Shown in pieces: positions 1-64,000 of a stretch of 64,000 bases of DNA (the stretch's first letter is position 1; the number at the start of each line of letters is the position of its first letter). This stretch comes from an uncultured Actinomycetes bacterium (lineage in GTDB: Bacteria > Actinomycetota > Coriobacteriia > Anaerosomatales > CAWKMJ01). Location: contig CAWKMJ010000002.1 in assembly GCA_963850695.1 (NCBI GenBank), forward strand, positions 78,810 through 142,809. Reading direction: 5' to 3'. The notes under the pieces were generated by a model. The model was not told the origin of the DNA and ran no database searches. It saw only the letters and a program-made list of their open reading frames with translations. The translations under genes were made by a program, and so were the position numbers.

Positions 1-1596
1 GGGTAGAGGAAGCCGGCACCCACGCTGGCGCGAATGTCTCTGATGGGTAGCCTCCAGCCGGTCGGTCGACCCTTGAGGGCGGGGTCGTGTGAGAGCGAGA
101 GGTGTGTCTTGGCCATGCAGATCGGCAGGTCAGAGTAGCCGAGTCTCGTGTAGAGCTCGATCTTCGCCTCGGCTGCGGGCAGATAGTCCACGCCGTCGGC
201 TCCGTAGATCTCGTGTGGCGATGGCCTCGATCTTCTCCTTGATGGAGGCCTCGTCGGGGTAGAGGAACTTGAACTCCTTGGGCATCTCGCATGCCTTCAC
301 GACCGCCTCGGCGAGGTCGGCTCCACCTGCGCCACCATCGGCGTGGACCTTGTGGGTCACGGCGAAGTCAGCGCCTGCAGCGAGTGCCTTCTCCTTGATG
401 AAGTCGTGCTCGGCCTCTGTGTCGGTGGGGAAGTGGTTGACCACCGCCACGACCGGGATGCCGTAGCTCTTCATGTTCTCGACGTGTTTTTCGAGGTTGC
501 AGATGCCCTCGGCCAGGCTCTCGAGGTCCTCTCTCTGGAGGCGCTCGTCCAGGGGCTTGCCCGGTCGGACTTCGAACTTGCCCGAGTGGGCTTTGAGCGC
601 GCGAACCGTCGCCACGACCACGACGCAGTCGGGCTGGAGTCCTGATGCGCGGCACTTGAGGTCGAGGAACTTCTCGGCACCCATGTCTGCGCCGAAGCCC
701 GATTCCGTCACGACGTAGTCGGCCAGCTTGAGGGCGATCTTGTCGGAGATGATCGAGTTGTTGCCTTGAGCGATGTTGGCGAAGGGCCCGGCGTGCACGA
801 ACACGGGGCCACCCTCGAGGTTCTGCATGAGGTTGGGCTTGATTGCGTCCTTCATGAGCACGGCCATCGCGCCGGCGCACTTGAGGTCCTCGGCGGTCAC
901 GGGCTCACCCGAGTTGTTGGTGCCGATGACGATGCGACCGAGGCGCTTGCGCATGTCTTGGAGATCGGTCGCCATGGCGAGCACGGCCATGACCTCGCTT
1001 GCCACAGTGATGTCGAAGCCCGTTTCGCGCGGGACGCCGTCCAGCTTGGAGCCGAGACCGACGATCGTGTTGCGCAGCGCGCGGTCGTTGAGGTCGACGA
1101 CACGTCGCCACGTTACCGAGTGGGGGTCGATATCCAGGTCGTTGCCCTGGTAGATGTGGTTGTCGATGTAGGCGGCGAGCAGGTTGTTGGCGATGCTCAC
1201 TGCGTGGACGTCGCCTGTCAGGTGCAGGTTGAAGTCCTCCATCGGGATGACCTGTGAGTACCCACCTCCGGCAGCACCGCCCTTGATGCCGAACACCGGC
1301 CCCAGGGAGGGCTGGCGGATGCACGTGATGACGCTCTTGCCGATGTGCTGGAGGGCTTGGCCCAGTCCCACGGTCGTGACCGTCTTCCCTTCGCCCAGCG
1401 GCGTCGGGTTGACCGCGGTCACGTCGACATAGCGGCCCTGGGGTCTGTCGGCGAACTCATCGAGCACCTCGAGCGAGACCTTGGCCTTGTAGGGGCCGTA
1501 GAGCTCGAGGTGGTCGGCGGAGATGCCGATGGCCTCAGCCACGTCGGCGATGGGCCTGAGCGGGGCTTCCTGAGCTATCTGGAGATCCGACTTCAT
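1..1596 (-). CDS. fhs: Formate--tetrahydrofolate ligase; 3' end runs off the window; one apparent frame change near 205-215
   Basis: ORF 130..1767(-) read from [21 protein letters not shown] (ATG at 1596). Collinear FTHFS hallmarks [42 protein letters not shown]. The C-terminal continuation [44 protein letters not shown] is readable in another minus frame at 1..210. Confidence 0.92.
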
Positions 1597-1869
1597 CGAT
1601 GATGCCCTTCCCTGTGACTGACGATAGCGTTCACCACGGACTACCGTGTGGGGGGGTTGATAGCAGGCGGCCCCGCTTACCGGGGAGTCACACGAGCATA
1701 CGTCCTCATACCCACTGAACAACCTACGTGCCGATGAATGGCGACCCCGCTCGGCCAGCGGAGGCATACGTACCGCGAATGAATGGAAATAGATGTCAGC
1801 GGATGCGGTCTCGAGCCATGTGGCCTAGGCTTGTCCCAGATGGGGAGGCTTCATGTCTGGCCGAGGAAG

Positions 1870-2877
1870 ATGTTCATGAGCTGGGTATCCGCTCTCGCAC
1901 AGCGTGTCGCGGAATGGGTGAGCGCAGGTATCATCACCGCCGAGCAGGCCGAGGCGATAAAAGCCTTCGAACAGGCGTCCGGCCGACCTGCGGGAATCTC
2001 GCTCGAGACTCCACATGAGACTCAGGACTCGCGAGCTGCTCTCGTCGTGGAGGTCCTCGGCTACCTTGGCGGTGCCCTGGCACTCGCGGCCGTTGCCTTC
2101 GTGGTGAGCCAGATGTGGGATGCACTCGGCGACATCGGCCAGGTGCTCGTCGTCGGCGGTGCGACGGCGGGCTTGCTCGCGGCCGGCGCGCTCCTACGGC
2201 TGGCCGAGCAGGAGCCCATCAAGCGTCTGGCGCGCTTCCTGTGGTTCCTCGCCGTCGGCGGTGTGGCCGCGACAGTGGGCCTCATCATCGACATGACAAC
2301 GTCTGTCGACGATGAGCGGATGCTGGTTCCCATCGCCGGCACGGCGCTCGTCGTGGGCCTGGTGCTGTGGTGGTTCGAGCGTCGCGCGCTTCAGCAGATC
2401 GCCGTATTCGTCGCGGCCATGTACCTGCTCTTCGGATCGCTTGTCGGCTACACGGATCTCGGGGTCTACGCGTACGCGTGGATCTCGTGGGGAGTCGGTC
2501 TTGCGTGGCTCATCGCGTCTCGGTTCGGACTGCTTCCTCCACGGACCACCGGGTATGCGCTGGCCTCGATCGCCCTCATCGTGAGCCCGCTTGTGGCCAC
2601 CGCAGAGGGAGACGCTTCTCTCGGCATGCTCGGCCTTGGGGTGGTGACAGCGCTGGCGCTGCTGGGCGCCGCTCTCCTCACCGAGGAGCGGATGTTCTTG
2701 GGATTCGGTGCCCTCGGCATCCTCATCTACGTGCCGCAGATAGCCTTCGAGATCTTCGGAGAGGACGCGCTCGCCGTACCGATCGTGTTGCTTGCGACCG
2801 GCCTGTCCCTCATCGGCGTGGCGGTCATGTATGCGCGCATGCGTCGTCGCACGCCTCGTGATGACCCCTCTGTGTGA
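1870..2877 (+). CDS. Multi-pass integral membrane protein of unknown function (DUF2157-like N-terminus)
   Basis: Uninterrupted ORF 1783..2877. Soluble N-terminal helix MSWVSALAQRVAEWVSAGIITAEQAEAI is followed by about nine hydrophobic segments. ATG 1870/1876 preferred over 1783. Confidence 0.6.
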   Translation: MFMSWVSALAQRVAEWVSAGIITAEQAEAIKAFEQASGRPAGISLETPHETQDSRAALVVEVLGYLGGALALAAVAFVVSQMWDALGDIGQVLVVGGATAGLLAAGALLRLAEQEPIKRLARFLWFLAVGGVAATVGLIIDMTTSVDDERMLVPIAGTALVVGLVLWWFERRALQQIAVFVAAMYLLFGSLVGYTDLGVYAYAWISWGVGLAWLIASRFGLLPPRTTGYALASIALIVSPLVATAEGDASLGMLGLGVVTALALLGAALLTEERMFLGFGALGILIYVPQIAFEIFGEDALAVPIVLLATGLSLIGVAVMYARMRRRTPRDDPSV

Positions 2878-2930
2878 CTGCGATACACTACGCGCACTGT
2901 CGTGCGTAGCCGAGAGGGGCGTTCACCCAG

Positions 2931-4650
2931 GTGACAGAGGTGCTCGCGGGACTCATCAAACAGGCGCTTGCCGAGGCCGTCGAGGCGGGCGAGATCACAC
3001 TCGACGAGATCCCCGAACCGTATCTCGAGCGCCCGCGCGATCCCGACCACGGTGACTGGGCGACGAACGTGGCGATGCAGTCGGCCAAGGCCGCCAAGAT
3101 GCCTCCTCGGCAGATCGCCGAGATCATCGCGGCGCACATGGCGGGCCACGAAGACATCGACGCGGTCGAGATCGCAGGTCCCGGCTTCATCAACATCCGT
3201 CTGTCCCCGCGCGCCCTCCAAGGCGTGCTCGCCGAGATCCACGAGCAGCGTGGTGAGTACGGCCGCTCGACGATGGGTGACGGTCGCAAGGTGCAGGTCG
3301 AGTTCGTCTCGGCCAACCCGGTCGGTCCGATGCACGTCGGGCACGGGCGTTGGGCGGCGCTCGGCGACGGGATCGCGCGCGTTCTCGAGTACACCGGGCA
3401 CGAGGTCGAGCGCGAGTACTACATCAACGACGCCGGCGTCCAGATGGACATCTTCGGCGCGAGCGTCTCGGCTCGCTATCTGGAGCTGTGCGGCGAGACG
3501 GTCGAGTTCCCCGAGGACGGCTACCAGGGCGCCTACATCACGGAGATCGCGCGCGAGATCTTCGAGGAGGAGGGTGCCCGGTGGGCCGAGGCGCCTGCCG
3601 AGGAGCGCGAAGAGTACTTCCGGGAGAAGGCGTACCTCCAGGTGCTCGAGCATCTCGAGGCGCGTGCTGCACTCGATGGGCGTGGACTTCGATGTGTGGT
3701 TCTCCGAGCGCACGCTTCACGAGCGCGGGCCCGACGGTGAGCCCAGCCCGATCGAGCGCGGCATCGCGGCCCTGCGCGAGGCGGGCTACGTCTACGAGGA
3801 GGACGGCGCGATGTGGTTCCGCTCCACCGACTTCGGCGACGACAAGGACCGCGTGCTGAAGAAGGCCGACGGCTCGTACACGTACTTCGCGGCGGACGTC
3901 GCGTACCACGCCGACAAGTTCGATCGCGGCTTCGACGAGGTCATCGACTTGTGGGGCGCGGACCATCACGGCTACGTCAAGCGCATGGAGGCGGCGGTGG
4001 CCGCTCTTGGCTACGAGGGCCAGCTTGACGGTCGTCATCGGCCAGCTCGTGAACCTGTTCCGCGGCGGCGAGGTCGTGCGGATGTCGAAGCGCACCGGCG
4101 AGATGGTCACCTTCGAGGAGCTGCTCGAGGATGTCGGCACCGATGCGACCCGCTACTTCTTCCTGCGCCGCTCGACCGACCAGCCGCTCGACTTCGACAT
4201 CCAGCTTGCCAAGGAGCAGTCGAGCGAGAACCCCGTCTACTACGTCCAGTACGCGCACGCACGCATCTGCGCGATCCTGCGCAAGGCGGCCGGCGCCGAG
4301 ACCGACGACACGTCGGTGGACATGGCTGCGGCCGTCGCCGAGGTCGTCGTCGACCGATGCGCCGCTTGCACCTGCTCGACCGAGGAGTCGGAGCTGATCC
4401 CTCATGCGCAAGCTCGCCGAGTTCCCCGAGGTCGTCGAGGTGGCGGCCGCTCAGCTCGCGCCACACAAGCTCACGCGCTATGCCGAGGACCTGGCTGCCT
4501 CGTTCCACCAGTTCTACACGCAGTGCCGCGTCGTCGATCCCGATGAGCCGGAGCTCACCTCGGCCAGGCTCTACGCGGTCGATGCGACGCGGATCGTGCT
4601 CGCGACCGTGCTCGGCGCTCGTGGGAGTGAGCGCTCCCGAGCGGATGTAG
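2931..4650 (+). CDS. argS: Arginine--tRNA ligase, readable only across about four frame changes (near 3665, 4030, 4390, 4620)
   Basis: GTG 2931. [31 protein letters not shown] (HIGH-type motif), [27 protein letters not shown] (KMSK-type motif). DALR-type tail [17 protein letters not shown] ... [10 protein letters not shown] stop at 4650. Confidence 0.9.
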
Positions 4651-4697
4651 GTGCGGATCGCGGCGATCGGGATCCGGCCCGAGAGGCGAACCGCGTG

Positions 4698-4706
4698 TGT
4701 TAGCAT
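4698..4706 (+). promoter_or_regulatory. Candidate extended -10 promoter element TGtTAGCAT upstream of lysA
   Basis: TGnTAnnAT motif 56 nt upstream of ATG 4762. The same motif recurs upstream of rpmE, thyX, prfA and rpiB. No convincing -35. Confidence 0.35.
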
Positions 4707-4761
4707 CTACTAACTCACATGGAGCCCGAGCATCGGGCGAGCGACGAGAGGAGAGGTATCC

Positions 4762-6134
4762 ATGGGCAGGCCCGAGCACACCCAGACCACCGGCGGAGCC
4801 CGATCAGAAGACGGCACACGACCTCAAGTCCGTGCTGCCCAAGACCGCCGAGGTCAAGGATGGCCATCTGTGGATCGGCGGCGTCGACATGGTCGAGCTG
4901 GCACGTGAGGCCGGCACGGCGCTCTACGTCATGGACGAGGAGCACATCCGCCACCAGCTGCGCGAGTACGTGAAGTGGACGCGCTACCACTGGGAGGATG
5001 TCGACGTCATCTACGCGGGCAAGGCGTTCCTCTCGCTCGGCATGCTGCAGATCGTCGAGGAGGAAGGCTGCTCGCTGCTGTGTGCCGGCGGCGGGGAGCT
5101 CGCGTTCGCGCTGCGCGCTGGATTCCCGATGGAGCGCGTGCAGGTGCACGGCAACAACAAGACCGACTACGAGCTCGCCGAGTGCCTCGACGCCGGCGTG
5201 GGCCGCGTCGTCGTCGACTCCTTCTACGAGATGGACCGGCTCTCGGCGATGGCCGAGGAGCGCGGGACGACCCAGTCGATCCTCATCCGCGTCACGCCGG
5301 GCGTGAAGGCCGACACGCACGACTACATCCAGACCGGCCAGGAGGACTCGAAGTTCGGGTTCGGCATGGCCGACGGGTTCGCGCATGAACGCGGTGAAGC
5401 ACGCGCTCGAGCTTCCCGGCATCGACCTGGCCGGGCTGCACATGCACATCGGGTCGCAGATCTTCGCGCTGCACAGCTTCTCGCGCGGCGATCGAGGTCG
5501 TCGTCGAGTTCATGGAGACGATCAAGGCCGAGACGGGCTACATGGTGCGCGAGCTCGATACCGGAGGCGGCCTCGGGATCGCCTACGGCCTGCCCGACGA
5601 GCCGAGCACGATCAAGGACTACGGCAAGGTCATTGTCGACGGCATCAAGGACGAGATCGAGAAGCACGGTCTCGAGGTGCCCAAGATGATGGTGGAGCCG
5701 GGTCGCTCGATCGTCGCCAACGCCGGGGTCACGCTCTACACAGTGGGCTCGATCAAGGAGATCCCGGGCATCCGCACCTACGTGGCGGTCGACGGCGGCA
5801 TGTCCGACAACATCCGCACGTCGCTCTACGACGCCCACTACGAGGCGATCATCGCCAACAAGGCCGAGCAGCCCGCGCGAGATGGTGGCGACCGTCGCGG
5901 GCAAGCACTGCGAGAGCGGCGACATCGTCGTCAACGACGCTCCGCTCCAGCGCCCGGAGCCCGGCGACATCCTGTGCGTCTGCGCGACCGGCGCCTACTG
6001 CTTCTCGATGGCCTCCAACTACAACCAGCAGGTGCGTCCAGGCGTCGTGTTCGTGAGCGACGGGCGAGTGGCGCTGGACCGTGCGTCGCGAGACCTACGA
6101 CGATCTCATGAAGAACAACGTGCGGGTGGAGTAG
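4762..6134 (+). CDS. lysA: Diaminopimelate decarboxylase, about five frame changes
   Basis: ATG 4762 preceded by GAGAGGAGAGG. GHLWIGGVDMVELAREAGTALYVMDE, VIYAGKAFLS, LAGLHMHIGSQIF, LDTGGGLGIAY, VEPGRSIVANAG, GKHCESGD, ATGAYCFSMASNYN. Ends ...TYDDLMKNNVRVE stop 6132..6134. Confidence 0.9.
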
Positions 6135-6139
6135 CGCCC

Positions 6140-6619
6140 ATGGTCTCGATTCGCGAAGTCACACCCGCCGATGCTCAGATAGTCGCCGACCTCCGCGAGG
6201 CCATGTTCCTCGACATCGGTTGGATCGAGGGCTCACGTGAGGAAGTCGTCGCGGCTACGGTCGAGTTCTTCGCACGCGCGATCGCGGAGGGCACCTACAT
6301 CGGATTCATCGCCGAGGAAGATGGGGTGCCCGTCGGCACGGCCGGGGCGGTGATCGTCTTCGTTCCCCCGTACGCCGAGGATCTGACGGGTCGCATCCCG
6401 AGAGTGCAGAACGTCTACGTGGTCCCCGAGTACCGTCGCCAGGGAGTCGCCCGTGAACTCTTCGCGAGACTGATCGAGAGACTTCGCGATAGTGGCCTGC
6501 GACGGATCAGCCTGATGGCAACCGACGAGGGCCGATCGCTCTACGAGGAGTTCGGTTTCGAGGACGTGCCCGAGATGAGTCTGCTGCTGGGCACAGACCA
6601 GAGTGAGGACGCCGAGTGA
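6140..6619 (+). CDS. GNAT-family N-acetyltransferase
   Basis: Intact ORF from ATG 6140. Acetyl-CoA motif-A-like VVPEYRRQGVARELFARL and C-terminal LYEEFGF. Confidence 0.75.
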   Translation: MVSIREVTPADAQIVADLREAMFLDIGWIEGSREEVVAATVEFFARAIAEGTYIGFIAEEDGVPVGTAGAVIVFVPPYAEDLTGRIPRVQNVYVVPEYRRQGVARELFARLIERLRDSGLRRISLMATDEGRSLYEEFGFEDVPEMSLLLGTDQSEDAE

Positions 6620-7137
6620 TGCCGGGCCGTCTCATCCGTATCGTCCCACTCGCGTGCGCGCTCCTGCTCGCCCTCACCGCGCTCGGCTGCGCCGAGTCGG
6701 CCGAGGCGCCGGAGCAGACGACTCAAGAGTCGAGCGAAGCCGCCGAGGAGACCTTGACCCAAGACGAACTCGCCGCCTGGGGCATGTCCGTATCCGATAA
6801 GCAGACGCGGTTCGCCGAGGGCTTCTCGTGGCAGGCACCCGTCATCGATGGCGAGGTGGTCGCCGCAGAGGTCGATACCGCCGGGACTCACTTCTACCGC
6901 ATCGAGGTCGACCACTCTGCCGAGCAGGCCGCGGAGTGGTATCGACGCTCCTATCCCAACGCCAACTGGATCGTCCTGGACGAGAGGACCACTGAGGACG
7001 GCGGTGTCACCACGACGGTTCTCGAGGTCACCAAGGGGCAGGGGGCATGGTCTCGCGTGCTCATTGAAGGTGACGACTCGAGCGCGATCGTGGAGGCGAG
7101 CGTCGGCGTCGGCTCTCCGCCCGAAGGCGTCTTCTAG
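6616..7137 (+). CDS. Putative lipoprotein, unknown function
   Basis: Start overlaps the GNAT stop (GTGATG). Signal peptide with lipobox LLLALTALGC, then acidic linker and a small domain. Intact ORF. Confidence 0.6.
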   Translation: MMPGRLIRIVPLACALLLALTALGCAESAEAPEQTTQESSEAAEETLTQDELAAWGMSVSDKQTRFAEGFSWQAPVIDGEVVAAEVDTAGTHFYRIEVDHSAEQAAEWYRRSYPNANWIVLDERTTEDGGVTTTVLEVTKGQGAWSRVLIEGDDSSAIVEASVGVGSPPEGVF

Positions 7138-7280
7138 GGGCGTCCGTTTCGTCGCCGCGCGCGAGCGCGTCCACACCATGACCGGGCTGGCCGCTCGTCC
7201 CCCAAACGGCTCCGACTGGCGCGACGCCGTACCGCTCGGCAGGCAATCCTGACCGCTGCCCACAAAGGCTCGAAAAGGTA

Positions 7281-7308
7281 TTGCATCCGCGCCCCGTTGG
7301 GCTATCAT
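7281..7308 (+). promoter_or_regulatory. Candidate sigma-70-type promoter TTGCAT-16 nt-TATCAT
   Basis: TTGCAT at 7281..7286 and TATCAT at 7303..7308, about 380 nt upstream of the hom ATG. It would drive the repeat-containing leader or RNA. Confidence 0.4.
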
Positions 7309-7412
7309 CTTCATTGCAAGGTCGTTGAGGAATCCGGATGGGCAGAAGCGCAAGCGACGGTTCGTTCGGAGGGCGCAGCGGCCTTGCACTTTTGTGTCCG
7401 GAGTTCTTCGGA

Positions 7413-7600
7413 CAACCCTCTCACCAGCGGTTTCCTGGTTCCAGTGCTGCCCGCCGAACTCTCTGCTTGCCGGCACAGCCCTGCGCGCGCGCGTCGCGGA
7501 CGACGGGCAACCCCCTCACCAGCGGTTTCCTGGTTCCTGCGCGCCGCCGAACCCTCTTCTCGCCGCCACAGCCCTGCTCGTGCGCGTCGCGGCCGGCGCC
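7413..7600 (+). repeat. Two tandem direct copies of a ~95-bp unit (period 95; about 85 percent identical by eye)
   Basis: Copy A 7413..7507 CAACCCTCTCACCAGCGGTTTCCTGGTTCC...CACAGCCCTGCGCGCGCGCGTCGCGG. Copy B 7508..7600 CAACCCCCTCACCAGCGGTTTCCTGGTTCC...CACAGCCCTGCTCGTGCGCGTCGCGG. Each has the hairpin ACCAG-CGGTTTC-CTGGT. Confidence 0.85.
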
Positions 7601-7685
7601 CTCTGCCACACGAGGCCAGCCGACGCGATACAATAGGCGTCGCTTCATTCAGGATGACCGATCCCTTCCGCGAGGAGACCCGAGC

Positions 7686-8979
7686 ATGCGCACCGTGAAC
7701 GTCGGCCTCATCGGCCTGGGCACCGTTGGCTCAGGCGTCGTCGAGATCTTCGAGCGTCACGCCGAGGATTTCCGCCGCCGCGCAGGCGTGGAGATCAAGC
7801 TCACGCGTTTCGCCGACCGCGACACGGATCGTTTCACGAGCCTCGGTCTGCCGCCTGAGGCCTGCAGCACCGAGGCGGCCGACATCATCAACGATCCCGA
7901 CGTCGACATCGTCATCGAGCTCATCGGCGGGCACCGGGGTCGCTCGGCAGGTCGTGCTCGATGCACTTGGCCGCGGGCAAGAGCGTCGTGACCGCCAACA
8001 AGGCGCTCATGGCGAGCAACGGGCATGAGGTCATGGACGCAGCTGCAGCAACACGGCGTCGACATCATGTTCGAGGCCAGCGTCGGCGGCGGTATCCCGA
8101 TCATCTCCCCGCTCAAGCACTCGCTCACATCCAACGAGATCACGAGCGTCATGGGCATCGTCAACGGCACCACCAACTACATGCTCTCCCGCATGGCGGA
8201 CGACGGGCTCGACTACGACGCAGCGCTCGCCGAGGCGCAAGACCTTGGCTATGCCGAGGCAGACCCCACCGCAGACGTGGACGGACTCGACGCCGCCGCC
8301 AAGATCGCCATTCTTGCCTCGATCGCCTTCAACTCCCGTGTCGTGATGGATCAGGTACCCGCAGAGGGCATCCGCGACCTCACGCCTGTCGACATCGCCT
8401 ACGCAGACGAGATGGGCTACGTCATCAAGCTGCTCGCGATCGCCACGACGGGAGAACGGCTCGGTCGAGGCTCGCGTCCACCCGACGATGATCGCCAAGA
8501 GCCATCCGCTTGCCAGCGTGGGCGGCGTCTACAACGCGATCTACGTCGTCGGCGACGCTGTCGGAGAGACGATGTTCTTCGGAGAGGGAGCGGGCTCACT
8601 GCCGGCTGCCAGCGCGGTCGTCGGTGACGTCATCGAGGTCGCTCGGCACATTCAGTCCGGCTGCCTCAACCTCGTCGGCTGCACCTGCAACGAGGAGTAT
8701 CCGGTCCGCAGCATCGATGAGCTCGTGACGCGCTACTACATTCGGCTCGTCGTGAAGGACCAGCCCGGCGTTCTCGCCGCAACGGCCAAGGTGTTCGGCG
8801 ATCACGGGGTCTCCCTCGATGCCGTGACCCAGAAGGGGTCGATCGGGGATCCCGAGGCCGAGATCGTCTACGTGACCTATGAAGCCACCGAGAAGAGCGT
8901 GCGTGAGTCCCTCGCCGAGATCGAGGGCCTCGATGTCGTGGACTCGGTGGGCACCGTCATCCGCGTCGAGGACCTCTAG
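7686..8979 (+). CDS. hom: Homoserine dehydrogenase, about four frame changes
   Basis: ATG 7686. VNVGLIGLGTVGSGVVEI (NAD fold), AAGKSVVTANKAL, FEASVGGGIPII, VNGTTNYMLS, LGYAEADPTADVDG. C-terminal ACT domain YYIRLVVKDQPGVLAATAKVF. Stop 8977..8979. Confidence 0.9.
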
Positions 8980-8987
8980 GTCTTGCT

Positions 8988-9904
8988 GTGAGGGTATCGG
9001 TCCGCGTTCCGGCGTCCTCGGCCAATCTCGGTCCCGGCTACGACTCGTTCGGGCTCGCACTCGCTCTGCATAGCTGCTTCTCGGCCGAGGAGGCCGATGA
9101 CTGGTCTGTCGAAATCGCGGGCGAGGGTGCTGAGACGCTCGCTCGAGACGAGGACAACCAGGTCGTACGAGCGATGAGCCGGGTGTTCGCTGAGGCAGGG
9201 GAGCCCGATCGGCGCGCACACATCGAGTGCGTGAACGAGATTCCGTTCGGTCAGGGTCTTGGGTCATCGGCATCGGCGATCGTCGGCGGCATGCTGCTGG
9301 CAGATGCCGTGTGCGACTCGCCGGTTCGGTCGCGAGAGGCTGTTCGAGATGGCCTCCGAGATGGAGGGCCACCCGGACAACGTGGCCGCGGCCCTGCTCG
9401 GCGGGATGACCGTCTCATGGACGAGCGACCGGCCCCGTTGCGCTTCTGTTGGGCCCGCGTGCGGTCTCGCGGTCGTGTTCGTTCTTGCAGACGAGCCGCT
9501 TGCCACGCCGGACTCGCGCCACCTTCTGCCCAGCGAGGTTCCGCATGCCGATGCGGCCCGCAACTCGGCTTGGAGCGGTGTTCTCGTCGCGGGCATGTCG
9601 CTTGGCGCGCCCCGATCTGATCGCACAAGGTCTGCACGACTGCATTCACGAGCCCTACCGTGCCGAGGCCGTTCCCGATTTGCGTGAGGTCCGGGACGCG
9701 CTGATAGGCGCCGGTGCGCTGGGTGCGGTCCTATCCGGTGCCGGACCCGCAGTCATCGGCCTGGTCCACGGCGAGGGCGATGCAGCTGCCCTCGAGGCTG
9801 CACGCGAGGTGGCCGAGAATGCCGGGACTGCGCTCGCCGGTCTCGAGGGCCGCTCCCTGCCGCAGGCATGCGGCATCGAGCGTCACGCGCCCGTGGCGGG
9901 CTGA
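8988..9904 (+). CDS. thrB: Homoserine kinase, two frame changes
   Basis: GTG 8988, 8 nt after the hom stop. VPASSANLGPGYDSFG, IPFGQGLGSSASAIVGG (GHMP motif), EGHPDNVAAALLGG, VLSGAGPAV. Confidence 0.88.
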
Positions 9905-10030
9905 GGCCCGCAACTGCTGCATCCGAGTCGGTCGTCGAGCGGTTGACCAGCCGCGACCTCGTCGTGGATGATGTGACCATCCCATCTGTCGCGCGCGCAG
10001 CCACGCGCACCCCTCAAGCGGAGGAATCCC

Positions 10031-11039
10031 ATGGACACCAACGACAGCACGCAAGGGCAGGGAGTCCCGCCCGCATCGCAGCCCGAGTCGCACCCCTCGC
10101 CGCCAGTCGGCCAGTACGCCCCTCAGCCCTACCCTCCGGCCCCGCCGGCAAAGAAGCGATCCGGCGGATGGTGGGTGGCGATAGCCATCTTCGTGCTGCT
10201 GCTCATCCTGCTGTTCTCGTGTTGCGGGCTGTCGGTGTACGCGATGAGTCTGCCGATGGCTTCGACCACGACACCGACGTTCGGCGAGACCATCGCCATC
10301 ATCCACGTGGACGGGATCATCGCTGGTACAGGCAGTTCGATCAACGGGATCGTGAGTCCCGAGGAGTTCCTCTACAAGCTCGACCAGGCCGAGGCGGACC
10401 CCAACGTCAAGGCGGTGCTTCTGCGGGTCGACTCTCCGGGCGGCACAGTTGCCGCTTCGCAAGAGATCGCCATGGAGCTGGAGCGATTCGGCAAGCCGGT
10501 CGTGGTGAGCAGCGCTGACGTCAACGCATCGGGCGCCTACATGATCTCGTCGCAGTGCGATGAGATCTGGGCCCTGCCGACGACGGCGGTCGGCAGCATC
10601 GGCGTCATCACACAGATCCCCAACGTCTCGGGGCTTCTGGACAAGGTCGGCATCGAATTCACGACGGTCACCGCCGGCGAGTACAAGGACGCCGGCAGCA
10701 TGTACCGCAGCATCACCCCCAGCGAGACAGCGCATGCTCCAGCAGGAGGTCGACATCGCCTACGACGAGTTCATCAGGATGGTGGCCGAGGGAAGAGACC
10801 TGCCCGAGGACGATGTCCGTGAGATGGCGACGGGCTGGGCATGGTCAGGCATCGAAGCTCAGGAGATGGGTCTTGTCGATGAGCTGGGTACATACAATGA
10901 TGCACTGGATGCCGCCGCCGACCTCGGCGGAATCGACGGCTCCTACGACACCGTGACCTACGACCAGGTCGACTTCAGCGACTTCATCTACAGCATCATC
11001 GGCATCGAGAGCCAGCTCGAGCGGCTGAGCTCGCTCTGA
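10031..11039 (+). CDS. sppA: Signal peptide peptidase SppA (36K type), one frame change near 10730
   Basis: ATG 10031 after GGAGGA. Pro-rich N-terminus plus TM. LLRVDSPGGTVAASQEI, SSADVNASGAYMISS, VTAGEYKDAGS, SGIEAQEMGLVDELG. Confidence 0.85.
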
Positions 11040-11105
11040 TCCGGAAGGCGCGACGCAGGGCCCGGCGGTTCCCCGCTAGGCGCCTGCGGCCGTCAGGAGG
11101 GTACC

Positions 11106-11904
11106 GTGGGCGACGACAACACGACCGTCATAGCGCACATCTCAGACCTTCACTGCGGGTCGCGCTATCACATCCCGAGTCTTGCCACGCGCGTCATCGA
11201 CGAGCTCAACGAGCTTGCACCCGATATCGTCGTCGTCACCGGCGACTTGACGGACATGGGCTTTCGCCAGGAGTTCAAGCAGGCGCACCGGCTGCTCTCG
11301 AAGCTCGACTGCCGAGCGTCAGCTGGTCCTCATGGGCAACCACGACGCGCGCAACGTGGGTGAGGTGCACTTCTCTGAGCTCTTCGGCGCGCGCACGACC
11401 GAGCTGAGATACAGGGGCGTCCGCATCCTCGGCATCGACTCGAGCGAGCCAGACCTCGACTCGGGTCGGGTCGGCCGCGAGCGGCACAGGTGGATAGAGG
11501 AGTCGCTTCGCCGATCCAGAGGAGTTCTCCGTTCTTGCGATGCACCACCATCTGGTGCCGGTTCCCGGTACCGGTCGCGAGCGCAACATCGTCTACGATG
11601 CCGGAGACATGCTCCAGGTGCTGGCCAGCTGCGGGACGGACCTGGTCCTGTGCGGTCACAAGCACGTTCCCAACGTCTGGCGGCTCGAGGACATGCTCAT
11701 CGTCAACGCCGGCACGGCGTGCTCTCACCGTCTGCGTGGTCGCGTGCGCCCCTGCTACAACATCATCGAGATCATCGACAACAACCGCGTGCGCGTCATC
11801 CGCAAGGAGCCGTACACCGACGGCGAGATCGTCGCGGACTACCGCGGCATACACCGTCGCTACTGCAGCTGGCGGCCCGAGGGCGAGGACCGCACGGTCG
11901 ATGA
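11106..11904 (+). CDS. Calcineurin-like metallophosphoesterase; two frame changes; 3' end uncertain (somewhere between 11870 and 12010)
   Basis: GTG 11106 after AGGAGGG. Motif series HISDLHCG, VVVTGDLTD, MGNHDARN, AMHHHLVP, LCGHKHVPNV. Confidence 0.8.
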
Positions 11905-12011
11905 TTTCGACGCGTGTCTCGGCGGGCAGACAGTCGCGGGGAGCGATGATGCGGTCGACGACGGTGTGTCGGCCAACATCTCGCTCGGCGAACCACGGGG
12001 GAGGTTCCGCG

Positions 12012-13372
12012 GTGAGTCGAGTGGTCGCCCTCATCGACGGCGAGCACTACCCTCCGGTCGTGCGGTTCGCTCTCGACGAGCTCTCGCGCCGAAGCACGAG
12101 GTCGTGGCGGCGGCGTTCCTCGGCGGGACCGAGAAGGTGGATCTCGAGGCCGGGCTCGACACGTATGGCGTGCCGGTCATCGCCGCCGAGAGCGGTGCCG
12201 AGGCGCTCGCCTCGGCGCTCGAGCAGTACTCACCGGATGCGGTCGTGGACCTCTCCGATGAGCCCGTGGTCTCCTCGGCAGACCGCTTCCGGCTGGCGAG
12301 CCTCGCGCTCGCTGCAGGCGTCGGCGTACCGCGGTGCGGACTTCGAGTTCACGCCGCCGAGCGTGGCAGGTCGTGACCGACGACGCCCACGCTCGGCCTC
12401 ATCGGGACCGGCAAGCGCGTGGGCAAGACCGCCGTGTCGGGCTACGTCGCGCGTACGCTCACCGGGCTCGGACACGACATCGTCGTGCTTGCGATGGGTC
12501 GCGGGGGGCCGGCCGAGCCGGAGCTCATCCACGGCGAGCAGGTGAGACTGACCACACCTGACCTTCTCGAACTCGCGTCGCAGGGGATTCACGCATCGTC
12601 TGACAACTACGAGGACGCGGTCATGAGCCGCGTGACTACGGTGGGCTGTCGGCGCTGTGGCGGCGGGATGGCGGGCGAGACGTTCTTCAGCAACGTGCCC
12701 GAGGGGGCGCGGCTGGCCGATTCGCTCGGCAAGGAGCTGCTCGTGCTCGAAGGGTAGCGGCTCGGCGATCCCGCCGGTGCACTGCGGATGCGAACATCCT
12801 CGTCATCGGAGCGGGCAGGGGAGTCGAGTATGTCGAACGGCTACTTCGGTCCGTACCGGCTCTCGCGAGCCGACCTCGTGATCATCGCGACTGCCGAGGA
12901 GCCGGTCGCGACCGCCGACGCAGATCGAGGAGATCCGCGCAGCGGTCGCTCGCCAGCGCCCCGACGTACCGTGCATCGCCACGACGTTTCGGCCGTACGC
13001 CGATCGAGCCCGTCGCGGGCAAGCGGGTGTTCTTCGCGACCACCGCTCCCGAGGAGGTCGTCCCAAGCTCGCTGAGTATCTTGAGGCGCGAGCACGGCTG
13101 TGACGTCGTGGCCGCCAGTCCTCACCTGTCCAACCGCGCCCGGCTGCGCGCCGACATGCGCGCGGCAGACGGCGACTACGAGGTGCTGCTCACCGAGCTC
13201 AAGGCAGCGGCGATCGATGTCGTCGCGGCTGCGGGCGAGGAGGCAGGCGTGCCGACGGTGCTGTGCGACAACGTCCCTGTTCCTGTCGACGGTGGGCGAT
13301 CTTGAGCCGCTGGTCGAGACGGTGGCAGCCACGGCCGTCGAGCGCGGTCGCGAACGAGGAGGTGTAGCCTGA
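12012..13372 (+). CDS. cpgS: Cyclic 2,3-diphosphoglycerate synthetase homologue, about seven frame changes
   Basis: GTG 12012 after GGGGAGG. Readable as VVALIDGEHYPPVVRFALDEL / FLGGTEKVD...DLSDEPVVSSADRFRLASLALAAG / AYRGADFEF / LIGTGKRVGKTAVSGYVAR...LAMGRGGPAEPE...TVGCRRCGGGMAGE...LVLEGSGSAIPPV / FATTAPEEV...ASPHLSNRARL...LLTELKAAAIDV...CDNVPV. This motif order matches what I recall of Methanothermus fervidus CpgS. Confidence 0.75.
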
Positions 13373-14294
13373 TGCCGCAGGACAAGACGGATCATCGCTC
13401 ACCGACAAGGCGCACGGCCTGCCCTTCTCCAAGGGGCTGCTCGCGCAGTCCTTCACGGCGACCGGTCTCTCGCCGTCGCAGCGCGTCACGAGATCGCCCA
13501 GGCCATTCAGGACGACCTGCGTGAGCGCGGCGAGACCTCGCTCACGATCGCGCGGCTGCGCAGCTTGCCGAGGAGTACCTCGGCCGGATGGCGGGCGAGG
13601 AGTACGCTCGGCCGCTACATCCGCTTCTACCAGCTCTCCAAGCTCGACAACCCGCTCATCGTGCTCATCGGCGGGACGACCGGCGTGGGCAAGTCGACGA
13701 TCGCCACCGAGGTCGCTCACCGGCTCGGTATCACGCGCATCGTGTCGACGGATTCCATTCGCGAGGTCATGCGTGGTATCTTTACCAAGGACCTCATGCC
13801 CGCGATCTACGAAAGTGCGTTCAACGCGTGGCGAGGTCTCCGAGTCCCGGTACCGCACGGTGCCAACCCCGTCATCGTCGGATTCCGCGAGCAGACTGCT
13901 GTCGTGACGACAGGGGTCAAGGCGCTGATCGACCGTTCGGTGCTCGAGGGCGACAGCCTCGTGCTGGAGGGGGTCCATCTCGTTCCGGGCTATCTCGAAC
14001 CACGCCAGTTCAAGAACGCCCGGGTCGTGCAACTTGTCATCACGGTCGAGGACGAGGACAGCCATCGCTCGCCACTTCTACATCCGCGAGGTGCAGACCG
14101 ACGGCATGCGCCCGTTCGAGAGGTACCGGGCCAACTTCGGCAACATCCGACTGCTGGGTCACTACATCGAGGATCTGGCGCGCGAGCACGGGACCAAGGT
14201 CATCCCGAGCCACCAGCTGGACCTCACCGTCTCCGACGTGCTGGAGCACGTCGTGGATTCCGTGATCGAGACGGACGCACAGACGCCGAGCTAG
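13372..14294 (+). CDS. pgk2: 2-phosphoglycerate kinase homologue, about four frame changes
   Basis: ATG 13372 overlaps the cpgS stop (TGATG). N-terminal ATP-cone-like part LPFSKGLLAQS...IAQAIQDDLRERGETSLTI. P-loop LIVLIGGTTGVGKSTIATEVAHRLGI, TRIVSTDSIREVMRG, LVLEGVHLVPGYL. Tail HFYIREVQTDGMRPFERY... Confidence 0.75.
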
Positions 14295-14347
14295 AGCGAA
14301 GCGTCCGACCTTCTCGCTCGCGCCAGCGGGCGTGGGCACATAGACAG

Positions 14348-14367
14348 GCACCTGCGGCCGCAGGTGC
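14348..14367 (+). terminator. Perfect 8-bp hairpin GCACCTGC-GGCC-GCAGGTGC between pgk2 and tal (no U-tract)
   Basis: Palindrome read directly, 54 nt after the pgk2 stop and 20 nt before the tal ATG. Confidence 0.35.
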
Positions 14368-14386
14368 GAATACGTAGAAAGCGAGT

Positions 14387-15057
14387 ATGCAAGTGAAGTT
14401 CTTTCTGGATACAGCGAACATCGAGGAGATCGAGGAGGCCGCGAGCTGGGGCGTGATCTCCGGCGTCACGACCAACCCGACGCTGTACGCTCGCGAGGGC
14501 GGCAAGCTTGCCGACTTCCACGACCACATCAAGCGCATCTGCGAGATCGTCGACGGTCCGGTCTCGGCCGAGACGGTCGACTCTCGACGCGCGACGAGAT
14601 CGTCGCCGAGGGCGAGGTGCTGGCGGACATCCACCCCAACGTCGTGGTCAAGGTGCCGACGATGCCCGAGGGCCTTGCTGCGACCAAGGCCCTCTTCGAC
14701 AAGGGCATCAAGGTCAACATGACGCTGTGCTTCACCGTCCCGCAGGCCATCATGGCGGCGCGTTCCGGCGCAGCGTACATCTCGCCGTTCATCGGTCGAT
14801 TCGATGACATCTCCGAGGATGGCATCGCTCATCTGGCCAACGTGGTCACAGCCATCAACAACTACGACTTCGGTCACGAGGTCGAGATCATCGCCGCCTC
14901 GGTACGGCATCCCGAGCATGTCCTTCAGTCGGCGCTGATCGGCGCCGATATCGCCACCGTCCCCATGGGGGTCCTCGAGAAGTGCGTGAAGCACCCGCTC
15001 ACCGACCGCGGGCTCGAATCGTTCCTCGCCGACTGGGAGAAGGTCAAGAACTCATGA
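14387..15057 (+). CDS. tal: Short-type transaldolase / fructose-6-phosphate aldolase family, one frame change near 14580
   Basis: [36 protein letters not shown] (Schiff-base Lys context), [18 protein letters not shown]. Confidence 0.88.
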
Positions 15058-16428
15058 GCGCACGTCAACGCAAGCGTGGTCGTCGTGGCGGCAGCGGTGG
15101 AGGCGGCGGAGGCGGCGGCGGCGGCAAGGAGCCCGCAGCCGTCGGTGAAGCGCGAGGAGCTTCGAGGCCCTCAAGGTGACCGAGCTCAAGGAGATGGCCG
15201 CCGAGCTCGGGGTCGACGTCGAAGAACCTCAAGAAGGACGAGCTCGTCACCGCCGTGTTCGAGGCCAAGATGGCTGCCGAGGGATTCGTCGAGATCGAGG
15301 GCATCCTCGACGTCCTGCCCGAGGGCTACGGCTTCATCCGGACCGAGCGGCTACCTGCCGGGCGACAAGGACGTCTACTGCTCGATGTCGCAGATACGAC
15401 GCTTCGAGCTGCGTCGCGGCGACATGGTCAACGGGCACCGTCCGTCCGCCCAAGGACAACGAGAAGTACCCGGCGCTGCTCAGGGTCAACGCCGTCAACG
15501 GCATGGACGCCGAGCGAGGCGCAAGGTCGCGTCCGCGCTTCAAGGACCTCACCCCGATCTTCCCCGACGAGCGGTTCCGGCTCGAGCACGGCGGAGCGTT
15601 CCTGACCGCGCGCGTCATCGACCTGGTCGCGCCCATCGGCAAGGGACAGCGTGGCCTCATCGTCTCCCCGCCCAAGGCGGGCAAGACGACCGTCCTCAAG
15701 GACATCGCCGCAGCCATCAGCGCGAACAACCCCGAGGCCTACCTCATGTGCCTGCTCGTCGATGAGCGGCCCGAGGAAGTCACGGACATGGAGCGCTCGA
15801 TCCACGGCGAGGTCGTGTCGCTCGACCTTCGACATGCCGAGCGAGAACCACATCGCCGTGGCCGAGCTTGTCATGGAGCGGGCCAAGCGTCTCGTCGAGA
15901 GCGGACTACGACGTCGTGATCCTGCTCGACTCGATCACCCGTCTCGCTCGCGCCTACAACCTCGCGACACCGGCCTCGGGCCGCATCCTGTCCGGTGGCG
16001 TCGACTCGACGGCGCTCTACCCGCCCAAGCGGTTCTTCGGTGCGGCGCGCAACATCGAGTTCGGCGGCTCGCTGACGATCCTGGCGACCGCCCTGGTCGA
16101 CACCGGGTCCAAGATGGACGAGGTCATCTTCGAGGAGTTCAAGGGCACCGGCAACATGGAGCTGCGACTCGACCGCGGCATGGCCGATCGCCGCATCTTC
16201 CCGGCGATCGACATCATCACGTCGGGCACGCGCAAGGAAGAGCTGCTCCTCGATCGCGAGGAGGCACCGTTCGTCTGGGGCGTGCGCCGGATCCTCCACG
16301 GCGTCGACTCGCCCGAGCGCGCGCTCGACATGCTCATCAAGGGCCTGAAGCAGACCAACTCGAATCAGGAGTTCCTGGTACGCATGGCCAAGAACGTCGA
16401 CGAGAAGCGCAACGGCATCGACCTGTAG
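15054..16428 (+). CDS. rho: Transcription termination factor Rho with Arg/Gly-rich N-terminal extension, about six frame changes
   Basis: ATG 15054 overlaps the tal stop (ATGA). [15 protein letters not shown] (Rho_N), [36 protein letters not shown] (Walker A), [53 protein letters not shown]. Confidence 0.92.
15087..15125 (+). repeat. GGC/GGN triplet run encoding [13 protein letters not shown] in the Rho N-terminus
   Basis: ggc ggc agc ggt gga ggc ggc gga ggc ggc ggc ggc ggc, in frame with ATG 15054. Confidence 0.9.
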
Positions 16429-16501
16429 CAGCGGTGTCAGAGCGAACGTGCCGGTCGCAGGCCCGCGCAGGCGAGATTCCTCTGCACCGTCCCAGGACGC
16501 G

Positions 16502-16510
16502 TGCTATCAT
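16502..16510 (+). promoter_or_regulatory. Candidate extended -10 element TGcTATCAT upstream of rpmE
   Basis: 62 nt upstream of GTG 16572. Member of the recurring TGnTAnnAT set. Confidence 0.35.
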
Positions 16511-16571
16511 CTGCAGGCTTGTCTCCGCGCCTGCTTGGAAACCAGGCGCAAACGACGGAGGTGTTCGGTCA

Positions 16572-17152
16572 GTGAAACAGGGAATCCACCCCGAGTACAG
16601 TGAGACCACGGTGGTGTGTTCCTGCGGCTCGACCTTCACGACGAGGTCGACGGCGGGCGGCGAGCTCCACCTCGAGCTGTGCTCTCAGTGCCACCCGTTC
16701 TACACGGGTACGCAGAAGCTCGTCGACTCCGGTGGTCGCGTGCAGCGCTTCTCCGACAAGTTCGGCGATGCTGCGCAACGCGGTCCTGGAGAAGGAAGCT
16801 GCTGCGAAGGAAGAGCGCGTCCAGAGGGACGCCGAGATCGCCGAGGCGGCCCGCAAGGCTCGCGAAGAGCGTGAGGCCGAGAAGGCCAAGCGTCAGGCAG
16901 AAGCCGAGCGCGAGAAGTCTCGCAAGTCCCGGAAGAACGAGGCCTCGCCGAGGCTGAGGCTCGAGCCGAAGAGGCCGCCGTGCCGAGGAAGCCGTCGCAG
17001 AGGCCGTCGTCGAAGAGGCCGTCGAAGAGGCTGTCATCGAGGAGGCCGTCGCAGAGGCTGTCGTCGAAGAGGCTGTCGCTGAGGAAGCTGCCGAGGCCGT
17101 TGCCGACGAGGAAGCCCCCGCTGAGGAGGCTACCGAGGAGAGCGCCGAGTAA
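16572..17152 (+). CDS. rpmE: 50S ribosomal protein L31 core (to about 16775) followed by a ~125-aa Lys/Glu/Ala-rich then acidic (EEAV)n tail; either a fusion or a separate overlapping ORF
   Basis: GTG 16572. [26 protein letters not shown]...[30 protein letters not shown]. No stop in the L31 frame nearby. Coding-type GC3 continues in shifted frames as [47 protein letters not shown]... [21 protein letters not shown]...EESAE stop 17150..17152. Confidence 0.8.
16982..17100 (+). repeat. In-frame tandem repeat (period 54 nt = 18 aa) built of GAGGCCGTCG-like units encoding (E/A)EAV repeats
   Basis: GCCGTCGCAGAGGC(C/T)GTCGTCGAAGAGGC(C/T)GTCG occurs at 16991 and again at 17045. Confidence 0.8.
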
Positions 17153-17180
17153 CTCTCGGCATCTCATGCACTGCTAGAAT

Positions 17181-17215
17181 GGAGGCGAGGCGAGAACCCT
17201 CGCCTCCTTCGTTTT
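17181..17215 (+). terminator. Rho-independent terminator after rpmE
   Basis: 10-bp stem GGAGGCGAGG / CCTCGCCTCC (17181..17190 and 17198..17207) followed by TTCGTTTT. Confidence 0.7.
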
Positions 17216-17225
17216 CCAGGCCCGA

Positions 17226-17957
17226 ATGCGCCTGGAGGAGGGCTTCGCCGACGCGATGGACGTACGTCTCCTCTTCCATACTCCCGAACCCGAGCGCGCC
17301 GTCGCTGTTGCCGCGCGGCTGTGCTACGCGCCGGTCGGCGCGGCCGAGCTCATGGAGGAGATGGACGAGGAAGCCGTCCACCGCGTCCTCAAGACGATCA
17401 TGGAATCAGGGCACCTCTCCACCCTCGAGCACGCGAGCTACACGTTCGCCATCGACGGTGTCTCGCGGGCGATGACCCATCAGCTCGTGCGGCATCGCCT
17501 CGCAAGCTACAACCAGCAGTCGCAGCGCTACGTCTCCTACGCCGAGGAGCCCGTGCTTCATCGTCCCGCCTGCAGATCGCTGGCGATCCTGATGCGCTGG
17601 AGCGCTACGACCAGCGCGACGGCCTCGGCGTTCGCTGCGCTACCGTGAGATGATCGATGCGGGCGTCGCGGCCGAGGATGCACGCTATCTGCTGCCCAAC
17701 GCCATGGAGACCAAGATCGTCGTCACCATGAACATCCGTGAGCTGCTGCACTTCTTCGAGCTGCGTTGCTGCAAGCGGCGCAGTGGGAGATCCGCGAGGT
17801 GGCGCTGCGCATGCTTGAGCTGGCGGAGCCCACGGCACCCTACATCTTCATGGATGCGGGAGCGTCGTGCCGCCGCGGTCCGTGCCGCGAGGGCAAGATG
17901 ACATGCGGCGAACCATATCGAGAGGGCGCCAAGAGCGTGAGTGACGACCAGACGTAG
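17226..17957 (+). CDS. thyX: FAD-dependent thymidylate synthase ThyX, about three frame changes; alternative start ATG 17256
   Basis: [16 protein letters not shown], ThyX signature [55 protein letters not shown]. Stop TAG 17955..17957. Confidence 0.88.
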
Positions 17958-18969
17958 CAGACCATCAAGTACACACACATCGGCGGCCAGGCCGTCATCG
18001 AGGGCGTGATGATGCGCGGCAAGTACAACTGGGCCGTGGCTGTGCGCACTCCCGACGAGGCCATCCACGTCGAGCAGCACGACCTCAAGACCAGCGCCAC
18101 CAAGAACGCCTTGGCTCGGCAAGCCCATCATCCGAGGCGTCGTCGGCCTCTACGAGACGCTGGTGCTCGCGATGAAGGCGTTCGCGATCTCGGCATCTCT
18201 TGCCGGAGAGACCGAGGAAGAGCAGCTCTCCAGCAAGGAGATCGGCTTCACGATGGTGCTCGGCCTCGGCTCTGGCGGTCGGGCTGTTCATCGTGCTGCC
18301 CACCGTTCGCGACCAACTTCCTGCTCGGGCCCGGCGACTGAGCGCCCGTTCGCCTGGAACCTCCTGCACGGCGTCTTCGTGGTCGCGCTGTTCTTCCTCT
18401 ACATCTGGGCCGTCAGCCGCATGAAGGACATCCAGCGGGTGTTCGCGATACCACGGCGCCGAGCACAAGACGATCCACGCCTACGAGCACGGTCTGCCGC
18501 TGGAGCCCGAAGTCATCCAGCGCTACGAGACCATGCACGTGCGGTGTGGCACATCGTTCCTGCTCATGGTGATGGTCATCTCGATCATCGTCTTCACGCT
18601 CGTGCCGGTACGCCTGATCGCGGAGTGGCTCGGGATCGACCAGCAGTGGGGGATCACGCTCATGGCGATCGGCATGCGCATCGTGCTTGCTCCCGCTCAT
18701 CGCCGGTCTTGCCTACGAGGTCATCAAGTGGGCAGGCAAGGCGCCCGACAAGCCGCTCGTGAAGGTGCTGCTGTGGCCGGGGCTGCAGCTGCAGAAGATG
18801 ACCACGCGCGAGCCCGACCGATGACATGGTCGAGGTCGCCGTCGCCGCCATGAAGCCGATCATCGCTCGCGAGGACGCTGAGCGCGAAGGCGCCGCCGCT
18901 CCGTCCGAGCCGCCCGCGGAGCCGTCGCCGAGGCCACGACGGCCGCGTCGGTGGCCGACGGCCCGCTAG
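17958..18969 (+). CDS. DUF1385-family membrane protein, about five frame changes; start codon not identifiable
   Basis: Conserved N-terminus IGGQAVIEGVMMRG begins directly after the thyX TAG in the same frame. Later PIIRGVVGLYETLVLAMKAF, YHGAEHKTIHAYEHG, HVRCGTSFLLMVMVISIIVF, LAYEVIKWAGK, LWPGLQLQKMTTREP. Confidence 0.75.
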
Positions 18970-19028
18970 TCGCTAGCCTCTCGGCCCATGTCGTTCCTGC
19001 AGGCGCGGTGTTTGCTGCTACCGCTCCC

Positions 19029-19664
19029 ATGGAACCGACCGACACCGACGTCGCGGTCCCGGCGGGGGAGACGCTCTCTCTCGGCGACCGCTTCAAGCCG
19101 CGCCTGAGCGCACGCTCTCAGTTCGTGCTGGCCGGGGCCATCTGGTATGCGGTGGCCGTCGTGCTCGGGACGAGAGGCATCGGCTGGCTCATAGGCTCCG
19201 AGTGGGCCCTGCTGCTCGCAGCAGGCGGCGTGGTTCTCGGCGTTCTCAAGGCCCGTTTCATCATGGAGCGAGTCGCGAAACGGGCGATCGGCCGCATTCG
19301 CGAGCGCGACCGTGACAAGTGCGCGGGTGGCTTCTTCTCGTGGCAGTCCTGGCTTGTGGTGATCGCGATGATGGCGCTCGGGCATGCACTCCGGCTCACG
19401 GCCACACCGCGGCCGATCCTCGGCGCACTCTACGTCGCCATCGCCACGGGGCTGCTCATCGCCGGGCGGCTCTACTGGATGGCTGCCAGCTCTGCCCCTG
19501 AAGCCGATCGATCCTGCTGGGGAGCTGACGGGCTGCGCCACGCCCGCCCGCCATCGCGCGGTGCTAGAATGCTAGGGTCTCGAGGGACCACCTCGCGCCT
19601 CCTGGGCATCCGTTCGACTCGGTGTCTGACAGAGGCCAGCAAGCTACCGGTAAGGACGTCTTGA
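19029..19664 (+). CDS. Small multi-TM membrane protein, unknown function; 3' end uncertain (may end before about 19560)
   Basis: ORF 18951..19664. ATG 19029. Hydrophobic segments FVLAGAIWYAVAVVLG, WALLLAAGGVVLGVL, WLVVIAMMALGHAL, ILGALYVAIATGLLIAG. Confidence 0.4.
   Translation: MEPTDTDVAVPAGETLSLGDRFKPRLSARSQFVLAGAIWYAVAVVLGTRGIGWLIGSEWALLLAAGGVVLGVLKARFIMERVAKRAIGRIRERDRDKCAGGFFSWQSWLVVIAMMALGHALRLTATPRPILGALYVAIATGLLIAGRLYWMAASSAPEADRSCWGADGLRHARPPSRGARMLGSRGTTSRLLGIRSTRCLTEASKLPVRTS
19562..19570 (+). promoter_or_regulatory. Candidate extended -10 element TGcTAGAAT upstream of prfA
   Basis: About 105 nt upstream of the prfA start. Recurring TGnTAnnAT motif. Confidence 0.35.
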
Positions 19665-19674
19665 TACACCATGC

Positions 19675-20743
19675 GTGACAAACTCGAAGCAGCTGCTCGC
19701 CTCATACGGCGAGCTCACGCAGAAGCTCGGGGACCCCGAGGTCCTCGGCGATCAGAAGCGGTACACGAAGCTCGCCAAGGAGCAGGCCTCGATGACGCCG
19801 CTGGCCAAGAAGATAGAGGAGTACTTCGAGGTCCTCGACGGGATCGAGGACGCCGAGGAGATCCTGCGTGCCGAGGACGATCCGGAGATGAAGGAGATGG
19901 CCAAGGAGGAGCTCCATCGTCCTTGAGCCTCGTCAAGCCCGAGCTCGAAGAAGAGCTGCGCGTGATGATGCTGCCCAAGGATCCCAACGACGACAAGAAC
20001 GTCATCGTCGAGATTCGTGCCGGTGCCGGCGGGGACGAGGCCGGCCTGTTCGCGGGCGAGCTGTATCGCATGTACACGCGCTACGCCGAGCATCAGAAGT
20101 GGAAGGTCGAGGAGCTCGACTCGAGCGAGAACGACGTGGGTGGGTTCAAGGAGGTCTCGTTCATGATCAAGGGCAGCGACGTCTACTCCAAGATGAAGTT
20201 CGAGTCGGGCGTGCACCGGGTCCAGCGCATCCCGCAGACCGAGTCAGGTGGGCGCATCCACACATCGACGGCGACCGTGGCGGTGCTGCCCGAGGCCGAG
20301 GACGTCGAGATCGAGATCAACCAGCAGGACCTCCGCATCGACGTCTACCGCTCGAGCGGTCCCGGCGGTCAGTCGGTCAACACCACCGACTCGGCCGTGC
20401 GCATCACGCATCTGCCCACCGGCACGGTCGTGCAGTCCCAGAACCAGAAGTCGCAGCTCCAGAACAAGGAGAACGCGATGCGGGTGTTGCGCGCACGCCT
20501 CTACGAGACTCGAGCTGGAGAAGCAGCAGGCCGAGCTGGGCGCTGAGCGCCGCAGCCAGATCGGCTCGGGCGACCGCTCGGAGAAGATCCGCACATACAA
20601 CTTCCCACAGGATCGCGTCACCGATCACCGCATCAACCTCACGATTCACAACCTGCCCGGCGTGATGATGGGCGAGATCGAGCGAGCTCATCGAAGGGCT
20701 GGTCGCCGCGGACCGGGCGGCCCGCCTCGCCGAGGTGGTCTAG
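19675..20743 (+). CDS. prfA: Peptide chain release factor 1, about three frame changes
   Basis: GTG 19675 frame gives [23 protein letters not shown] (ATG 19671 is out of frame). [65 protein letters not shown] (GGQ), [19 protein letters not shown]. Stop 20741..20743. Confidence 0.93.
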
Positions 20744-20744
20744 G

Positions 20745-21677
20745 GTGGCCGAGGCCGTCTGGACCGTCCGGGCGGCACTGGACTGGACCGCCGAGTACCT
20801 CGACGGGCAAGGGTGATCGAGCAGCCGCGCGTCTCGGCCGAGTGGCTTCTCTCGGCAGCGACCGGTCTCTCTCGCGTCGAGCTGTACGCGTATCACGAGC
20901 GTCCGCTGCGCGATGAGCGAACGCGCGACGCTCCGAGAGGGCGTGAAGCGTCGCGCCGACGGCATGCCCCTCCAGTACGTGACCGGGGAGATGCCCTTCC
21001 GTCACATCGTCGTGCACGGGTCGAGCCGGGCGTCTTCATCCCGAGGCCTGAGACCGAGGTGCTTGTCGATGCGGGCCTCGACGCGATTGCGGCGCGGGCC
21101 CCGCTCGAGTACGGGCCAGCCTCTGGACGCTGAGCCGCGATGGGAGACGTCCGCGTCGTCGACCTGTGCGTCGGGTCTGGCTGCGTGAGCTGTGCGCTTG
21201 CGACCGAGCTCGCGCGTGCCTCTGTTTGGGCGACCGACCTCAATCCCGTTGCGATACGTGTGGCACAAGGCAACGCCGAGCGACTCGGAGTGGGTGAGGC
21301 GGTCACGATCCTCGAGGGCGATCTCTTCGGCCCGGTTCCCGGCGAGCTGCGCGGGACCATCGACTCTGGTGATCGCCAATCCCCCCTACATCCCCTCGGC
21401 GGACCTCCCTGACGCTGCCCGAAGAGGTGCTCGGCTACGAGCCTCACCTTGCGCTCGACGGCGGCGATGGACGGTCTTGTCCGTAGCGCGCCGGATCATG
21501 ACCGAGGCGCGTGAATGGCTTGCCGCGGGGGGCGTGCTCGCCATGGAACTCGATGAAGGTTGTGTGGATATCGCGCATGGAGAGATGCAGGCGTGGTATG
21601 AACATGTAGAGACAAGGAAGGATCTTGCCGGACGTGACCGCATCGTCGTGGGCGTGCGGGGCAAGATCGAGGGTTAG
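20745..21677 (+). CDS. prmC: Release-factor glutamine N5-methyltransferase, about six frame changes
   Basis: GTG 20745, 2 nt after the prfA stop. [41 protein letters not shown] (SAM motif), [11 protein letters not shown] (NPPY), [11 protein letters not shown]. Confidence 0.88.
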
Positions 21678-21706
21678 GGGCAGGACCCTACGAGGAGGCG
21701 GTTGCC

Positions 21707-22353
21707 ATGAGCAAGGTGTTCCGAATCGACCCGGAGAAGCCCTCCGCGGACGTCATCAATCTCGCCGCCACGGTACTCAGGGACGGCGGGATTGTTGTTT
21801 TTCCGACGGAAACGGTATACGGCATCGGCGCGTCTGCACATTCGTGTTTCGGCCCGCACGAGATCTTCGACATCAAGGTCCGACCACTCGAGAAGCCACT
21901 GCCCTGGCTCGTCGAGGACGACGACGCTCTTCTCGACTCGTACGGTGTCGATGTTCCGGACTACGCCCACAATCTGGCCAAGGCTTTCTGGCCCGGAGCG
22001 CTCACGCTCGTCGTGACCGCCTCGGACAAGGTCGGCAAGGACTTTCGCGCCGATGACGGGACTGTCGCCCTGCGCAGCCCCGACCACGAGGTCGTCATGG
22101 AGCTCATCCAGGCCTCCGGTGGCCCACTGATCGCCACCTCCGCCAACACCGAGCGGCCAGCCCGCCCCCGGCGATTTCATGTCGGTCGAGGAGCGCATCA
22201 TCGCTGCGGCCGATGTCGCACTCGACGGCGGCGAGACGGAGCACCAGCAGGCGTCCACCGTGGTCGATGTGCACGGGTCCCGAGCCGGATCGTCACCGAG
22301 AAGGCGCGATCCCCTCGGCGGCCATCATGGAGGCAGCTGCAGGCGGCGCCTGA
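21707..22353 (+). CDS. tsaC: L-threonylcarbamoyladenylate synthase (Sua5/YwlC/TsaC family), two frame changes
   Basis: ATG 21707 after GAGGAGG. GGIVVFPTETVYGIGA, FDIKVRPLEKPL, WPGALTLVV, PLIATSANT, STVVDV. Confidence 0.85.
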
Positions 22354-22380
22354 TACCCAGCTCCGGCTGACTCACAGGAC

Positions 22381-22389
22381 TGTTACAAT
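22381..22389 (+). promoter_or_regulatory. Candidate extended -10 element TGtTACAAT upstream of rpiB
   Basis: 67 nt upstream of ATG 22456, followed by the hairpin CGGCGGTG...CACCGCCG in the leader. Confidence 0.35.
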
Positions 22390-22455
22390 CGGCGGTGTCG
22401 CTCTTGGGCGGCACCGCCGCAGCGTCTTCGGACATACACGGAAAGGCAGCGCTGG

Positions 22456-22888
22456 ATGCGCGTATATCTCGGCAGCGATCACGCCGGGTTCGAGATGAAG
22501 GAGGCCCTCAAGGGCTACTTCGACGAGCACGGGATCGACGTCACGGACGTCGGCACGCATAGCGATGACTCGGTCGACTATCCTGACTTCGCACGCGCGG
22601 TCGCCCAAGCGGTGGCCGACGGCGAAGCCGACCGAGGCGTCCTCGTGTGCGGCTCCGGCATCGGCATGGCGATGGCGGCCAACAAGGTCGAGGGCGTCAG
22701 GGCCGCCATGGTCACCGACCCCGAGCTGGCTCGGATGATGAGGCTGCACAACGACGCCAACGTCATCACGCTCGGGCGGGCGCTACATCCCCCAGAGCAC
22801 GGCCGAGGAGATCCTGGACGCCTTCTTCGCCACGGATTTCGAGGGCGGCAGGCACCAGAGGCGCGTCGACAAGATCGAGGCGGGCTAG
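22456..22888 (+). CDS. rpiB: Ribose-5-phosphate isomerase B, one frame change near 22780
   Basis: [58 protein letters not shown]. Confidence 0.9.
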
Positions 22889-22937
22889 GACCGCGGGAGC
22901 GGTCAGGACCCGGGCAGGCGAAAGGACGTCACACCGA

Positions 22938-24197
22938 ATGGCACTCAAGTACATCCCCGCGCAGGACCCCGAGGTCGCGGCAGCGATCGATGCCGAACTC
23001 GAGCGTCAGCGCGAGACGATCGAACTGATCGCATCTGAGAACTTCGCCTCGCTCGCGGTCATGGAGGCGACCGGCTCGGTCCTGACCAACAAGTACGCCG
23101 AGGGACTTCCCGGCAAGCGCTACTACGGCGGCTGCGAGAACGTCGACACGTCGAGAGCCTCGCCCGCGAGCGGGTCGAAGGAGCTCTTCGGCGCCGACCA
23201 CGCCAACGTGCAGCCGCACGCCGGCGCGCAGGCCAACATGGCTGCGTACTTCGCCGTGCTGCGAGCCGCGGCGACAGGGTCCTCGGCATGAGCGCTCGCC
23301 GCACGGCGGGCATCTCACCCACGGCTCACCGGTCAACTTCTCGGGCAAGTGGTACGACGTCGTCGTCCTACGGGGTCGACCCGGAGACCGAGATGATCGA
23401 CTACGACGAGGTCGAGCGCATCGCCAAGGAGACGCGCCCCAAGATGATCGTCGCCGGTGCGAGCGCGTATCCGCGCGATCATCGACTTCGAGCGCTTCGC
23501 GGCGATCGCCAAGGCCGTCGACGCCTACCTGATGGTCGACATGGCGCACATCGCGGGTCTCGTCGCTGCGGGAGCGCATCCCTCGCCGGTCCCGCACGCC
23601 GACTTCGTCACCTCGACATCCCACAAGACACTGCGCGGCCCGCGCTCCGGCTTCGTGCTGTGCAAGGAGGAGCATGCCGCCGCACTCGACAAGGCGGTGT
23701 TCCCGGGCCTGCAGGGCGGCCCGCTCGAGCACATCGATCGCCGCCAAGGCCGTCGCCTTCAAAGAGGCCATGCAGCCGGAGTTCAAGACCTACATCGATC
23801 AGATCGTCATCGAACGCGCAGGCGATGGGTGCGGCGCATGACCGAGTGCGGCCTGAGGCTCGTCTCCGGCGGCACCGACAACCACCTGATGCTGGTGGAC
23901 CTCACGGCCGGCAGGCATCACGGGCAAGGACGCCGAGAGCTGCTCGAGACGCGTGGGCATCACGGTGAACAAGAACACGATCCCGGGCGACAAGGAGTCG
24001 CCGTTCGTGACGAGCGGAATCCGTGTGGGCACGGCCGCGATGGCGGCTCGCGGGTTCACCGATGGCGATGCGCACACGGTCGGCTGCCTCATCGCCGATG
24101 CCATCTTCAACCGGGATGACGAGAGCAAGCTCCGACGACATCGAATGCTGACGTGCAGGCGATGCTGGAGGCACACCCGCTCTACCCGGAGCTCTAG
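22938..24197 (+). CDS. glyA: Serine hydroxymethyltransferase, about six frame changes
   Basis: ATG 22938. [68 protein letters not shown] (PLP Lys), [16 protein letters not shown]. Stop 24195..24197. Confidence 0.93.
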
Positions 24198-24235
24198 ACG
24201 CGGACGGCACGAGATCTCACAGCGGGAGGTCGAAC

Positions 24236-24885
<650 letters not shown>

Positions 24886-24916
24886 TACACAGCACTGTTC
24901 GGAGGCGAGAACCCGC

Positions 24917-25416
24917 ATGCCACGACCCTCATGGGACGACTACTTCATGGACATCGCCGAGCAGGTCTCCGGCCGCTCGACGTGTCTGCGTCGTCACATC
25001 GGCGCCGTCCTCGTCAAGGACAAGCGGATCCTCGCCACCGGCTACAACGGTGTGCCGAGCGGTCTTGCCCACTGCGACGAGGTCGGATGCCTCCGCGAGC
25101 AGCGAAACATCGCCTCAGGCAGTCACCACGAGCTGTGCCGCGGTCATCCACGCCGAGCAGAACGCTGTCATCCAGGCCGCGAAGCACGGGATCGCCATCG
25201 ACGGGTCGATGGTGTACTGCACGCACCAGCCATGCGTGCTGTGCGCCAAGATCCTCATCAACGCCGGGGTCAACGGAGATCGTGTTTCGCGATCCCTATC
25301 CTGACCCGCTCTCAGAGGAGATGCTCGCCGAGGCCGGCGTGAGGCCAAGGCAGCACGTGTCGAAACGCGACGGTGACCCGCAGTCGGATGAGACTCGAGC
25401 CGGTGGCCCGACGTGA
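24917..25416 (+). CDS. Deoxycytidylate (dCMP) deaminase, two frame changes
   Basis: ATG 24917 after [68 protein letters not shown] (zinc HAE/PCxxC motifs). Confidence 0.85.
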
Positions 25417-26518
25417 GCATCCTCCACGTCCTGGCGCTCGTGCTCATCGCCATGGTTGTGACCGTCGTCCTCACCCCGATCGTGCGGCGACTGAGCGTCC
25501 GCTGGGGTCTTGTCGACGAGCCCGACGGCCGCAAAGTGCACACCAAGCCGATCTCTCGTCTCGGCGGCGTGGCCATCTTCGTCGGGTTCATGGCGGCCCT
25601 CGCAGCCCAGTGGATCGGTGAGGTCTACTTCGATCTGCCCGGGATGCTCGTCGACACACGCTCCGAACTCATCGGCGTGCTCATCGGCATGGTGCTCATC
25701 TTCCTACTCGGCCTCCTCGACGACATCTACTCGCTCGGGCCCGGAATCAAGTTCATCGGCCAGCTCGTTGCCGCCTCCGTCGTAGTAGCCGCCGGACTCC
25801 GCATCGACTTCATCGGCTCGCCGCTCAGCGGCGGACCTCATGGCGCTGGGCCTGCTGAGCATCCCGATCACGCTGATCTACATCGCTGGGTTCACCAACG
25901 TCATCAACCTCATCGACGGGCTCGACGGGCTTGCGGCCGGGGTCTCGGCCATCGCTGGCGGCACGTTCCTCGTCCTGGCGCTCCAGGGCAATCATCTCGA
26001 GGCAGCCGCGCTCGCAGCGGCACTCATCGGTGCGTGCCTCGGCTTCCTGCGCTACAACTTCAATCCCGCCTCCATCTTCATGGGGGATTCGGGCGCGCTC
26101 TTCCTGGGCTTCGCGCTCGCGACGATCTCGCTCATGGGCGTGATGAAGACGGTGGCGGCGATCGCCCTTGCCGTGCCACTGCTCATCATCGGCGTGCCCG
26201 TCTTCGACACGGCCTCTGCGATCGTCCGTCGCGTGAGGCACAACCGACCGATCCAGGAGGCCGACAAGGGGCACATCCACCATCGGCTTCTGGGTCGCGG
26301 CTTCGACCAGCGGCAGACCGTCCTCATCATCTACGCGTGGTCGGGTGCGCTGGCCATAGGCGCCATGGCCATGCGCTGGTCACCCTCGGTCATCAAGTAC
26401 GCTGGCCTTCGTCTTGCTGGCCGTTCTCACGGGCTTCATGGCCTACTGGCTGGGCTTGTTCGAGGCCGCGCATCACCATGTGGAGGAGCCCGAGGAGCCC
26501 GGCGACGACCTCTCGTGA
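25413..26518 (+). CDS. wecA: Polyprenyl-phosphate N-acetylhexosamine-1-phosphate transferase (WecA/TagO/Rfe type), two frame changes
   Basis: GTG 25413 overlaps the previous stop (GTGA). KVHTKPISRLGGVAIF, GFTNVINLIDGLDGLAAG, NFNPASIFMGDSGALFLGF, HIHHRL. The position upstream of the atp operon matches rfe in mycobacteria. Confidence 0.82.
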
Positions 26519-26559
26519 CGGCCCCGCCGGGGCGCACATCCGCCGTTCGTGCTTCTTTC

Positions 26560-26588
26560 TTGTGCGTGTGCACCGGTTCGTGTACTAT
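26560..26588 (+). promoter_or_regulatory. Candidate atp-operon promoter TTGTGC-17 nt-TACTAT
   Basis: TTGTGC 26560..26565, 17-nt spacer, TACTAT 26583..26588. Lies in the 318-nt gap between wecA and the first atp ORF. Confidence 0.45.
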
Positions 26589-26836
26589 GGCGACGCTTTC
26601 CGAGGTCCCCCGGTCGCAACCCCCTCGGCTTCCGCGTGCTCTCGCGCACGCGGGCTGCTGAGTCTGCGCATTCATGACCGGGCATCGCTCGGCACCGCGC
26701 ACGAAGGGGTAGGGCACTGGGAACTACGATTCTCGACACGCTCGTAGGGCTGCTCTCACAGCCGCTGATCGGCGCCGTTCTCGGCCTTGCGCTGGGCATC
26801 GTCCTCTTCCGGCTCTCTCGCTCGAGCTTCTCCAAG

Positions 26837-27064
26837 ATGACGCCGGAGAACCTCTCTCGCGGCTATCTCGCCGTCGCGCTCGGGCTGTTCGGCCGGCTCG
26901 CGGCGGCCACGTTCGTCCTGTGGCTCTACAAGACCGTTGCACCTGGTGGTTTCGTACCGTTCGCCTTGCTGATGGCGGGCGGTTTTCTTGTCCTGTACAC
27001 CTACGAGGCGATCCGCTACTCCGGCTTGCTGAAGAAGCCGAAGACCGCCAGCGGGCACCGATAG
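26837..27064 (+). CDS. Small hydrophobic protein at the atpI/atpZ position; true N-terminus may lie upstream (open frame from 26678 encodes an extra TM helix but has no start codon)
   Basis: ORF 26837..27064 with two TM segments (YLAVALGLFGRLAAATFVLWL, FVPFALLMAGGFLVLY). Upstream in frame: LVGLLSQPLIGAVLGLALGIVLFRL. Confidence 0.45.
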   Translation: MTPENLSRGYLAVALGLFGRLAAATFVLWLYKTVAPGGFVPFALLMAGGFLVLYTYEAIRYSGLLKKPKTASGHR

Positions 27065-27082
27065 AGGGAGGTAGATAGACGC

Positions 27083-28294
<1,212 letters not shown>

Positions 28295-28325
28295 CCGCGA
28301 AACACGGAGGACGGAGGTACCGCAA

Positions 28326-28910
28326 GTGTTTGGTGTAGAGATGGCATACGCGAGCGAGCAGGTTGCTGAGCCGGGGCTGAGGAAGCCGCTGGTCTTGCCG
28401 GCAGTCTTGGAGCGGTCTACCCCAACCCGGCCGACATCTGGGCCACATGGGTAGCGTTCCTGATCCTGTTCGTCCTGCTCTACAAGTTCGCTCTGCCGGC
28501 GATCACCGGCATGCTCGAGAAGCGCGCCAGCGCGATCTCGGAGTCCCTCGAGAAGGCCGAGGAGACCAAGGTCGAGGCGGAGCGTCTGCTCGAGGACTAC
28601 AAAGTGCAGATGGCCGAGGCGCGTGCCGAGGCTGGCAAGGTCATCGAGCAGGGTCGCAAGGTGGCCGAGTCGATGAAGGACGAGATCATCGGCCAAGGCC
28701 AACGAAGAGGCCGCTCAGATCGTGGCGAAGGCACACGAGGCGATGGAGGCCGAGACGCAAGGCCGCCGCCGCCGAGCTCCAGGCGTCAGGTCGCCGATCT
28801 CTCGGTCGCCGTTGCCGGCAAGCTCATCGACGAGTCAGCTCGATGCGTCCGACCACGCGGCGCTGATCGACAAGCTCGTCGCCGAGGTCGGGGGCCTGAA
28901 TGACAACTAG
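28326..28910 (+). CDS. atpF: F0F1 ATP synthase subunit b, two to three frame changes
   Basis: GTG 28326 after GGAGG. One TM (WVAFLILFVLLYKFALPAI), then a long charged helix MLEKRASAISESLEKAEETKVEAERLLEDYK... ending [15 protein letters not shown]. Confidence 0.8.
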
Positions 28911-29454
28911 CGACGTCGCAAGGGTCTATGCACGGGCCCTCTTCGACCTCGCCACCGTGGCAGACTCGGTGGACGCGTCCGACGAGGGCCTTCGCGCCGT
29001 CGTCGCGGCCGTTCGCGGCCATATCGACCTGCGTCAGGCGCTTGTCGACACGCAGGTCCCCGCCGAGAAGAAGCGAGATGTCTTCGCGACATCTTCGGCG
29101 AGCAGCGTGTCGCCGGAGGTCTTGTCGATCGTCACACTCGCGGTGGACCGAGGTCACACCGAATCCCTCGGTGACGTCTCCCGCATCTTCGGCGAGATCG
29201 CCGAGGAGGAGCGCGGCATCGTCGTGGCAGACGTCACGACCGCTGTCGCGCTCGATGACGCCACTGCGGGCGTCGGTCAACAGACAAGCTCTCTGCCTCT
29301 CTCGGCCGTCCCGTCACTCTCCGCGAGCACGTGGACGCCTCGATCGTGGGCGGCATCGATCATCAATGTCGCCGGACGTGTGCTCGACGGGAGCATCTCC
29401 TCCCAGCTCGACTCGATGCGCATCCGGCTGGCTACCACACCAGCAGGGAGGTGA
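28900..29454 (+). CDS. atpH: F0F1 ATP synthase subunit delta, frame changes including a possibly compensating pair near 29080-29115
   Basis: ATG 28900 overlaps the atpF end. [13 protein letters not shown], position between atpF and atpA, C-terminal [21 protein letters not shown]. Confidence 0.75.
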
Positions 29455-29461
29455 GGGCTAA

Positions 29462-31041
<1,580 letters not shown>

Positions 31042-31048
31042 CGGCACG

Positions 31049-33385
<2,337 letters not shown>

Positions 33386-33390
33386 GAGGG

Positions 33391-33819
33391 ATGGCTACGT
33401 GTCATGACCGCACACTCATGTGCGAGATCGTGACGCCTGAGCGCATCGTGTACACGAGCGAGGCGCGGATGGTGGTCGCGCCGACCATCGATGGCGAGAT
33501 CGGCATCTTGCCGCTTCACGCGCCGCTCGTGAGCGCGCTGTCGCCGGGGAGATCCGCGTGCGCTACGGCGACGACGAGGTCGAGTGGTTCGCTGTTTCCG
33601 GCGGCTACATCCAGATCCACGAGGACAAGGTCATCATCCTTGCCGACCATGCCGCCGCCTCCTCGCAGATCGACGTCGACAAGGCCCGCGACGCACTCGA
33701 GCTTGCCGAGAAGCGGCTGGCCGAGCTTGCCGAGGACGATCCGAGGCGCGCGCAACGCCTGCGAGAGCGACCTCAAGTGGTGCGAGATCCAGCTCGAGGT
33801 GGCCAAGCGCGCCAAGTAG
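33391..33819 (+). CDS. atpC: F0F1 ATP synthase subunit epsilon, two frame changes
   Basis: CEIVTPERIVYTSEARMVVAPTIDGEIGILPLHAPLV, FAVSGGYIQIHEDKVIILAD, position after atpD. Confidence 0.85.
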   Translation: MATCHDRTLMCEIVTPERIVYTSEARMVVAPTIDGEIGILPLHAPLVSALSPGRSACATATTRSSGSLFPAATSRSTRTRSSSLPTMPPPPRRSTSTRPATHSSLPRSGWPSLPRTIRGARNACESDLKWCEIQLEVAKRAK

Positions 33820-33842
33820 GGCTACCCCATAGAGCATTGCAG

Positions 33843-33878
33843 CCGAGGCGGCGTCACCCACACGGGACGTCGCCTCGG
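33843..33878 (+). terminator. Strong hairpin after atpC (13-bp stem with one G.U pair, 10-nt loop); weak U-tract
   Basis: CCGAGGCGGCGTC-acccacacgg-GACGTCGCCTCGG, starting 24 nt after the atpC stop. Confidence 0.5.
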
Positions 33879-34022
33879 TACGTACTTCACAGGCAGGTGA
33901 CGCACTGCCAGGGTGCGTTGAACCATCGTATCTACGTGGGATACTGATAGCCGGCCAGCCGCCAGAGGCGAGCATCTGCCCTGCGTGCTGCCGAGGTGGA
34001 TCCAGAGGGAGAGGCTCCAGTC

Positions 34023-35289
34023 GTGTCCGAAGAGAGGCACATACTCGTCCGCGGTGGCGCGCCTCTCTCAGGCGAGGTCCAGGTCGAGGGCGCCAAGAAC
34101 TCCGCGCTCAAGCTCATGGCCGCGGCGCTCATGGCTCCCGGCACGAGCCGGCTCACCAACGTACCTGACATCAGCGATGTCGAGACGATGAGTGAGGTCC
34201 TCGAAGGCCTCGGGGCCAAGGTCAGCCGCGAGGACCATGCTCTCTCGATCGACGCCTCCGAGCTCACCTCATTCGAGGCGCCCTACGAGATGGTCGCCAG
34301 GATGCGCGCATCCATCTCCGTGCTCGGCCCGCTGATCGCGCGCGTGGGCCAGGCGCACGTGGCCATGCCCGGCGGCTGCAACATCGGCTCGCGCAAGATC
34401 GACATGCACATCCGCGGGCTGGAGGGCCTCGGCGTCGAGATCACGATGGGGCACGGCTTCATCCATGCAGCCGCGCCATCCGGGCTCAAGGGCACTCACG
34501 TCGTGCTCGACTTCCCGAGCGTGGGGGCGACCGAGAACCTGCTCATGGCCGCCGTGCTGGCCGAGGGGGTCACCACGATCGAGAACGCTGCACGCGAGCC
34601 GGAGATCCAGGACCTCGCCGAGTTCCTGATCGCGCATGGGTGCACGCATCGACGGCGCTGGCTCGCCGTCGATGACCGTCGAGGGCGTGGACTCGCTTCA
34701 CCCGGCCGAGCACAGGGTCGTCGGCGACCGGATCGAGGCCGGAACCTTCCTGGTCGCCGGAGCGCTCGGCGGCGGGCCGGTCACGGTCACCGGATTCGAC
34801 CCGGACCACCTAGACAGGGTGCTCGCCAAGCTCGAGCAGGCGGGATGCGAGGTCGCGCGCAACGAAGACGGGGCGACGGTGTCGGCGAGTAGCCGACCGA
34901 TGTGCACCGATGTGCAGACACTCCCATACCCGGGATTCCCGACCGACATGCAGGCGCAGTTCATGGCGCTCATGGCGGTCGTCGACGGCAGCTGCGTGAT
35001 CACTGAGAACGTCTTCGAGAACCGATTCATGTTCGCCGATGAGCTCTCGCGGATGGGAGCCGACGTCCGCATCGAAGGACACCACGCGCTGATCAGGGGA
35101 GTCGAGGGGCTGTCGGGCGCGCCGGTGCGCAGCCCGGATCTGCGAGCGGGTGCCGCACTCGTGCTGGCCGGCCTCATCGCCGATGGCGAGACGCGCATCA
35201 CCGATGTGCATCACATCGAGCGCGGCTACGAAGCGTTCGTCGACAAGATGGTCTCGCTCGGCGCGGATATCTCACTTGCGGGACAATAG
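34023..35289 (+). CDS. murA: UDP-N-acetylglucosamine 1-carboxyvinyltransferase, one frame change near 34640
   Basis: GTG 34023 after GGGAGAGG (ORF opens at 33996). VRGGAPLSGEVQVEGAKNSALKLMAA, PGGCNIGSRKIDMH (active-site Cys), YPGFPTDMQAQFMAL, DLRAGAALVLAGL. Confidence 0.93.
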
Positions 35290-35445
35290 GTAGTGCCGTG
35301 CTGGCCGCATCCACGACGTGCGCATCCAGCAGACGACCGAATGCCGTACGTTTCGAGAGCGCACAGTCGCTGCTGATGCGCTGCAGCGACACCAGGTCGC
35401 GCGGCGTCGCGGATGGGGAGAGCGTCGAGAGGGGCCACAGTACCG

Positions 35446-35869
35446 ATGATGGACATTGATGAGATTCAGAAGATCATCCCGCACCGCTATCCCTTCCTGC
35501 TGGTGGACCGCGTTGAAGAGGTCACCGAAGGCGAAGGCGCTGTGGGGTACAAGAACGTCTCGGCGGGCGAGCCGTTCTTCGTGGGACACTTCCCCGACTA
35601 TCCGGTGATGCCTGGAGTCCTCATCGTCGAGGCGATGGCGCAGGTGGGGGCGGTGGCACTGCTTTCGAAAGAGGAGAACCGGGGCAAGATCGCGCTGTTC
35701 GCCGGCATCGACAAGGTCCGCTTCAAGCGCCAGGTCAGGCCGGGGGACGTCCTGCGTCTGGAGGTGACGATCACCAAGTCGTCGCGGACCCATCGGGTTC
35801 GGCGAGGGCACGGCGATGGTCGGCGATGAGCTCGCGTGTTCGGGCGAGCTGATGTTTGCGATACAGTAG
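35446..35869 (+). CDS. fabZ: 3-hydroxyacyl-ACP dehydratase FabZ, one frame change near 35790
   Basis: [59 protein letters not shown]. Confidence 0.92.
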
Positions 35870-35950
35870 TGCGCTGGGGAGCAGGACGGCCCCTGAGCGA
35901 GTCGTCTCAGGGCTCACTGCCGAGTGCGACATCACGTCTTGAGGGGCGAT

Positions 35951-37260
35951 ATGACGTTTGAAGACAAGCTGCGTGACGGCAGCGCCGTTCTCGGCGTGGT
36001 CGGCTGGGCTACGTGGGCCTGCCGCTCGTCGTCGAGATGGCCAAGGCCGGTCATCGCGTGATCGGGTTCGACGTCTCCGAGGAGAAGGTCGACGCTGGTC
36101 AACGCGGGCGAGAGCTACATCCCCGATGTGCCGGACGACGAGCTGGCTCCGCTTGTGGAGCAGGGCCTCGTGAGCGCGACGACCGACTTCGCGCGCGTCG
36201 CGGAGTGCGACGCCGTCGCCATCTGCGTTCCCACGCCGCTGAACGAGATGAAGGAGCCGGACACGAGCTTACATGGAGTCCGCCGCTCACTCCATCGCGC
36301 CGCACCTCACGAGCGACATGCTCGTCACGCTGGAGTCGACGACGTATCCCGGGCACGACCGAAGAGGTCATCCAGCCCATCCTCGAGGCAGGCGGGCTCG
36401 TGGTGGGGGACGACTCTCTTCCTCGCCTTCTCGCCCGAGCGCGTCGATCCGGGCAACCCGGTCTACCAGACGAAGAACACGCCCAAGGTCGTCGGCGGCG
36501 TCACACACGAGTGCACCGAGCGACGCCGTCGCGCTCTACGAGCGCTTCATCGACACCGTGGTCCCGGTCTCTTCCACGCGCGCCGCCGAGATGACCAAGC
36601 TGCTCGAGAACATCTTCCGCTCGGTGAACATCGCGCTCGTCAACGAGCTGCTCATGCTCTCCGAGCGCATGGACATCAACCTGTGGGAGGTCGTCGACGC
36701 GGCCAAGACCAAGCCGTTCGGCTTCATGCCCTTCTATCCCGGGCCCGGGCCTTGGTGGGCACTGCATCCCCATCGATCCGTTCTACCTGTCGTGGAAGGC
36801 GCGCGAGTACGACTTCCACACCGAGTTCATCGAGCTCTCGGGCAAGATCAACGAGAACATGCCCTACTACGTGGTGCAGCGCCTCATGGATGCGCTGAAC
36901 ACACAGAAGCAAGGCGCTTGCCGGCGCTCGTGTCCTGCTGCTGGCGTGGCGTACAAGGCCGACATCGACGACATGCGCGAGTCGCCGGCGATCAGGATCG
37001 CCGAGCTGCTCCAGGACAAGGGCGCCGATCTCGTCTACCACGATCCGTTCGTGCCCGACGCTTCACGGTGCGACGGCACGGACATCCCTCGAGTGGAGCT
37101 CACTGCCGACGAGGTGCTCGTCGGCCGATGCGGTCCTCGCTCGTGACCGACCACACGGATGTCGACTACGACCTCGATCGTCGAGAAGTCGCCAGCTGGT
37201 ACTCGACACGCGCAATGCACTCAAGGCGCTTCGACGATGACAAGGTGGTGCGCTCTGTGA
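35951..37260 (+). CDS. UDP-N-acetyl-D-glucosamine 6-dehydrogenase-type nucleotide-sugar dehydrogenase (WbpA-like), about six frame changes
   Basis: ATG 35951 after [25 protein letters not shown] (Rossmann), [60 protein letters not shown] (catalytic Cys). Stop overlaps the next start (GTGA at 37257..37260). Confidence 0.85.
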
Positions 37261-38289
37261 GCGATACCGGTCCGCGTAGCGCGTCGTCGGCTTCGGATAC
37301 TGGGGCCCGAACCTGGTCCGGAACCTCGACCAAGCTCGCGGATGCCGACCTCGAAGTGGTGTGTGACCTCTCCGCAGGACAATCTGGCCAAGGTCCACGC
37401 AGCTGTACCCGGACGTCGAGACGACGACGATCTCGACGGCGTGCTTGCGCGACGATGACATCGACGCGGTGGTCGTCGCCACGTCGGCGCCGAGCCACTT
37501 CGCGATCGCCGAGCAAGGTCATCGCCGCAGGCAAGCACTGCTTCGTCGAGAAGCCGCTCACGCTCACGTCCGCCGACGCGGAGGCGCTCGTCACTCGGCC
37601 AGACGAGGCGCGGGCGTCGTGCTCATGGTCGGCCACCTCATGGAGTATCACACCGGCATCAACTGGGTGCGCGACTGCATCGCCTCGGGCGAGCTGGGCG
37701 ACGTGCTCTACGTCTACATGCAGCGGCTCAACCTGGGCAAGGTGCGGACCGAGGAGAACGCCTTCTGGTCGCTGGCTCCGCACGACGTCTCGATCGTCCT
37801 CTACCTCCTCGGCGAGACGCCCGACAGCGTCTCGGCCAGCGGGGCGGACTACCTCACAAACGGTGTGCAGGACGTCGTCTTCGCCAACCTCCACTTCCCG
37901 AGCGGGAAGATGGCCAACATCCATGTGTCGTGGCTCGACCCGCACAAGGTGCGCAAGCTCACCGTCGTCGGCAGCAAGAAGATGCTCGTCTTCGACGACA
38001 TGCAGGCCACCGAGAAGATCTGGATCTACGACAAGGGCGTCGGCGCGCCGGAGGGCGCGCTCGGCTACGGCGAGGACCTCTCGCTGCGCTTCGGCGACAT
38101 CCGGGTCCCGTTCGTCAAGATGGAGGAGCCGCTCGCGCTCGAGGTCCAGCACTTCCTCGACTGCTGTCGCAGCGGCGAGACGCCGCGCAGCGATGGCCGC
38201 GACGGCCTCGATGTCGTGCGCGTGCTCGAGGCCGTCGACGAGTCCATGGCTGCCGAGCGGCAGCGCCCGTGGACATCGAGGTGGAGTAG
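37257..38289 (+). CDS. Gfo/Idh/MocA-family NAD-dependent oxidoreductase (WbpB-like 3-dehydrogenase), about five frame changes
   Basis: [43 protein letters not shown] (EKP motif). Long C-terminal alpha/beta domain [27 protein letters not shown]. Confidence 0.8.
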
Positions 38290-38293
38290 GTCT

Positions 38294-39080
38294 ATGGCCG
38301 AGCAGGACCGCAGCATAGGCGACCTTCACACGCGGCGAAGGCGTGGTCATCGCGACAGATGCGGTGATCGGGTCGTACGTCGCGATCGGTGATCACGTGG
38401 TGATCGAGGCAGGTGTCGTCATCGGCGACGGCGCGGTCATCGGCAACCACGTCACGATCGGCCCGGGCGCACGCCTGGGCGCGGGCGTGCGTGTCTCCGA
38501 CTTCGCTCTCGTCGGCAAGATGCCCGCGCTCTCCAAGCGCTCCACCGCCAAGAGGGAGCCGCTCGACGGCGTCGTGATCGGCGACGAGACCTCCATCGGC
38601 AGCCACACGATGCTCATGGCCGGCACGATCGTCGGCACGCGGCTGCATCGTCGGCGACGGCGCTGGTGTGCGCGAGCGGTGTGTGATCGGGGACGACAGT
38701 GTCGTCGGCCGAGCAGTGACCGTCGAGAACGACACCACGATCGGTGCGCGCGTCGAAGATCCAGTCCGGCGCCTACATCACCGCGTACGTGCACGCTCGA
38801 AGACGATGTCTTCATCGCGCCCATGGTCGTCACGACCAACGACAACTACATGGGCCGCACCGAGAAGCGCCACGATGAGATCGCCGGATGCACGATCCGT
38901 CGCGGTGCCCGGGTCGGCGGCGGGGCGCATATCCTTCCCGGCGTCGAGATCGGCGAGGAGGCGTTCGTGGCCACGGCGGCGGTCGTGACCGGGATGTGCC
39001 GCCGCGCTCGGTCGTCATGGGCGTTCCGGCCAAGGTCGATCAGGACTGTCGCCGACGAGGAGCTGCTCGAGAACCAGTAG
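38294..39080 (+). CDS. Left-handed beta-helix (hexapeptide) N-acetyltransferase (WbpD-like), about three frame changes
   Basis: ATG 38294. Hexapeptide run [43 protein letters not shown] and later [26 protein letters not shown]. Confidence 0.75.
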
Positions 39081-39178
39081 AGGTCCGCGTGACGGGTCGG
39101 TGACGAGTCCGCACGCGGCGCGTCGCATACGGGAGCATAGTCCGAACGACCCGATCACGATAGAGAAGAGGATGCCGC

Positions 39179-40296
39179 ATGGGCGTGCCCCTGCTCGATC
39201 TCAAAGCACAGTACCAGGAGCTCAAGGACGAGCTCGACGCGGCTGTGTTCGACGTGATGTCGAACGCCGCGTTCATCGGCGGGCCCAAGGTCCAGGAGCT
39301 CTCTGAGGCGATCGCCGAGTACTGCGGCACGCAGCTACGCCGTCCCGTGCGGCAAGCGGCACCGACGCGCTCTTCCTGATCCTGGCGGCGATGGGCATCG
39401 GCAAGGGTGACGAGGTCATCACCACGCCGTTCACGTTCTTCGCGACCGCCGAGGCGATCGCGCATGTGGGCGCGACGCCGGTCTTCGTCGATATCGAGCC
39501 GGGCACGTACAACATGGACGTGACCAAGATCGAGGCCGCCATCACCGACCAGACCAAGGCGATCATGCCGGTGCACATCTTCGGCCAGTGCGTCGACATG
39601 GATGCGCTGCAACGCGATCGCCGCAGAAGCATGGTCTCAAGGTCATCGAGGACGCCTGCCAGGCGATCGGTGCCACGTACAAGGGCGCGCACGGCGGGCT
39701 CGCTCGGCCGATGCGGCGGCGTTCTCCTTCTTCCCGAGCAAGAACCTGGGCTGTGCCGGCGACGGCGGCATCATCACCACCGACGACGAGGAGCTTGCCG
39801 CGGCGGCGCGCAAGCTCGCGAACCACGGCACGAGCAAGAAGTACTTCCACGACACCCTCGGCGTGAACTCGCGGCTCGACGCGCTCCAGGCGGCGATCCT
39901 GCTGGTCAAGCTTCCGCATCTGGACCGCTGGAACGCAGAGCGCCGGGCCGCCGCAGCCGTCTACGACGAGCTGCTGGCCGACGTCGCACTCGAGCTTCCG
40001 GTGGCGCGCGATCGGCGAGTCCGTCTATCACCTCTACATCGTCAAGGCCGACTCCGCCGAGCAGGCCGACGACGTCATGGCCGCGCTCAAGGAGGCCGGC
40101 ATCGGCACCGCGAAGTACTACCCGCTCGCCTTGCACGAGCAGGAGGTCTTCGCATCCGAGGACGGCTACGTGATGCCCTCGCTGCCGGTGGCCGAGTCAT
40201 GTGACGGCCGCACGTTCGCCATACCGGCGTTCCCGGGCATCACACGTGAGCAGCAGGAAGAGGTCGCATCCGTCGTGAGGGCCGCGCTGCTCGTGA
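39179..40296 (+). CDS. DegT/DnrJ/EryC1-family PLP-dependent sugar aminotransferase (WbpE-like), about five frame changes
   Basis: ATG 39179 after [75 protein letters not shown] (PLP Lys), [10 protein letters not shown]. Stop overlaps the next start (GTGA at 40293..40296). Confidence 0.85.
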
Positions 40297-41391
40297 AGCG
40301 GCTTACCGTCATATCGGTCGTCGGGGCGCGGCCGCAGTTCATCAAGGCGGCCCCGGTCTGCCGCGCGCTGCGCGAGGGCCACGATGAGATCCTCGTCCAC
40401 TCCGGGCAGCACTACGACTACGAGATGTCCGACGTCTTCTTCGAGCAGCTCGGCATCCCCAAGCCGGACTACAATCTCGCCGTCGGCTCGGGCAGCTCAT
40501 GCCCGTCAGACCGGCGAGATGATGCCGATGCTCGAGGAGCTCTTCGATGAGAAGAGTCCCGACCTCGTGCTGGTCTACGGCGACACGAACACGACGCTCG
40601 CCGGCGGGTCTCGCTGCCGCCAAGCTCGACGATCCCGGTCGCGCACGTCGAGGCGGGCCTGCGCTGCTTCAACCGAGCGATGCCCGAGGAGATCAACCGG
40701 GTCGTCGTCGACCACCTCTCCGAGCTGCTGCTCTGTCCCACGCGACCGCGGCTGTCGCGAACCTCAAGGCCGAGGGCATCATGCAGCGGCGTCCACCTCG
40801 TGGGCGATGTCATGCTCGACACCGCGCGCTTCTTCGCCGAGAGCGTGGACCCTGACCGAGACACTCGCTGAGTTCGGCCTGGGTGCCGGGCGAGTACTAC
40901 TTCGCAACAGTCCATCGCGCCGGCAACAGCGACGACCCGGCGCGTCTCGAGTCGATCGTCCGGGCGTTCTCGCGGCTGGATCACCCGGTGCGTGTGGGCC
41001 GTGCACCCGCGCACCCAGCACGAACCTGGAGCTCCTTCGGCCTGACCGAGATGGTCGAGAAGGCCGAGAACATCCTGCCGGTCCCGCCCGTCTCATACAT
41101 GGAGACCGTCGCGCTGCTCAGCAGCGTCGGCAGGCCTGCTCACCGACTCGGGCGGGATGCAGAAGGAGGCCTACTTCTTCGGCGTGCCGTGCGTGACGCT
41201 GCGGGAGGAGACCGAGTGGGTCGAAACGGTCGAACTGGGCTGGAACGCGCTTGTCGGCTCGGACGAGGAGAAGATCGTTGTCGCTGCGGGCGGTGTCATC
41301 GCGGCCGGGCGAGCGCCCCGACGTGTACGGGGACGGCCACGCGGCTGAAGCTATCGTGAGGGCTATCGAAGAGGAGTTCCGACTGGTATAG
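40293..41391 (+). CDS. Non-hydrolysing UDP-N-acetylhexosamine 2-epimerase (WecB/WbpI-like), about six frame changes
   Basis: [94 protein letters not shown]. Stop 41389..41391. Confidence 0.85.
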
Positions 41392-41449
41392 GGTTCGCTA
41401 CCCAGCGTGGGGCCCTCATGACCGGGATACTCTCGATCACGAGAAGGAC

Positions 41450-42901
41450 ATGGGAAAACACTCAGCCAAGAGGCTCGGCCTGCAAGCCGAAGGAAGTCAA
41501 GACCGCGCGCAAGCCGGCGGCCGATGCGCCACGAGCCGTCGAGCTCCAAGCGTTCGCGGCGGCGCGGGGCGCTCGAGGAATCTCCCGAGCTGCCCGTGCA
41601 TCGCGACCGCCGGCGCGTCGCAGCTCAAGAAGGCGCTGGCCATCGCTGGCGTCGTGCTGCTCGCTGCCGTGATCGGCGCGGCTGCATGGAGCTACGTGTT
41701 CGTGCTGCGCGTCGAGGCCGAGATGCAGGACGACTTCGTGGCTCAGACAGATGAGGCTGCCGAACGCCGTGACGGAGCCGGCGCCGCCAGGCGAGCCGGT
41801 GACGATACTCCTACTCGGGAGCGATATCCGGCCCGAAGGAGGAGGCCGCACGGGCCGACACCATCATCGTGGCCCGCTTCGACCCTGAGACCAAGAAGAC
41901 GCTGCTCGTCTCGATCCCGCGCGACACGCGCGTGGAGATCCCTGGTCACGGTGTGGGCAAGATCAACACCGCCAACTACCTGGGCGGTCCGGCGCTCATG
42001 ATCGAGACTGTCGAGGACCTCCTGGACATCTCGGTCAATCACTACATGGAGATCGACTTCAAGGGCTTCGTCGGCATCGTGGATGCTCTCGGCGGGGTCT
42101 ACGTCGACGTGGACGCCGAGATCGACGACTGGGACGCTTCGAGCCACAGCCCGAGCCATCGCGCCAGCTCACATCGACCCCGGCTACCAGCTGCTCGACG
42201 GGGAGTATGCGCTGACATACGTCCGCAGCCGCGACTTCCCGGATGCGGACTTCACGCGCATGCGGCATCAGCAGGAGTTCTTCAGAGCACTTGCGAAGCA
42301 GTCGACGCGATTCGAGAACGTCTTCAAGATGCCTGCGGCTATCAGCGAGTTCGCCAAGGCCACGACGACCGACCTCGGCGTGTCCGAGATCCTCGGTCTC
42401 GTGCAACTCGGCCCGCGGTATCGATGAGGAGAACATCCAGACGGCCACGCTGAGCGGTGAGTGGCAGAGTCCGTACGTCTATCCCGACGAGGAGCTCATC
42501 GTTCAGCTCGGCACCGCCCTGCGCGAGGGCGGGGACATCGAGGAGGGCGCCACGAGCCGAAGAGGGCGGAGAGGTTTCGCTCGATCCCGCCACCGTCGAG
42601 GTCGACATCCGCAACGGCGCGGGGACCGTGGGCATCGCGTCCGAGGCCTCCGACGTCCTGGGCGCCGAGGGATTCACCGGTCGTTGAGATCGGCAACGCC
42701 AACCAGTTCGTCTACGACGAGACGCTCGTCGTCTACCGCGAGGACCAGCCTCGCGCTGAGGCGGTCGCCAGCGCCCTGCCGGTGGCCAAGGTGATTCCCA
42801 GCCGAGGGATGTACGCCTTCGAGTCCGACGTCCTGGTCGTGATAGGCAAGGACTGGCCCATCGGCTACAAGCCCGGCGACCCCAAGCCGGCGGAGGAGTA
42901 G
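41450..42901 (+). CDS. LytR-CpsA-Psr (LCP) family glycopolymer-peptidoglycan phosphotransferase with C-terminal LytR_C domain, about six frame changes
   Basis: N-terminal TM (LAIAGVVLLAAVIGAAAW). ADTIIVARFDPETKKTLLVSIPRDTRVEIPG, ISVNHYMEIDFKGFVGIVDALGGV, EYALTYVRSRDFPDADFTRMRHQQEF. C-terminal VEVDIRNGAGTVGIASEA...VVEIGNA. Confidence 0.85.
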
Positions 42902-42984
42902 TGCACTCGCGGGCCTGCTCGCGATCGCGGGCGCGACCTCAGACCTCAGGAAGCCAGTCGAGACACAGTCCGGATCTTCCTGCG

Positions 42985-44211
42985 CTAGCTCTCGCTCGCC
43001 GCATCTTCTAGCACGCCGAGGACGCGCGCGGCCATGTCGTCGCGGCCGAACTCGCGCTCGGCCAGGGCGCGGGCGTTGTCACCCATGCGTCGCAGCGCCT
43101 CGGGGTCATCGGCCAGCGCGACGATCGCATCCGCGAGCGCCTCACCGTCGCCCGGTGGCACGTAGACACCAGCGTCGTTGTCCTCGATCAGATCCTTGGT
43201 CCAGCCAGGGGAGTTGACGAGCATCGGCTTGCCGGTCGCGATCCCGTCGAAGAGCTTGTTGGGTGAGTTCGTGTAGAGGATCTCGACGTCCTTGAACAGC
43301 GTCATGAGCATGTCCGCGCTCCGCAGCAGCCGTGGGATCTCCTTCTTGGGGAGAGGGCCGATGAGATCGAGGTTGTCGAGGCCCCGCTCGTCACGCATGC
43401 GCTCGATCTGCGGCAGGGACTTCCCGTCACCCGCGATGAGGAAGACGATGTCGTCTCGGCCACGCTCTTTGAGGATGCGTGCGGCCTGGGGCACGGAGTC
43501 CTCGAGAGCGTTCGAGGGACCGATGGCGCCAGCGTAGCCCACGACGAACTTGCCCTCGAGCCCGAAGCGCTCGACGAGCTCCGGGTCCTTGGGGCCCGGG
43601 GCGAACAGCTCGAGATCGCACGAGTTGGGGACCATGTGCGTGCGCTCGGGGTCGCCGCCGTCGGCTAGGACGCCCGTGACCATGCCGGGGGAGAGCGCGA
43701 TCACAGCCGAGGCATGCCGATAGAGGAAGCGCTCGACTCGCTTGGCCACACGCGCGATGAAGCTGCCGCGCTTGAGAGCCCCCATCTGTATCGCCGCCTC
43801 AGGCCACAGATCGCGGACCTCGAAGACGAAGGGCAGTCTGCGCAGTGCGGCTGTGATCCAGCCGGGGACTCCGACCGTGAGCGGTGTGGAAGTCGCGAAG
43901 ACGACATCGGGGCGCGGGGCTCTGAGACCGAGGTACGCCGCGCCGAGCATGAACAGCGAGAAGGACCAGATGCGGCGAGCGTAGCCCATGTAGTTCGAGT
44001 ACGTGACCCGGACGGCCCGGACATCGATGCCGTCGACGGTACCGTAGTTGAAGACGTGCTCGGAGAACTCGTCGGTGAGCCGGGAGCTGCTCGTCACGAT
44101 CGTGACCTGGTGACCCTGTTCCACCCAGCGGCGAGAGAACTCGTATGAACGGATGAGTCCCAGCGACGACTCATGGGTGGCGAAGAACTGATGGAAGTAG
44201 AGGATTCTCAC
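42985..44211 (-). CDS. GT4-family glycosyltransferase (intact 408 aa)
   Basis: MRILYFHQFF...; N-terminal GT4 acceptor domain and C-terminal donor domain with LIAGDGK, NSPNKLFDGIATGKPML (E/K-x7-E-type region). Confidence 0.85.
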   Translation of the reverse strand: MRILYFHQFFATHESSLGLIRSYEFSRRWVEQGHQVTIVTSSSRLTDEFSEHVFNYGTVDGIDVRAVRVTYSNYMGYARRIWSFSLFMLGAAYLGLRAPRPDVVFATSTPLTVGVPGWITAALRRLPFVFEVRDLWPEAAIQMGALKRGSFIARVAKRVERFLYRHASAVIALSPGMVTGVLADGGDPERTHMVPNSCDLELFAPGPKDPELVERFGLEGKFVVGYAGAIGPSNALEDSVPQAARILKERGRDDIVFLIAGDGKSLPQIERMRDERGLDNLDLIGPLPKKEIPRLLRSADMLMTLFKDVEILYTNSPNKLFDGIATGKPMLVNSPGWTKDLIEDNDAGVYVPPGDGEALADAIVALADDPEALRRMGDNARALAEREFGRDDMAARVLGVLEDAASES

Positions 44212-44408
44212 GCGGTCGGGGTCTCCCAGCCGATGCGTCGTGCCTGGCAGTGATATGCGTCACACATCTCGTGCGCAAACATGCCGAATTCTACCATTGA
44301 GACGCACGTGGGGGCGTGTGCCGTGTGGCGCTCTACCCACTTCCCGGCGTGTCTTGTCCGGATGACTCAGCGGTGGCCTGCGGGAGGCCTGAGACAGGAG
44401 GGTTCGCC

Positions 44409-46184
44409 ATGGATAGACCTGGGGGTTCCACGCACGGCAGATCGGCGAGGGGGTTCGCACTTCTTCTCGTAATCATCTTGCTCGCTCTCGCGCTTCCGGT
44501 GTCCGCGGTCGGCACGGAGCCTGCGACGGTCACGCCGTACAACATCTCCGGCACGGTCGTCACCGACGACGCGAGTTCCACGCCGATTCCCGACATCAAG
44601 GTGAAGCTGTACTACGACAGCACGATCGTCGGCGGGGATCCGTCCTACATCTACACCTACACCGATGACGCTGGAGAGTGGGGTTTCGCCGACCTCGACG
44701 CCGGCAACTACGTCGTCTACTTCTACGACCCCAACTACAAGGACGGGGCCTACAAGAACGAGTACTACGACGACAAGGATGACTACGCGACCGCCGACCG
44801 CGTTGCATACGACGGCGGTACCAACGTGACCGGCGTCGATGCCGCGCTCACCGAGCTTCGGCGGGCCGTTGAAGGAACGGTCAAGTCCGAAGGTGGCGAA
44901 GGCATCAAGGACATGAAGGTCAAGCTCTACAAGTACACCGGCGGCACGACCGGTGACGCCTCCGTGCAGTGTGTCGGTTGGAGTGAGGTACAGGGTGCCT
45001 ACACCGACGCAAGCGGCTGGTATGCGTTCTACGGTGAGGAAGCCGGTCTCTATCGTGTGGGCGCCTACGACCCGAGGGACAATCACTACACCAAGTTCTA
45101 CGATGAGAAGCCCACACTCGATGATGCCACCGACATCTCCTACGATGGCACAGCCACCGTCTCGGGGATCGACCTGGCGCTCGAGCTCAAGACCAAAGAG
45201 GTCTGGGACAAGGACCGCTACACGACCGCGATCGACATCGCGCGCGAGGCCTACCCAGGCTGGCACGGTATCGACACGATCATCATCGCCTCTGGTGAGG
45301 ATCGCGCCTCGGCAGATCCTCTCGCCGCCTCCGGGATGTGCTGGGCCTATGACGCTCCGCTGTTCCTCGTGAGCAAGGATGGCCCGCCGTATGCGGTCAA
45401 GGAAGCGATCGCCGAGATCGTCGACGTGAACGGTCCCATCGACATGATCGTCGTTGGCGGACCCAAGTCCGTGCCCGACTGGGTGGCGGACAAGATCGAG
45501 AGCTACGTGGAGGGCAAGTTCGGTGGCGCTGACGTCATCACCGGCCCCGGCGGCACCTGGCGCCGCGTCGAAGGTCAGGACCGCTATGAGGTGGCCTACA
45601 AGATCGCCGACGAGATGGCGACCTGTGGCAAGTGGATGCCCGATGATGCGCTGATCGCGAACGGCGCAGACGCGAGCAAGTTCTTCGATGCTCTCGCGCT
45701 CTCGCCCGTCGCGCGCCGCAGGGGCGCACCGGTCCTGCTCGTGAGCAAGGACAAGGTGCCCAGCTGGACATCGGCGGCGATCGACAAGCACGGACTGAAC
45801 GACCTCTGGGTCGCTGGCGGAGACAACTCCGTTGGCCCCAAGGCCAAGGCCAAGCTCGGCGAGCTTGGGACCGTTCGCGCGGTATGGGCGGGCAAGGACC
45901 GCTATGAGACCGCTCGTCTGGTCGCCGAGGGCGCGCTCGATCAGGGCTGGCTCTCCAAGGATGCCGTGGCTGTCGCAGCCAAGCTGCCGGACGCCCTCAC
46001 GGGTGGTAGCGTGGTCGGGCATCGCAACGGTGTTCTGCTGCTTGTCGAGACGGACAAGTTGCCGAATCCCACGGGTGGGTATCTGGAGAACAACAAGGCA
46101 TCCATCGATGAGTGCTACATTTTTGGTGGACCGAAGAGCGTGAGCGCCAAGACTCGCGCCGCAGTCGAAGAGAAGCTGAAGTGA
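44409..46184 (+). CDS. Secreted wall protein: signal peptide, two ~100-aa beta-sandwich repeats (carboxypeptidase-regulatory/Cna-B-like), three CWB2-type wall-binding repeats (intact)
   Basis: ATG 44409 after AGGAGGG. FALLLVIILLALALPVSAVG. ISGTVVTDD...DAGNYVVYFY and EGTVKSEGG...EAGLYRVGAY. CWB2 units DKDRYTTAIDIAREAY...[14 protein letters not shown]...YDAPLFLVS...IVVGGPKSV; GQDRYEVAYKIA...ANGADASKFFDALALSP...APVLLVS; GKDRYETARLVA...AKLPDALTGGS...GVLLLV...IFGGPKSVS. Confidence 0.8.
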   Translation: MDRPGGSTHGRSARGFALLLVIILLALALPVSAVGTEPATVTPYNISGTVVTDDASSTPIPDIKVKLYYDSTIVGGDPSYIYTYTDDAGEWGFADLDAGNYVVYFYDPNYKDGAYKNEYYDDKDDYATADRVAYDGGTNVTGVDAALTELRRAVEGTVKSEGGEGIKDMKVKLYKYTGGTTGDASVQCVGWSEVQGAYTDASGWYAFYGEEAGLYRVGAYDPRDNHYTKFYDEKPTLDDATDISYDGTATVSGIDLALELKTKEVWDKDRYTTAIDIAREAYPGWHGIDTIIIASGEDRASADPLAASGMCWAYDAPLFLVSKDGPPYAVKEAIAEIVDVNGPIDMIVVGGPKSVPDWVADKIESYVEGKFGGADVITGPGGTWRRVEGQDRYEVAYKIADEMATCGKWMPDDALIANGADASKFFDALALSPVARRRGAPVLLVSKDKVPSWTSAAIDKHGLNDLWVAGGDNSVGPKAKAKLGELGTVRAVWAGKDRYETARLVAEGALDQGWLSKDAVAVAAKLPDALTGGSVVGHRNGVLLLVETDKLPNPTGGYLENNKASIDECYIFGGPKSVSAKTRAAVEEKLK

Positions 46185-46862
46185 CCGAAGGCGAACATAC
46201 CGACGACAGAACCCAGAAGCGGGGCGCGCAGAGCGTGCCCCGCTTCATCGTGGTCCTGGGCATAGTGGGGGTCGTGGCACTCGTCGCTGCGCTCGTTGCC
46301 GTCGTCGTCATGCAGGGTACGGGCTCTACTACTCAGACGTCGGTGGATGGGGCGGCTGAAGAGAGCAGCAGTGGGCCGGGAGCAGACGACTCCGGTGGAA
46401 CCGGTGCCGCAGAGGAGACGACTGGTGTGGGTGTCGGGCCGGGCGGTCCCTCTGCCGCCGAGCTGGCTGCGCAGTCCGCAGGTGATCTCGGCGCTCCCGC
46501 TGAGCTTTGCGGCGAGGGCGTGGAGCTGCCGGTTCTCGACGCGCCGCCCCCGTCCACGCTCGGACTGGTTGCACTGCCGGCGGGCTTCGAGGTCGCCGAG
46601 CTCGATGTCACCTTCTCTCCCTACGGTTGGGGCCAAGGCGGACCGGAGGGCTGCAACCTCGTGATCACGCGTCGCCACGGCGAAGCCCGCTTCCGGCGAC
46701 ACCGAGGGCTTGGAGGACATCTCCGGCATGAACGTGAGCGTGTGGACGGAGTGCGCACACGACGAGATTCTCAAGACAGGTGGCCAGTTCGCAGGTACAG
46801 TTGAGGTGCGCCGTCAGGGCAACGTCGGGCTTCTGTACCTGACAGAACTCTCGCGCAGCTGA
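46181..46862 (+). CDS. Single-pass membrane protein of unknown function, start coupled to the upstream stop (GTGA); one frame change near 46665
   Basis: GTG 46181. TM FIVVLGIVGVVALVAALVAVVV, Gly/Ser/Glu-rich linker, small C-terminal domain ...GMNVSVWTECAHDEILKTGGQFAGTVEVRRQGNVGLLYLTELSRS. Confidence 0.55.
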
Positions 46863-46867
46863 GTCAG

Positions 46868-46907
46868 CCCCCGCACCGGTTCTTCTGGCACGGTTCGTGC
46901 GGGGTTT
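46868..46907 (+). terminator. Rho-independent-type terminator hairpin
   Basis: CCCCGCAC...GTGCGGGG (8 bp, with inner ACCG/CGGT pairing) followed by TTT, 6 nt after the stop at 46862. Confidence 0.5.
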
Positions 46908-46976
46908 CAGTCGTCACGACCTCGTACCGATGTACTAGGGGATGGAAGCACTCCTCAAAAGGAGATAGAGAGCCGT

Positions 46977-49916
46977 ATGCGCATGGTCAGATTCGCCGTT
47001 TCGCTCGCCGTGGTCGTCGCGCTCGCGGCGACGATGACTCCGCTGGTCGCAGGTGGCGCCAAGGCGCAGAACAGCGTCGAGATCGAGCGTGTTTCACAGT
47101 CCGCCACACTCGACACGCGTCTCATCAGCTTGGAGGAGCGGGCCGACCTGGCGCGAAGCGAGGGCGAGCCGCTCCTGGCCGCCACCCCATCCGAGCCTTC
47201 CGACAGCCAGCCCGACTACGTGGCTGGCGAGGTACTTGTGAAGTACCGGGACCAGGACGCGCTCTCAGCCACCGTCCAGTCGCGCCTCCACGATCGCGCA
47301 GGTGGGACTCCTGGTGAGACGGTCGGCTCCGATGCCGACCGTACAGGTCGTGGAGCTCGACGGCGACGTCTCGGTCGAGGAAGGCGTCGACGCCTACGAG
47401 GCACAGCCCGAGGTCGAGTGGGCACAGCCCAACTACCTCTACGCACTCGCCGACACCACTCCTGGCGACACGATGTTCGGCTGGCTGGATGGCCAGCACA
47501 ACATCGGGCAGACCGGCGGCACCTCGGATGCCGACATCGACACCCCGGGGGCTTGGGACCTCGAGACAGGTGACGCGAGTGTGGTCGTCGCGGTCATCGA
47601 CACGGGAATCGACCCGACGCACCCCGACCTCGTCGGGCAACATCTGGTCGAACACCGGGGAGATCCCCGACAACAGCATCGACGACGACGTCAACGGCTA
47701 CGTGGACGACACGTACGGCTGGGACTTCGTCAACGACGACAACGCGCCGCATGGACGACCACAGCCACGGCACGCATGTCGCCGGGACGATAGGGGCTGT
47801 CGGCAACGACGGGCGTGGAGTGGCAGGCGTGGCATGGGACGTCTCGATCATGCCGATCAAGGCGCTTCGACCAGAACGGGAACAAGGCCAGTTCGGCGGC
47901 GCTCGTGGACGCTATCGACTACGCGAGCGACAACGGGGCGGACGTCATCAACGCGTCGTGGGGCGACTACGGACCGGTGGACACCGCGATCCGCAGCGCG
48001 ATCGCCTCGTCGCCAGCGCTGTTCGTGGCAGCAGCCGGGCAATCAACAGCCTGGCGAACAACGACGATGCACACCCGTTCTACCCGGCCGCCTACGACCT
48101 GGACAACATCATCGCTGTCGCCGCGACCGACAACAAGGACGCTCTCGCCAGCTTCTCGAACTACGGGGCGACGACAGTCGATGTGGCGGCTCCCGGCGTG
48201 GACATCCTCAGCACGGTGCCGCGCCTCGGCTACAGCGGGCAGTCGTTGGCCGATCCCGGCTGGGGAGACATCTTCTACGATCCGTTCCCCACCCAGGGTG
48301 GTTGGGCGACGACCGACTACAAGCACAAGCCATGGTCGCTGACCTCGACCAAGCCCGGCTCGTACTCCGGAGTGCCCGCGATCGCCAACAGGAACTACTC
48401 GGCGACCGAAGAGGCCTACCTCGACCTGAAGTACCCGGTAGACCTCTCTCAGTCCTCGGCTGCTGGCATCCTCTTCGACTTGGCGGCAAGCTTGGAGCCG
48501 GGATATGACTTCCTCGTCCCGATCGCTTCTGATGATGGAGGCAGTACCTGGGACCCGATCGAGAACGTCGCGTACACCGGAAGCACCGCGTCGGTGAAGC
48601 GGCTGGCCGACAACGATCGCTTCACGACAGCGGTCAAGATAGCGCGCGAGGGATACGACCCGGCCGGCAACAAGACGTGGCCCGGCGTCGACTCTGTGAT
48701 CATCGCGTCCGGCGATGACCGCGCGGCCGCAGACCCGCTGTCGGCTGCGGGGCTGTGCTGGGCCTACGACGCCCCGCTCTTCCTCGTCTCGGCATCGACG
48801 ACACCGGTCAAAGTGAAGGCCGCGATCAAGGAGATCGCAGCCCGCAACAGCGGCAAGGTGAACGTCATCATCGTCGGAGGCACGGTGAGCGTGCCCGACG
48901 CGCGCTACAGCGACCTCGCGAACTACGTGGGATGGAGCGAGCTTGCCAGACGACGCGTGGCGGGGTCGGACCGGTACTCCACGGCCGCAGCGATCGCTCG
49001 GGAGATGAGACGCGTGAAGGGCGCGACGGACAAGGTGCTCGTCGCCAACGGAGCCGACTCCACGAAGTTCTTCGACGCGCTCGCGCTCTCGCCGATCGCG
49101 GCACGCAACGGCTATCCGATCATCCCGGTGAGCGCCACGTCGGTTCCCTCGGCGAGCAGGTCGATACTGAGCGAGTTCGACCCGAGCGAGGTCATCATCG
49201 GCGGGGGACCGGCCACGGTGAAGTCGAGCGTCAAGAGCAGCATCAAGAGCATCACCGGCGTCACACCACAGCAGTGGTACGGACCCGATCGCTACTACAC
49301 CGCGACGACGATCGCGACGAAGTCGGTGTCCCGCGGATTCCTTTCGGATCAGGCGGTCGGGATCGCAGCCAAGCTGCCCGACGCGCTGACCGGTGGAAGC
49401 ATGATCGGCGCGCAGAACGGCGTGCTGCTCATCACACAGAGCGATCGGCTGACCGGGACGACGAGCGCCTGGGTGTCCTCGCACTCATCCAAGATCGGAT
49501 CGGCCTACGTCTTTGGTGGCACGAAGAGCGTGTACCCAGCCGTCCAGAATCGAGTGACAGGGCTCGTGGCGCTCTGGGTGACTGAGTACTTGAACCTGAA
49601 GGACTACATCGGCAAGGCGAGCGTCAAGATCGCGTTCGTGCTGGTCTCAGATGAGACGGACAACTACGACGGCGTCTTCATAGACGACGTCGAGATCGTC
49701 TCCTTCGGGGGCTACGGGCTCAACAACGGGACATCCATGGCGGCACCGCATGTGGCCGGAGTGGCGGCGCTGCTCAAGTCGCGCGACGCGAGTCTCGAGG
49801 CGACTGAGACCAAGCAGGTCATCATCGATACGGTCGACACGAAGTCGAGTCTTGCTGGAAAGGTGGAATCCGGCGGACGTGTGAATGCGAACAGCGCGGT
49901 GACTGCTGTACCCTAG
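46977..49916 (+). CDS. Secreted subtilisin-family (S8) serine protease with a nested jelly-roll plus 3x CWB2 insertion between the His/Asn region and the catalytic Ser; about five frame changes confined to 47290-48060
   Basis: Signal peptide MRMVRFAVSLAVVVALAATMTPLVAGGAKA. Inhibitor-I9-like propeptide YVAGEVLVKYRD...VEWAQPNYLY. Asp VVVAVIDTGID, His DDHSHGTHVAGTIG, DVINASWG, FSNYGATTVDVAAPG, then about 490 aa (SDDGGSTWDP..., three CWB2 units, ...YDGVFIDDVEIV) before Ser NNGTSMAAPHVAGVAALL. Confidence 0.85.
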
Positions 49917-49955
49917 AGCGGAAGTCACCCGTGACGCGAGGGGGTAGATGGCAAA

Positions 49956-51648
49956 GTGAGACACGCAAAGCCGCTCGTGGCGTGCGTTCTGGCGGCGGCG
50001 CTGCTGCTGTCGATGCCGGTATCGATCGGTGCCGTGACGTGGCCGGATGGCTCCCCCAAGGTCAAGGTTGCGCGCGACCGTGTCTACGGCTCGGACCGCT
50101 ACGCAACCTCAGTCAAGATCGCGGCTGCGGCGTTTCCTGGTTGGGCAGGCGTCGACCACGTGATCATCGCCTCGGGCGAGGATCGTGCCGCGGCCGACCC
50201 GCTGACCGCTGCCTCTCTCTGCTGGGCGTATGACGCCCCGCTGCTGCTCACTCAGTCCAAGACCCTTCCCTCGTCGGTTCGCTCGACGCTCAAGGAGATC
50301 GCCGCGGTCAATCCCGGCGTCAAGGTGATCATCGTCGGCGGCGGAGTCTCGGTGCCGCGGTCGCTCGAGAAGGAGATCAAGTCCGCCATCGGGCCGAGCG
50401 GAGCAGTCGAGCGCCCATGGGCCTCAGGAGACCGCTTCTCGCTTGCGGCAGGTATCGCGTCGCGAGTGAGGCAGGTCGCTGCCGATACGAGCCGCACGAT
50501 ACCGAGCGCCGTGCTCGTGGCCAACGGTGCCGATGTCGATACGTTCTTCGACGCGCTCTCGGCCTCGGCCGTCTCGGCCAACACCGGCGTGCCGGTGCTG
50601 CTTGCAGGCCGAGATGAAGTGCCGGCGGTCACCGCCACGTACATCAAGGCGACGGCTCCCGCTGAGACCATTCTGGTGGGTGGCCCCACGACCATGTCCT
50701 GGGATGTCCAGCGCAAGCTCCCCGGGACCGAGCGTCTCCACGGCGCCGACCGCTACGCGACGTCTATCGCCGTGGCGGAGGCGGCCGATGCCCGCGGGTG
50801 GGCCGATCCGGCGACCACGTGTCTTGCCGGCGCGCTTCCCGATGCGGTCTCAGGAGCGATCCTCGCCGCCAAGAACAGCGGCCCTCTCGTCATCGTCCCC
50901 AAGGACACGCTGCGCGGTTCCATCGCGAACTACCTGGCCAGCGATTCGATCGGCGTGACGAAGGCCATCGTCCTCGGAGGCTCGGCAAGCGTGTCGAACG
51001 GGCTCTACGGTGAGCTCGGAGGCAACCCCGGCATCCCGCAGATCACCTCGTTCAAGAACGTGGCCACGAAGAGAGCTCCCATGAAGGCCAGGGCGGGCGT
51101 GAACACCACGACGCTCAAGCTCTACGTGGACGGCAAGTACGTCGCCACCAAGTCGGCCAAGCCCTACACCGAGGTGGACTTCGGCAAGGTCTGGCTCGCC
51201 AAGGACATGACCGAGGTCAAGATCGTCGCCAGCAACCCTGATGACGCGACATCGACGATGAAGCGCAAGGTGAAGCGGCTCGACTACCCGGCATCGACCA
51301 GCATCGTGATCGACAAGTCGGACTTCAAGCTCTACTGGATCAAGAACGATGTTCTCGTGAAGGCCTACCCGATCGCCCACGGGCGAGTCGGCGCCAGCAC
51401 GCCGGAGCGCACCTGGAAGATCGGCGCCAAGTACCACAGCAGCGGAGTGTACGGTCCGCGCAAGATGCGGCTGTTCGCCAAGTCCGGCTCTGGCTACACG
51501 TACTCGCGCCTACCTCATCCACGGCACGAACCAGGAGTGGGTCATCGGCACGCGCGCCTCGGCGGGTTGCATCCGCATGTACAACAAGGACGTACTCGAG
51601 CTGTTCCCGCAGGTACCGCTGGGTACACCGGTGGTGACGCGCCAGTAG
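49956..51648 (+). CDS. Secreted L,D-transpeptidase (YkuD domain) with N-terminal 3x CWB2 module and a middle beta-domain; one frame change near 51500
   Basis: GTG 49956. Signal peptide [23 protein letters not shown]2 units [12 protein letters not shown]...[14 protein letters not shown]...YDAPLLLT; [12 protein letters not shown]...[16 protein letters not shown]...VPVLLAG; [12 protein letters not shown]...[11 protein letters not shown]...GPLVIV. C-terminus [27 protein letters not shown]...[29 protein letters not shown]. Stop 51646..51648. Confidence 0.85.
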
Positions 51649-51776
51649 CCATGACCCCGGGGGTCGCTTTCCCCGTGATGACCTGAGTTACCATGGCACC
51701 TGGCCTCGCCGATACTGGAAGGCTGTCAACGGTGGTGAATCGTAGCAGTACGTCGCAGCAGTACCGCCTGAAGGCG

Positions 51777-53423
51777 ATGCGCATGTCCTTGGCGCTCGTT
51801 CTCGCTCTCCCCATCCTTCTCGCGCTCCCTGCTCTTGCGTGCGCAGAACCCATCAAGCCCGCGGCCCTGCGCATCACGATCGATCCCGGTCACGGTGGTG
51901 GCTACTCGGGAGCCGTCTACGGCGGCACCTCCGAGAAGGCGCTCAACCTCCAGATCGCCAAGAGGCTCGCCACCGAGCTCAAGCGTCGGGGTCACAGAGT
52001 CGACATGACGCGCTGGACCGACTCGTATGTCTACTCCGGCGGCACGGTGCCCACATGGCGCTGGGTCGACTCGCTCGATCGCTACAAGTACGACAGCTGG
52101 CCCGTGAACACCGCCACCGACCGGCTGCGCCGCGATCTCCAGTCGCGCTGCGATCGCGCCAACGCCAACGGGGCCGACCTCTTCGTCTCGATCCACAACA
52201 ACGCTGGCGGCAGCGCCTCCGGTGCCGAGACATACCGGGCGCCGCAGGACCCGCTCGGCCAGAGGTTCGCAAGCGATGTGCAGGCCGAGCTCATCTCGGA
52301 GACCGGTGCCCGCAGCAGAGGCGTGTTCGCCGAGAACTTCTACGTCATCCGCTGGTCGAACATGCCGGCCGTGCTCGTGGAGTGCGGCTTCATGTCCAAC
52401 TCCTCCGAGCTCTCCCGGCTGCGTTCGAGCTCGTATCAGGCGACGGTCGCCCGCGGCATCGCTGATGGCATCGACCGGTTCGCCAAACGCGAGTTCGACG
52501 AGTCCTTCGACCGGATATGGGGTGCCGATCGCTACTCCACAGCTGCTCAAGTGGCGCGCTCGGGCTGGGCTACGCCGACCGTCGCGTTCTTGTCCTCTGG
52601 GGAGACGTTCGCCGATAGCCTGGTCGCCGGTCCCTACGCGACTCAGCTCGACGCTCCGATCCTGCTCACGGCGGCTGGCCATCTCCCTGGGCCGACGGCG
52701 AGCGCGCTCAAGGATCTTGCGCCCGACCGAATCGTCGTCGTGGGGGGTCCGCGTTCGGTCCCCGACGCCATCGCACGCCAGGCAGCCCAGGCCGCCGGCA
52801 TCGATCCGGCCGCTCCGGGCGCGATCACGCGCTTTGGTGGGAGCACCCGCTACGACGTGGCGCTCGCCATCGCCGAGGAGATGGGGATCGCCGATGACGC
52901 ACCTGTCATCGTCGCATCCGGCGAGGTCTTCCCCGACGCGCTCAGCATCTCGGCATATGCGGCCGAGAACGCCCAGCCGATTCTGCTCGTGAGCTCGAAG
53001 AAGATGTCGGGGGGCATCCGCTCCTACATCTCGCGGGGCGAGCGCGACATGACCGTGGTGGGTGGCCCGGCCACCATCCCGGAGCAGGTGCTCGACGGTT
53101 TCGAGTACGAGCGTCTGGCCGGCTCCAATCGGTACTCGACGAACTGGGCCGTCTTCGCCAACAAGTACGAGGCCGAGGACCACGTCCGCCCGATGATCGC
53201 GTCGGCAGAAGTCTTCCCCGACGCACTGGTGCTCGGGCCGTATGCAGCCAAACAGGGACGCCCGATCATCCTCATGGGCAAGTCCGCCTGCTCCACGAGT
53301 CTCAGGCCCTGGGTCTACAACAACCGGGAGGCCGAGCTCGATGTGGACGTGGTCGGAGGCCCCGCGTCGGTGTCGGCCTATGTTTCACAGATGTTCGAGA
53401 AGTGGCGGATGAACCAGCACTAG
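51777..53423 (+). CDS. Secreted N-acetylmuramoyl-L-alanine amidase (Amidase_3) with C-terminal 3x CWB2 module (intact; LytC-like but with reversed domain order)
   Basis: ATG 51777/51783. Signal peptide MSLALVLALPILLALPALACA. ITIDPGHGGGYSGA, ALNLQIAKRL, DLFVSIHNNAGG, YVIRWSNMPAVLVECGFMSN. CWB2 units GADRYSTAAQVA...SSGETFADSLVAGP...APILLT; GSTRYDVALAIA...ASGEVFPDALSIS...QPILLV; GSNRYSTNWAVF...SAEVFPDALVLGP...RPIILM. Confidence 0.88.
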   Translation: MRMSLALVLALPILLALPALACAEPIKPAALRITIDPGHGGGYSGAVYGGTSEKALNLQIAKRLATELKRRGHRVDMTRWTDSYVYSGGTVPTWRWVDSLDRYKYDSWPVNTATDRLRRDLQSRCDRANANGADLFVSIHNNAGGSASGAETYRAPQDPLGQRFASDVQAELISETGARSRGVFAENFYVIRWSNMPAVLVECGFMSNSSELSRLRSSSYQATVARGIADGIDRFAKREFDESFDRIWGADRYSTAAQVARSGWATPTVAFLSSGETFADSLVAGPYATQLDAPILLTAAGHLPGPTASALKDLAPDRIVVVGGPRSVPDAIARQAAQAAGIDPAAPGAITRFGGSTRYDVALAIAEEMGIADDAPVIVASGEVFPDALSISAYAAENAQPILLVSSKKMSGGIRSYISRGERDMTVVGGPATIPEQVLDGFEYERLAGSNRYSTNWAVFANKYEAEDHVRPMIASAEVFPDALVLGPYAAKQGRPIILMGKSACSTSLRPWVYNNREAELDVDVVGGPASVSAYVSQMFEKWRMNQH

Positions 53424-53441
53424 GGAACCGCGCGACCCTCG

Positions 53442-54677
53442 CTACTCGATGACCGATTCGTAGACCTCGGCAACGCGCTCCGTCGTGCGTCCAAGATCGT
53501 ACTCTTCCGCTCGTGCTGCTCCCACCTCGATGAGCCGAGCGGCGAACTCGGGCTCGGTGAGGACTCGGGTGATCGCACGGCCGAGCGCTGCCACGTCCCC
53601 CGGATCCACGAGCTCGCCCGCGCCGCCGCGCAGCAGGTTGGGGATCCCGCCGATGCACGAGGCCACGACGGGCGTGCCGGATGCCAGTGCCTCGATGATC
53701 GAGCGCGGCTGACCCTCTCGCAGATGAGAGGGGAGCACGAAGACATCGGCCGAGGAGAGCGTGTCGACGACACCATCGGGTCCCAGGTCGCCGAGAAGCT
53801 CGCAGGATCCCGCGTCGAGCCCTGCTTCCCGCGCAAGCGATTCGACGTCGAGATCGACGACGGGGCCAGCCAGCACGAGATGGGCGTTGGGTACGCTGGC
53901 AAGGACGGACACCATGGCCCGTAGCAGGTCCTCGACGCCCTTGCCAGCAGCGATGCGCCCGATGTAGGCGACTGTGGCCGGGCTCGATCCCGTTGCTGCG
54001 GACCCGCGGCTCTCGACATCGGAGGTCGACCGCATCGCAGCGCCGAACCGCCCCAGATCCACGCCGTTGGGTATCACCGTGGGCTCGAGGCCGGGGACGC
54101 GCGCGGACAGCCCATCGGCGACATCCGTGCTCACCGCTATGACAGCGTCCATCTCGGCCAGGTTCTCGATCACCAAGTCGCCGAGTGCTTGTGGCGCGTC
54201 GTCGGCGAACGCGGAGAGGCTGTGCTGGGTCGCCACGCTCGGCAGCGAGGTGATGCCGGCCATGCGGCCGTAGAGCACGCGCATGTCGGGTTGGTGGTAG
54301 TGGACGACGTCGGGTCGGTGGCCCTGGACGGCTCGCGACAACCCGAGCACCTGGGCGAACGTGGGCCCGAACCGCTTGTCCTGCGCCTCGGCCAGCCCCA
54401 TGAGCGACCGCGTGCTGCTCACCAGGGAAGCGTTGCCAAGAGCCGCCATCGCCCCGCCGAGTGACTTCGACAGCGGTGTCGCCGAGTAGACATCGCCCCA
54501 CTCCTCGGCGATCGGCTCGTCGGTCGGAGGCATGTTGTCCGCGTAGACTGCGACGTCGTGGCCTGCCGAGGAGAGTCCCTCGGCGAGCTCGAGAACGTGG
54601 GTGGCGATACCGCCGGTGCTGCGTGAGCCCATGTGTCCGGGAAGCGGACCGACGATCAGGATGCGTCGCGCGCTCAC
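53442..54677 (-). CDS. GT4-family glycosyltransferase (intact 411 aa)
   Basis: MSARRILIVGPLPGHMGSRSTGGIATHVLELAEGL...; C-terminal LVLAGPV..., LPSHLREGQPRSIIEALASGTPVVAS (E-x7-E region). Lies 7 nt downstream of wzx on the same strand. Confidence 0.85.
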   Translation of the reverse strand: MSARRILIVGPLPGHMGSRSTGGIATHVLELAEGLSSAGHDVAVYADNMPPTDEPIAEEWGDVYSATPLSKSLGGAMAALGNASLVSSTRSLMGLAEAQDKRFGPTFAQVLGLSRAVQGHRPDVVHYHQPDMRVLYGRMAGITSLPSVATQHSLSAFADDAPQALGDLVIENLAEMDAVIAVSTDVADGLSARVPGLEPTVIPNGVDLGRFGAAMRSTSDVESRGSAATGSSPATVAYIGRIAAGKGVEDLLRAMVSVLASVPNAHLVLAGPVVDLDVESLAREAGLDAGSCELLGDLGPDGVVDTLSSADVFVLPSHLREGQPRSIIEALASGTPVVASCIGGIPNLLRGGAGELVDPGDVAALGRAITRVLTEPEFAARLIEVGAARAEEYDLGRTTERVAEVYESVIE

Positions 54678-54684
54678 GTGTGGA

Positions 54685-56352
54685 TCACTCCCCGGGTTGA
54701 GGCGGGTCGGACTCGGGCGGAAGCTCGGTCTCGCTCGGCTCCTCGGCGTGCTCGTCGCTGGCGGCGCGCGTGGGGTGCTTCATGCGGCGCGTGAGGCCCG
54801 CGACGATCTCGCGGGCGTAGTGCAGCTCGTCGCGACGGACTCCACCGAGCAGCAGCAGCGCGATGATGTAGACCGTCAGCCCGACGAAGACGGCTGCGAC
54901 GAGCAGCAGCATCGGGTGGGCGGTGACGTAGCTCGCCAGACTCAGCACGGCGGCCATGATGAGCGAGGCGGCCGTGATGCGCAGCAGCGCGTTCCACGGG
55001 ACGAGCCAGGGCATGTAGGCGCGGCTCCTGAACCAGGTGAGGGCCAGGAGCAGGAAGTAGGAGAGCACAGTCGTCACACCGGCGGCGGCGTACCCGTACT
55101 CGGGGATCAGCACGGCGTTCGCCCCGATGTTGAAGGCCGCTGCAAGCAGCGTGTTCTGCATGATGATCTGCGACTTCTTGTGAAGCCCGAGGCCGGTGCC
55201 TGCCAGCTGCGCGAACCCGGAGAACATGGCGGCGGCGGCCACGAACGGCAGCACGACCGCTGCGGGCCAGTACTCGGACGCGGTGAACGCTCGCATGAAG
55301 AGCCCGGATGTGGCAGCCATGCCGGCCAGCAGCGGGAAGGTCACCATCGCCGCGTAGCGCGTGAACTGCGACTGGACCTTCTCGGCCATCGCTTGAGTGC
55401 GCTTCTCGTAGGTCTCCATGAGCACGGGCGTCATCGTCATGATGAGCGGGAGCGTGACGAGCTGCATGAGCTTCTCGCCGAGTCCATAGGCCACCGAGTA
55501 GAGGCCGACCTCGGTCGCTCCGCGGAAGAACTGGATCATGTATCGGTCAGCCAGCACGAGCACCCAGGAAGAGACGCCCACAGGGATGAGCGGGACTCCG
55601 TAGGAGAGGAACTCGCCAAGCAGCGGACGGCTGTAGTTGCCGGGCGTGAGCGAGCCCTCACGGCTCACAGCTCGGAGCCCAAGCGGCAGCAGCACCAGGT
55701 TGCCGATGGCCACGCCGAGCAGGATGCCGAGCGATCCCATCTCCATCGGCCACACGAAGATGATCGAGAGGGTGGTCGTGAGCACGGTGTTGGCCACGGA
55801 CAGCTTGGCGAACGAGGAAGCGCGGTTGGCCGCGCGCAGCACCTGCAGCAACAGGCTCATGATGTAGTGGAAGAAGAAGTAGGCGATGCCGGCGGGCACG
55901 AGGCGGGCAAGCCCCTCCTCGATCTGGCCTTGGAGCAGCAGCGCACCGGCTGCAACGAGCACGCCTGCGCCCGTCAGCGCGACCAGCGCGCTCCACAGCA
56001 CCGTCGAGATGTACTCGTTGGTGCGCCCCTCCCTCTCGGTCGCCCAGTAGAAGCGCACCGCCGAAGAGGACAGCCATGCCGTGACGATGCTTGCCACGAA
56101 CGTGGCCGCCGAGGTGACGAGGTAGAAGTAGCCGTAGTCCTCCGCGCCGATCAGGCGCGTGAACAGCGGCACGGTGATCAGCGATGTGAGCGCCGGGATG
56201 AACCGGACGGGGAAGTACTTCAGGGCGTCGGAACCCGCGCCTCGAAGGATTCGTTTGAGGATGCTCTCGCCGAGGTCGCCGTCGTCAGCGCCCCTCTCGG
56301 CAGGTCTCTCCTCCTCGTGCCCCTGCTGTCCGGATGAACTCTCGGCCGCCAT
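54685..56352 (-). CDS. MOP-superfamily polysaccharide flippase (Wzx-like), intact 555 aa
   Basis: Acidic N-terminus, then about 14 hydrophobic segments (FIPALTSLITVPLFTRLIGAEDYGYFYLV ...). Typical oligosaccharide-flippase length and topology. Confidence 0.8.
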   Translation of the reverse strand: MAAESSSGQQGHEEERPAERGADDGDLGESILKRILRGAGSDALKYFPVRFIPALTSLITVPLFTRLIGAEDYGYFYLVTSAATFVASIVTAWLSSSAVRFYWATEREGRTNEYISTVLWSALVALTGAGVLVAAGALLLQGQIEEGLARLVPAGIAYFFFHYIMSLLLQVLRAANRASSFAKLSVANTVLTTTLSIIFVWPMEMGSLGILLGVAIGNLVLLPLGLRAVSREGSLTPGNYSRPLLGEFLSYGVPLIPVGVSSWVLVLADRYMIQFFRGATEVGLYSVAYGLGEKLMQLVTLPLIMTMTPVLMETYEKRTQAMAEKVQSQFTRYAAMVTFPLLAGMAATSGLFMRAFTASEYWPAAVVLPFVAAAAMFSGFAQLAGTGLGLHKKSQIIMQNTLLAAAFNIGANAVLIPEYGYAAAGVTTVLSYFLLLALTWFRSRAYMPWLVPWNALLRITAASLIMAAVLSLASYVTAHPMLLLVAAVFVGLTVYIIALLLLGGVRRDELHYAREIVAGLTRRMKHPTRAASDEHAEEPSETELPPESDPPQPGE

Positions 56353-56471
56353 GGACCTCCTCAGTCTCGGCGCACCGCGTCGGAAGCTATTCTATTATGG
56401 TCGTTCGTGGGCGGTCGCGTCTCGTTCGCGCTGTTGCCGAGATGACACGCGGCTGCAACCTGCGACGACGT

Positions 56472-56486
56472 ACACTGTTCCAGTGT
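56472..56486. promoter_or_regulatory. Inverted repeat ACACTG-TTC-CAGTGT in the divergent wzx / GT4 intergenic region (candidate operator)
   Basis: Perfect 6-bp arms read directly, inside the 187-bp divergent region 56353..56539, which also has an AT-rich TATTAT at about 56389. Confidence 0.3.
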
Positions 56487-56539
56487 TGCGAGAGCGCGCC
56501 TTGCCGATGCGGGCGCTCGGGAACGTAGAGAGGCTCTTC

Positions 56540-57718
56540 GTGCGCATAGGCATGCTACTCATGGGCGGGACCTACCCGCCTGACATACGCGTGGAGAAGG
56601 AGGCTCGTGTGCTCGCCGAGGCGGGCCATGAGGTCTACCTCCTCACATCCGACAAGGACGGCCGTCCTGCCGAGGAGCCCATGCCCCCGCTCACCGTCTA
56701 TCGCTACGTGCATCGGGGATCGCGTGTGCGTTCGAAGGCCGAGGCCGCAGTGACGCTTGCCACCTGGCGCAACCTGGGCTGGAAGCGCGCCATCGACTCG
56801 TTCGTGCGCGATGCGGGAGTAGATGCACTCCACGTCCACGATCTGCCCGCCGTCAAAGTGGGCGTCGAGGTGGCTCGCAGCGCCGGGATCCCCGTGGTCT
56901 TCGACATGCACGAGAACTATCCGGCTGCGGTGTCCTTCTGGAAGCGCAGCACCGCGGCTCGGCTCGCGCAGACGCCCGCGCGCTATCGCGACTACGAGCG
57001 CTGGGCCGTGAACGCCGTCGACCGCGTGGTCTGTGTGGTGGACGAGGCGGCCGAGCGCGTGCGCGGACTTGGCGTGCCGCCTGAGCGGATCGTGGTGTTC
57101 GGCAACGTGGATGACTGCACCCAGGGCGGCACGTGGCAGGGGACCGACCACGCGCTCACGGTCGCCTATGCGGGCGGCTTCGGACCGCATCGCGGGATCG
57201 ACACGCTCGTGCGCGCTTTCGCCAAGGTCCACAGTCGCGATCACCACGCCCGCCTCGTACTGATGGGCGCTGGCGATGGCGAGAGCGAGCTGCGCGAACT
57301 CGTCGTCGCTCACGGACTGCGTGGGTGCGTCGAGTTCACCGGCTGGGTCGGCGACGCGACCATGCGCGCCAACCTTGCCGAGGCCACCATCGGTACGGTG
57401 CCGCACGCCAAGAACGAGCACACTGACTCGACCGTGCCGCACAAGCTGTTCCAGTACATGTGCATCGGCCTGCCGGTCGTCGTGACCGATTGCGCGCCTC
57501 TCGCTCGCATCGTCGAGGAGACGGATGCGGGACGCGTGGCGATCGCAGGCGATGACAACTCGCTTGCCGAGGCGATCCTCGAGCTGGCCGACCCCGAAGC
57601 CGCACGGGCGGCATCGGATGCCGGGCGCGCCGCCGTCGCGGAGCGGTACTCGCTCGGCCACGAGGGACGTGTGCTCGCAGGGATGTACGCAGAGTTGGGC
57701 AAGGAGTCGGACCTGTGA
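56540..57718 (+). CDS. GT4-family glycosyltransferase (intact)
   Basis: GTG 56540 after GAGAGG (ORF opens at 56159). VRIGMLLMGGTYPPDIRVEKEARVLAEAGHEV..., LVLMGAGDGE, HKLFQYMCIGLPVVVTD. Confidence 0.85.
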   Translation: MRIGMLLMGGTYPPDIRVEKEARVLAEAGHEVYLLTSDKDGRPAEEPMPPLTVYRYVHRGSRVRSKAEAAVTLATWRNLGWKRAIDSFVRDAGVDALHVHDLPAVKVGVEVARSAGIPVVFDMHENYPAAVSFWKRSTAARLAQTPARYRDYERWAVNAVDRVVCVVDEAAERVRGLGVPPERIVVFGNVDDCTQGGTWQGTDHALTVAYAGGFGPHRGIDTLVRAFAKVHSRDHHARLVLMGAGDGESELRELVVAHGLRGCVEFTGWVGDATMRANLAEATIGTVPHAKNEHTDSTVPHKLFQYMCIGLPVVVTDCAPLARIVEETDAGRVAIAGDDNSLAEAILELADPEAARAASDAGRAAVAERYSLGHEGRVLAGMYAELGKESDL

Positions 57719-59154
57719 CGACATCGACGCAGAGTGCACAGCCCTTCGCGCTCTCCTTCTCGTGGCGAGAGGCGCTCATCGCAGCCGTCGCCGGCCTTGC
57801 GGCACTCGGGCTCGTGGTCTACGGCGTGCTCGACATGCGTCACCTCGTGATCCTCGTCCTTGCGCTGCCCCTGCTGGCCGTCATCGCGACGCGGCCGGAG
57901 TGGGGACTCATCGCACTCTTCGGGGCGGCCACCCTCGATGTTCAGGGCCGCCTGGTCGAGGTTGCCGGGGTGCAGTTCACGCTGTATCAGGCACTTGCCG
58001 GCTTCCTCTTCATCGTCTTCGTGGTGCGGTACAGGCAGGGGAGGATCGCCTTGCCGAGGACCCCGCTGGACGTGCCGCTGCTCGTCTTCATGGCTCTGGC
58101 GGCGACATCGATCGTGGTCGCCCCGAGCGTGCTCTCCTCGGTGGTCGACTGGATATCGCTGGCCTCGAGCATCTTCCTCATGTACGCGGTCGTGATCTTC
58201 GCGGACTCGGAGAAGAAGCTTGCCACCGTCGTCTGGGGCTCGATCGTCGATCTCCGTGGCGCTGGCCGGCTTCGCCTTGCTCGAGCGGGCCGGGATCTTC
58301 TCGATCAGAGGCGATTTCCTCACCACGTACGAGCGCGGCATCAGGCCCCAGGTGACCTTCGGTGACACCAACATGTACGGCACGCTCACCTACGTCACGC
58401 TTGCGCTCTGCGGTCCCGCTCCTTCTCCAGACGCGGGATTGGCGGCTGCGCATCGTAGGAGTCGCGGCAGTCGTGCTGAACATCGGGGCCCTGTGGGCGA
58501 CACACTCCCGCGGCGCCTGGATAGCAGCGGTAGTCGTTGCGCTCGTCATTCTCGTGCTGGTGCGTATCCCGTGGTGGGTCCGCATGGCGGCGATCATCGT
58601 GGTGGTAGCTCTCGCGTTGGGCTTCGCTGTCCTTGAGGCGGAGTTCATCGCGACGCAGCTCCCAGGTGCCGAGGACACCGATGTGGACCCCGCGCGCTAC
58701 TACATGATCCTGGCCGGTCTCGACATGGCCACCGACTATCCCTTTGGCGTGGGGCTTGGGGGCTTTCCCGAGGTCTACCCGCTGTATCGCCAAGGTGGTC
58801 GTACGCGCGAGCCTTGTGGAGTCGCACATGGCCTACCTGACGCTATTGGTCGAGACGGGCCTTCTCGGCCTGCTCGCCTACCTGTGGGTCCTGTGGCGCT
58901 TCGCGAAGAATCTCGTGCCCGCGGCCTTCAAGCTGCCGGCAGGACGCGACCAGGCGCTCCTGGTGGGTTCGATCGCTGCGGTGGCGGGTGTCGCCACCCA
59001 GGCGTTGACGTATAGTCTCGAAGGGCACAAGCTTCTGTGGTTCGCACTCGGGGTGGGGATGGCGGTCTACGTTCGTCACCTCGGTACGAGCGCAGGGGAT
59101 GAGGCAGAAACCGTTGACGAGCCCGCCGCGGGCTCTCAAGAGGAGGTTGCATAG
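57715..59154 (+). CDS. O-antigen ligase/polymerase-family (Wzy_C) multi-pass membrane protein, three frame changes
   Basis: GTG 57715 overlaps the previous stop (GTGA). About 10 TM segments. NIGALWATHSRGAWIAAVVV and periplasmic-loop region, ESHMAYLTLLVETGLLGLLAY. Confidence 0.75.
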
Positions 59155-59158
59155 CTAC

Positions 59159-59958
59159 ATGGCCAGGACAAGTGCGAGTACGGTCCTGCAGGCATCGATC
59201 AGGCGGTGGCCGATCGTCCTCGTAGCAGCGCTCGTCGTGGGCGCAGCTGCGTTCGGATACGCGCTGCTCACGAACGAGGGACCCTCGCAAGAGGCCGTGT
59301 CGGCCGTGCGCATCAAGACGGTCTCGGGCGTGCCGGTGATCGCCACCGTCGACATGGGTGTTGCCATGGCCAAGTCGGCATCGACGCTTCAGTCGGCGGC
59401 CGAGTCAGCGCGGCGTGGAGGCCGATGCTGTGGGCAGCGTGACCGCATACGTCGATCCCAGCGATGTCCAGCTCGTCCGCATCGCCGTCCGGGCCGACGA
59501 CCCGGAGGCGGCCGAGACGATCGCCGACGCGATGGCCATGCAGGTTCGCACCGGACTCATCACTCTCCTGGAGCCCGATCTCACCTACAACCGTCGAGGT
59601 GGCCGAGGAGAACGAAGCGCGGGTCGAGCAGCTCCAGTCCGAGCTGGACGAGATCGAGGGCCGACTCGAGTACCGAGCAGCTCGATGAGGGCGAGACATG
59701 GGGCCTCCGGCAGACCGCGTGGGGTCTCCGCAATCAGCTGTGGAGCTACGCCGACCGGGCTCAGACACGCGGTACAACTACGATCGCTGGGAGGGCGCTG
59801 CGCTGGTCGAGGGCGAGGCCGTGGCAGTCGAGGTCGACCAGACCTCCGACATCATCGGGCTCACCGTCCAGGGGCTGCTCATCGGCGCGATCGCGGGTAT
59901 CGCCGTGGCGTTCATTCTGGGCTTCTCGGACGCACGCAAGGAGGCCGCAGCCGCCTAG
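59159..59958 (+). CDS. Wzz-like polysaccharide co-polymerase / chain-length determinant (two terminal TM helices, coiled-coil middle), about four frame changes
   Basis: ATG 59159. RRWPIVLVAALVVGAAAFGYALL, middle EENEARVEQLQSELDEIEGRL, C-terminal GLLIGAIAGIAVAFILGF. Confidence 0.65.
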
Positions 59959-60010
59959 TATCGGCAGCACCGCCGAAGGTCAGACCCGATCACCGTCGTG
60001 GAGCCCGTCA

Positions 60011-61222
60011 TCAGCGGCGTTCGTCCATGAGCGTCTCGAGCGCGTCGATCTCTGCGTCGAGTCTCTCGTCCCACGTCCAGAGGTTCTCTCGCGCCCACGA
60101 TGCAGCCGAGGCTCCCAGCGAGCGAGCCGCCTCCGGGTCCTCGAGCAGGGCGGCGGCAATCGATGCCACCGAGCCCTCTTCGGCCACCGGCACGAGGCGT
60201 CCGTTGATGCCGTCCTTCACCAGGTCGGCCGTGCCACCGGCATCGAGTGCGATCACCGGGCACTCCAGCACCATCGACTCGATCACGGGGTTGGCGAGGT
60301 TGGAGTAGTCATAGAGCGAGAGCATGACGTCGGCGGAGGTGTAGTAGGAGGCCAGCTCCTTGCGATTGATGCCCCCGACGAAGTGCGCCTGGTCCTGAAG
60401 GCCGAGATCGCGAGCGAGTCGGGCAGAGCGACTCCTCCTCAGGCCCCGTGCCGACGACGATCATGTGAGCGTCGATGCCCCGGTCGCGGACCTCGGCCAG
60501 GACGCGCAGCGCCCGATCGACACGCTTCCAGTGCGAGAGACGGGAGACGGTGAGCAGCAGGGGCGCCTCGGCCGGTATGGAGACATCCGGTCGCACATCG
60601 CGGGAGGGGAGCTCGGCGATGGAGAAGTCGGCCCCGTTCATCCAGAAGCGGATCCTGTCTGCCGGCACCCCGTTCTGGATGAGGTAGCGCTCACCCTCGG
60701 TGCCATCGTTGGTCATGATGACGAGATCGGCAGGCGAGCCGAGCGCGCGGATGTGCTTCCAGAACCTCGCGCCAGCCATCGCCATGCTCTGCCGCACGGA
60801 CATGAGCGTGCCCTGGTATCGCGCGACGCACGGCAGGTCGAAGGCGGCAGCCGCCTTGGCCGCCACCGGGGTGCCGTAGATCTCGTAGCCGTAGACGAGG
60901 TCGACATCGCCGCGCTCGCAGACACCTGCTTCACGGCGGGCCAGGCCGACCACTGGAACGTGTACCAGGCCAGCGTGTCGGTAGCCCAGCCGACCTTGCG
61001 GACGTTGCGCCACAGGCCATGCAGCCGATGATCGAACTCGACGAGCTCCACGCTCTTGGGCATGTCGGACTCGTCGATGTAGTCGAGTCTCGGGGTGACG
61101 AGCGTGACCCGGTAGCGCTCAGCGAGCGCGTGGAGGGTGCGGTGGAACGCCGGTCCACCCACAGCGCGGGCCATGGACCACAGTGGGATCTGGCTGATCA
61201 GGACGACATGACGTTTCGGCAT
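60011..61222 (-). CDS. GT4-family glycosyltransferase, three frame changes (near 60320, 60430, 60930)
   Basis: MPKRHVVLISQIPLWSMARAVGGPAFHRTLHALAERY..., LLTVSRLSHWKRVDRALRVL, IVVGTGPEE, SNLANPVIESMVLECPVIALDAGGTADLV (E-x7-E region). Confidence 0.8.
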
Positions 61223-61356
61223 CCGTGCTACCTCGAGAGGCCGCCAAAGACGCGGGCTAGTGTACCATGTGCCTGCTGTTTGCCACGCTTGTCCAGGCGC
61301 ATCGCGGCAGGTGGGCAGCGGTGTGCGCAGGCGTGTGGGAGGCCTGAGGGAGGCTC

Positions 61357-62512
61357 ATGCCCAAGGAGCGCGGGAAGGTCTGCATCGTCCAGTACAACGC
61401 GTCGACGTTCCTGACGCGCGTTGACCGCTCGGCGCGAACACTGGCCGAGATGGGATACGAGGTCGTGCTGATCGCGCTGCAGCTCGATGACGAGCCGGCC
61501 TTCGAGCAGCGCGATGGCTACGTGGTCAAGCGCGTGCCGATGAAGTGGCGCAAGAAGACGAAGCCATCTGCGCGCGTTTCGCTGGATCGAGGCTGTCTTC
61601 CGTACGTACTCGGCGGCCTCACGCGAGCGTGCCGCGATCTACGACTCCCGCGACATCTATCCGCTCATGGTGTGCTGGCTGGCGGCCAAGCGTCGCCGCG
61701 GCAAGCTGGTCTACGACTCCGACGAACTCAACCTCGATCGCAACTGGCCGTGGACGCACAAGCGCTGGTGGCGCGTGCTCGGCTCGGCGTACGAGGGATT
61801 CTTCATCCGTCGTGCCGATGCAGTGATCACCACCGACGAGGGACGGGCCGACATCCTCGAGAAGCGCTACTCGATCCCGCGCCCCGTGGTGGTCATGAAC
61901 GTTCCCGACCTCATCGACCCCATCGAGGCCGACGAGGAGTTTCGTGCGCGCGCTCTCGGCGACCAGGAGCACCTGCTCATCTACACCGGCACGCTGATCC
62001 CCAACCGTGGCCTGCTCGAGTGCGTGGACGCGCTCGAGGAGCTGCCAGGCTGCGCTCTGGCATACGTCGGCTTCGGCCACATCGCCGACAAGATCGAGGC
62101 ACGCATCGCCGAGAGGGGACTGCAGGAGCGAGCACAGGTCTTTGGGGCCGTGCCCTACGACACTCTGATCGGCTACACGGCTGCGGCTGATATCGGCCTC
62201 GTGCCGATCGTGGGTTCGTGCCTGAGCTACGTCTACGCTGCGCCGAACAAGCTCTTCGAGTACATGATGGCCGGCGTGCCGGTGGTCGCGAGCGACCTTC
62301 CCGACATGGCTCGTGTGGTCAAGGAAGAGCATGTCGGCTCCCTCATTGCCGATCCGACAGACCCTGCAAGCATCGCCTCGGCAGTGCGCTTGTTGCTCGA
62401 GGGCAAGGAGCCGCTCTCGGCCTACGGCGCGCGCGGGCAGACGGCGGTGCGGGAGAGGTTCAATTGGGGGCTCGAGAAGCGTACACTCATCAACACCTAC
62501 GAGAATCTCTGA
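61357..62512 (+). CDS. GT4-family glycosyltransferase, one frame change near 61565
   Basis: MPKERGKVCIVQYNASTFLTRVDRSARTLAEMGYEV, YDSRDIYPL, LIYTGTLIPNRG, APNKLFEYMMAGVPVVASD. Confidence 0.82.
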
Positions 62513-62685
62513 ACACAAGAGCGGGTGTGCCGAGATGACGCGGCGAGATACGCGTCGGCGGCCCGTGACTTGCTTGAACAGCACGGTCCGGTGAAGTGAT
62601 CGGCGGGCGCAGCAACAGGGCCTGCGGCAACGCCAGCGCTGCTCAGTGGCGCATGTGCCCATGCGGGCGACAAAGGAGAGTCCAC

Positions 62686-64000
62686 GTGCTACACAGAAGT
62701 CTCGCGCGTCTCGTTTCTGGCCGGCCCCGCCTCTTCGTGCTCGGCGTCGTGGTGGTCGCGGCGCTCCTGACGCCCTCGGCCGCCATCGGCTGGTATGGCG
62801 ACCATTTCGACGACGGTGTCTCAGGGCAGGCCGTCTACGAGTCCATGGCGATCCATGCCGAGGCGGTCCACCGAGGCGACATCACGTACGTGGCCTACCA
62901 GGGCGTGAACCTCGATCCCTACATCGTGACCTACAACCACGTGACTGACACGTGGGACGGGCCGGTCAAGGTCGGCGAGAACCAGCTCGCCGAGCCCGAC
63001 CAGTGGAATCCCGATGACTCGCATGGTGCGCCGTCCCTGCTCATCGACGACTCCGGCTACATTCACGTCCTGTACGGCGCACACGGGACGAAGATCCAGC
63101 ACGCACGTTCGACCTCCCCTTGGAACATCAACTCGTGGACGACTCTGTCGACGATAGGCTCCTCGGCCTCCTATCCCCAGATGCTGCACAAGGGCGCGAC
63201 CGACCCCAAACACCAGCTCTTCTATCGTGTGGACGGCAGCAGCGCATGGTACCGCGGGGGCTGGGTCCGCTCCGAGTCCACTCGACGGTGGCGCGTGGAG
63301 CTACAAGGAGATCGTCGTTGCCGGCGACCCCGTCACGTGGTCCTGGTACGCGAACTTCTCCAGAGGTGAGAGCGATCGCGTTCACGCGGCGCTGATCTCA
63401 CAAGACAGGTTCGCCGGAGACCCGTTCGTTCGCTACGACGTGTTCTACATGTACCGCGACGCCGCGGACGGCGCCTGGAAGGACGTCGAGGGTTCCGTGA
63501 TCTCGACGCCCGGCATGGCGCCGCCCGACCACAGCGTGCTCACATCGGCAGGGCTCGAGGCGAAGGTCTACGGCGACTTCAACTACCAGAACCAGGTCGT
63601 CGTCGCAGACGACACGGAGGGCAACCCCGGTCTGCTCTTCGTCAGCGGGCAGGGAAACGGCCCCAACACGTACTCATGGATGTTCTCGCGCTGGTCGGGA
63701 AGCTCGTGGGAGACCACTGAGATCGCGAAGACCGATCACTTCATGGACTCGGGTGCGCTCGAGTATGAGAGCACATCCACGGTCCGCGCGATCCTGACGC
63801 GCGAGGGGACTCGCGGCGAGAGCACCTACAACGATCGCTACATCGACCGCGGTGGAGACATCGAAGTCTGGCTCTCCACCGACGGCGGCGCCACATGGGC
63901 GCCAGACAACACGACCGCCTCACCCGGTGGCAAGATCGCGACCTCCGATCTCGACACGGGGATCATCTTCAACGACCCGCAGGTCGTGCAATCCGACTCG
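62686..64000 (+). CDS. Membrane-anchored or secreted beta-propeller-like protein with Asp-box (BNR) motifs, BNR-4-like; 3' end runs off the window; one frame change near 63290
   Basis: GTG 62686 after AAAGGAGAG. TM/signal RLFVLGVVVVAALLTPSAAIG. HGAPSLLIDDSGYIHVLYGAHG. Asp-boxes S-x-LDGGASW (about 63280) and STDGGATW (about 63880). Confidence 0.55.

Follow-up and report, generated by a model that had tools for sequence, protein, structure and literature searches.

Organisation of the thrB-rho region

Between the homoserine kinase gene thrB and the gene for the transcription termination factor Rho, the window (the whole 64,000-nt stretch of DNA that was analysed) carries genes for an SppA-like signal peptide peptidase, a calcineurin-like metallophosphoesterase, a homologue of cyclic 2,3-diphosphoglycerate (cDPG) synthetase (cpgS), a protein of the 2-phosphoglycerate kinase family (2pgk) and a transaldolase/fructose-6-phosphate aldolase (tal) (Table 1). 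The initial annotation had placed cpgS and the kinase gene between thrB and rho, and the gene order read in the window and in its relatives agrees with it; the coordinates that it gave for both genes are exact. Several of the genes overlap. The metallophosphoesterase gene ends with a TGA (12013-12015) that lies in a GTGA together with the GTG start of cpgS at 12012, the TGA stop of cpgS (13370-13372) overlaps the ATG start of 2pgk (13372-13374) within a TGATG at 13370-13374, which had rightly been read as translational coupling, and the stop of tal overlaps the start of rho (ATGA at 15054-15057). The 2pgk gene ends with a TAG at 14292-14294. Neither cpgS nor 2pgk is an intact ORF in the given sequence, and their frameshifts (Table 1) were counted by protein-to-DNA alignment to an intact relative, L001. 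All the motifs previously quoted for the two proteins were located in the window; LEGSGSAIPPV, which is split between frames, was found only after frame correction.

Table 1. Genes and protein motifs of the thrB-rho region, in coordinates of the window
Feature	Position	Strand	Remarks
thrB (homoserine kinase)	8988..9904	+	Frameshifted; ORF fragments MRVSVRVPASSANLGPGYDSFGLAL...; upstream backbone edge
sppA-like signal peptide peptidase (Peptidase_S49)	10031..11076 (end approximate)	+	Frameshifted; 85% aa identity to L001 SppA
Metallophosphoesterase (calcineurin-like)	11106..12015	+	82% identity to L001 gene; 2 frameshifts
cpgS, cyclic 2,3-diphosphoglycerate synthetase homologue	12012..13372	+	~449 aa once 9 frameshifts are corrected; GC 68%
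cpgS motif GTGKRVGKTAVS	12404..12439
cpgS motif MGRGGPAEPE	12494..12523
cpgS motif TVGCRRCGGGM	12638..12670
cpgS motif LEGSGSAIPPV	12746..12754 (LEG), 12753..12779 (GSGSAIPPV)		Split between frames
cpgS motif FATTAP	13033..13050
cpgS motif PHLSNR	13120..13137
cpgS motif LTELKAAA	13189..13212
2pgk, 2-phosphoglycerate-kinase-family gene	13372..14294	+	~304 aa once 5 frameshifts are corrected; start overlaps cpgS stop (TGATG)
2pgk motif GGTTGVGKSTIA	13670..13705		P-loop GGTTGVGKST
2pgk motif STDSIREVMR	13745..13774
tal, transaldolase/fructose-6-phosphate aldolase (TalC/Fsa type)	14387..15057	+	87% identity to L001; 1 frameshift
rho, transcription termination factor	15054..16428	+	N-terminus matches L001 Rho; downstream backbone edge

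L002 and L010, two intact relatives, have the same thrB N-terminus as the window, directly after hom, and in two other loci (L089 and L093) the thrB slot holds a GHMP_kinases_N gene. Two frameshifts were located in sppA by tblastn and protein-to-DNA alignment to L001, whose gene is matched by Pfam Peptidase_S49. On the downstream side, the L001 orthologue of tal reaches 255.7 bits against TIGR00875 (cut-off 245.95) and tal is present in 52 loci, while rho is 89% identical to that of L001, with seven frameshifts and no in-frame stop. Searches of the whole window for Rfam families and tRNA genes returned nothing. The scan of positions 9700-16700 for promoters and terminators likewise gave nothing above the shuffled expectation, and for this reason the boundaries of the transcription unit are set by gene spacing only.

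Identity of the synthetase and the kinase

The identity of CpgS was settled by a sequence search of the PDB, since neither the cpgS fragments nor the complete corrected protein had a family match in Pfam and NCBIfam scans; PF27272 (CpgS_N), which is precomputed on close relatives of the window protein, postdates the Pfam copy that was scanned. With phmmer, the cDPG synthetase (cDPGS) of Methanothermus fervidus (PDB 8ORK/8ORU) was matched at E=2e-123 and 45% identity, residues 3-434 of the window protein aligning with residues 5-447 of the 8ORU chain. The alignment includes the N-terminal domain, for which, to our knowledge, no other relatives are known. Identity was 42% over the full length to PDB 9SXB and 87% to the intact protein of L001 (P0001). 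Eleven residues of cDPGS named as contacts of 2,3-diphosphoglycerate (2,3-DPG), Mg2+ and ADP (PMC10690619), namely E45, K46, K145, R146, K149, T150, D208, E305, T353, E404 and K406, are identical in the window protein as read from the alignment. The Walker A motif GTGKRVGKT at 12404-12430, together with SSDNYED, aligns with K145/R146, K149/T150 and the Mg2+ ligand D208 of the M. fervidus enzyme, and K133, R134, K137, T138 and D196 (window numbering) are invariant or almost so in 60 diverse family members. GGTEK, AEEP, FATTAP and LTELK align residue by residue and cover the contacts made by the partner subunit (E45/K46) and the nucleotide contacts E305, T353, E404 and K406. The best match is thus a solved cDPGS and not a member of the ArgK/MeaB or CobQ families, and the assignment of cpgS as a cDPG synthetase homologue stands on both its E value and its conserved contact residues.

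The kinase was also recognised correctly as a homologue of 2-phosphoglycerate kinase (2PGK). The NCBIfam model PRK04220 matches it with E=1.9e-87 and 293.5 bits over nearly its whole length (model positions 9-296 of 306), and its two best models, PRK12337 (313 bits) and PRK04220 (293), are both 2-phosphoglycerate kinase models, well above the paralogues PRK12338 (158) and mevalonate-3-phosphate 5-kinase (88). The curated equivalog cut-off of PRK04220 (343 bits) is reached neither by the window kinase nor by its intact L001 orthologue (298.9 bits; 90% identity). A search of PDB sequences with the kinase returned generic P-loop matches only, no solved 2PGK structure being detectable by sequence. 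As regards the ATP-cone-like N-terminus that had been proposed, PF03477 does align with it over model positions 13-84 of 88, but at 14.7-16.2 bits the match is weak and stays below the cut-off of 25.8; a clear ATP-cone match is given by the Thermococcus orthologue that adjoins cpgS. On these comparisons, cpgS and 2pgk encode full-length homologues of both enzymes of the archaeal cDPG pathway and are apparently functional.

A metallophosphoesterase coupled to the pair

The alignment of the metallophosphoesterase to L001 ends at 11941, and the C-terminal frame up to the TGA was taken from the three-frame translation. Both the L001 protein and the corrected window protein contain the motifs DxH, GDxxD, GNHD and GHxH, and Pfam Metallophos (PF00149) matches the L001 orthologue with 61.5 bits (cut-off 21.5). 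The 4-nt overlap with cpgS occurs in most of the 53 actinobacterial loci where the gene was recovered, and homologues adjoin cpgS-2pgk in contigs of Cloacimonadota, Bipolaricaulota and Asgard archaea, in unrelated contexts (E 1e-37 to 1e-40), the linkage with cpgS spanning four phyla. This gene linkage suggests that the metallophosphoesterase may be a cDPG hydrolase. An exclusive linkage was considered and rejected, because a metagenome scan found strong relatives in about 31 loci, only 3 of them with cpgS nearby; one 908-kb contig carries a CBS and tandem-MPE pair without cpgS. Conversely, cpgS-2pgk occurs without the metallophosphoesterase in L003, L004, L006, L019, L087, L090 and L091.

Proposed pathway and its role

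In the proposed route, 2PGK would convert 2-phosphoglycerate and ATP to 2,3-DPG, from which cDPGS would form cDPG with the consumption of a further ATP and the release of ADP and Pi. The genes form a co-directional, translationally coupled unit of three, metallophosphoesterase, cpgS and 2pgk, followed by tal/fsa and rho. The cell would make cDPG, and the compound would most likely serve as a reserve of phosphate, carbon and energy and as a general anionic solute, rather than as a dedicated thermoprotectant. The metallophosphoesterase would act in turnover, by ring opening of cDPG or by removal of phosphate from 2,3-DPG. The reserve role is favoured over thermoprotection because the isolate names of the related metagenome-assembled genomes (MAGs) point to non-thermal habitats. 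Taken as a whole, this reading, in which an old coupled module with erroneous frameshifts produces cDPG as a reserve and the esterase acts in its turnover, is considered probable.

It is rather unlikely that the pathway operates as in M. fervidus, with thermo- or osmoprotection by molar accumulation of cDPG as its main role. Concentrations of 0.3-1.1 M cDPG stabilise proteins in hyperthermophilic methanogens (PMC10690619), and in Thermococcus the cpgS-2pgk pair adjoins another solute gene, coding for a glycosyltransferase of the mannosylglycerate synthase type. A role in heat or osmotic adaptation is, however, weakened by the carriers, which include MAGs named for groundwater, peat, bog, fen, palsa and gut (the habitat being read from the names) as well as Methanobrevibacter. 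Further, in M. thermautotrophicus cDPG behaves as a store of carbon and phosphate whose hydrolase is regulated (PMC1224877), and a hydrolase-type gene coupled to cpgS and 2pgk is more in keeping with turnover than with static accumulation. An estimate of growth temperature from the IVYWREL content of 14 proteins (~65 °C) was discarded, as the index did not separate M. fervidus CpgS from the proteins of Methanobrevibacter and Methanobacterium MAGs.

It is improbable that the bacterial proteins, while true members of their families, act on another substrate or release another product, for example only 2,3-DPG or a different cyclic pyrophosphate. The score of the kinase below the equivalog cut-off would allow it, and substrate specificity can shift within this family, which includes mevalonate-3-phosphate 5-kinase. 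In addition, FATTAP and PHLSNR vary among the synthetases, both being replaced in 9SXB, and for the bacterial members cDPG formation is a prediction from sequence. Against this, the identity of the 11 contact residues extends to E45 and K46 of the partner subunit, cpgS and 2pgk are tightly coupled in archaea and bacteria alike, which speaks for one and the same two-step route, and phosphoglycerate mutase genes adjoin cpgS in two lineages (iPGM in L082 and apgM in L092), which links the pair to the metabolism of phosphoglycerate.

Distribution and inheritance

The order thrB-(sppA)-metallophosphoesterase-cpgS-2pgk-tal-rho is recurrent. Among 80 genome loci, about 55, which are actinobacterial, have the block upstream of rho, with CpgS identity falling to 46%, as do four further loci (L089 and L092-L094) where CpgS identity is 41-44%; thrB precedes the block in every locus inspected for it (L002, L010, L089 and L093). 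In nearly every actinobacterial locus that yielded both genes, cpgS and 2pgk adjoin or overlap, with junctions mostly of -14 to +9 nt, and they are also adjacent in contigs of Thermococcus, Asgard archaea, Cloacimonadota, Bipolaricaulota and Acidimicrobiales. The identity of CpgS rises and falls with that of rho, prfA, thyX and DUF1385, which flank the block (Spearman 0.65-0.92). The tetranucleotide distance of the region lies at the 57th percentile, and its GC content is 0.678 versus 0.659 (96th percentile of same-sized windows). The window comes from an uncultured actinobacterium, and the genomes nearest to it are MAGs labelled Coriobacteriia or Actinomycetota. In a neighbour-joining (NJ) tree of 90 taxa with 200 bootstraps, the Coriobacteriia-like clade that contains the window protein and the separate Methanobacteriales clade are each supported at 100%, with about 45% identity between them, and the bacterial CpgS clusters sampled are at least as diverse as the archaeal ones. 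The conserved synteny, the co-divergence of CpgS with its flanks and the support for the Coriobacteriia-like clade show that several anaerobic lineages of actinobacteria have had the block for a long time and have inherited it vertically.

Homologues of cpgS were also found in Bipolaricaulota, in Cloacimonadota, in MAGs of Bacillota, in Asgard archaea, in Thermococcus and in mesophilic Methanobrevibacter. The cpgS-2pgk pair, with all the catalytic residues that were checked, occurs in well over 500 genomes at species level, among them those of many bacteria and of mesophilic archaea. The label 'archaeal-type' used in the initial annotation fits the organisms in which the enzyme was first studied, but not a distribution in which many bacterial phyla carry cpgS. 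The proposal that the pair had been inserted horizontally into the thrB-rho backbone was not supported, given the same slot in most loci, the co-divergence and the ordinary tetranucleotide composition. Read as the recent horizontal transfer of an archaeal cDPG cassette into this backbone, with heat or osmotic adaptation as its benefit, it is very unlikely. In its favour, the characterised enzymes are archaeal and the GC content of the region is slightly high; one matching MAG has an isolate name, 'SpSt-1170', that suggests a hot spring. Mycobacteria have rho directly after thrB (Rv1296-Rv1297 in M. tuberculosis). Of the two cultured members of Anaerosomatales, a related order, one is a thermophile; the temperatures given are 47-60 °C for Parvivirga hydrogeniphila and an optimum of 30 °C for Anaerosoma tenue (PMC9686372). 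A recent arrival is nevertheless hard to reconcile with a block that keeps its slot even where CpgS is only 41-47% identical and whose cpgS diverges together with rho, prfA, thyX and DUF1385, with a window clade standing apart from Methanobacteriales, with the diversity of the bacterial clusters, or with the many carrier names that point to groundwater, bog, fen, palsa and gut. A transfer between the domains, in one direction or the other, may have taken place long ago; the NJ tree supports only shallow clades, and with 'all archaea' and 'Methanobacteriales + Asgard' at 0-4% bootstrap the direction of any such transfer is not readable from it.

Frameshifts and selection

Frameshifts occur at 6.6 per kb in cpgS and 5.4 in 2pgk, compared with 5.1 in rho, 4.7 in prfA and 8.7 in thyX, and once they are corrected no in-frame stop is left in cpgS, 2pgk or rho. 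The dN/dS ratios are 0.089 for cpgS, 0.077 for 2pgk and 0.092 for the metallophosphoesterase, those of housekeeping genes being 0.06-0.11. The equal density in rho, prfA and thyX, the lack of in-frame stops and the low dN/dS indicate that the frameshifts of cpgS and 2pgk are most likely sequence errors and not marks of pseudogenes, and by the same ratios both genes are under purifying selection. That they are decaying pseudogenes with real frameshifts was rejected as extremely improbable, for although 14 frameshifts fall within 2.3 kb and indel density is uneven in the window, some genes being intact (fhs and cell-wall proteins at 44-58 kb), the essential genes rho, prfA, thyX and prmC are frameshifted at equal density, nearly all the frameshifts are single-base insertions, and the pair, free of in-frame stops and with dN/dS of 0.08-0.09, retains 87-90% amino acid identity to L001, the same as housekeeping genes.

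Implications for the biology of cDPG

cDPG has been described as found only in hyperthermophilic methanogens (PMC10690619), papers of 2023 and 2025 confine it to these organisms, and in an ancestral reconstruction of ammonia-oxidising archaea the loss of the cDPG synthetase gene is treated as part of losing a thermophilic lifestyle. Literature searches turned up no paper on cDPG or cpgS in bacteria, and one on the name cpgS was swamped by publications on CpG; bacterial copies of cpgS and 2pgk have already been named by annotation pipelines. At least within Actinomycetota, the pair is stably inherited. If bacteria do make cDPG, its meaning would shift from thermoprotectant towards a general reserve of phosphate, energy and carbon, and cpgS would lose value as a marker of thermophily. 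The high-GC bacterial enzymes would also be new sources for the production of cDPG, a commercially interesting extremolyte, and with the coupled metallophosphoesterase there is a definite candidate, open to testing, for the catabolic step. A broader and more speculative view, which we regard as doubtful, is that cDPG, far from being peculiar to hyperthermophilic methanogens, would be produced in the subsurface by many bacteria that are anaerobic and for the most part mesophilic, belonging to several classes of Actinomycetota, to Bipolaricaulota and to Cloacimonadota. The three-gene module, which in Actinomycetota would have sat just upstream of rho from an early stage of their evolution, would then run a cycle of synthesis and hydrolysis, with the esterase as the hydrolase, that buffers phosphate and energy under starvation.

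Comparison with known systems

The window kinase resembles the NCBIfam 2-phosphoglycerate kinases (PRK04220/PRK12337) in its end-to-end match, its P-loop GGTTGVGKST and, by a match below the cut-off, perhaps an ATP-cone-like N-terminus, and differs from the PRK04220 equivalogs in scoring below their curated cut-off (293 versus 343 bits). The nearest solved relatives of the metallophosphoesterase are the class III cyclic-nucleotide phosphodiesterase Rv0805 and the glycerophosphodiesterase GpdQ (PDB 2HY1, 3IB7 and 2DXL), which share with it the calcineurin-like signature DxH, GDxxD, GNHD and GHxH; the E value is only ~1e-9, however, and the cpgS-2pgk gene context is unlike that of either. We know of no gene assigned to the archaeal cDPG hydrolase activity, which makes a sequence comparison with it impossible. 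As an activity, the cDPG hydrolase of M. thermautotrophicus (PMC1224877) would provide the catabolic step to which the coupling of a hydrolase gene with cpgS points, but it is membrane-bound, whereas the window esterase lacks any hydrophobic segment (its 19-residue hydropathy peaks at ~1.1).

Among the synthetases, 9SXB (436 aa) matches the window CpgS over its full length and has the same core motifs, with LVMTAP and ANLANR in place of FATTAP and PHLSNR; in the NJ tree it groups with a protein cluster of Thermococcus paralvinellae. On the Thermococcus contig cpgS and 2pgk overlap by 4 nt, much as in the window, but no metallophosphoesterase gene adjoins them. The M. fervidus cDPGS, solved both as the apoenzyme (8ORK) and with ADP, Mg2+ and 2,3-DPG (8ORU), is an archaeal enzyme that the bacterial CpgS of the window resembles in length, in the combination of the unique N-terminal domain with a P-loop core and in the Walker A motif GTGKRxGKT. 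The cpgS of Methanobacteriales is solitary within 8 kb in the loci that were sampled, whereas in the window it forms an operon with 2pgk and the metallophosphoesterase gene.

Identity and integrity of the two genes

The initial annotation had assigned two adjacent genes to cyclic 2,3-diphosphoglycerate (cDPG) synthetase (cpgS) and 2-phosphoglycerate kinase (2pgk), and comparison with solved structures and curated models proved this assignment right. The frame-corrected CpgS aligned over essentially its whole length with the cDPG synthetase of M. fervidus (8ORK/8ORU; E=2e-123, 45% identity) and also matched a second solved synthetase (9SXB; E=5e-105, 42% identity). The residues that bind 2,3-DPG, Mg2+ and ADP include two contributed by the partner subunit, E45 and K46, together with K145, R146, K149, T150, D208, E305, T353, E404 and K406 (PMC10690619). 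All eleven are identical in the window CpgS, as read from the alignments; P335, named in the same study, was left out because the deposited sequence has no proline there. The corrected kinase matched the 2-phosphoglycerate kinase model PRK04220 of NCBIfam end-to-end at 293 bits, which is below the curated cut-off of 343, and paralogous models scored far lower (158 and 88 bits). The best homologues were not ArgK/MeaB or CobQ proteins. The ATP-cone-like N-terminus proposed for the kinase was matched at a sub-threshold score.

Three-frame translation of positions 11950-14400 showed that both genes are spread across all three frames. The proteins of an intact close relative, contig L001, were aligned to the window DNA by a frameshift-aware dynamic programme. 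All motifs quoted in the initial annotation were located at definite coordinates, LEGSGSAIPPV crossing a frameshift. In a tblastn search with all 14 L001 proteins, each gene from 10.4 to 22.9 kb proved to be broken up between frames, and rho, prfA, thyX and prmC are among them. The density of frameshifts per kb in cpgS (6.6) and 2pgk (5.4) resembles that in rho (5.1), prfA (4.7), thyX (8.7) and DUF1385 (6.8), nearly all are one-base insertions, and the frame-corrected cpgS and 2pgk contain no in-frame stops. Further, dN/dS against L001 was 0.089 for cpgS, 0.077 for 2pgk and 0.092 for the upstream esterase gene, compared with 0.06-0.11 for housekeeping genes. These observations speak against cpgS and 2pgk being pseudogenes; the frameshifts are most likely assembly indel errors. 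A codon-phase scan counted about 3-5 phase changes per kb between roughly 4 and 48 kb, against about 1 per kb in 1-4 and 48-58 kb. The error density is uneven, high in the first stretch and near zero in the other two. Our guess at the cause is uneven polishing, and a strain-mixture consensus is another possibility. Intact genes of 1.3-2.3 kb lie in or beside low-error stretches, at 133-1824 and from 43 to 56 kb. The first is a formate-tetrahydrofolate ligase gene on the reverse strand (FTHFS, 718 bits). The distal region contains four large proteins in succession, each with three CWB2 cell-wall-binding repeats, fused to a CarboxypepD_reg domain, an S8 subtilase, a YkuD L,D-transpeptidase and an Amidase_3 domain. 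The best-known case of CWB2 anchoring is that of the Clostridia.

Gene layout

The TGATG junction between cpgS and 2pgk reported in the initial annotation is real (13370-13374). The stop of the esterase gene also overlaps the start of cpgS (GTGA, 12012-12015), so the translationally coupled unit comprises at least three genes, not two. The stop of the transaldolase/fructose-6-phosphate aldolase gene (tal/fsa) overlaps the start of rho (ATGA, 15054-15057), and the same 4-nt overlap is found in L001. In this lineage, rho thus seems to be translated together with a gene for a sugar-phosphate aldolase/transaldolase. A scan of 9700-16700 gave no promoter or terminator signal exceeding chance.

Positions of genes in the window and in related contigs
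Feature	Sequence	Position	Strand	Remarks
thrB	window	8988-9904	+	
sppA	window			between thrB and esterase
metallophosphoesterase, calcineurin-like	window	11106-12015	+	directly upstream of cpgS
cpgS	window	12012 (GTG) to 13370-13372 (TGA)	+	9 frameshifts; 87% amino-acid identity to L001
2pgk	window	13372 (ATG) to 14292-14294 (TAG)	+	5 frameshifts; 90% identity to L001
tal/fsa	window	14387-15057	+	between 2pgk and rho
rho	window	15054-16428	+	after tal/fsa
rpmE, thyX, DUF1385, prfA, prmC, sua5-like gene, rpiB	window			3' of rho, in this order
CWB2 gene run	window	44301-53420	+	
glycosyltransferase and polysaccharide-export genes	window	42988-44259, 53445-57715		flank the CWB2 run
tandem-domain esterase homologue	L084 (Cloacimonadota)	7733-9232		by cpgS-2pgk, with small CBS-domain protein
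tandem-domain esterase homologue	L085 (Bipolaricaulota)	353-1855	-	by cpgS-2pgk, with small CBS-domain protein; divergent
tandem-domain esterase homologue	L088 (Asgard)	7367-8902		by cpgS-2pgk
single-domain esterase relative and flanks	L100	4453-8815		37% identity; no cpgS nearby
phosphoglycerate mutase (iPGM)	L082 (Bipolaricaulota)	6352-7908		overlaps cpgS stop
archaeal-type phosphoglycerate mutase (PhosphMutase)	L092	1204-2349		just 5' of cpgS, in the slot otherwise holding the esterase
mannosylglycerate-synthase-type glycosyltransferase (MGS_GT)	L087 (Thermococcus)	3467-4609		5' of cpgS
MGH1-like glycoside hydrolase	L094	932-3139		5' of esterase-cpgS

Insertion or inheritance

The gene pair had been suggested to be a horizontally acquired insertion between thrB and rho. 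Synteny, co-divergence with the flanking genes and ordinary composition do not support this interpretation. The order (sppA)-esterase-cpgS-2pgk-tal-rho was found in about 55 of the 80 best genome loci and is kept even where CpgS identity to L001 is 46-50%. In four more contigs, whose CpgS is only 41-44% identical, the module lies immediately 5' of rho, and two of them (L089 and L093) carry a complete hom-thrC-thrB run ahead of it. Across loci, CpgS identity correlates with that of 2PGK (0.91), the esterase (0.91) and DUF1385 (0.92), and also with that of TAL (0.75), PrfA and ThyX (both 0.70) and Rho (0.65). No island signal was detected in the composition of the cpgS region. In a neighbour-joining tree, the window CpgS adjoins P0001, an intact close CpgS protein, within a Coriobacteriia-like clade (100% bootstrap). 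Methanobacteriales CpgS form another clade (100% bootstrap), and the tree does not resolve any branching deeper than these clades; the genes may have crossed between the two domains long ago, one way or the other. Taken together, shared synteny, identity correlations, composition and clade membership argue that the block is old and has been passed on vertically in several lineages of anaerobic actinobacteria. In mycobacteria, thrB abuts rho; such lineages either lost the block or never had it. A subgroup of the closest Coriobacteriia-like MAGs (L003, L004, L006 and L019) has lost the esterase, so that sppA is directly followed by cpgS, and keeps cpgS-2pgk-tal-rho.

The metallophosphoesterase

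The esterase has every metal-binding motif and no membrane segment; among solved proteins, Rv0805 and GpdQ come closest to it (E ~1e-9). The 4-nt overlap between its stop and the cpgS start recurs in most actinobacterial loci. Outside these, tandem-domain homologues accompany cpgS-2pgk, with N-terminal halves matching the actinobacterial esterase at E 1e-37 to 1e-40 and C-terminal halves at E 1e-21 to 1e-29. In the second domain of the Cloacimonadota and Bipolaricaulota proteins, HMSNTF, HCGG, AGRD and TGTSSH replace DxH, GD, GNHD and GHxH, and this domain is probably non-catalytic; that of the Asgard protein retains most metal-binding motifs. When the tandem proteins served as seeds for a metagenome scan, only 3 of about 31 strong relatives had cpgS within the DNA available, and cpgS was absent from several loci having full 6-kb flanks. 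Hence the family is not specific to cDPG. The L100 relative is flanked by an RNA 3'-phosphate cyclase and by a PHO4 phosphate transporter with a PhoU-like gene, which hints at a role of the wider family in phosphate homeostasis. The coupled esterase may be a cDPG hydrolase or a 2,3-DPG phosphatase, a reasonable candidate function to which we give a fairly low probability.

Distribution and possible role

The protein search returned 7889 scored relatives of CpgS, the closest (69-87% identical) deriving from metagenomes and from MAGs that bear the name Coriobacteriia or Actinomycetota. A scan with one genome per species found a relative in more than 543 genomes. Among the best 80 of these, Coriobacteriia-like MAGs were at the top (61-77%), Ca. 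Aquicultor, Thermoleophilia, Acidimicrobiia and Bacillota MAGs in the middle (about 48-51%), and Methanobrevibacter and Methanobacterium at the bottom (42-45%). Clustered at 50% identity, the hits of an exhaustive profile-free search (E up to 0.001) formed 1029 clusters, 230 of them with E up to 1e-30; among the named members are Bipolaricaulota/Acetothermia, Cloacimonadota, Gaiellales, Acidimicrobiales, Thermococcus paralvinellae and Asgard archaea (Hodarchaeota, Borrarchaeum). Many carriers have isolate names that we read as indicating an origin in groundwater, bog, fen, palsa or animal gut. Both enzymes clearly belong to known families, and bacterial copies are already labelled by public pipelines: NCBI or JGI annotation gives several close CpgS relatives the name '(cyclic) 2,3-diphosphoglycerate synthetase'. 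The literature searched contained no paper on bacterial cpgS or measuring cDPG in a bacterium, and the description of cultured OPB41 relatives mentions neither (PMC9686372). New here are how widely bacteria carry cpgS, how deeply the placement of the module upstream of rho is conserved within Actinomycetota, and the recurrent esterase partner of cpgS-2pgk.

The route runs from 2-PG to 2,3-DPG to cDPG, with one ATP consumed at each step (PMC12136491), and the mechanism of the synthetase has been described (PMC10690619). Judging from the sequence, both enzymes are present, coupled and conserved in the window, and the organism would make cDPG. The phosphoglycerate mutase genes beside cpgS in L082 and L092 and other neighbourhoods elsewhere fit a phosphoglycerate-based pathway. 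The MGS_GT and MGH1-like genes of L087 and L094 belong to another glycerate-derived solute and lie beside cDPG genes. The heat adaptation put forward in the initial annotation is not supported. Because the carriers are apparently mesophilic and a hydrolase-type gene is coupled to cpgS, a carbon and phosphate store may be a more attractive role for cDPG than pure thermoprotection, as in M. thermautotrophicus, where cDPG behaves as such a store and its hydrolase is regulated by K+/Pi (PMC1224877).

Follow-up and report, generated by a model that had tools for sequence, protein, structure and literature searches.

In Clostridioides difficile, CWB2 modules bind PSII, a polymer attached by LCP enzymes, and the polymer locus adjoins or embeds cwp genes (PMC4973711, PMC5065235, PMC10100865). 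That locus is described as Wzx/Wzy-like: besides LcpA/B it encodes a flippase (MviN), a polymerase (CD2777) and an initiating transferase, and CWB2 genes are embedded in it, including that of the amidase CD2784 (PMC5065235). The anchoring principle has been published for Firmicutes (PMC4973711; bioRxiv 10.1101/2025.04.02.646754), and in Peptostreptococcaceae the distribution of CWB2 repertoires parallels that of a SCWP biosynthesis enzyme (bioRxiv 10.1101/2025.04.02.646754). In Geobacillus stearothermophilus, a SCWP with 2,3-diacetamido-2,3-dideoxymannuronic acid is an S-layer anchor (PMC4232325), and actinobacterial LCP-LytR_C ligases of the CglA type attach wall glycopolymers to peptidoglycan (PMC11481543).

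The stretch of DNA analysed here, 64,000 nucleotides in length and referred to as the window, is from a Coriobacteriia MAG that is Anaerosomatales/OPB41-like and belongs to a monoderm (Gram-positive) group; cultured Anaerosomatales are Gram-positive (PMC9686372). Positions 35945-64000 are best explained as the main secondary cell-wall glycopolymer locus of this Anaerosomatales/OPB41-like Coriobacteriia member. The site is fixed in relatives, with the atp operon, murA, fabZ and the locus in succession and the order atp-murA-fabZ-pathway-LCP-GT4a kept. The window was the part of the genome seen, and the remainder may encode other wall polymers. Frame switches occurred at 4-7 per kb across 2900-42950 and about half of the genes needed frameshift correction. 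We read these frameshifts as assembly indel errors because the upstream ATP synthase genes are equally broken, and some profile searches, among them those for the WecA-type and Wzy_C proteins, were run on stitched (frameshift-corrected) sequence.

The first five genes of the locus encode the enzyme classes of a sugar nucleotide pathway:

35945..37254, + strand: NDP-sugar 6-dehydrogenase (WbpA/WecC-like), frameshifted; Pfam UDPG_MGDP_dh N, central and C domains, 4.5e-43
37257..38318, + strand: candidate sugar 3-dehydrogenase (WbpB role), frameshifted; Pfam GFO_IDH_MocA and C-terminal domains
38319..39074, + strand: left-handed beta-helix N-acetyltransferase (WbpD/WlbB role), frameshifted; Pfam Hexapep, six stretches, 1.7e-27
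39179..40290, + strand: DegT-family sugar 3-aminotransferase (WbpE-like), frameshifted; Pfam DegT, 5.9e-117
40293..41391, + strand: non-hydrolysing UDP-GlcNAc 2-epimerase family (WecB/WbpI role), frameshifted; Pfam Epimerase_2, 1.5e-93

The initial annotation had named a five-gene UDP-2,3-diacetamido-2,3-dideoxy-uronic acid pathway, and the five enzyme classes were borne out by Pfam while the sugar product is a prediction from them. The 6-dehydrogenase scored 367 bits against a cut-off of 190 for TIGR03026 (NCBIfam) and is 67-76% identical to its orthologs in the related loci L087-L095, and the 2-epimerase scored 282 bits against a cut-off of 210 for TIGR00236. The aminotransferase matched the WbpE structure 3nu7 in the PDB at 3.7e-92 (313 bits). 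The other two enzymes match at family level only, the acetyltransferase with QdtC 3fs8 (1e-21) and WlbB 3mqg (3e-16) as its PDB matches and the 3-dehydrogenase with 3c1a and 7bvj rather than WbpB/WlbA; the top NCBIfam match of the latter was the archaeal UDP-GlcNAc 3-dehydrogenase (9e-39, sub-threshold). The five classes in one operon are shared with the Wbp/Wlb pathway to UDP-ManNAc(3NAc)A (Pseudomonas aeruginosa WbpA/B/E/D/I, Bordetella WlbA-D; archaeal acetamido-sugar pathway), the likeness being closest to WbpE structures for the aminotransferase and to WlbB and QdtC for the acetyltransferase. In contrast, the oxidoreductase is nearer UDP-GlcNAc 3-dehydrogenases than WbpB/WlbA, so that the steps may occur in the order of the archaeal/GnnA-type route. 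The five enzymes would together convert UDP-GlcNAc to UDP-2,3-diacetamido-2,3-dideoxy-hexuronic acid, probably of manno configuration, and the product would here feed a Gram-positive wall polymer rather than LPS or an N-glycan.

The genes for assembly and attachment of the polymer are:

41450..42898, + strand: LCP glycopolymer-peptidoglycan ligase with LytR_C domain, frameshifted; Pfam LytR_cpsA_psr 5.5e-42, LytR_C 1.7e-15
42985..44211, - strand: GT4 glycosyltransferase (GT4a), conserved core enzyme of the locus; Pfam GT4 domains
53442..54677, - strand: GT4 glycosyltransferase (GT4b); Pfam
54685..56352, - strand: Wzx-type flippase (MOP superfamily, Polysacc_synt); Pfam PF01943, 5.6e-17
56540..57718, + strand: GT4 glycosyltransferase (GT4c); Pfam
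57715..59154, + strand: Wzy_C-family membrane protein (polymerase or ligase), frameshifted; Pfam PF04932, 4.7e-18, stitched sequence
59159..59958, + strand: bitopic protein with two transmembrane segments and a coiled coil, frameshifted; no family match
60011..61222, - strand: GT4 glycosyltransferase (GT4d), frameshifted; Pfam Glycos_transf_1, 1.3e-31
61357..62512, + strand: GT4 glycosyltransferase (GT4e), frameshifted; Pfam
25419..26510, + strand: WecA/TagO-type polyprenyl-phosphate GlcNAc-1-P transferase, likely initiating enzyme; TIGR02380 and MraY-family matches, stitched sequence

The LCP protein, placed at 41450-42901 by the initial annotation, was confirmed by both Pfam domains and by TIGR00350 (131 bits against a cut-off of 62), and Pfam found GT4 domains at all five positions where glycosyltransferases had been proposed. 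The Wzx-like flippase and the Wzy_C-family protein likewise held (6e-17 and 5e-18), the former also matching HfsF in NCBIfam at 4.5e-39, sub-threshold. The single domain assignment left without support was the Wzz-like co-polymerase at 59159-59958, for which neither Pfam nor NCBIfam gave a match even at E<5. The topology of this protein alone resembles a co-polymerase, and its positional equivalent in L087 gave a sub-threshold Wzz match (0.0017, 19 bits against a cut-off of 25.5). The upstream WecA/TagO-type transferase matched TIGR02380 as proposed (8e-38, 130 bits, under the equivalog cut-off of 326), but it is not part of the locus, its gene being placed 9 kb upstream, in a housekeeping arrangement that precedes the atp operon (gene order from stitched translations). 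For GT4a more than 100 orthologs were found with 64-97% identity, named Coriobacteriia or Anaerosomatales, and its gene adjoins the LCP gene in every related locus with flank covering that side.

With priming by WecA, the GT4 transferases would assemble a repeat unit on undecaprenyl phosphate, which Wzx would move over the membrane and the Wzy_C protein would then polymerise, and the LCP/LytR_C enzyme would couple this acidic polymer, similar to teichuronic acid, to peptidoglycan. Given the LCP gene in the locus, attachment to the wall is probable. An alternative judged improbable is that the locus makes a capsule or exopolysaccharide which is released or loosely associated and does not interact with the CWB2 modules. 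Wzx/Wzy-type loci with several GT4s commonly yield such products and the hypervariability among relatives is typical of capsule loci, but LCP enzymes attach capsules to peptidoglycan too, so a "capsule" would still be wall-linked, and both the conserved site beside murA and the retention of the core (dehydrogenase, LCP, GT4a) throughout the order favour an essential component of the wall over an accessory EPS.

We give similarly little credence to an S-layer-type O-glycosylation cluster, in which the glycan machinery, as a whole or in part (Wzx, Wzy_C as O-oligosaccharyltransferase, some GT4s), would glycosylate the neighbouring secreted proteins with no wall polymer bound. Pfam Wzy_C takes in ligases and O-oligosaccharyltransferases besides polymerases, the co-polymerase assignment is without support, and NCBIfam gave O-antigen ligase RfaL and a putative O-glycosylation ligase as near-matches and a faint match of the Wzx protein to an O-glycosylation flippase. 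These NCBIfam matches were however far under their cut-offs, and the LCP ligase is a fixed core gene beside GT4a in relatives, which argues for peptidoglycan attachment. The locus moreover persists in L091 and L095 without nearby CWB2 or other secreted-protein genes.

Within the wall-polymer locus lies a battery of genes for secreted proteins, with one further candidate at the window end:

44409..46184, + strand: secreted protein, CarboxypepD_reg/SdrD_B-like beta-sandwich and C-terminal CWB2 triplet; Pfam, signal peptide
46112..46841, + strand: conserved hypothetical protein with N-terminal transmembrane segment; no Pfam match, probable frameshift near 46670
46977..49916, + strand: secreted subtilase (prodomain and Peptidase_S8) with CWB2, frameshifted at 47280-48040; Pfam, catalytic motifs
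49956..51686, + strand: secreted protein, N-terminal CWB2 triplet and YkuD L,D-transpeptidase domain; Pfam
51693..53423, + strand: secreted Amidase_3 N-acetylmuramoyl-L-alanine amidase with C-terminal CWB2 triplet; Pfam Amidase_3 2.9e-49, CWB2 4.6e-54
62578..64000, + strand: BNR_4 domain protein running off the window end; Pfam BNR_4, 1.1e-19

A local CWB2 HMM found exactly 12 repeats in the 64 kb, all within 45198-53408 and in 4 triplets. The CWB2 identity claimed in the initial annotation was upheld by Pfam PF04122, which found three stretches in each of four proteins (44316/44409-46184, 7e-41; 47574-49916, 1e-39; 49956-51686, 4e-40; 51693-53423, 5e-54), all with visible signal peptides. These four had been described as consecutive; the triplets stand, but the membrane-protein gene at 46112-46841 intervenes between the first and second, and its orthologs in L001, L003, L004 and L006 are likewise at the head of a CWB2 battery or within it. 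The repeats lie at 45198-45506, 45564-45866 and 45882-46178 in the beta-sandwich protein, and at 48600-48926, 48954-49256 and 49272-49562 in the subtilase, where the triplet and a MAM-like segment are placed between the His and Ser catalytic motifs. Those of the YkuD protein, which is 45-51% identical to orthologs in L001, L003, L004 and L007, are at 50079-50390, 50418-50732 and 50733-51020, and those of the amidase, which has 752 homologs, at 52512-52796, 52830-53111 and 53112-53408. The BNR_4 protein is 81% identical to an L006 gene product of 802 aa annotated BNR_4 and CW_binding_2, an architecture also present in L004 and L088, and is by this homology a probable fifth CWB2-anchored protein.

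The likeness to C. difficile CWB2 repeats was substantiated by the amidase, whose top solved-structure match was Cwp6 5j72 (1.7e-47; 2e-29 for the triplet alone). Identity among the repeats depends on position, being 36.6% between repeats of equal position and 26.9% between the others, and a P-[ILV]-[ILF]-[LI] motif resembling the C. difficile "PILL" motif (PMC4973711) is retained in 10 of the 12. The 9-kb block encodes wall-remodelling proteins exported by Sec. These are the beta-sandwich protein, the subtilase, the L,D-transpeptidase, the muramoyl-alanine amidase and, probably, the BNR protein, each with a three-repeat module that, by homology to Cwp6, Cwp8 and SlpA, would form a pseudo-trimer with a non-covalent hold on wall polysaccharide.

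Comparison across relatives showed that the interleaving is not a one-off: it recurs at 50-69% protein identity in L001, L003, L004, L006 and L007. CWB2 genes were inside the locus in 7 of the 11 sampled lineages and absent within 10 kb in the remaining 4. For loci found from the glycan side, CWB2 genes were also embedded in L087, L088, L090 and L171 but were not found within 10 kb in L089, L091, L095 and L170, and in L095 the battery is missing although orthologs of these glycan genes are present. Of 74 loci surrounding GT4a-family genes of greater distance, 0 had a CWB2 repeat. The variable part of the locus differs among relatives, but the amidase triplet stays 50-60% conserved, and the polymer, if it is the ligand, must therefore be bound via a conserved part. 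By analogy and gene linkage, we consider it somewhat better than an even chance that the CWB2 modules have as ligand the polymer that the locus produces, or the conserved core of that polymer. Four or five wall proteins would then be encoded inside the cluster that builds their own docking site.

A clearly less probable reading is a cell-envelope neighbourhood without ligand relation, in which CWB2 binds peptidoglycan itself or a polymer encoded elsewhere and the genes gather since a hypervariable, horizontally exchanged region, co-expressed with wall synthesis, tolerates insertions. The battery is indeed an insertion/deletion polymorphism, as seen from L095 and from L091, L089 and L170, and an unrelated restriction-modification cassette at the battery site in L001 indicates that the site accepts cargo. 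The triplets, with pI of 5.0, 9.6, 6.2 and 5.0, are not uniformly basic, and the more distant amidase-CWB2 homologs L005 and L008 are in housekeeping contexts, although even in L005 a GT4 gene and a second CWB2 gene adjoin the amidase. Against such a neighbourhood, the CWB2 proteins differ by lineage (SpoIID, BNR_4, GSDH, S8, YkuD, amidase) and sit at differing places within the locus, which speaks for recurrent gain or retention and against one chance event, and the one CWB2 ligand defined by experiment is a polymer that is attached by LCP enzymes and has its genes next to cwp genes (PMC4973711). In L089 and L170, whose locus is without WbpB/D/E-like genes, SpoIID has an unrelated repeated C-terminal domain replacing the CWB2 triplet, which is kept in L087, L171, L001 and L004. 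Diacetamido-sugar genes are present in L087 and L171. In L001 the first dehydrogenase seems directly before LCP, without B/D/E genes, yet three CWB2 proteins are encoded, which weakens this correlation, drawn from few lineages that are not all independent.

The favoured reading, with the polymer as ligand, has its closest counterpart in the C. difficile AP/CWG locus (PSII, LcpA/LcpB). In both, secreted wall proteins bear CWB2 triplets, among them an Amidase_3-CWB2 protein (in C. difficile Cwp6, CD2784), the repeats are position-specific with a PILL-like motif, and a single locus that contains or borders CWB2 genes encodes an LCP ligase, a MOP-family flippase, a polymerase and many glycosyltransferases (PMC4973711, PMC5065235). 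The contrast in assembly route drawn by the initial annotation was overstated, the C. difficile locus being described as Wzx/Wzy-like too, with embedded CWB2 genes (PMC5065235). The differences are an Actinomycetota rather than Firmicutes background, a predicted diacetamido-uronic acid instead of a mannose-containing hexasaccharide phosphate, GT4 instead of mainly GT2 transferases, a Polysacc_synt/Wzx flippase instead of MviN, an initiating transferase outside the locus, a reversed amidase domain order, and no SlpA-like S-layer protein or SecA2 seen in the window. Ligand binding is experimentally defined in C. difficile and predicted here. As in the Peptostreptococcaceae CWB2/SLH systems (bioRxiv 10.1101/2025.04.02.646754), anchor type and wall-polymer chemistry appear exchanged together, here with SpoIID, but in a handful of loci rather than whole genomes, in another phylum and with other enzymes, L001 being a possible counter-example. 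The acidic sugar predicted here from gene content is that of the Geobacillus stearothermophilus non-pyruvylated SCWP, where it is the charged part of a peptidoglycan-linked docking polymer (PMC4232325), but docking in that Firmicute is by a conserved N-terminal region, neither SLH nor CWB2. The LCP and LytR_C architecture is shared with Streptomyces CglA (PMC11481543), although for such ligases a CWB2 link is undescribed. The arrangement was not found described for Coriobacteriia or Anaerosomatales in the literature. The polymer/CWB2 logic is already known from C. difficile and Peptostreptococcaceae; new here are the phylum and the different predicted sugar.

The polymer locus and the CWB2 genes embedded in it are real and far beyond chance. 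Domains were assigned with Pfam on intact and stitched products, and for frameshifted genes every statement is based on stitched translations. Almost all domain assignments of the initial annotation were confirmed in this way, the exception being a 'Wzz-like' label. The biosynthetic core, as assigned by Pfam, comprises:

35945-41391, co-oriented: UDPG_MGDP dehydrogenase, Gfo/Idh/MocA oxidoreductase, hexapeptide acetyltransferase, DegT aminotransferase and Epimerase_2 enzyme
41450-42898, plus strand: LCP ligase with LytR_C domain
42985-44211, minus strand: GT4a, the conserved GT4 glycosyltransferase adjoining the LCP gene

All five enzyme classes of the previously proposed diacetamido-uronic acid gene set (UDPG_MGDP_dh, GFO_IDH_MocA, Hexapep, DegT and Epimerase_2) were found, and together they make up the set required for a 2,3-diacetamido-2,3-dideoxy-uronic acid pathway, whose product and reaction order are predicted from sequence. 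For the aminotransferase, the WbpE structures of P. aeruginosa come up at 3.7e-92, and the acetyltransferase has matches to QdtC and WlbB, both 3-N-acetyltransferases. The epimerase scores above the equivalog cut-off for WecB, and the first dehydrogenase above that of the NDP-sugar dehydrogenase subfamily. The oxidoreductase has a family-level match only, its top named match being a sub-threshold archaeal UDP-GlcNAc 3-dehydrogenase, and WbpB/WlbA is absent among its PDB matches. The LCP gene called earlier scores 131 bits with TIGR00350 (cut-off 62), and an N-terminal transmembrane segment is visible in its stitched sequence.

Downstream of GT4a follows the battery, a block of about 9 kb of genes for secreted CWB2-triplet proteins; all but the small membrane protein were assigned by Pfam:

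44409-46184: beta-sandwich protein with C-terminal CWB2 triplet
46112-46841, plus strand: small conserved membrane protein (about 230 aa, a single N-terminal transmembrane segment), encoded between the first CWB2 protein and the second
46977-49916: subtilase with CWB2 triplet
49956-51686: YkuD L,D-transpeptidase with N-terminal CWB2 triplet
51693-53423: Amidase_3 with C-terminal CWB2 triplet

In a check set beforehand the repeats of all four CWB2 proteins scored as CWB2, with 135-181 bits for PF04122 against a cut-off of 24.9. The proposed triplet per protein also holds, Pfam giving three stretches in each of the four, and an HMM built from homologs and run on the 64-kb window found 12 repeats and none outside these proteins. 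The repeats resemble one another more by triplet position than by protein, with 36.6% identity between repeats of the same position versus 26.9% between different positions. Ten of the 12 have a P-[ILV]-[ILF]-[LI]-type motif, the Pro being missing from repeat 3 in two proteins; this Pro-hydrophobic-hydrophobic-hydrophobic pattern resembles the 'PILL' motif needed for anchoring in C. difficile (PMC4973711). The top solved-structure match of the amidase is C. difficile Cwp6 (5j72, 1.7e-47; 2e-29 for the triplet alone), followed by 5j6q (1e-15) and 7acy (5e-12), which are Cwp8 and SlpA, respectively. Given these profile scores, the position-specific repeats, the PILL-like motif, the homology to Cwp6, Cwp8 and SlpA and the signal peptide at the start of all four proteins, membership of the CWB2 family is solid.

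In the subtilase, 650 residues separate HGTHVAG, the His motif, from GTSMA, the Ser motif. This interval takes in the CWB2 triplet and a MAM-like segment, which places the wall anchor within the S8 catalytic domain. The membrane protein of about 230 aa has no family match; its equivalents in loci from other genomes or metagenomes (L001 7329-8024, L003 3883-4620, L004 1973-2647 and L006 4489-5169) and the window copy always head the battery or sit inside it. A minus-strand ORF at 46115-46774 was ruled out as a true gene, as conservation in L001, L003 and L004 is that of the plus-strand product only. Scans for promoters and terminators over 41300-60200 gave fewer sites than shuffled controls.

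The remainder of the locus carries the assembly genes, the GT4 enzymes being assigned by Pfam:

53442-54677, minus strand: GT4 glycosyltransferase
54685-56352, minus strand: Wzx flippase (PF01943, 5.6e-17)
56540-57718, plus strand: GT4 glycosyltransferase
57715-59154, plus strand: Wzy_C protein, polymerase or ligase (PF04932, 4.7e-18)
59159-59958, plus strand: bitopic protein, no family match
60011-61222, minus strand: GT4 glycosyltransferase
61357-62512, plus strand: GT4 glycosyltransferase
62578-64000, plus strand: BNR_4 protein truncated where the window stops, whose orthologs carry CWB2

The flippase and the Wzy-type protein of the initial annotation are thereby borne out, the Wzy_C profile covering polymerases and ligases alike. 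The co-polymerase role assigned to 59159-59958 found no support, neither Pfam nor NCBIfam giving a match. The gene is in fragments of at most 65 aa; the positional equivalent in the related locus L087 reaches a sub-threshold 19 bits against the Wzz cut-off of 25.5. That this glycan machinery serves protein O-glycosylation is improbable in our estimate. The candidate initiating transferase wecA, earlier counted with the locus, is indeed present (25419-26510), but it lies 9 kb upstream and before the atp operon, in a housekeeping gene order that rules it out as a locus member. On stitched translations, of which only wecA was profile-tested, the order over 19675-35836 is prfA-prmC-sua5-glyA-upp-deaminase-wecA-atp operon-murA-fabZ. 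In Mycobacterium tuberculosis, too, wecA is presumably found directly upstream of the atp operon, so that the vicinity of wecA to the present locus probably reflects ancestral synteny.

G+C of the window is 66%. Judging by a codon-position G+C plot together with a codon-usage Viterbi path, the reading frame changes every 150-250 bases in most genes between 2.9 and 42.9 kb, while 42950-46200 and 48100-57700 are nearly free of frame switches. When stitched, the fragments give well-conserved ATP synthase subunits, MurA and FabZ, and the related locus L006, with 87% DNA identity to the window, has its own breaks at other places; we thus read the frame switches as indel errors of a long-read metagenome assembly and not as pseudogenes. 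Genuine pseudogenisation of the pathway was ruled out, since the upstream ATP synthase, murA and fabZ genes are equally dense in frame switches yet conserved when stitched. The density of indel-type switches is very uneven, with 4-7 per kb over 40 kb (2900-42950) versus 0.3-0.7 per kb in three other stretches, which looks like patchy polishing of the assembly. The break in synteny between the window and L006 falls exactly at one boundary of switch density, at 42978.

Homologs of the amidase and of GT4a that carry a name come from Coriobacteriia or Anaerosomatales MAGs. Across the relatives the locus keeps one position, in the order atp operon-murA-fabZ-pathway genes-LCP-GT4a-second dehydrogenase, after which come variable transferases, Wzx and Wzy_C. 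An LCP ligase, flippase, polymerase and glycosyltransferases share one locus with CWB2 genes in the window and in nine related loci. Those found by amidase orthologs with 50-69% identity (L001/L002, L003, L004, L006 and L007) all lie within this glycan locus and hold from 3 to 7 triplet proteins each, and those found by GT4a orthologs with at least 65% identity and a CWB2 protein in the locus are L087, L088, L171 and L090. The contig scan with the amidase alignment gave, among the matches listed, generic Amidase_3 motifs and two useful loci, L007 and L008. The metagenome scan with the GT4a alignment gave at least 6 close and at least 74 distant orthologs, the distant set serving as negative control, and none of the 74 loci around distant GT4a-family genes, among the matches listed, had CWB2 repeats. 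More distant amidase-CWB2 genes (32-40% identity) have housekeeping surroundings.

Co-occurrence of glycan and CWB2 genes in relatives, which the initial annotation expected, hence recurs in nine loci but is not universal, as four glycan-side loci (L089, L091, L095 and L170) have no CWB2 gene within 10 kb. L095 holds orthologs of GT4c, Wzx and GT4d of the window without a battery in between, which makes the battery an insertion/deletion polymorphism in a syntenic locus. That the polymer of the locus would be the ligand of the CWB2 modules is a reasonable prediction from the analogy with C. difficile, partly supported by this recurrent linkage, and we lean towards this reading. A neighbourhood of cell-envelope genes that is independent of any ligand would also place the two gene groups together, and we regard it as unlikely. 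Charge argues neither for nor against an anionic ligand, as the triplets are not uniformly basic (pI 5.0-9.6), and an electrostatic case was dropped. At 11311-18173 of L089 a nonulosonic-acid-type pathway (NeuB, PglD_N, CTP_transf_3 and Epimerase_2) stands where the window has the battery and GT4 genes, which marks the locus as a hypervariable surface-glycan site. A capsule or EPS with no part in docking is a reading to which we assign little probability. In L001 a cassette of Vsr, an NgoMIV-type restriction enzyme and a cytosine methylase (4747-6968) lies inside the glycan locus where the battery begins.

The SpoIID orthologs of L001, L004, L087 and L171 have a CWB2 triplet. The loci of L089 and L170 lack the WbpB/D/E-like genes (oxidoreductase, acetyltransferase and aminotransferase of the diacetamido-sugar pathway), and there the homologous SpoIID module leads into unrelated repeated domains, each about 125 aa long. 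The catalytic parts of these two proteins (L089 18224-20728, L170 5118-7217) are 38-42% identical to the CWB2-bearing orthologs, and their repeats, which match CE2_N faintly, are a candidate for a different kind of wall anchor. The difference goes in the direction that docking to the polymer would predict, in few lineages and with L001 as a possible counter-example. A more far-reaching and rather doubtful proposal is that the CWB2 triplet of Anaerosomatales-type Coriobacteriia has as its ligand a teichuronic-acid-like polymer with a diacetamido-uronic acid, anchor and polymer being exchanged jointly in cassette form; wherever other genes take the place of those for the diacetamido sugar, as in L089 and L170, wall enzymes would swap CWB2 for another anchor. 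If true, CWB2 would gain in this polymer a class of ligand that it is not known to bind, the rule of co-evolution between anchor and polymer would extend from Firmicutes to Actinomycetota, and the presence of an amidase-CWB2 gene within the polymer locus in both phyla would mean an ancient shared system or cross-phylum transfer.

If polymer and CWB2 are ligand and receptor as we favour, the CWB2 system is no longer a Firmicute speciality, and a second, chemically different ligand would help to define what CWB2 recognises. The locus is a concrete and testable model of the polymer made, its attachment and the docking enzymes, and a hypothesis for a poorly known lineage; Anaerosomatales/OPB41 are widespread in the subsurface and were cultured only recently (PMC9686372). 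Cultured members are Gram-positive rods whose wall polymers are not described (PMC9686372), and no literature was found on wall polymers or surface-protein anchoring, including CWB2-polymer loci, in Coriobacteriia/Anaerosomatales (OPB41). CWB2 itself is already listed in Actinobacteria, mainly Micrococcales (reviews, PMC5817068).

The CWB2 triplets of C. difficile bind PSII, a polymer whose locus adjoins the cwp genes (PMC4973711), and PSII is attached by LCP enzymes (PMC5065235, PMC10100865). Between its biosynthetic genes the PSII locus also has CD2782, described as a 'cell wall binding protein' with CWB2, and the amidase CD2784, and the published model of the locus is explicitly Wzx/Wzy-like (PMC5065235). 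The two systems therefore do not differ in assembly route, and the contrast drawn on this point in the initial annotation is overstated. Elsewhere, SCWP enzymes co-distribute with CWB2 or SLH repertoires in Peptostreptococcaceae (2025 preprint, 10.1101/2025.04.02.646754), and S-layer proteins of G. stearothermophilus are anchored by an SCWP containing diacetamido-mannuronic acid (PMC4232325). The C. difficile AP/CWG locus differs in having the initiating transferase CD2783 inside, whereas wecA is the only candidate in the window, and in having SlpA and SecA2 adjacent, neither of which was found among the genes of the 64-kb window; its polymerase CD2777 is the enzyme co-distributing with CWB2. 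The organising principle is already known from C. difficile and its relatives, and the value of the present locus is incremental, the phylum being new and the predicted sugar a different one.

Follow-up and report, generated by a model that had tools for sequence, protein, structure and literature searches.

The 64,000-nucleotide stretch of DNA analysed here (the window) encodes four co-directional proteins that each carry a triplet of CWB2 units (44409-53423). In one of them, an S8 subtilase, the triplet is nested at two levels. Such nesting of an anchor inside a domain that is itself inside a catalytic domain is rare. The novelty lies in this protease; the shared CWB2 anchor itself is ordinary. 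The overall reading, which we consider probable, is of a conserved cluster of secreted, non-covalently wall-anchored proteins, the nested S8 included, located inside a wall-glycopolymer biosynthesis locus and disturbed by frameshifts that are read errors. The coordinates of the features are listed in Table 1.

Table 1. Position of the cluster genes, their parts, and the flanking genes in the window.
Feature	Position	Strand	Description
LytR-CpsA-Psr (LCP) ligase	41450..42900	+	Split over three frames by read errors; PF03816 E 9e-27 on 41869-42453
GT4 glycosyltransferase	42985..44211	-	Glyco_trans_4_4 and Glycos_transf_1; divergent from cluster
Beta-sandwich protein	44409..46184	+	Signal peptide, two CarboxypepD_reg/SdrD_B-like sandwiches, C-terminal type-A triplet 45195-46181
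Small conserved protein	46253..46862	+	One N-terminal membrane helix; no Pfam family; one frameshift near 46690
S8 subtilase gene	46977..49916	+	Triplet within catalytic domain
S8 N-terminal part	46977..48221	+	Signal peptide, Fervidolysin-type propeptide, Asp, His, and oxyanion Asn motifs
S8 Asp motif	47587-47613
S8 His motif	47766-47786
S8 oxyanion Asn motif	~48022-48047
MAM-like beta-sandwich, N-terminal half	48222..48584	+	pLDDT 81-92 (model 2)
Type-A CWB2 triplet of S8, 329 aa	48585..49571	+	In 'YTGS|...' loop of MAM-like sandwich
MAM-like sandwich, C-terminal half	49572..49712	+	PF20773 positions 113-162; pLDDT 86-95 (model 2)
S8 C-terminal part	49713..49916	+	Ser motif GTSMAAPHV; pLDDT 73-96 (model 2)
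S8 Ser motif	49728-49754
L,D-transpeptidase (LDT)	49956..51648	+	Signal peptide, N-terminal type-A triplet 50076-51035, spacer, YkuD ~51297-51645
LDT catalytic motif	51511-51579		YLIHGT...SAGCIRM
N-acetylmuramoyl-L-alanine amidase	51777..53423	+	Signal peptide, Amidase_3 ~51873-52475, C-terminal triplet 52509-53417 of second sub-lineage
GT4 glycosyltransferase	53442-54677	-	Convergent on cluster
Polysacc_synt (Wzx-type) flippase	54685-56352	-	Convergent on cluster

The S8 protein is composed (left to right) of the N-terminal S8 part, the N-terminal half of a MAM-like sandwich, three CWB2 units, the C-terminal half of the sandwich, and the C-terminal S8 part. The oxyanion Asn precedes the inserted sandwich, and the catalytic Ser follows it. 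After bridging of the frameshifts, the motif order DTGID, HGTHVAG, AAAGN, GTSMAAPHV is complete, and the Pfam search identifies Peptidase_S8 (E 5e-57) and the propeptide NPro (E 2e-13). The original prediction described the triplet as internal. It does lie inside the enzyme, but it is in fact nested, splitting the MAM-like sandwich and preceding the catalytic Ser. This two-level nesting was absent from that prediction.

The N-terminal half of the sandwich aligns with the MAM region of four S8 relatives (P0008, P0010, P0037, and P0043). The InhA-like MAM profile PF20773 scores 29.5 bits on the frameshifted fragment, against a cutoff of 26.9, but covers profile positions 113-162 only. When the 329-residue insert is removed in silico, one continuous MAM match spans the junction and extends over profile positions 53-162, with a score of 26.7 bits that is just under the Pfam threshold of 26.9. 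The relative P0001 scores 23.1 bits (cutoff 26.9), and S8 relatives carry precomputed PF20773 matches. None of the structural models of the S8 protein is confident across all domains together, and the confidence values of the halves and of the trefoil come from separate models. Model 1 has a shallow alignment at the C-terminal pieces, and in model 2 the CWB2 region is misaligned. In model 2, the S8 and MAM halves that flank the insert are nevertheless confident, and the model can be superposed on complete subtilisins across 240 columns.

Homologues were searched for among 1.84 billion representatives, and the nested junction was found in only one cluster among the best 150 of 12,214 matches. 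The nested order, with the same junctions, is present in four independent sequences, namely the window, L001 (ENA), and two JGI contigs (L002/P0001 and P0002). P0001 and P0002 are intact full-length S8 copies with 78% and 77% identity, each in a single uninterrupted reading frame. The dN/dS is 0.06-0.21 in every part of the S8 gene and 0.10 in the inserted triplet. As judged from sequence, the nested S8 is intact in the relatives and under purifying selection.

Other S8 subtilases with an InhA-like MAM domain before the Ser (P0037 and P0043 of ~700 aa; P0008, P0010, and P0011; and the 1175-aa P0013-P0035 group) occur with or without a C-terminal triplet. They share with the window S8 the clade, the Fervidolysin-type propeptide, and the MAM insertion site, and in P0008, P0010, and P0011 the triplet is of the same type A. 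P0008 and P0010 have this triplet at the C-terminus, and their alignment with the window S8 shows a permuted order. Where these relatives have a triplet, it follows the complete protease, whereas it lies inside the MAM loop only in the window, L001, P0001, and P0002. The triplet probably acts as a single mobile block, and placement of a type-A block in the loop of a MAM-like sandwich within S8 gives the two-level nested protein. PA-domain subtilases (C5a peptidase, lactocepin, and plant SBTs) have the PA domain between the catalytic His and Ser, and like the window S8 they keep the catalytic triad in spite of a whole-domain insertion. By contrast, their insertion has a single level and another fold, and it does not involve a wall anchor.

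In the Pfam search, each of the four proteins shows three CW_binding_2 (PF04122) stretches and no more, in agreement with the coordinates and domain orders first proposed. Whole-protein E-values are 7e-41, 8e-40, 4e-40, and 5e-54. An HMM built from these 12 units found none in the window beyond the four proteins. The amidase triplet is collinear with residues 135-400 of structure 5J72 (E 6e-34), and the S8 triplet with residues 130-408 (phmmer, E 2e-19). Both also match 5J6Q, 7ACX, and 7ACY. The reference structures are Cwp6 (5J72), Cwp8 (5J6Q), and SlpA (7ACY), and the collinear match covers their whole triplets. The AlphaFold2 model of the S8 triplet has a pLDDT of 85-97 over residues 540-862. 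Foldseek aligns it with Cwp6 (E 3e-23), with SlpA-HMW (7ACY_B; TM 0.74, rmsd 2.9 Å, 358 columns), and with Cwp8 (rmsd 2.7 Å, 337 columns). Structure prediction, proposed at the outset as a check, thus returned the CWB2 trefoil fold, in which the three toprim-like domains are predicted to pack as one unit. Profile, collinear match, and predicted fold all agree that the repeats are true CWB2.

The triplets in the window fall into two sub-lineages, as had been proposed. Unit 1 of the sandwich protein, S8, and LDT reads 'IIASG(E/D)DRA(A/S)ADPL...CWAYDAPL(F/L)L', while the amidase has three canonical F(A/P)D(A/S)L units, which bears out the first motif description. The kinship of the three proteins had been drawn from the divergent unit 1. 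That unit is indeed shared, but units 1, 2, and 3 are each orthologous by position across the sandwich protein, S8, and LDT, and this triplet is termed type A. The amidase triplet is of a separate type that is more Cwp6-like than type A. Codon-aligned identity between triplets is 44-56% for nucleotides and 30-47% for amino acids. The figure of about 75% nucleotide identity given originally is wrong, as 71-80% is reached only in local patches of ~100 nucleotides. The view that the duplications are old and not an assembly artefact holds, given the 44-56% DNA identity and the recurrence of the genes in two independent contigs.

All four proteins have features of a Sec-type signal peptide, as expected from the original prediction. 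These are K/R residues, a 12-residue hydrophobic core with a mean Kyte-Doolittle value of 2.8-3.6, and small residues at -3 and -1, as scored by a heuristic check rather than a trained predictor. The LDT sequence matches the YkuD motif, which is (Y/L)xxHG(S/T) followed by SxGC(I/V)R(M/L) (PMC5842191), and after its frameshift is bridged it matches positions 2-145 of the 146 in the YkuD profile (PF03734, E 4e-21). The amidase matches Amidase_3 (PF01520) over positions 1-173 of 174 with an E-value of 3e-49 and 168 bits against a cutoff of 27. The small gene between the sandwich protein and S8 has a syntenic copy in L001 (226 aa) and L002 (198 aa). The dN/dS is 0.08-0.09 for the sandwich protein, LDT, and GT4.

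The S8 gene contains at least five frameshifts (single-base or short indels) between 47290 and 48045, and the LDT gene contains one near 51510. These appear to be read errors of a low-accuracy assembly. Were S8 and LDT instead true pseudogenes in a strain where the cluster is decaying, the occurrence of at least five S8 frameshifts in 1.1 kb, the one in LDT, and the heavily frameshifted S8 copy of L001 would be accounted for. Frameshift density (per kb) in the S8 region also exceeds the average for the window, which leaves a small probability that the gene is inactivated in this strain. Against decay, the indel sites in S8 differ between the window and L001, the frameshifted S8 part has a dN/dS of 0.15 between the two assemblies, and the bridged S8 and LDT frames contain no in-frame stop codon. 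Essential genes in the window are frameshifted at similar density; murA, atpB, hom, lysA, and argS are affected, and there are ~49 putative frame switches in the 64 kb. Decay is therefore improbable. The low accuracy of the assembly could also suggest that the nested S8 is a chimera, or a gene-calling artefact fusing separate CWB2 and protease genes. This is the least credible of the alternatives, with hardly any weight left to it, as the order and junctions are identical in the four independent sequences, two of them in one uninterrupted frame. Both junctions also lie within one beta-sandwich that is restored on removal of the insert, and all S8 parts are under purifying selection.

The genes flanking the cluster, which were overlooked at first, include an LCP ligase, two GT4 glycosyltransferases, and a flippase, and this glycopolymer locus suggests the ligand of the anchor. 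LCP enzymes attach wall glycopolymers onto peptidoglycan. L001 has an intact 365-aa LCP at the equivalent place and the same GT4 and flippase, followed by GT and Wzy_C-like genes; Epimerase_2 is also present. Gene order is kept in both related metagenome contigs (L001 at 88-90% and L002 at ~80% DNA identity). The upstream GT4 shares 88% amino acid identity with its L002 copy (dN/dS 0.09). A second set of sugar-modifying genes is located upstream (36628-40868). The window has a G+C content of ~66%, and the best named matches of AtpD come from Coriobacteriia, among them strain M08DHB (92%). This strain, a member of the Anaerosomatales, has a G+C content of 66.6% and a wall of the Gram-positive type (PMC9686372). 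On this one marker protein, the host is probably an uncultured, Gram-positive environmental member of the Coriobacteriia close to Anaerosomatales/OPB41.

In the proposed function, all four proteins would be exported by their Sec-type signal peptides. By analogy with the Cwp proteins of C. difficile, the trefoil may bind a glycopolymer linked to the wall. The best candidate would be the polymer that the glycosyltransferase, flippase, and polymerase genes on either side produce and that the adjacent LCP enzyme would attach to peptidoglycan. The anchor would then tether the Amidase_3 hydrolase, the YkuD L,D-transpeptidase, the S8 subtilase, and the two-sandwich protein to the wall. The wall-remodelling toolkit first envisaged stands in so far as the enzymes retain their catalytic motifs once frameshifts are bridged; its function is putative, being read from domain content, and the Pfam search found no enzyme domain in the sandwich protein.

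Two other readings of the cluster bear on this function. The cluster could be a unit for biogenesis of an S-layer or surface coat rather than a peptidoglycan toolkit, with the sandwich protein as main coat protein matured by S8. The sandwich protein is first in the cluster and best conserved (91% amino acid identity to L002, dN/dS 0.09), and it has no enzyme domain. A CWB2 protease beside a CWB2 structural protein also mirrors slpA and cwp84, since C. difficile SlpA is matured by the cysteine protease Cwp84 (PMC5842191). However, at least half of the cluster is directed at the wall, since peptidoglycan is the substrate of the amidase and LDT, and the paper on cultured Anaerosomatales describes pili-like appendages and nowhere uses the term S-layer. 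We regard a coat as unlikely, though it is the strongest of the competing readings. Slightly less likely again is that the ligand of the trefoils is peptidoglycan itself, or a polymer with its genes elsewhere, and that the glycopolymer genes are adjacent by coincidence. The second sugar-modifying gene set would fit this, but the cluster sits between polymer genes in all three contigs (window, L001, and L002), and the one CWB2 ligand that has been tested, a wall polymer, is made by a locus next to the cwp genes (PMC5842191).

The wall-anchored cluster resembles the C. difficile Cwp family of 29 CWB2 proteins, whose triplets are N-terminal, C-terminal, or central (PMC5842191). The enzymes of that family include proteases (Cwp84 and Cwp13), Amidase_3 (Cwp6, Cwp16, and Cwp17), and YkuD (Cwp22) (PMC5842191). 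Both sets have a signal peptide, three non-identical CWB2 units in one trefoil, which is a predicted fold in the window cluster, and a variable functional domain. Many cwp genes are clustered beside the ligand-polymer locus (PMC5842191), as a polymer locus flanks the cluster here; the AP (PSII) locus adjoins the slpA/cwp locus, and CWB2 binds PSII (PMC5842191, PMC5817068). It had been claimed that the triplet occupies every possible position. C-terminal, internal, and N-terminal triplets are all seen, but these are already known from C. difficile (PMC5842191). As the Cwp family shows the same design, the finding as first stated is not new. The window cluster differs in coming from Actinomycetota, class Coriobacteriia, and its protease is a serine S8 enzyme while that of C. 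difficile is papain-like. In Cwp6, the central triplet has a separate domain on either side, whereas in the window S8 it lies inside a domain inside another domain.

In CwlB/LytC of B. subtilis, the triplet is N-terminal and the amidase C-terminal, the reverse of the window amidase, where Amidase_3 comes first. CWB2 was originally recognised in CwlB/LytC (PMC5817068). There, the Amidase_3 enzyme is kept at the wall by its CWB2 triplet (PMC5817068), an arrangement that the window amidase would share on the basis of its sequence.

Four large co-directional genes and one small gene, all on the + strand, occupy positions 44409-53423. Each of the four large proteins contains three CW_binding_2 (PF04122) stretches in Pfam, with whole-protein E values of 7e-41 to 5e-54. 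A 12-unit HMM searched against the 64-kb window recovered exactly the same 12 units, and the unit motifs described in the original prediction agree with the unit sequences. Signal peptides had been named there as a test; Sec-type features are seen in all four proteins, purine-rich stretches lie 5' of all four start codons, and the proteins would be exported. A promoter and terminator scan of 44150-53600 gave no excess over chance. The small protein between the sandwich and protease genes has no Pfam match and has syntenic counterparts (64-70% identity) in L001 (ENA) and L002 (JGI), two metagenome contigs that carry the same cluster.

Positions and content of the cluster, its surroundings and example frame-split ranges in the window (domains from Pfam)
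Feature	Position	Content
Sandwich protein	44409-46184	CarboxypepD_reg, SdrD_B and SpaA-like sandwiches, then C-terminal triplet
Small conserved protein	46253-46862	One N-terminal membrane helix; Ser/Gly/Thr-rich stretch
S8 protease	46977-49916	Peptidase_S8 with Fervidolysin-type propeptide and InhA-like MAM match
S8-N	46977-48221	
MAM-N	48222-48584	
CWB2 triplet of S8	48585-49571	
MAM-C	49572-49712	
S8-C	49713-49916	
L,D-transpeptidase (LDT)	49956-51648	N-terminal triplet, then YkuD
Amidase	51777-53423	Amidase_3 (profile 1-173/174, E 3e-49), then C-terminal triplet
Upstream of cluster		LCP gene and GT4 gene
Further upstream		Sugar-nucleotide genes
Upstream, from translations only	25789-26658, 36628-40868	WecA/MraY-like transferase, UDP-sugar dehydrogenase, Gfo/Idh/MocA oxidoreductase, DegT-type aminotransferase, UDP-GlcNAc 2-epimerase
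Downstream of cluster		GT4 gene, Polysacc_synt flippase, further GT4 genes
After glycosyltransferase genes	62578-64000	BNR_4 repeat protein (sialidase-like beta-propeller family); frameshift-split, continues past window end
atpB, frame-split	27065-27960	
murA, frame-split	33951-35286	
Other frame-split ranges	5352-6616, 7992-8976, 41450-42900	

The amidase and S8 triplets are collinear with the complete triplet of Cwp6 (5J72), with E values of 6e-34 and 2e-19, respectively; each also matches Cwp8 (5J6Q) and the high-molecular-weight subunit of SlpA. The AlphaFold2 model of P0001, the full-length S8 relative in L002, has a pLDDT of 85-97 across the triplet. Foldseek matched this model to Cwp6 (E 3e-23), SlpA (TM 0.74, rmsd 2.9 A, 358 columns) and Cwp8 (rmsd 2.7 A). 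Sequence and predicted fold thus place the repeats with the C. difficile triplets and not with a different fold, and their assignment to CWB2 stands.

Cwp proteins of C. difficile have a signal peptide and a trefoil of three non-redundant CWB2 units, which binds the wall polymer PSII; the triplet may be N-terminal, C-terminal or central, the members include a protease, Amidase_3 and YkuD, and the cwp gene cluster adjoins the polymer (AP) locus (PMC5842191; PMC5817068). CWB2 was also already known from Actinobacteria (PMC5817068). The four-protein anchor design of the original prediction is therefore already known in kind, and the present cluster extends it (one anchor, many functions, polymer locus adjacent) to environmental Coriobacteriia. 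What differs is the S8 protease. In Cwp6 the "central" triplet has separate domains on either side; the triplet here lies two levels deep within the catalytic domain.

The catalytic Asp, His and oxyanion Asn motifs of this protease are N-terminal of the triplet, and the Ser motif is C-terminal of it. By alignment, the domain order in the window protein, P0001 and P0002 (a second full-length nested relative) is S8-N, MAM-N, CWB2x3, MAM-C, S8-C. This order is permuted relative to P0008 and P0010, S8 relatives with a C-terminal triplet, in which it is S8-N, MAM, S8-C, CWB2x3. The triplet is inserted in a sandwich loop following "...YTGS". With the insert in place, the MAM match is partial (profile 113-162); after in silico deletion of its 329 residues, a single MAM match spans the junction (profile 53-162) with 26.7 bits against a Pfam cutoff of 26.9.

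With the permuted relatives, MAFFT could not align both flanks of the insert at once. Alignments A2 and A5 placed the C-terminal S8 piece wrongly on the CWB2 region, A4 did the same with a second MAM, and A3, made from split pieces, scattered the fragments. Two complementary structure models, from alignments A6 and A4, were used because no single alignment gave depth to all S8 parts. The second model, from an alignment giving depth to the pieces on either side of the insert, has pLDDT values of 81-92 (MAM-N), 86-95 (MAM-C) and 73-96 (S8-C), and its protease portion can be superposed, for about 240 columns, on complete subtilisins.

The nested arrangement is rare. With unit 3, MAM-C and S8-C as the query, HMMER was run against 1.84 billion representative proteins. 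Among the best 150 of 12,214 matches, one cluster only (P0002) crosses the junction in one stretch, and the best-scoring stretch of the other 149 is mainly on one half. When the GTDB species genomes were scanned with P0001, neither a second nested case nor a close relative emerged, and the matches were all distant S8 genes, from Nitrospirota, Chloroflexia and other groups. Its four independent copies make a chimeric origin of the nested protein very unlikely. Comparison with L002 gives dN/dS of 0.06-0.21 across all parts of the gene and 0.10 for the insert, so every part is under purifying selection.

The S8 gene has at least five frame changes between about 47290 and 48045, and the LDT gene has one near 51510. 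Once bridged, the genes encode a 975-aa subtilase (Peptidase_S8, E 5e-57) and a 563-aa LDT (YkuD, profile 2-145/146, E 4e-21), both free of internal stop codons. Uninterrupted relatives exist in other metagenomes (P0001, 977 aa, 78% identity; P0002, 975 aa, 77%). In a three-way DNA alignment, single-base indels fall at different positions in the window and in L001, and dN/dS between these two is 0.15 in the frameshifted part and 0.12 in the remainder of the S8 gene. The housekeeping genes murA, atpB, hom, lysA and argS are broken in the same manner in the window, the LCP gene is also frameshifted, and about 49 putative frame switches occur per 64 kb. Because of the intact relatives, the differing indel sites, the dN/dS of 0.15 and the broken housekeeping genes, the indels in S8 and LDT are best explained as read errors. 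Independent indel positions, low dN/dS and frameshifted housekeeping genes make a pseudogene unlikely. Single-base indels are frequent in this assembly; assembly frameshifts bear on every other finding drawn from the same window, and gene-level findings from it call for frameshift-aware translation.

With the trefoil inside a sandwich adjoining the active-site Ser, polymer binding could position or gate the protease, which would then cut only when docked to the wall. That the two-level nesting is functional in this way and not just tolerated seems to us improbable. On this reading the protein would also exemplify, in nature, the transfer of three domains (329 residues together) from the C-terminus into another domain, with the host domains still foldable. 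In the nested subtilase one domain lies in a second and this in a third, an arrangement seldom found in nature and useful for understanding the tolerance of large insertions and for engineering wall-tethered enzymes.

The window units were compared with those of relatives by pairwise identities and a neighbour-joining tree. Units 1, 2 and 3 of the sandwich protein, S8 and LDT each group by position, and the C-terminal triplets of P0008, P0010 and P0011 (another S8 relative) fall with these groups, termed type A. The mobile unit is therefore the whole triplet and not the single repeat. The original prediction correctly gave the three proteins a common unit 1, although the sharing is not limited to it: units 1, 2 and 3 alike are orthologous by position. 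In the tree, the amidase units stand apart as a set of their own, in line with the two sub-lineages proposed for the module. The window triplets share 30-47% amino-acid identity and 44-56% codon-aligned nucleotide identity, not the approximately 75% nucleotide identity estimated between the proteins, and the duplications are accordingly older than that estimate implies.

L001 carries at 2328-5264 an additional 978-aa S8-MAM protease with a C-terminal type-A triplet (P0010), located between the LCP and GT4 genes and absent from the window (42902-42978). P0010 corresponds to the nested protease without the nesting, and the triplet of the latter may have come from it. A widespread family of S8 proteases of approximately 1175 aa (P0013-P0035) was also found in Actinomycetota MAGs. 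Its members have two tandem MAM-like sandwiches inserted N-terminal of the catalytic Ser, then one more domain and a C-terminal triplet whose units form a third set.

The cluster is flanked on both sides by glycopolymer genes, and gene order in L001 (88-90% DNA identity, many frameshifts) and L002 (about 80%, all genes intact) is as in the window. Judged from their translations, the genes in the two upstream ranges point to a wall polymer that contains amino sugar or ManNAc. The trefoil would bind the polymer synthesised by the genes on either side of the cluster; this locus provides a testable candidate ligand, and the enzymes would act on the wall. The sandwich protein may form an S-layer-like coat.

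Among named sequences, the window AtpD is best matched by those of Coriobacteriia MAGs and of strain M08DHB (92%). This strain is the Anaerosoma type strain, order Anaerosomatales (formerly OPB41); its wall is Gram-positive and its G+C content 66.6% (PMC9686372), against about 66% in the window. A 384,707-bp contig of a MAG labelled "Clostridiales bacterium" encodes both P0023, an S8-CWB2 protein, and an AtpD 92% identical to that of the window; this MAG probably belongs to the Coriobacteriia and carries the wrong label.

Follow-up and report, generated by a model that had tools for sequence, protein, structure and literature searches.

In Clostridioides difficile, Cwp6, Cwp8, SlpA and Cwp84, the last of them a cysteine protease, all carry a three-repeat CWB2 module. 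Within this family the module is described as N- or C-terminal, and each repeat contains a conserved P[ILV][ILV][LV] motif (PMC4973711). The trimer forms a closed and intertwined ring: repeat 1 contributes its first strand to the sheet of repeat 3 and so completes it (PMC8881574). On the protease side, PA-domain subtilases carry a whole domain inserted downstream of the His/Asn region and ahead of the catalytic Ser (PMC5177683). Nested insertions of the form A1-B1-C-B2-A2 are known from ndhH and cyanobacterial RNA polymerase. They have been documented to six levels, with inserts usually smaller than their hosts (about 133 versus 241 residues; PMC13114784), and the supplements of that survey mention neither CWB2 nor S8.

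The relatives with the same domain inventory as the gene described here are C-terminally anchored S8 proteases with a prodomain, a MAM-like insert ahead of the catalytic Ser and a CWB2 triplet (P0009, P0010, P0012 and P0013, and the representatives P0363, P0374 and P0376; 940-978 aa). They come mostly from Actinomycetota/Coriobacteriia metagenome bins, and their length is nearly equal to that of the gene found in the window, the 64,000-nucleotide stretch of DNA that was analyzed. The difference lies in the position of the triplet. In these relatives it comes after S8, to which a short linker joins it, and their MAM-like domain is unsplit, whereas in the window gene the triplet lies inside the MAM-like domain, which itself lies inside the catalytic domain. 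The relatives share only 37-47% identity with the nested clade.

After correction of its frameshifts, the window protein aligns end to end with the orthologues P0001 (977 aa) and P0002 (975 aa). Its domain order is confirmed as predicted signal peptide, fervidolysin-type prodomain, S8 N-terminal part, MAM-like N-half, three CWB2 repeats, MAM-like C-half and S8 C-terminal part (Table 1).

Table 1. Coordinates of the nested S8 gene, its domains and the surrounding genes, in window positions.
Feature	Position	Strand	Details
Nested S8 protease, whole gene	46977..49916	+	ATG 46977, stop 49914-49916; ~980 aa once frameshifts corrected
Predicted Sec signal peptide MRMVRFAVSLAVVVALAATMTPLVAGGAKA	46977..47066	+	putative; read from the sequence
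Fervidolysin-type N-terminal prodomain, aa 73-153	47193..47433	+	PF22148 48.1 bits; pLDDT 84-95; first frameshift inside
Five frame changes	47333..48060	+	extra single bases 47333, 47633, 47752, 47875; complex indel 48042-48060 (relative to orthologous DNA)
S8 N-part, aa 185-415	47527..48218	+	PF00082 aa 202-415; pLDDT 82-96; Foldseek deseasin, fervidolysin, thermitase
MAM-like domain (putative beta-sandwich), N-half, aa 416-540, ending ...NVAYTGSTAS	48219..48593	+	homologue alignment; PF20773 positions 53-97
Complete CWB2 triplet, aa 541-866	48594..49571	+	PF04122, three stretches; pLDDT >95; Foldseek; dN/dS 0.10
CWB2 repeats, approximate	48594-48938; 48948-49259; 49269-49571	+	
MAM-like C-half, aa 867-911, LWVTEYLNL...VFIDDVEIVSF	49572..49706	+	PF20773 positions 113-162; pLDDT 80-91
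S8 C-part, aa 912-980	49707..49913	+	second PF00082 stretch; pLDDT 93-98; Ser921 = 49734-49736
Whole surrounding locus	42985..57718	.	same gene order in L001 and L002
GT4	42985-44211	-	
CarboxypepD_reg-like + CWB2x3	44316-46184		
Small ORF without family match	46112-46804		
CWB2x3 + YkuD, frameshifted	49956-~51650		
Amidase_3 + CWB2x3	51693-53423		
GT4	53442-54677	-	
Polysacc_synt flippase	54685-56352	-	
GT4	56159-57718		

The catalytic domain matched Peptidase_S8 (PF00082) in two stretches with 180.3 bits (cut-off 21.8), and Fervidolysin_NPro-like (PF22148) lay N-terminal of it, well above its cut-off of 21 bits. The triad follows the order Asp-His-Ser with DTG, HGTH and GTSMA motifs, as it does in P0001 and P0002. 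Asp210 is encoded at 47602-47604, His265 at 47766-47768 and the oxyanion Asn at ~48037-48045. The positions that an initial annotation had given for the motifs were reproduced: VIDTGID at aa 207-213 (nt 47593-47613), HGTHVAG at aa 265-271 (from nt 47766), INASWG at aa 326-331, FSNYGATTVDVAAPG at aa 394-408 and GTSMAAPHVAG at aa 919-929. The same holds for the segments it had placed on either side of the CWB2 units, with WGDIFYDPF starting at nt 48261, SDDGGSTWDP ending at nt 48557 and WVTEYL...VFIDDVEIV at nt 49575-49700. Its estimate of about 490 residues inserted before the catalytic Ser is also close to what we obtain: APG and the Ser motif lie 512 residues apart, compared with ~17 in insert-free relatives, so the insert amounts to ~495 aa.

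Both flanks of the triplet align as the two parts of a single domain, unbroken in all other aligned homologues (11, and later 72). The N-half matches the opening ~110 residues of the unsplit domain and the C-half to its last strands in the 72 homologues; relative to them, the only extra material is the 326-aa CWB2 triplet. The insertion point falls exactly in the conserved hairpin loop (S/T)G(S/D)(S/T)GG-W of these homologues (SGxSGG-W, the hyphen marking the junction). In the native protein, InhA-like_MAM (PF20773) was matched only marginally, on the C-terminal flank (27.1 bits against a cut-off of 26.9). When the triplet was deleted in silico, a single PF20773 stretch ran across the junction (31.6 bits, profile positions 53-162), compared with 14.1 and 18.6 bits for the halves alone and 31.9 bits for the unsplit control P0043. 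The proposal that the flanks are pieces of one split domain is thus supported at the level of sequence, by the homologue alignment and by the excision test. Of the two labels proposed for this domain, MAM-like agrees with the Pfam match, but choice-of-anchor J was absent among NCBIfam matches at E <= 1. Unlike PA-domain subtilases, whose insertion is single-level, the insert here is MAM-like, and PF02225 had no Pfam match at E <= 1. The first level of nesting, MAM within S8, is common and not peculiar to this gene. We consider the double nesting, with CWB2 inside a MAM-like domain inside S8, to be real on the basis of these comparisons.

AlphaFold modeling was performed in two runs (pTM 0.52 and 0.54), in each of which one region had poor coverage. 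With a deep S8-MAM alignment, S8 was predicted at pLDDT 82-98, including the Ser helix, and the MAM halves appeared as strands at 58-92, eight of them in the N-half and eleven over both halves. With a deep CWB2 alignment, the triplet (aa 541-866) exceeded pLDDT 95. Each domain is confidently predicted to fold, and the strands of the two MAM halves may form one jelly-roll. The closest solved catalytic domains are those of deseasin MCP-01 (3vv3, Foldseek E 6e-23), fervidolysin (1r6v, E 7.5e-18), whose type of prodomain is also present here, and thermitase (1thm). Foldseek and phmmer matches to these three structures cover only the S8 part preceding the insertion point, and Foldseek does not reach across the ~500-residue insert to the second S8 part. 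In these searches the inserted segment had no match among solved structures, and for the MAM-like domain Foldseek listed S8 matches only.

The three CWB2 units that had been noticed were recovered by CW_binding_2 (PF04122) as three stretches with 133 bits. Their predicted fold is a trimeric triangular prism like that of Cwp6, Cwp8 and SlpA, and the model of the insert matched Cwp6 (5j72, E 1.7e-21, rmsd 3.1 A over 337 columns), SLPH (7acy_B, TM 0.74) and Cwp8 (5j6q). In the region of the P[ILV][ILV][LV] motif, repeat 1 reads APLFLV, repeat 2 YPIIPV and repeat 3 GVLLIT, without Pro. In contrast to the terminal modules of C. difficile (PMC4973711), a species that also differs from the host of this gene in phylum and GC content, the module here lies inside the protein (aa 541-866 of 980), nested at two levels. 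By analogy with the published CWB2 structures, the closed, intertwined ring should bring the ends of the triplet close together, so that placement in a loop would be possible. The topology is formally that of ndhH and cyanobacterial RNA polymerase. The sizes depart from the survey of nested insertions (PMC13114784), as a 326-aa three-domain module occupies a ~170-aa host and a ~495-aa composite occupies a ~300-aa catalytic domain.

The architecture would have had a single origin, in which an S8[MAM] ancestor received a complete terminal-type CWB2 module in its MAM loop. Alternatively, the protein's own C-terminal triplet may have moved inward by duplication followed by permutation. The inserted triplet extends over a whole terminal module, as far as the natural C-terminal residue. 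Against such a move, it is not closest to the triplets of the S8 paralogues: those of the C-terminally anchored S8[MAM] proteases are ~44% identical to it and thus more distant than the nearest triplets outside the nested clade, which belong to two other, unrelated proteins (P0121, 68%; P0122, 64%). No close non-nested sister of the nested clade was found. P0121 and P0122 were also considered as possible fragments of nested genes and rejected, as both end at the natural C-terminus of the module; P0121 moreover follows a different S8 gene that has no MAM-like domain.

The reading frame had been described as continuous through the insertion. This is correct for the entire insertion (48045 to the stop at 49916), but the gene upstream of it carries frameshifts in its first third. 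There, the frame order is 0>1>2>0>1>0 over several ORFs, and because this part is not a single ORF a corrected protein was needed. The oxyanion-hole motif, AAAGNN in the orthologues, reads AAAGQ/N... in the window copy, inside the indel at 48042-48060. One reading takes the window copy as a true pseudogene, with real mutations and a protease lost in the source organism but still made by its relatives. The clustering of the lesions, five in ~730 nt and none in the next 1870 nt, is odd under random error and speaks for this reading. However, the frame switches every 300-600 nt across 2.8-43 kb of the window, the neighboring YkuD gene is likewise frameshifted, and the copy of the nested gene in the related long contig L002 carries lesions too, but different ones. 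After correction the N-terminal part has no stops and all motifs intact, is 79-83% identical to the intact orthologues, the same level as between orthologues, and shows a dN/dS of 0.13 compared with 0.14 for the rest of the gene. We therefore consider a pseudogene unlikely; the frameshifts are most likely errors of the sequencing consensus. As a practical matter, the assembly behind the window should be treated as rich in indel errors.

The surrounding locus contains glycopolymer genes (GT4 genes, a flippase and a sugar dehydrogenase) and three other CWB2 enzymes. It parallels the cwp/AP locus of C. difficile, where CWB2 protein genes adjoin genes for wall-polymer synthesis (PMC4973711). Among the genes of the locus, none was identified as coding for an S-layer protein, and the window holds no paralogue of the P0009 type, although P0009 itself shares a locus with the nested gene in L002. 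Scans of the window for tRNAs and Rfam families gave no matches.

Taken with the domain content, we are fairly sure that the gene encodes a secreted S8 protease of the fervidolysin/thermitase type, held at the surface by its CWB2 trimer, from an uncultured Coriobacteriia-related actinobacterium. It is probably a wall-tethered protease, a function assigned from homology alone. The protein would be exported and then lose its prodomain, and the trimer would bind a secondary cell-wall polymer that the neighboring glycosyltransferase and flippase genes produce, by analogy with C. difficile. The MAM-like domain likely acts as a rigid connector from anchor to active site, and the active enzyme is likely not freed from its anchor by any single linker cut.

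The trimer could instead serve chiefly as a tile of an S-layer-like lattice, or as a polymer sensor that activates the protease via the MAM-like domain. CWB2 trimers tile the S-layer of C. difficile (PMC8881574), the insertion joins the S8 chain ~10 residues ahead of the catalytic Ser, and in engineered domain insertions the activities of insert and host are often coupled. Given the locus, with no S-layer protein identified in it, and the many paralogues that carry the same domains with a C-terminal anchor, we regard such a role as improbable; that these paralogues are common suggests plain anchoring. A further proposal, which we put forward only as a doubtful one, keeps the anchor and adds coupling: binding to the wall polymer would act mechanically on the Ser-helix loop by way of the split MAM-like domain, so that the protease would be fully active or correctly folded only when docked, besides being impossible to shed, by itself or by another protease, without destruction.

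A search for orthologues with the same architecture, which the initial annotation had proposed, found them intact and collinear in independent assemblies. The same architecture recurs intact in two proteins from JGI metagenomes (78% identity) and in an ENA contig, and the gene order is kept. P0001 and P0002, both intact, are collinear (1-977 to 1-975), and P0006 is a fragment. The nested arrangement is thus present in four independent samples; the gene order around it is conserved, as seen in L001 and L002. The suspicion that a wall anchor nested two levels deep is unusual proved justified: when 1.84 billion representatives were searched exhaustively, it appeared in one lineage only, with no other nested lineage among them and the triplet C-terminal in the relatives. 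Scans of genome and metagenome contigs added no further nested loci, only non-nested relatives or no match. Every segment is under purifying selection (dN/dS 0.10-0.22), with values against L001 of 0.20 for the MAM-like N-half, 0.10 for CWB2, 0.22 for the MAM-like C-half and 0.17 for the S8 C-part.

An assembly chimera, in which a paralogous CWB2 segment was joined into the protease gene, might be suspected from the three further CWB2-triplet genes within 6 kb and from the error-prone assembly, but it is ruled out for practical purposes by the same architecture and gene order in independent assemblies, with the junctions YTGSTA[SA]V[KE]RLAD and TGLVA[LV]WVTEYL recurring in four assemblies from four samples, two of which are JGI metagenomes, by an insert that is 84-86% identical to the orthologue inserts and ~41-53% to the neighbors' triplets, by its dN/dS of 0.10, and by the window paralogues, whose nucleotide identity is just 66-78%, over stretches of 110 nt or less. 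The layout is a new architectural arrangement of known families in one small bacterial lineage.

These findings bear on a module that is usually described as a terminal, swappable anchor; here it is internal, embedded at two levels, conserved and larger than its host. They also document a cwp-like locus, with CWB2 enzymes beside wall-polymer genes, outside Firmicutes, in Coriobacteriia-related bacteria of high GC content. The nested protease offers a natural test case for how far loops tolerate large multi-domain inserts, for the tethering of a surface enzyme without possible release, and for whether anchor binding is coupled to catalysis or not. If such coupling were true, the protein would represent an extracellular enzyme in which nature has built an allosteric switch by domain insertion.

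The subtilisin-type protease gene changes frame (0>1>2>0>1>0) between ~47330 and 48050, and from 48045 its reading frame runs unbroken to the stop (49916). The continuous frame through the insertion, described in the initial annotation, stands. Stitching the frames together gave a 980-aa protein, in which every quoted S8 and flank motif was found at the position assigned to it, with 512 residues separating the APG strand from the catalytic Ser921. NCBIfam matches were to generic S8 and SlpA-like models only; the suggested choice-of-anchor J domain had no NCBIfam match and was not borne out.

Features of the nested protease, its locus and related contigs (window numbering unless a contig is named; aa, frame-corrected protein)
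Feature	Position	Strand	Remarks
Nested S8 gene	46977-49916	+	One gene, not one ORF
Peptidase_S8	aa 202-415 and C-terminal end		Two stretches; 180 bits (Pfam)
CW_binding_2 (CWB2)			Three repeats; 133 bits (Pfam)
Fervidolysin-type prodomain			48 bits (Pfam)
InhA-like_MAM	aa 858-908		27.1 bits, cut-off 26.9 (Pfam)
Small ORF, ~200-230 aa	46112-46804	+	Directly upstream of nested gene
Small ORF in L001	4193-4789		Same
Small ORF in L002	8466-9146		Same
CWB2-YkuD gene	49956-		Frame shifted at 51480-51700
Locus, wall-polymer genes	42985-57718		GT4s, Polysacc_synt flippase, sugar dehydrogenase
Locus, four CWB2 enzymes	42985-57718		S8 protease, YkuD L,D-transpeptidase, Amidase_3 amidase, CarboxypepD_reg-like protein
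Second S8[MAM] protease (P0009)	L002 2328-5264		C-terminal CWB2 triplet; ~4 kb upstream of nested gene
S8 domain and P0121 triplet	L003 2-1468		One frame, parted only by a TAG codon (GYG*GAMNPVAA)

The 120 best database homologues of the nested protease were sorted by domain order. Because most of them show the N-terminal catalytic part (S8N), a MAM-like domain of ~160 aa and the C-terminal catalytic part (S8C), the commonest order, insertion of a MAM-like domain directly ahead of the catalytic Ser is a common trait of this S8 subfamily. CWB2 repeats, where present in the other sorted homologues, follow S8C. Among the 120, the order S8N, first MAM half (MAMn), three CWB2 repeats, second MAM half (MAMc), S8C occurs only in P0001 (977 aa), P0002 (975 aa) and the fragment P0006. 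The loop-region alignment shows 326 residues, between ...YTGSTAS and LWVTEYL... of the window clade, that the other homologues lack; at the insertion site, 72 uninterrupted homologues share a conserved hairpin, ...(S/T)G(S/D)(S/T)GG followed by W/F.... In silico removal of aa 541-866 gave a single PF20773 match over the junction (profile positions 53-162, 31.6 bits), compared with 14.1 and 18.6 bits for the separate halves and 31.9 bits for an uninterrupted natural control, P0043. Being collinear with the 72 uninterrupted homologues and rejoined by excision, the two flanks are halves of one split MAM-like domain, as the initial annotation had proposed; its observation and its double-nesting interpretation both hold.

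Other arrangements were also seen in related proteins. A large group of ~1175-aa S8 proteins (P0016, P0018-P0022, P0026-P0036 and others) has two tandem MAM-like domains inserted ahead of the catalytic Ser and, after S8, additional domains that end in a CWB2 triplet at the C-terminus. P0003, P0004 and P0005 (1471-1478 aa) contain three complete tandem S8 catalytic domains, and P0360-P0362 (3000-3400 aa) matched the P0001 query in 6-11 separate stretches (HMMER).

AlphaFold runs each covered only some domains well (pTM 0.52 and 0.54). When the alignment was rich in CWB2 sequences, aa 541-866 had pLDDT >95, and the Foldseek matches for this stretch were Cwp6 (5j72, with rmsd 3.1 A over 337 columns and E 1.7e-21), SlpA SLPH (7acy_B, TM 0.74) and Cwp8. 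An alignment rich in S8-MAM homologues gave pLDDT 82-98 for the S8 core, including 93-98 for the post-insert aa 920-980, and 84-95 for the prodomain; beta strands were predicted in both MAM halves, eight pre-insert (58-92) and three post-insert (80-91). The S8 core matches deseasin MCP-01, fervidolysin and thermitase (Foldseek and sequence search). The two ends of the CWB2 module should lie close together, because in SlpA the three CWB2 units are intertwined, repeat 1 lending a strand that completes the sheet of repeat 3 (PMC8881574). The ends of inserted domains are usually close, at a median of 14 A (PMC13114784).

The nested architecture is not an artefact. Four assemblies, each from a different sample, carry it: the window's own contig, whose GT4 neighbour is 100% identical to P0240 (721-kb contig), ENA ERZ25039603 contig_34440 (L002), JGI 3300040737 (L001) and JGI 3300042731 (P0002). 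Orthologues of the same architecture were sought and found (P0001, P0002, L002 and fragment P0006). The window, L001 and L002 share the order GT4, CarboxypepD_reg-like-CWB2, small ORF, nested S8, CWB2-YkuD, Amidase_3-CWB2; on the 3.9-kb P0002 contig, two short ORFs flanking the nested gene are all the flank visible. A chimera between paralogous CWB2 genes, raised initially, is excluded: the junction peptides are conserved among orthologues, and the window's paralogues are only 66-78% identical in nucleotide sequence, in stretches of no more than 110 nt, which would not suffice to confuse an assembler. Purifying selection acts on all parts of the nest, since dN/dS against L001 is lowest in the CWB2 triplet (0.10), followed by S8C (0.17), MAMn (0.20) and MAMc (0.22).

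This architecture is confined to one narrow lineage. When 1.84 billion cluster representatives were searched exhaustively with P0001 (HMMER), the one full-length collinear match was P0002, standing for the nested clade; the fragment P0006 also matched. CWB2 lay between S8N and S8C in 0 of the 131 other top representatives and C-terminally in 24; any nested relative that carries these domains and is >=40% identical would score high enough to be listed. No further nested locus emerged when species-representative genomes and JGI contigs were scanned.

The insert corresponds to a complete terminal-type module, running from its first strand (VKRLADNDRF) to the residue that is the natural C-terminus in other proteins. 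The triplets most similar to it stand at the C-terminus in other proteins: P0121 (68%), the nearest non-nested relative, which on L003 comes after another S8 that lacks a MAM-like domain, P0122 (64%) and P0123-P0126 (57-59%). Identity is 41-53% to triplets of locus neighbours and ~44% to C-terminal triplets of S8[MAM] paralogues. The module may have been captured from another gene or relocated via duplication plus deletion; no close non-nested sister was found. The TAG codon in L003 may be a true stop, may be read through or may stem from a sequencing error. As P0009 and the nested gene both lie on L002, nested and C-terminal architectures occur side by side in a single genome; no P0009-type counterpart is present in the window.

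Comparison with orthologous L001 and L002 DNA reveals one surplus base in the window at each of positions 47333, 47633, 47752 and 47875, together with a complex indel over 48042-48060. We read these as consensus errors, because frame switching is pervasive (every 300-600 nt across 2.8-43 kb by GC3 frame plot), the CWB2-YkuD gene is also shifted, just before its catalytic HG...SAGCIRM motif, which lies in another frame, the L002 copy has different lesions while the two JGI copies are intact, and the corrected stretch is as close to intact orthologues (79-83% identity) as these are to one another, with dN/dS 0.13 versus 0.14 for the rest of the gene. That the lesions instead mark a very recent pseudogene is quite improbable. 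Within 2800-43000, for example, 2821-4651 runs through frames 0>1>2>0. The assembly resembles a long-read consensus that was left unpolished, so ORF-based annotation of this contig will come out badly fragmented.

CWB2 genes are interleaved with GT4 and flippase genes in a locus conserved in the window, L001 and L002, from a high-GC Coriobacteriia-related lineage. The adjacent GT4 is 65-71% identical to its named relatives, which are MAGs bearing the labels Coriobacteriia, Coriobacteriales or Anaerosomatales; many CWB2 matches bear them too. The small upstream ORF has no Pfam match; its window copy has a hydrophobic N-terminal segment, then a Gly/Ala/Ser-rich region. The C. difficile cwp/AP locus likewise places CWB2 proteins beside wall-polymer genes, and there CWB2 triplets bind the PSII polymer, all three repeats being required (PMC4973711).

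Nested insertions are well known as such, up to six levels (PMC13114784). The present protein is a new architectural arrangement of the known families S8, MAM-like and CWB2, unusual in its internal CWB2 module and in an insert about twice its host's size. By homology, it is probably a wall-tethered extracellular protease. Its anchor would not be removable by cutting without splitting the catalytic domain, and anchor and active site may be coupled.
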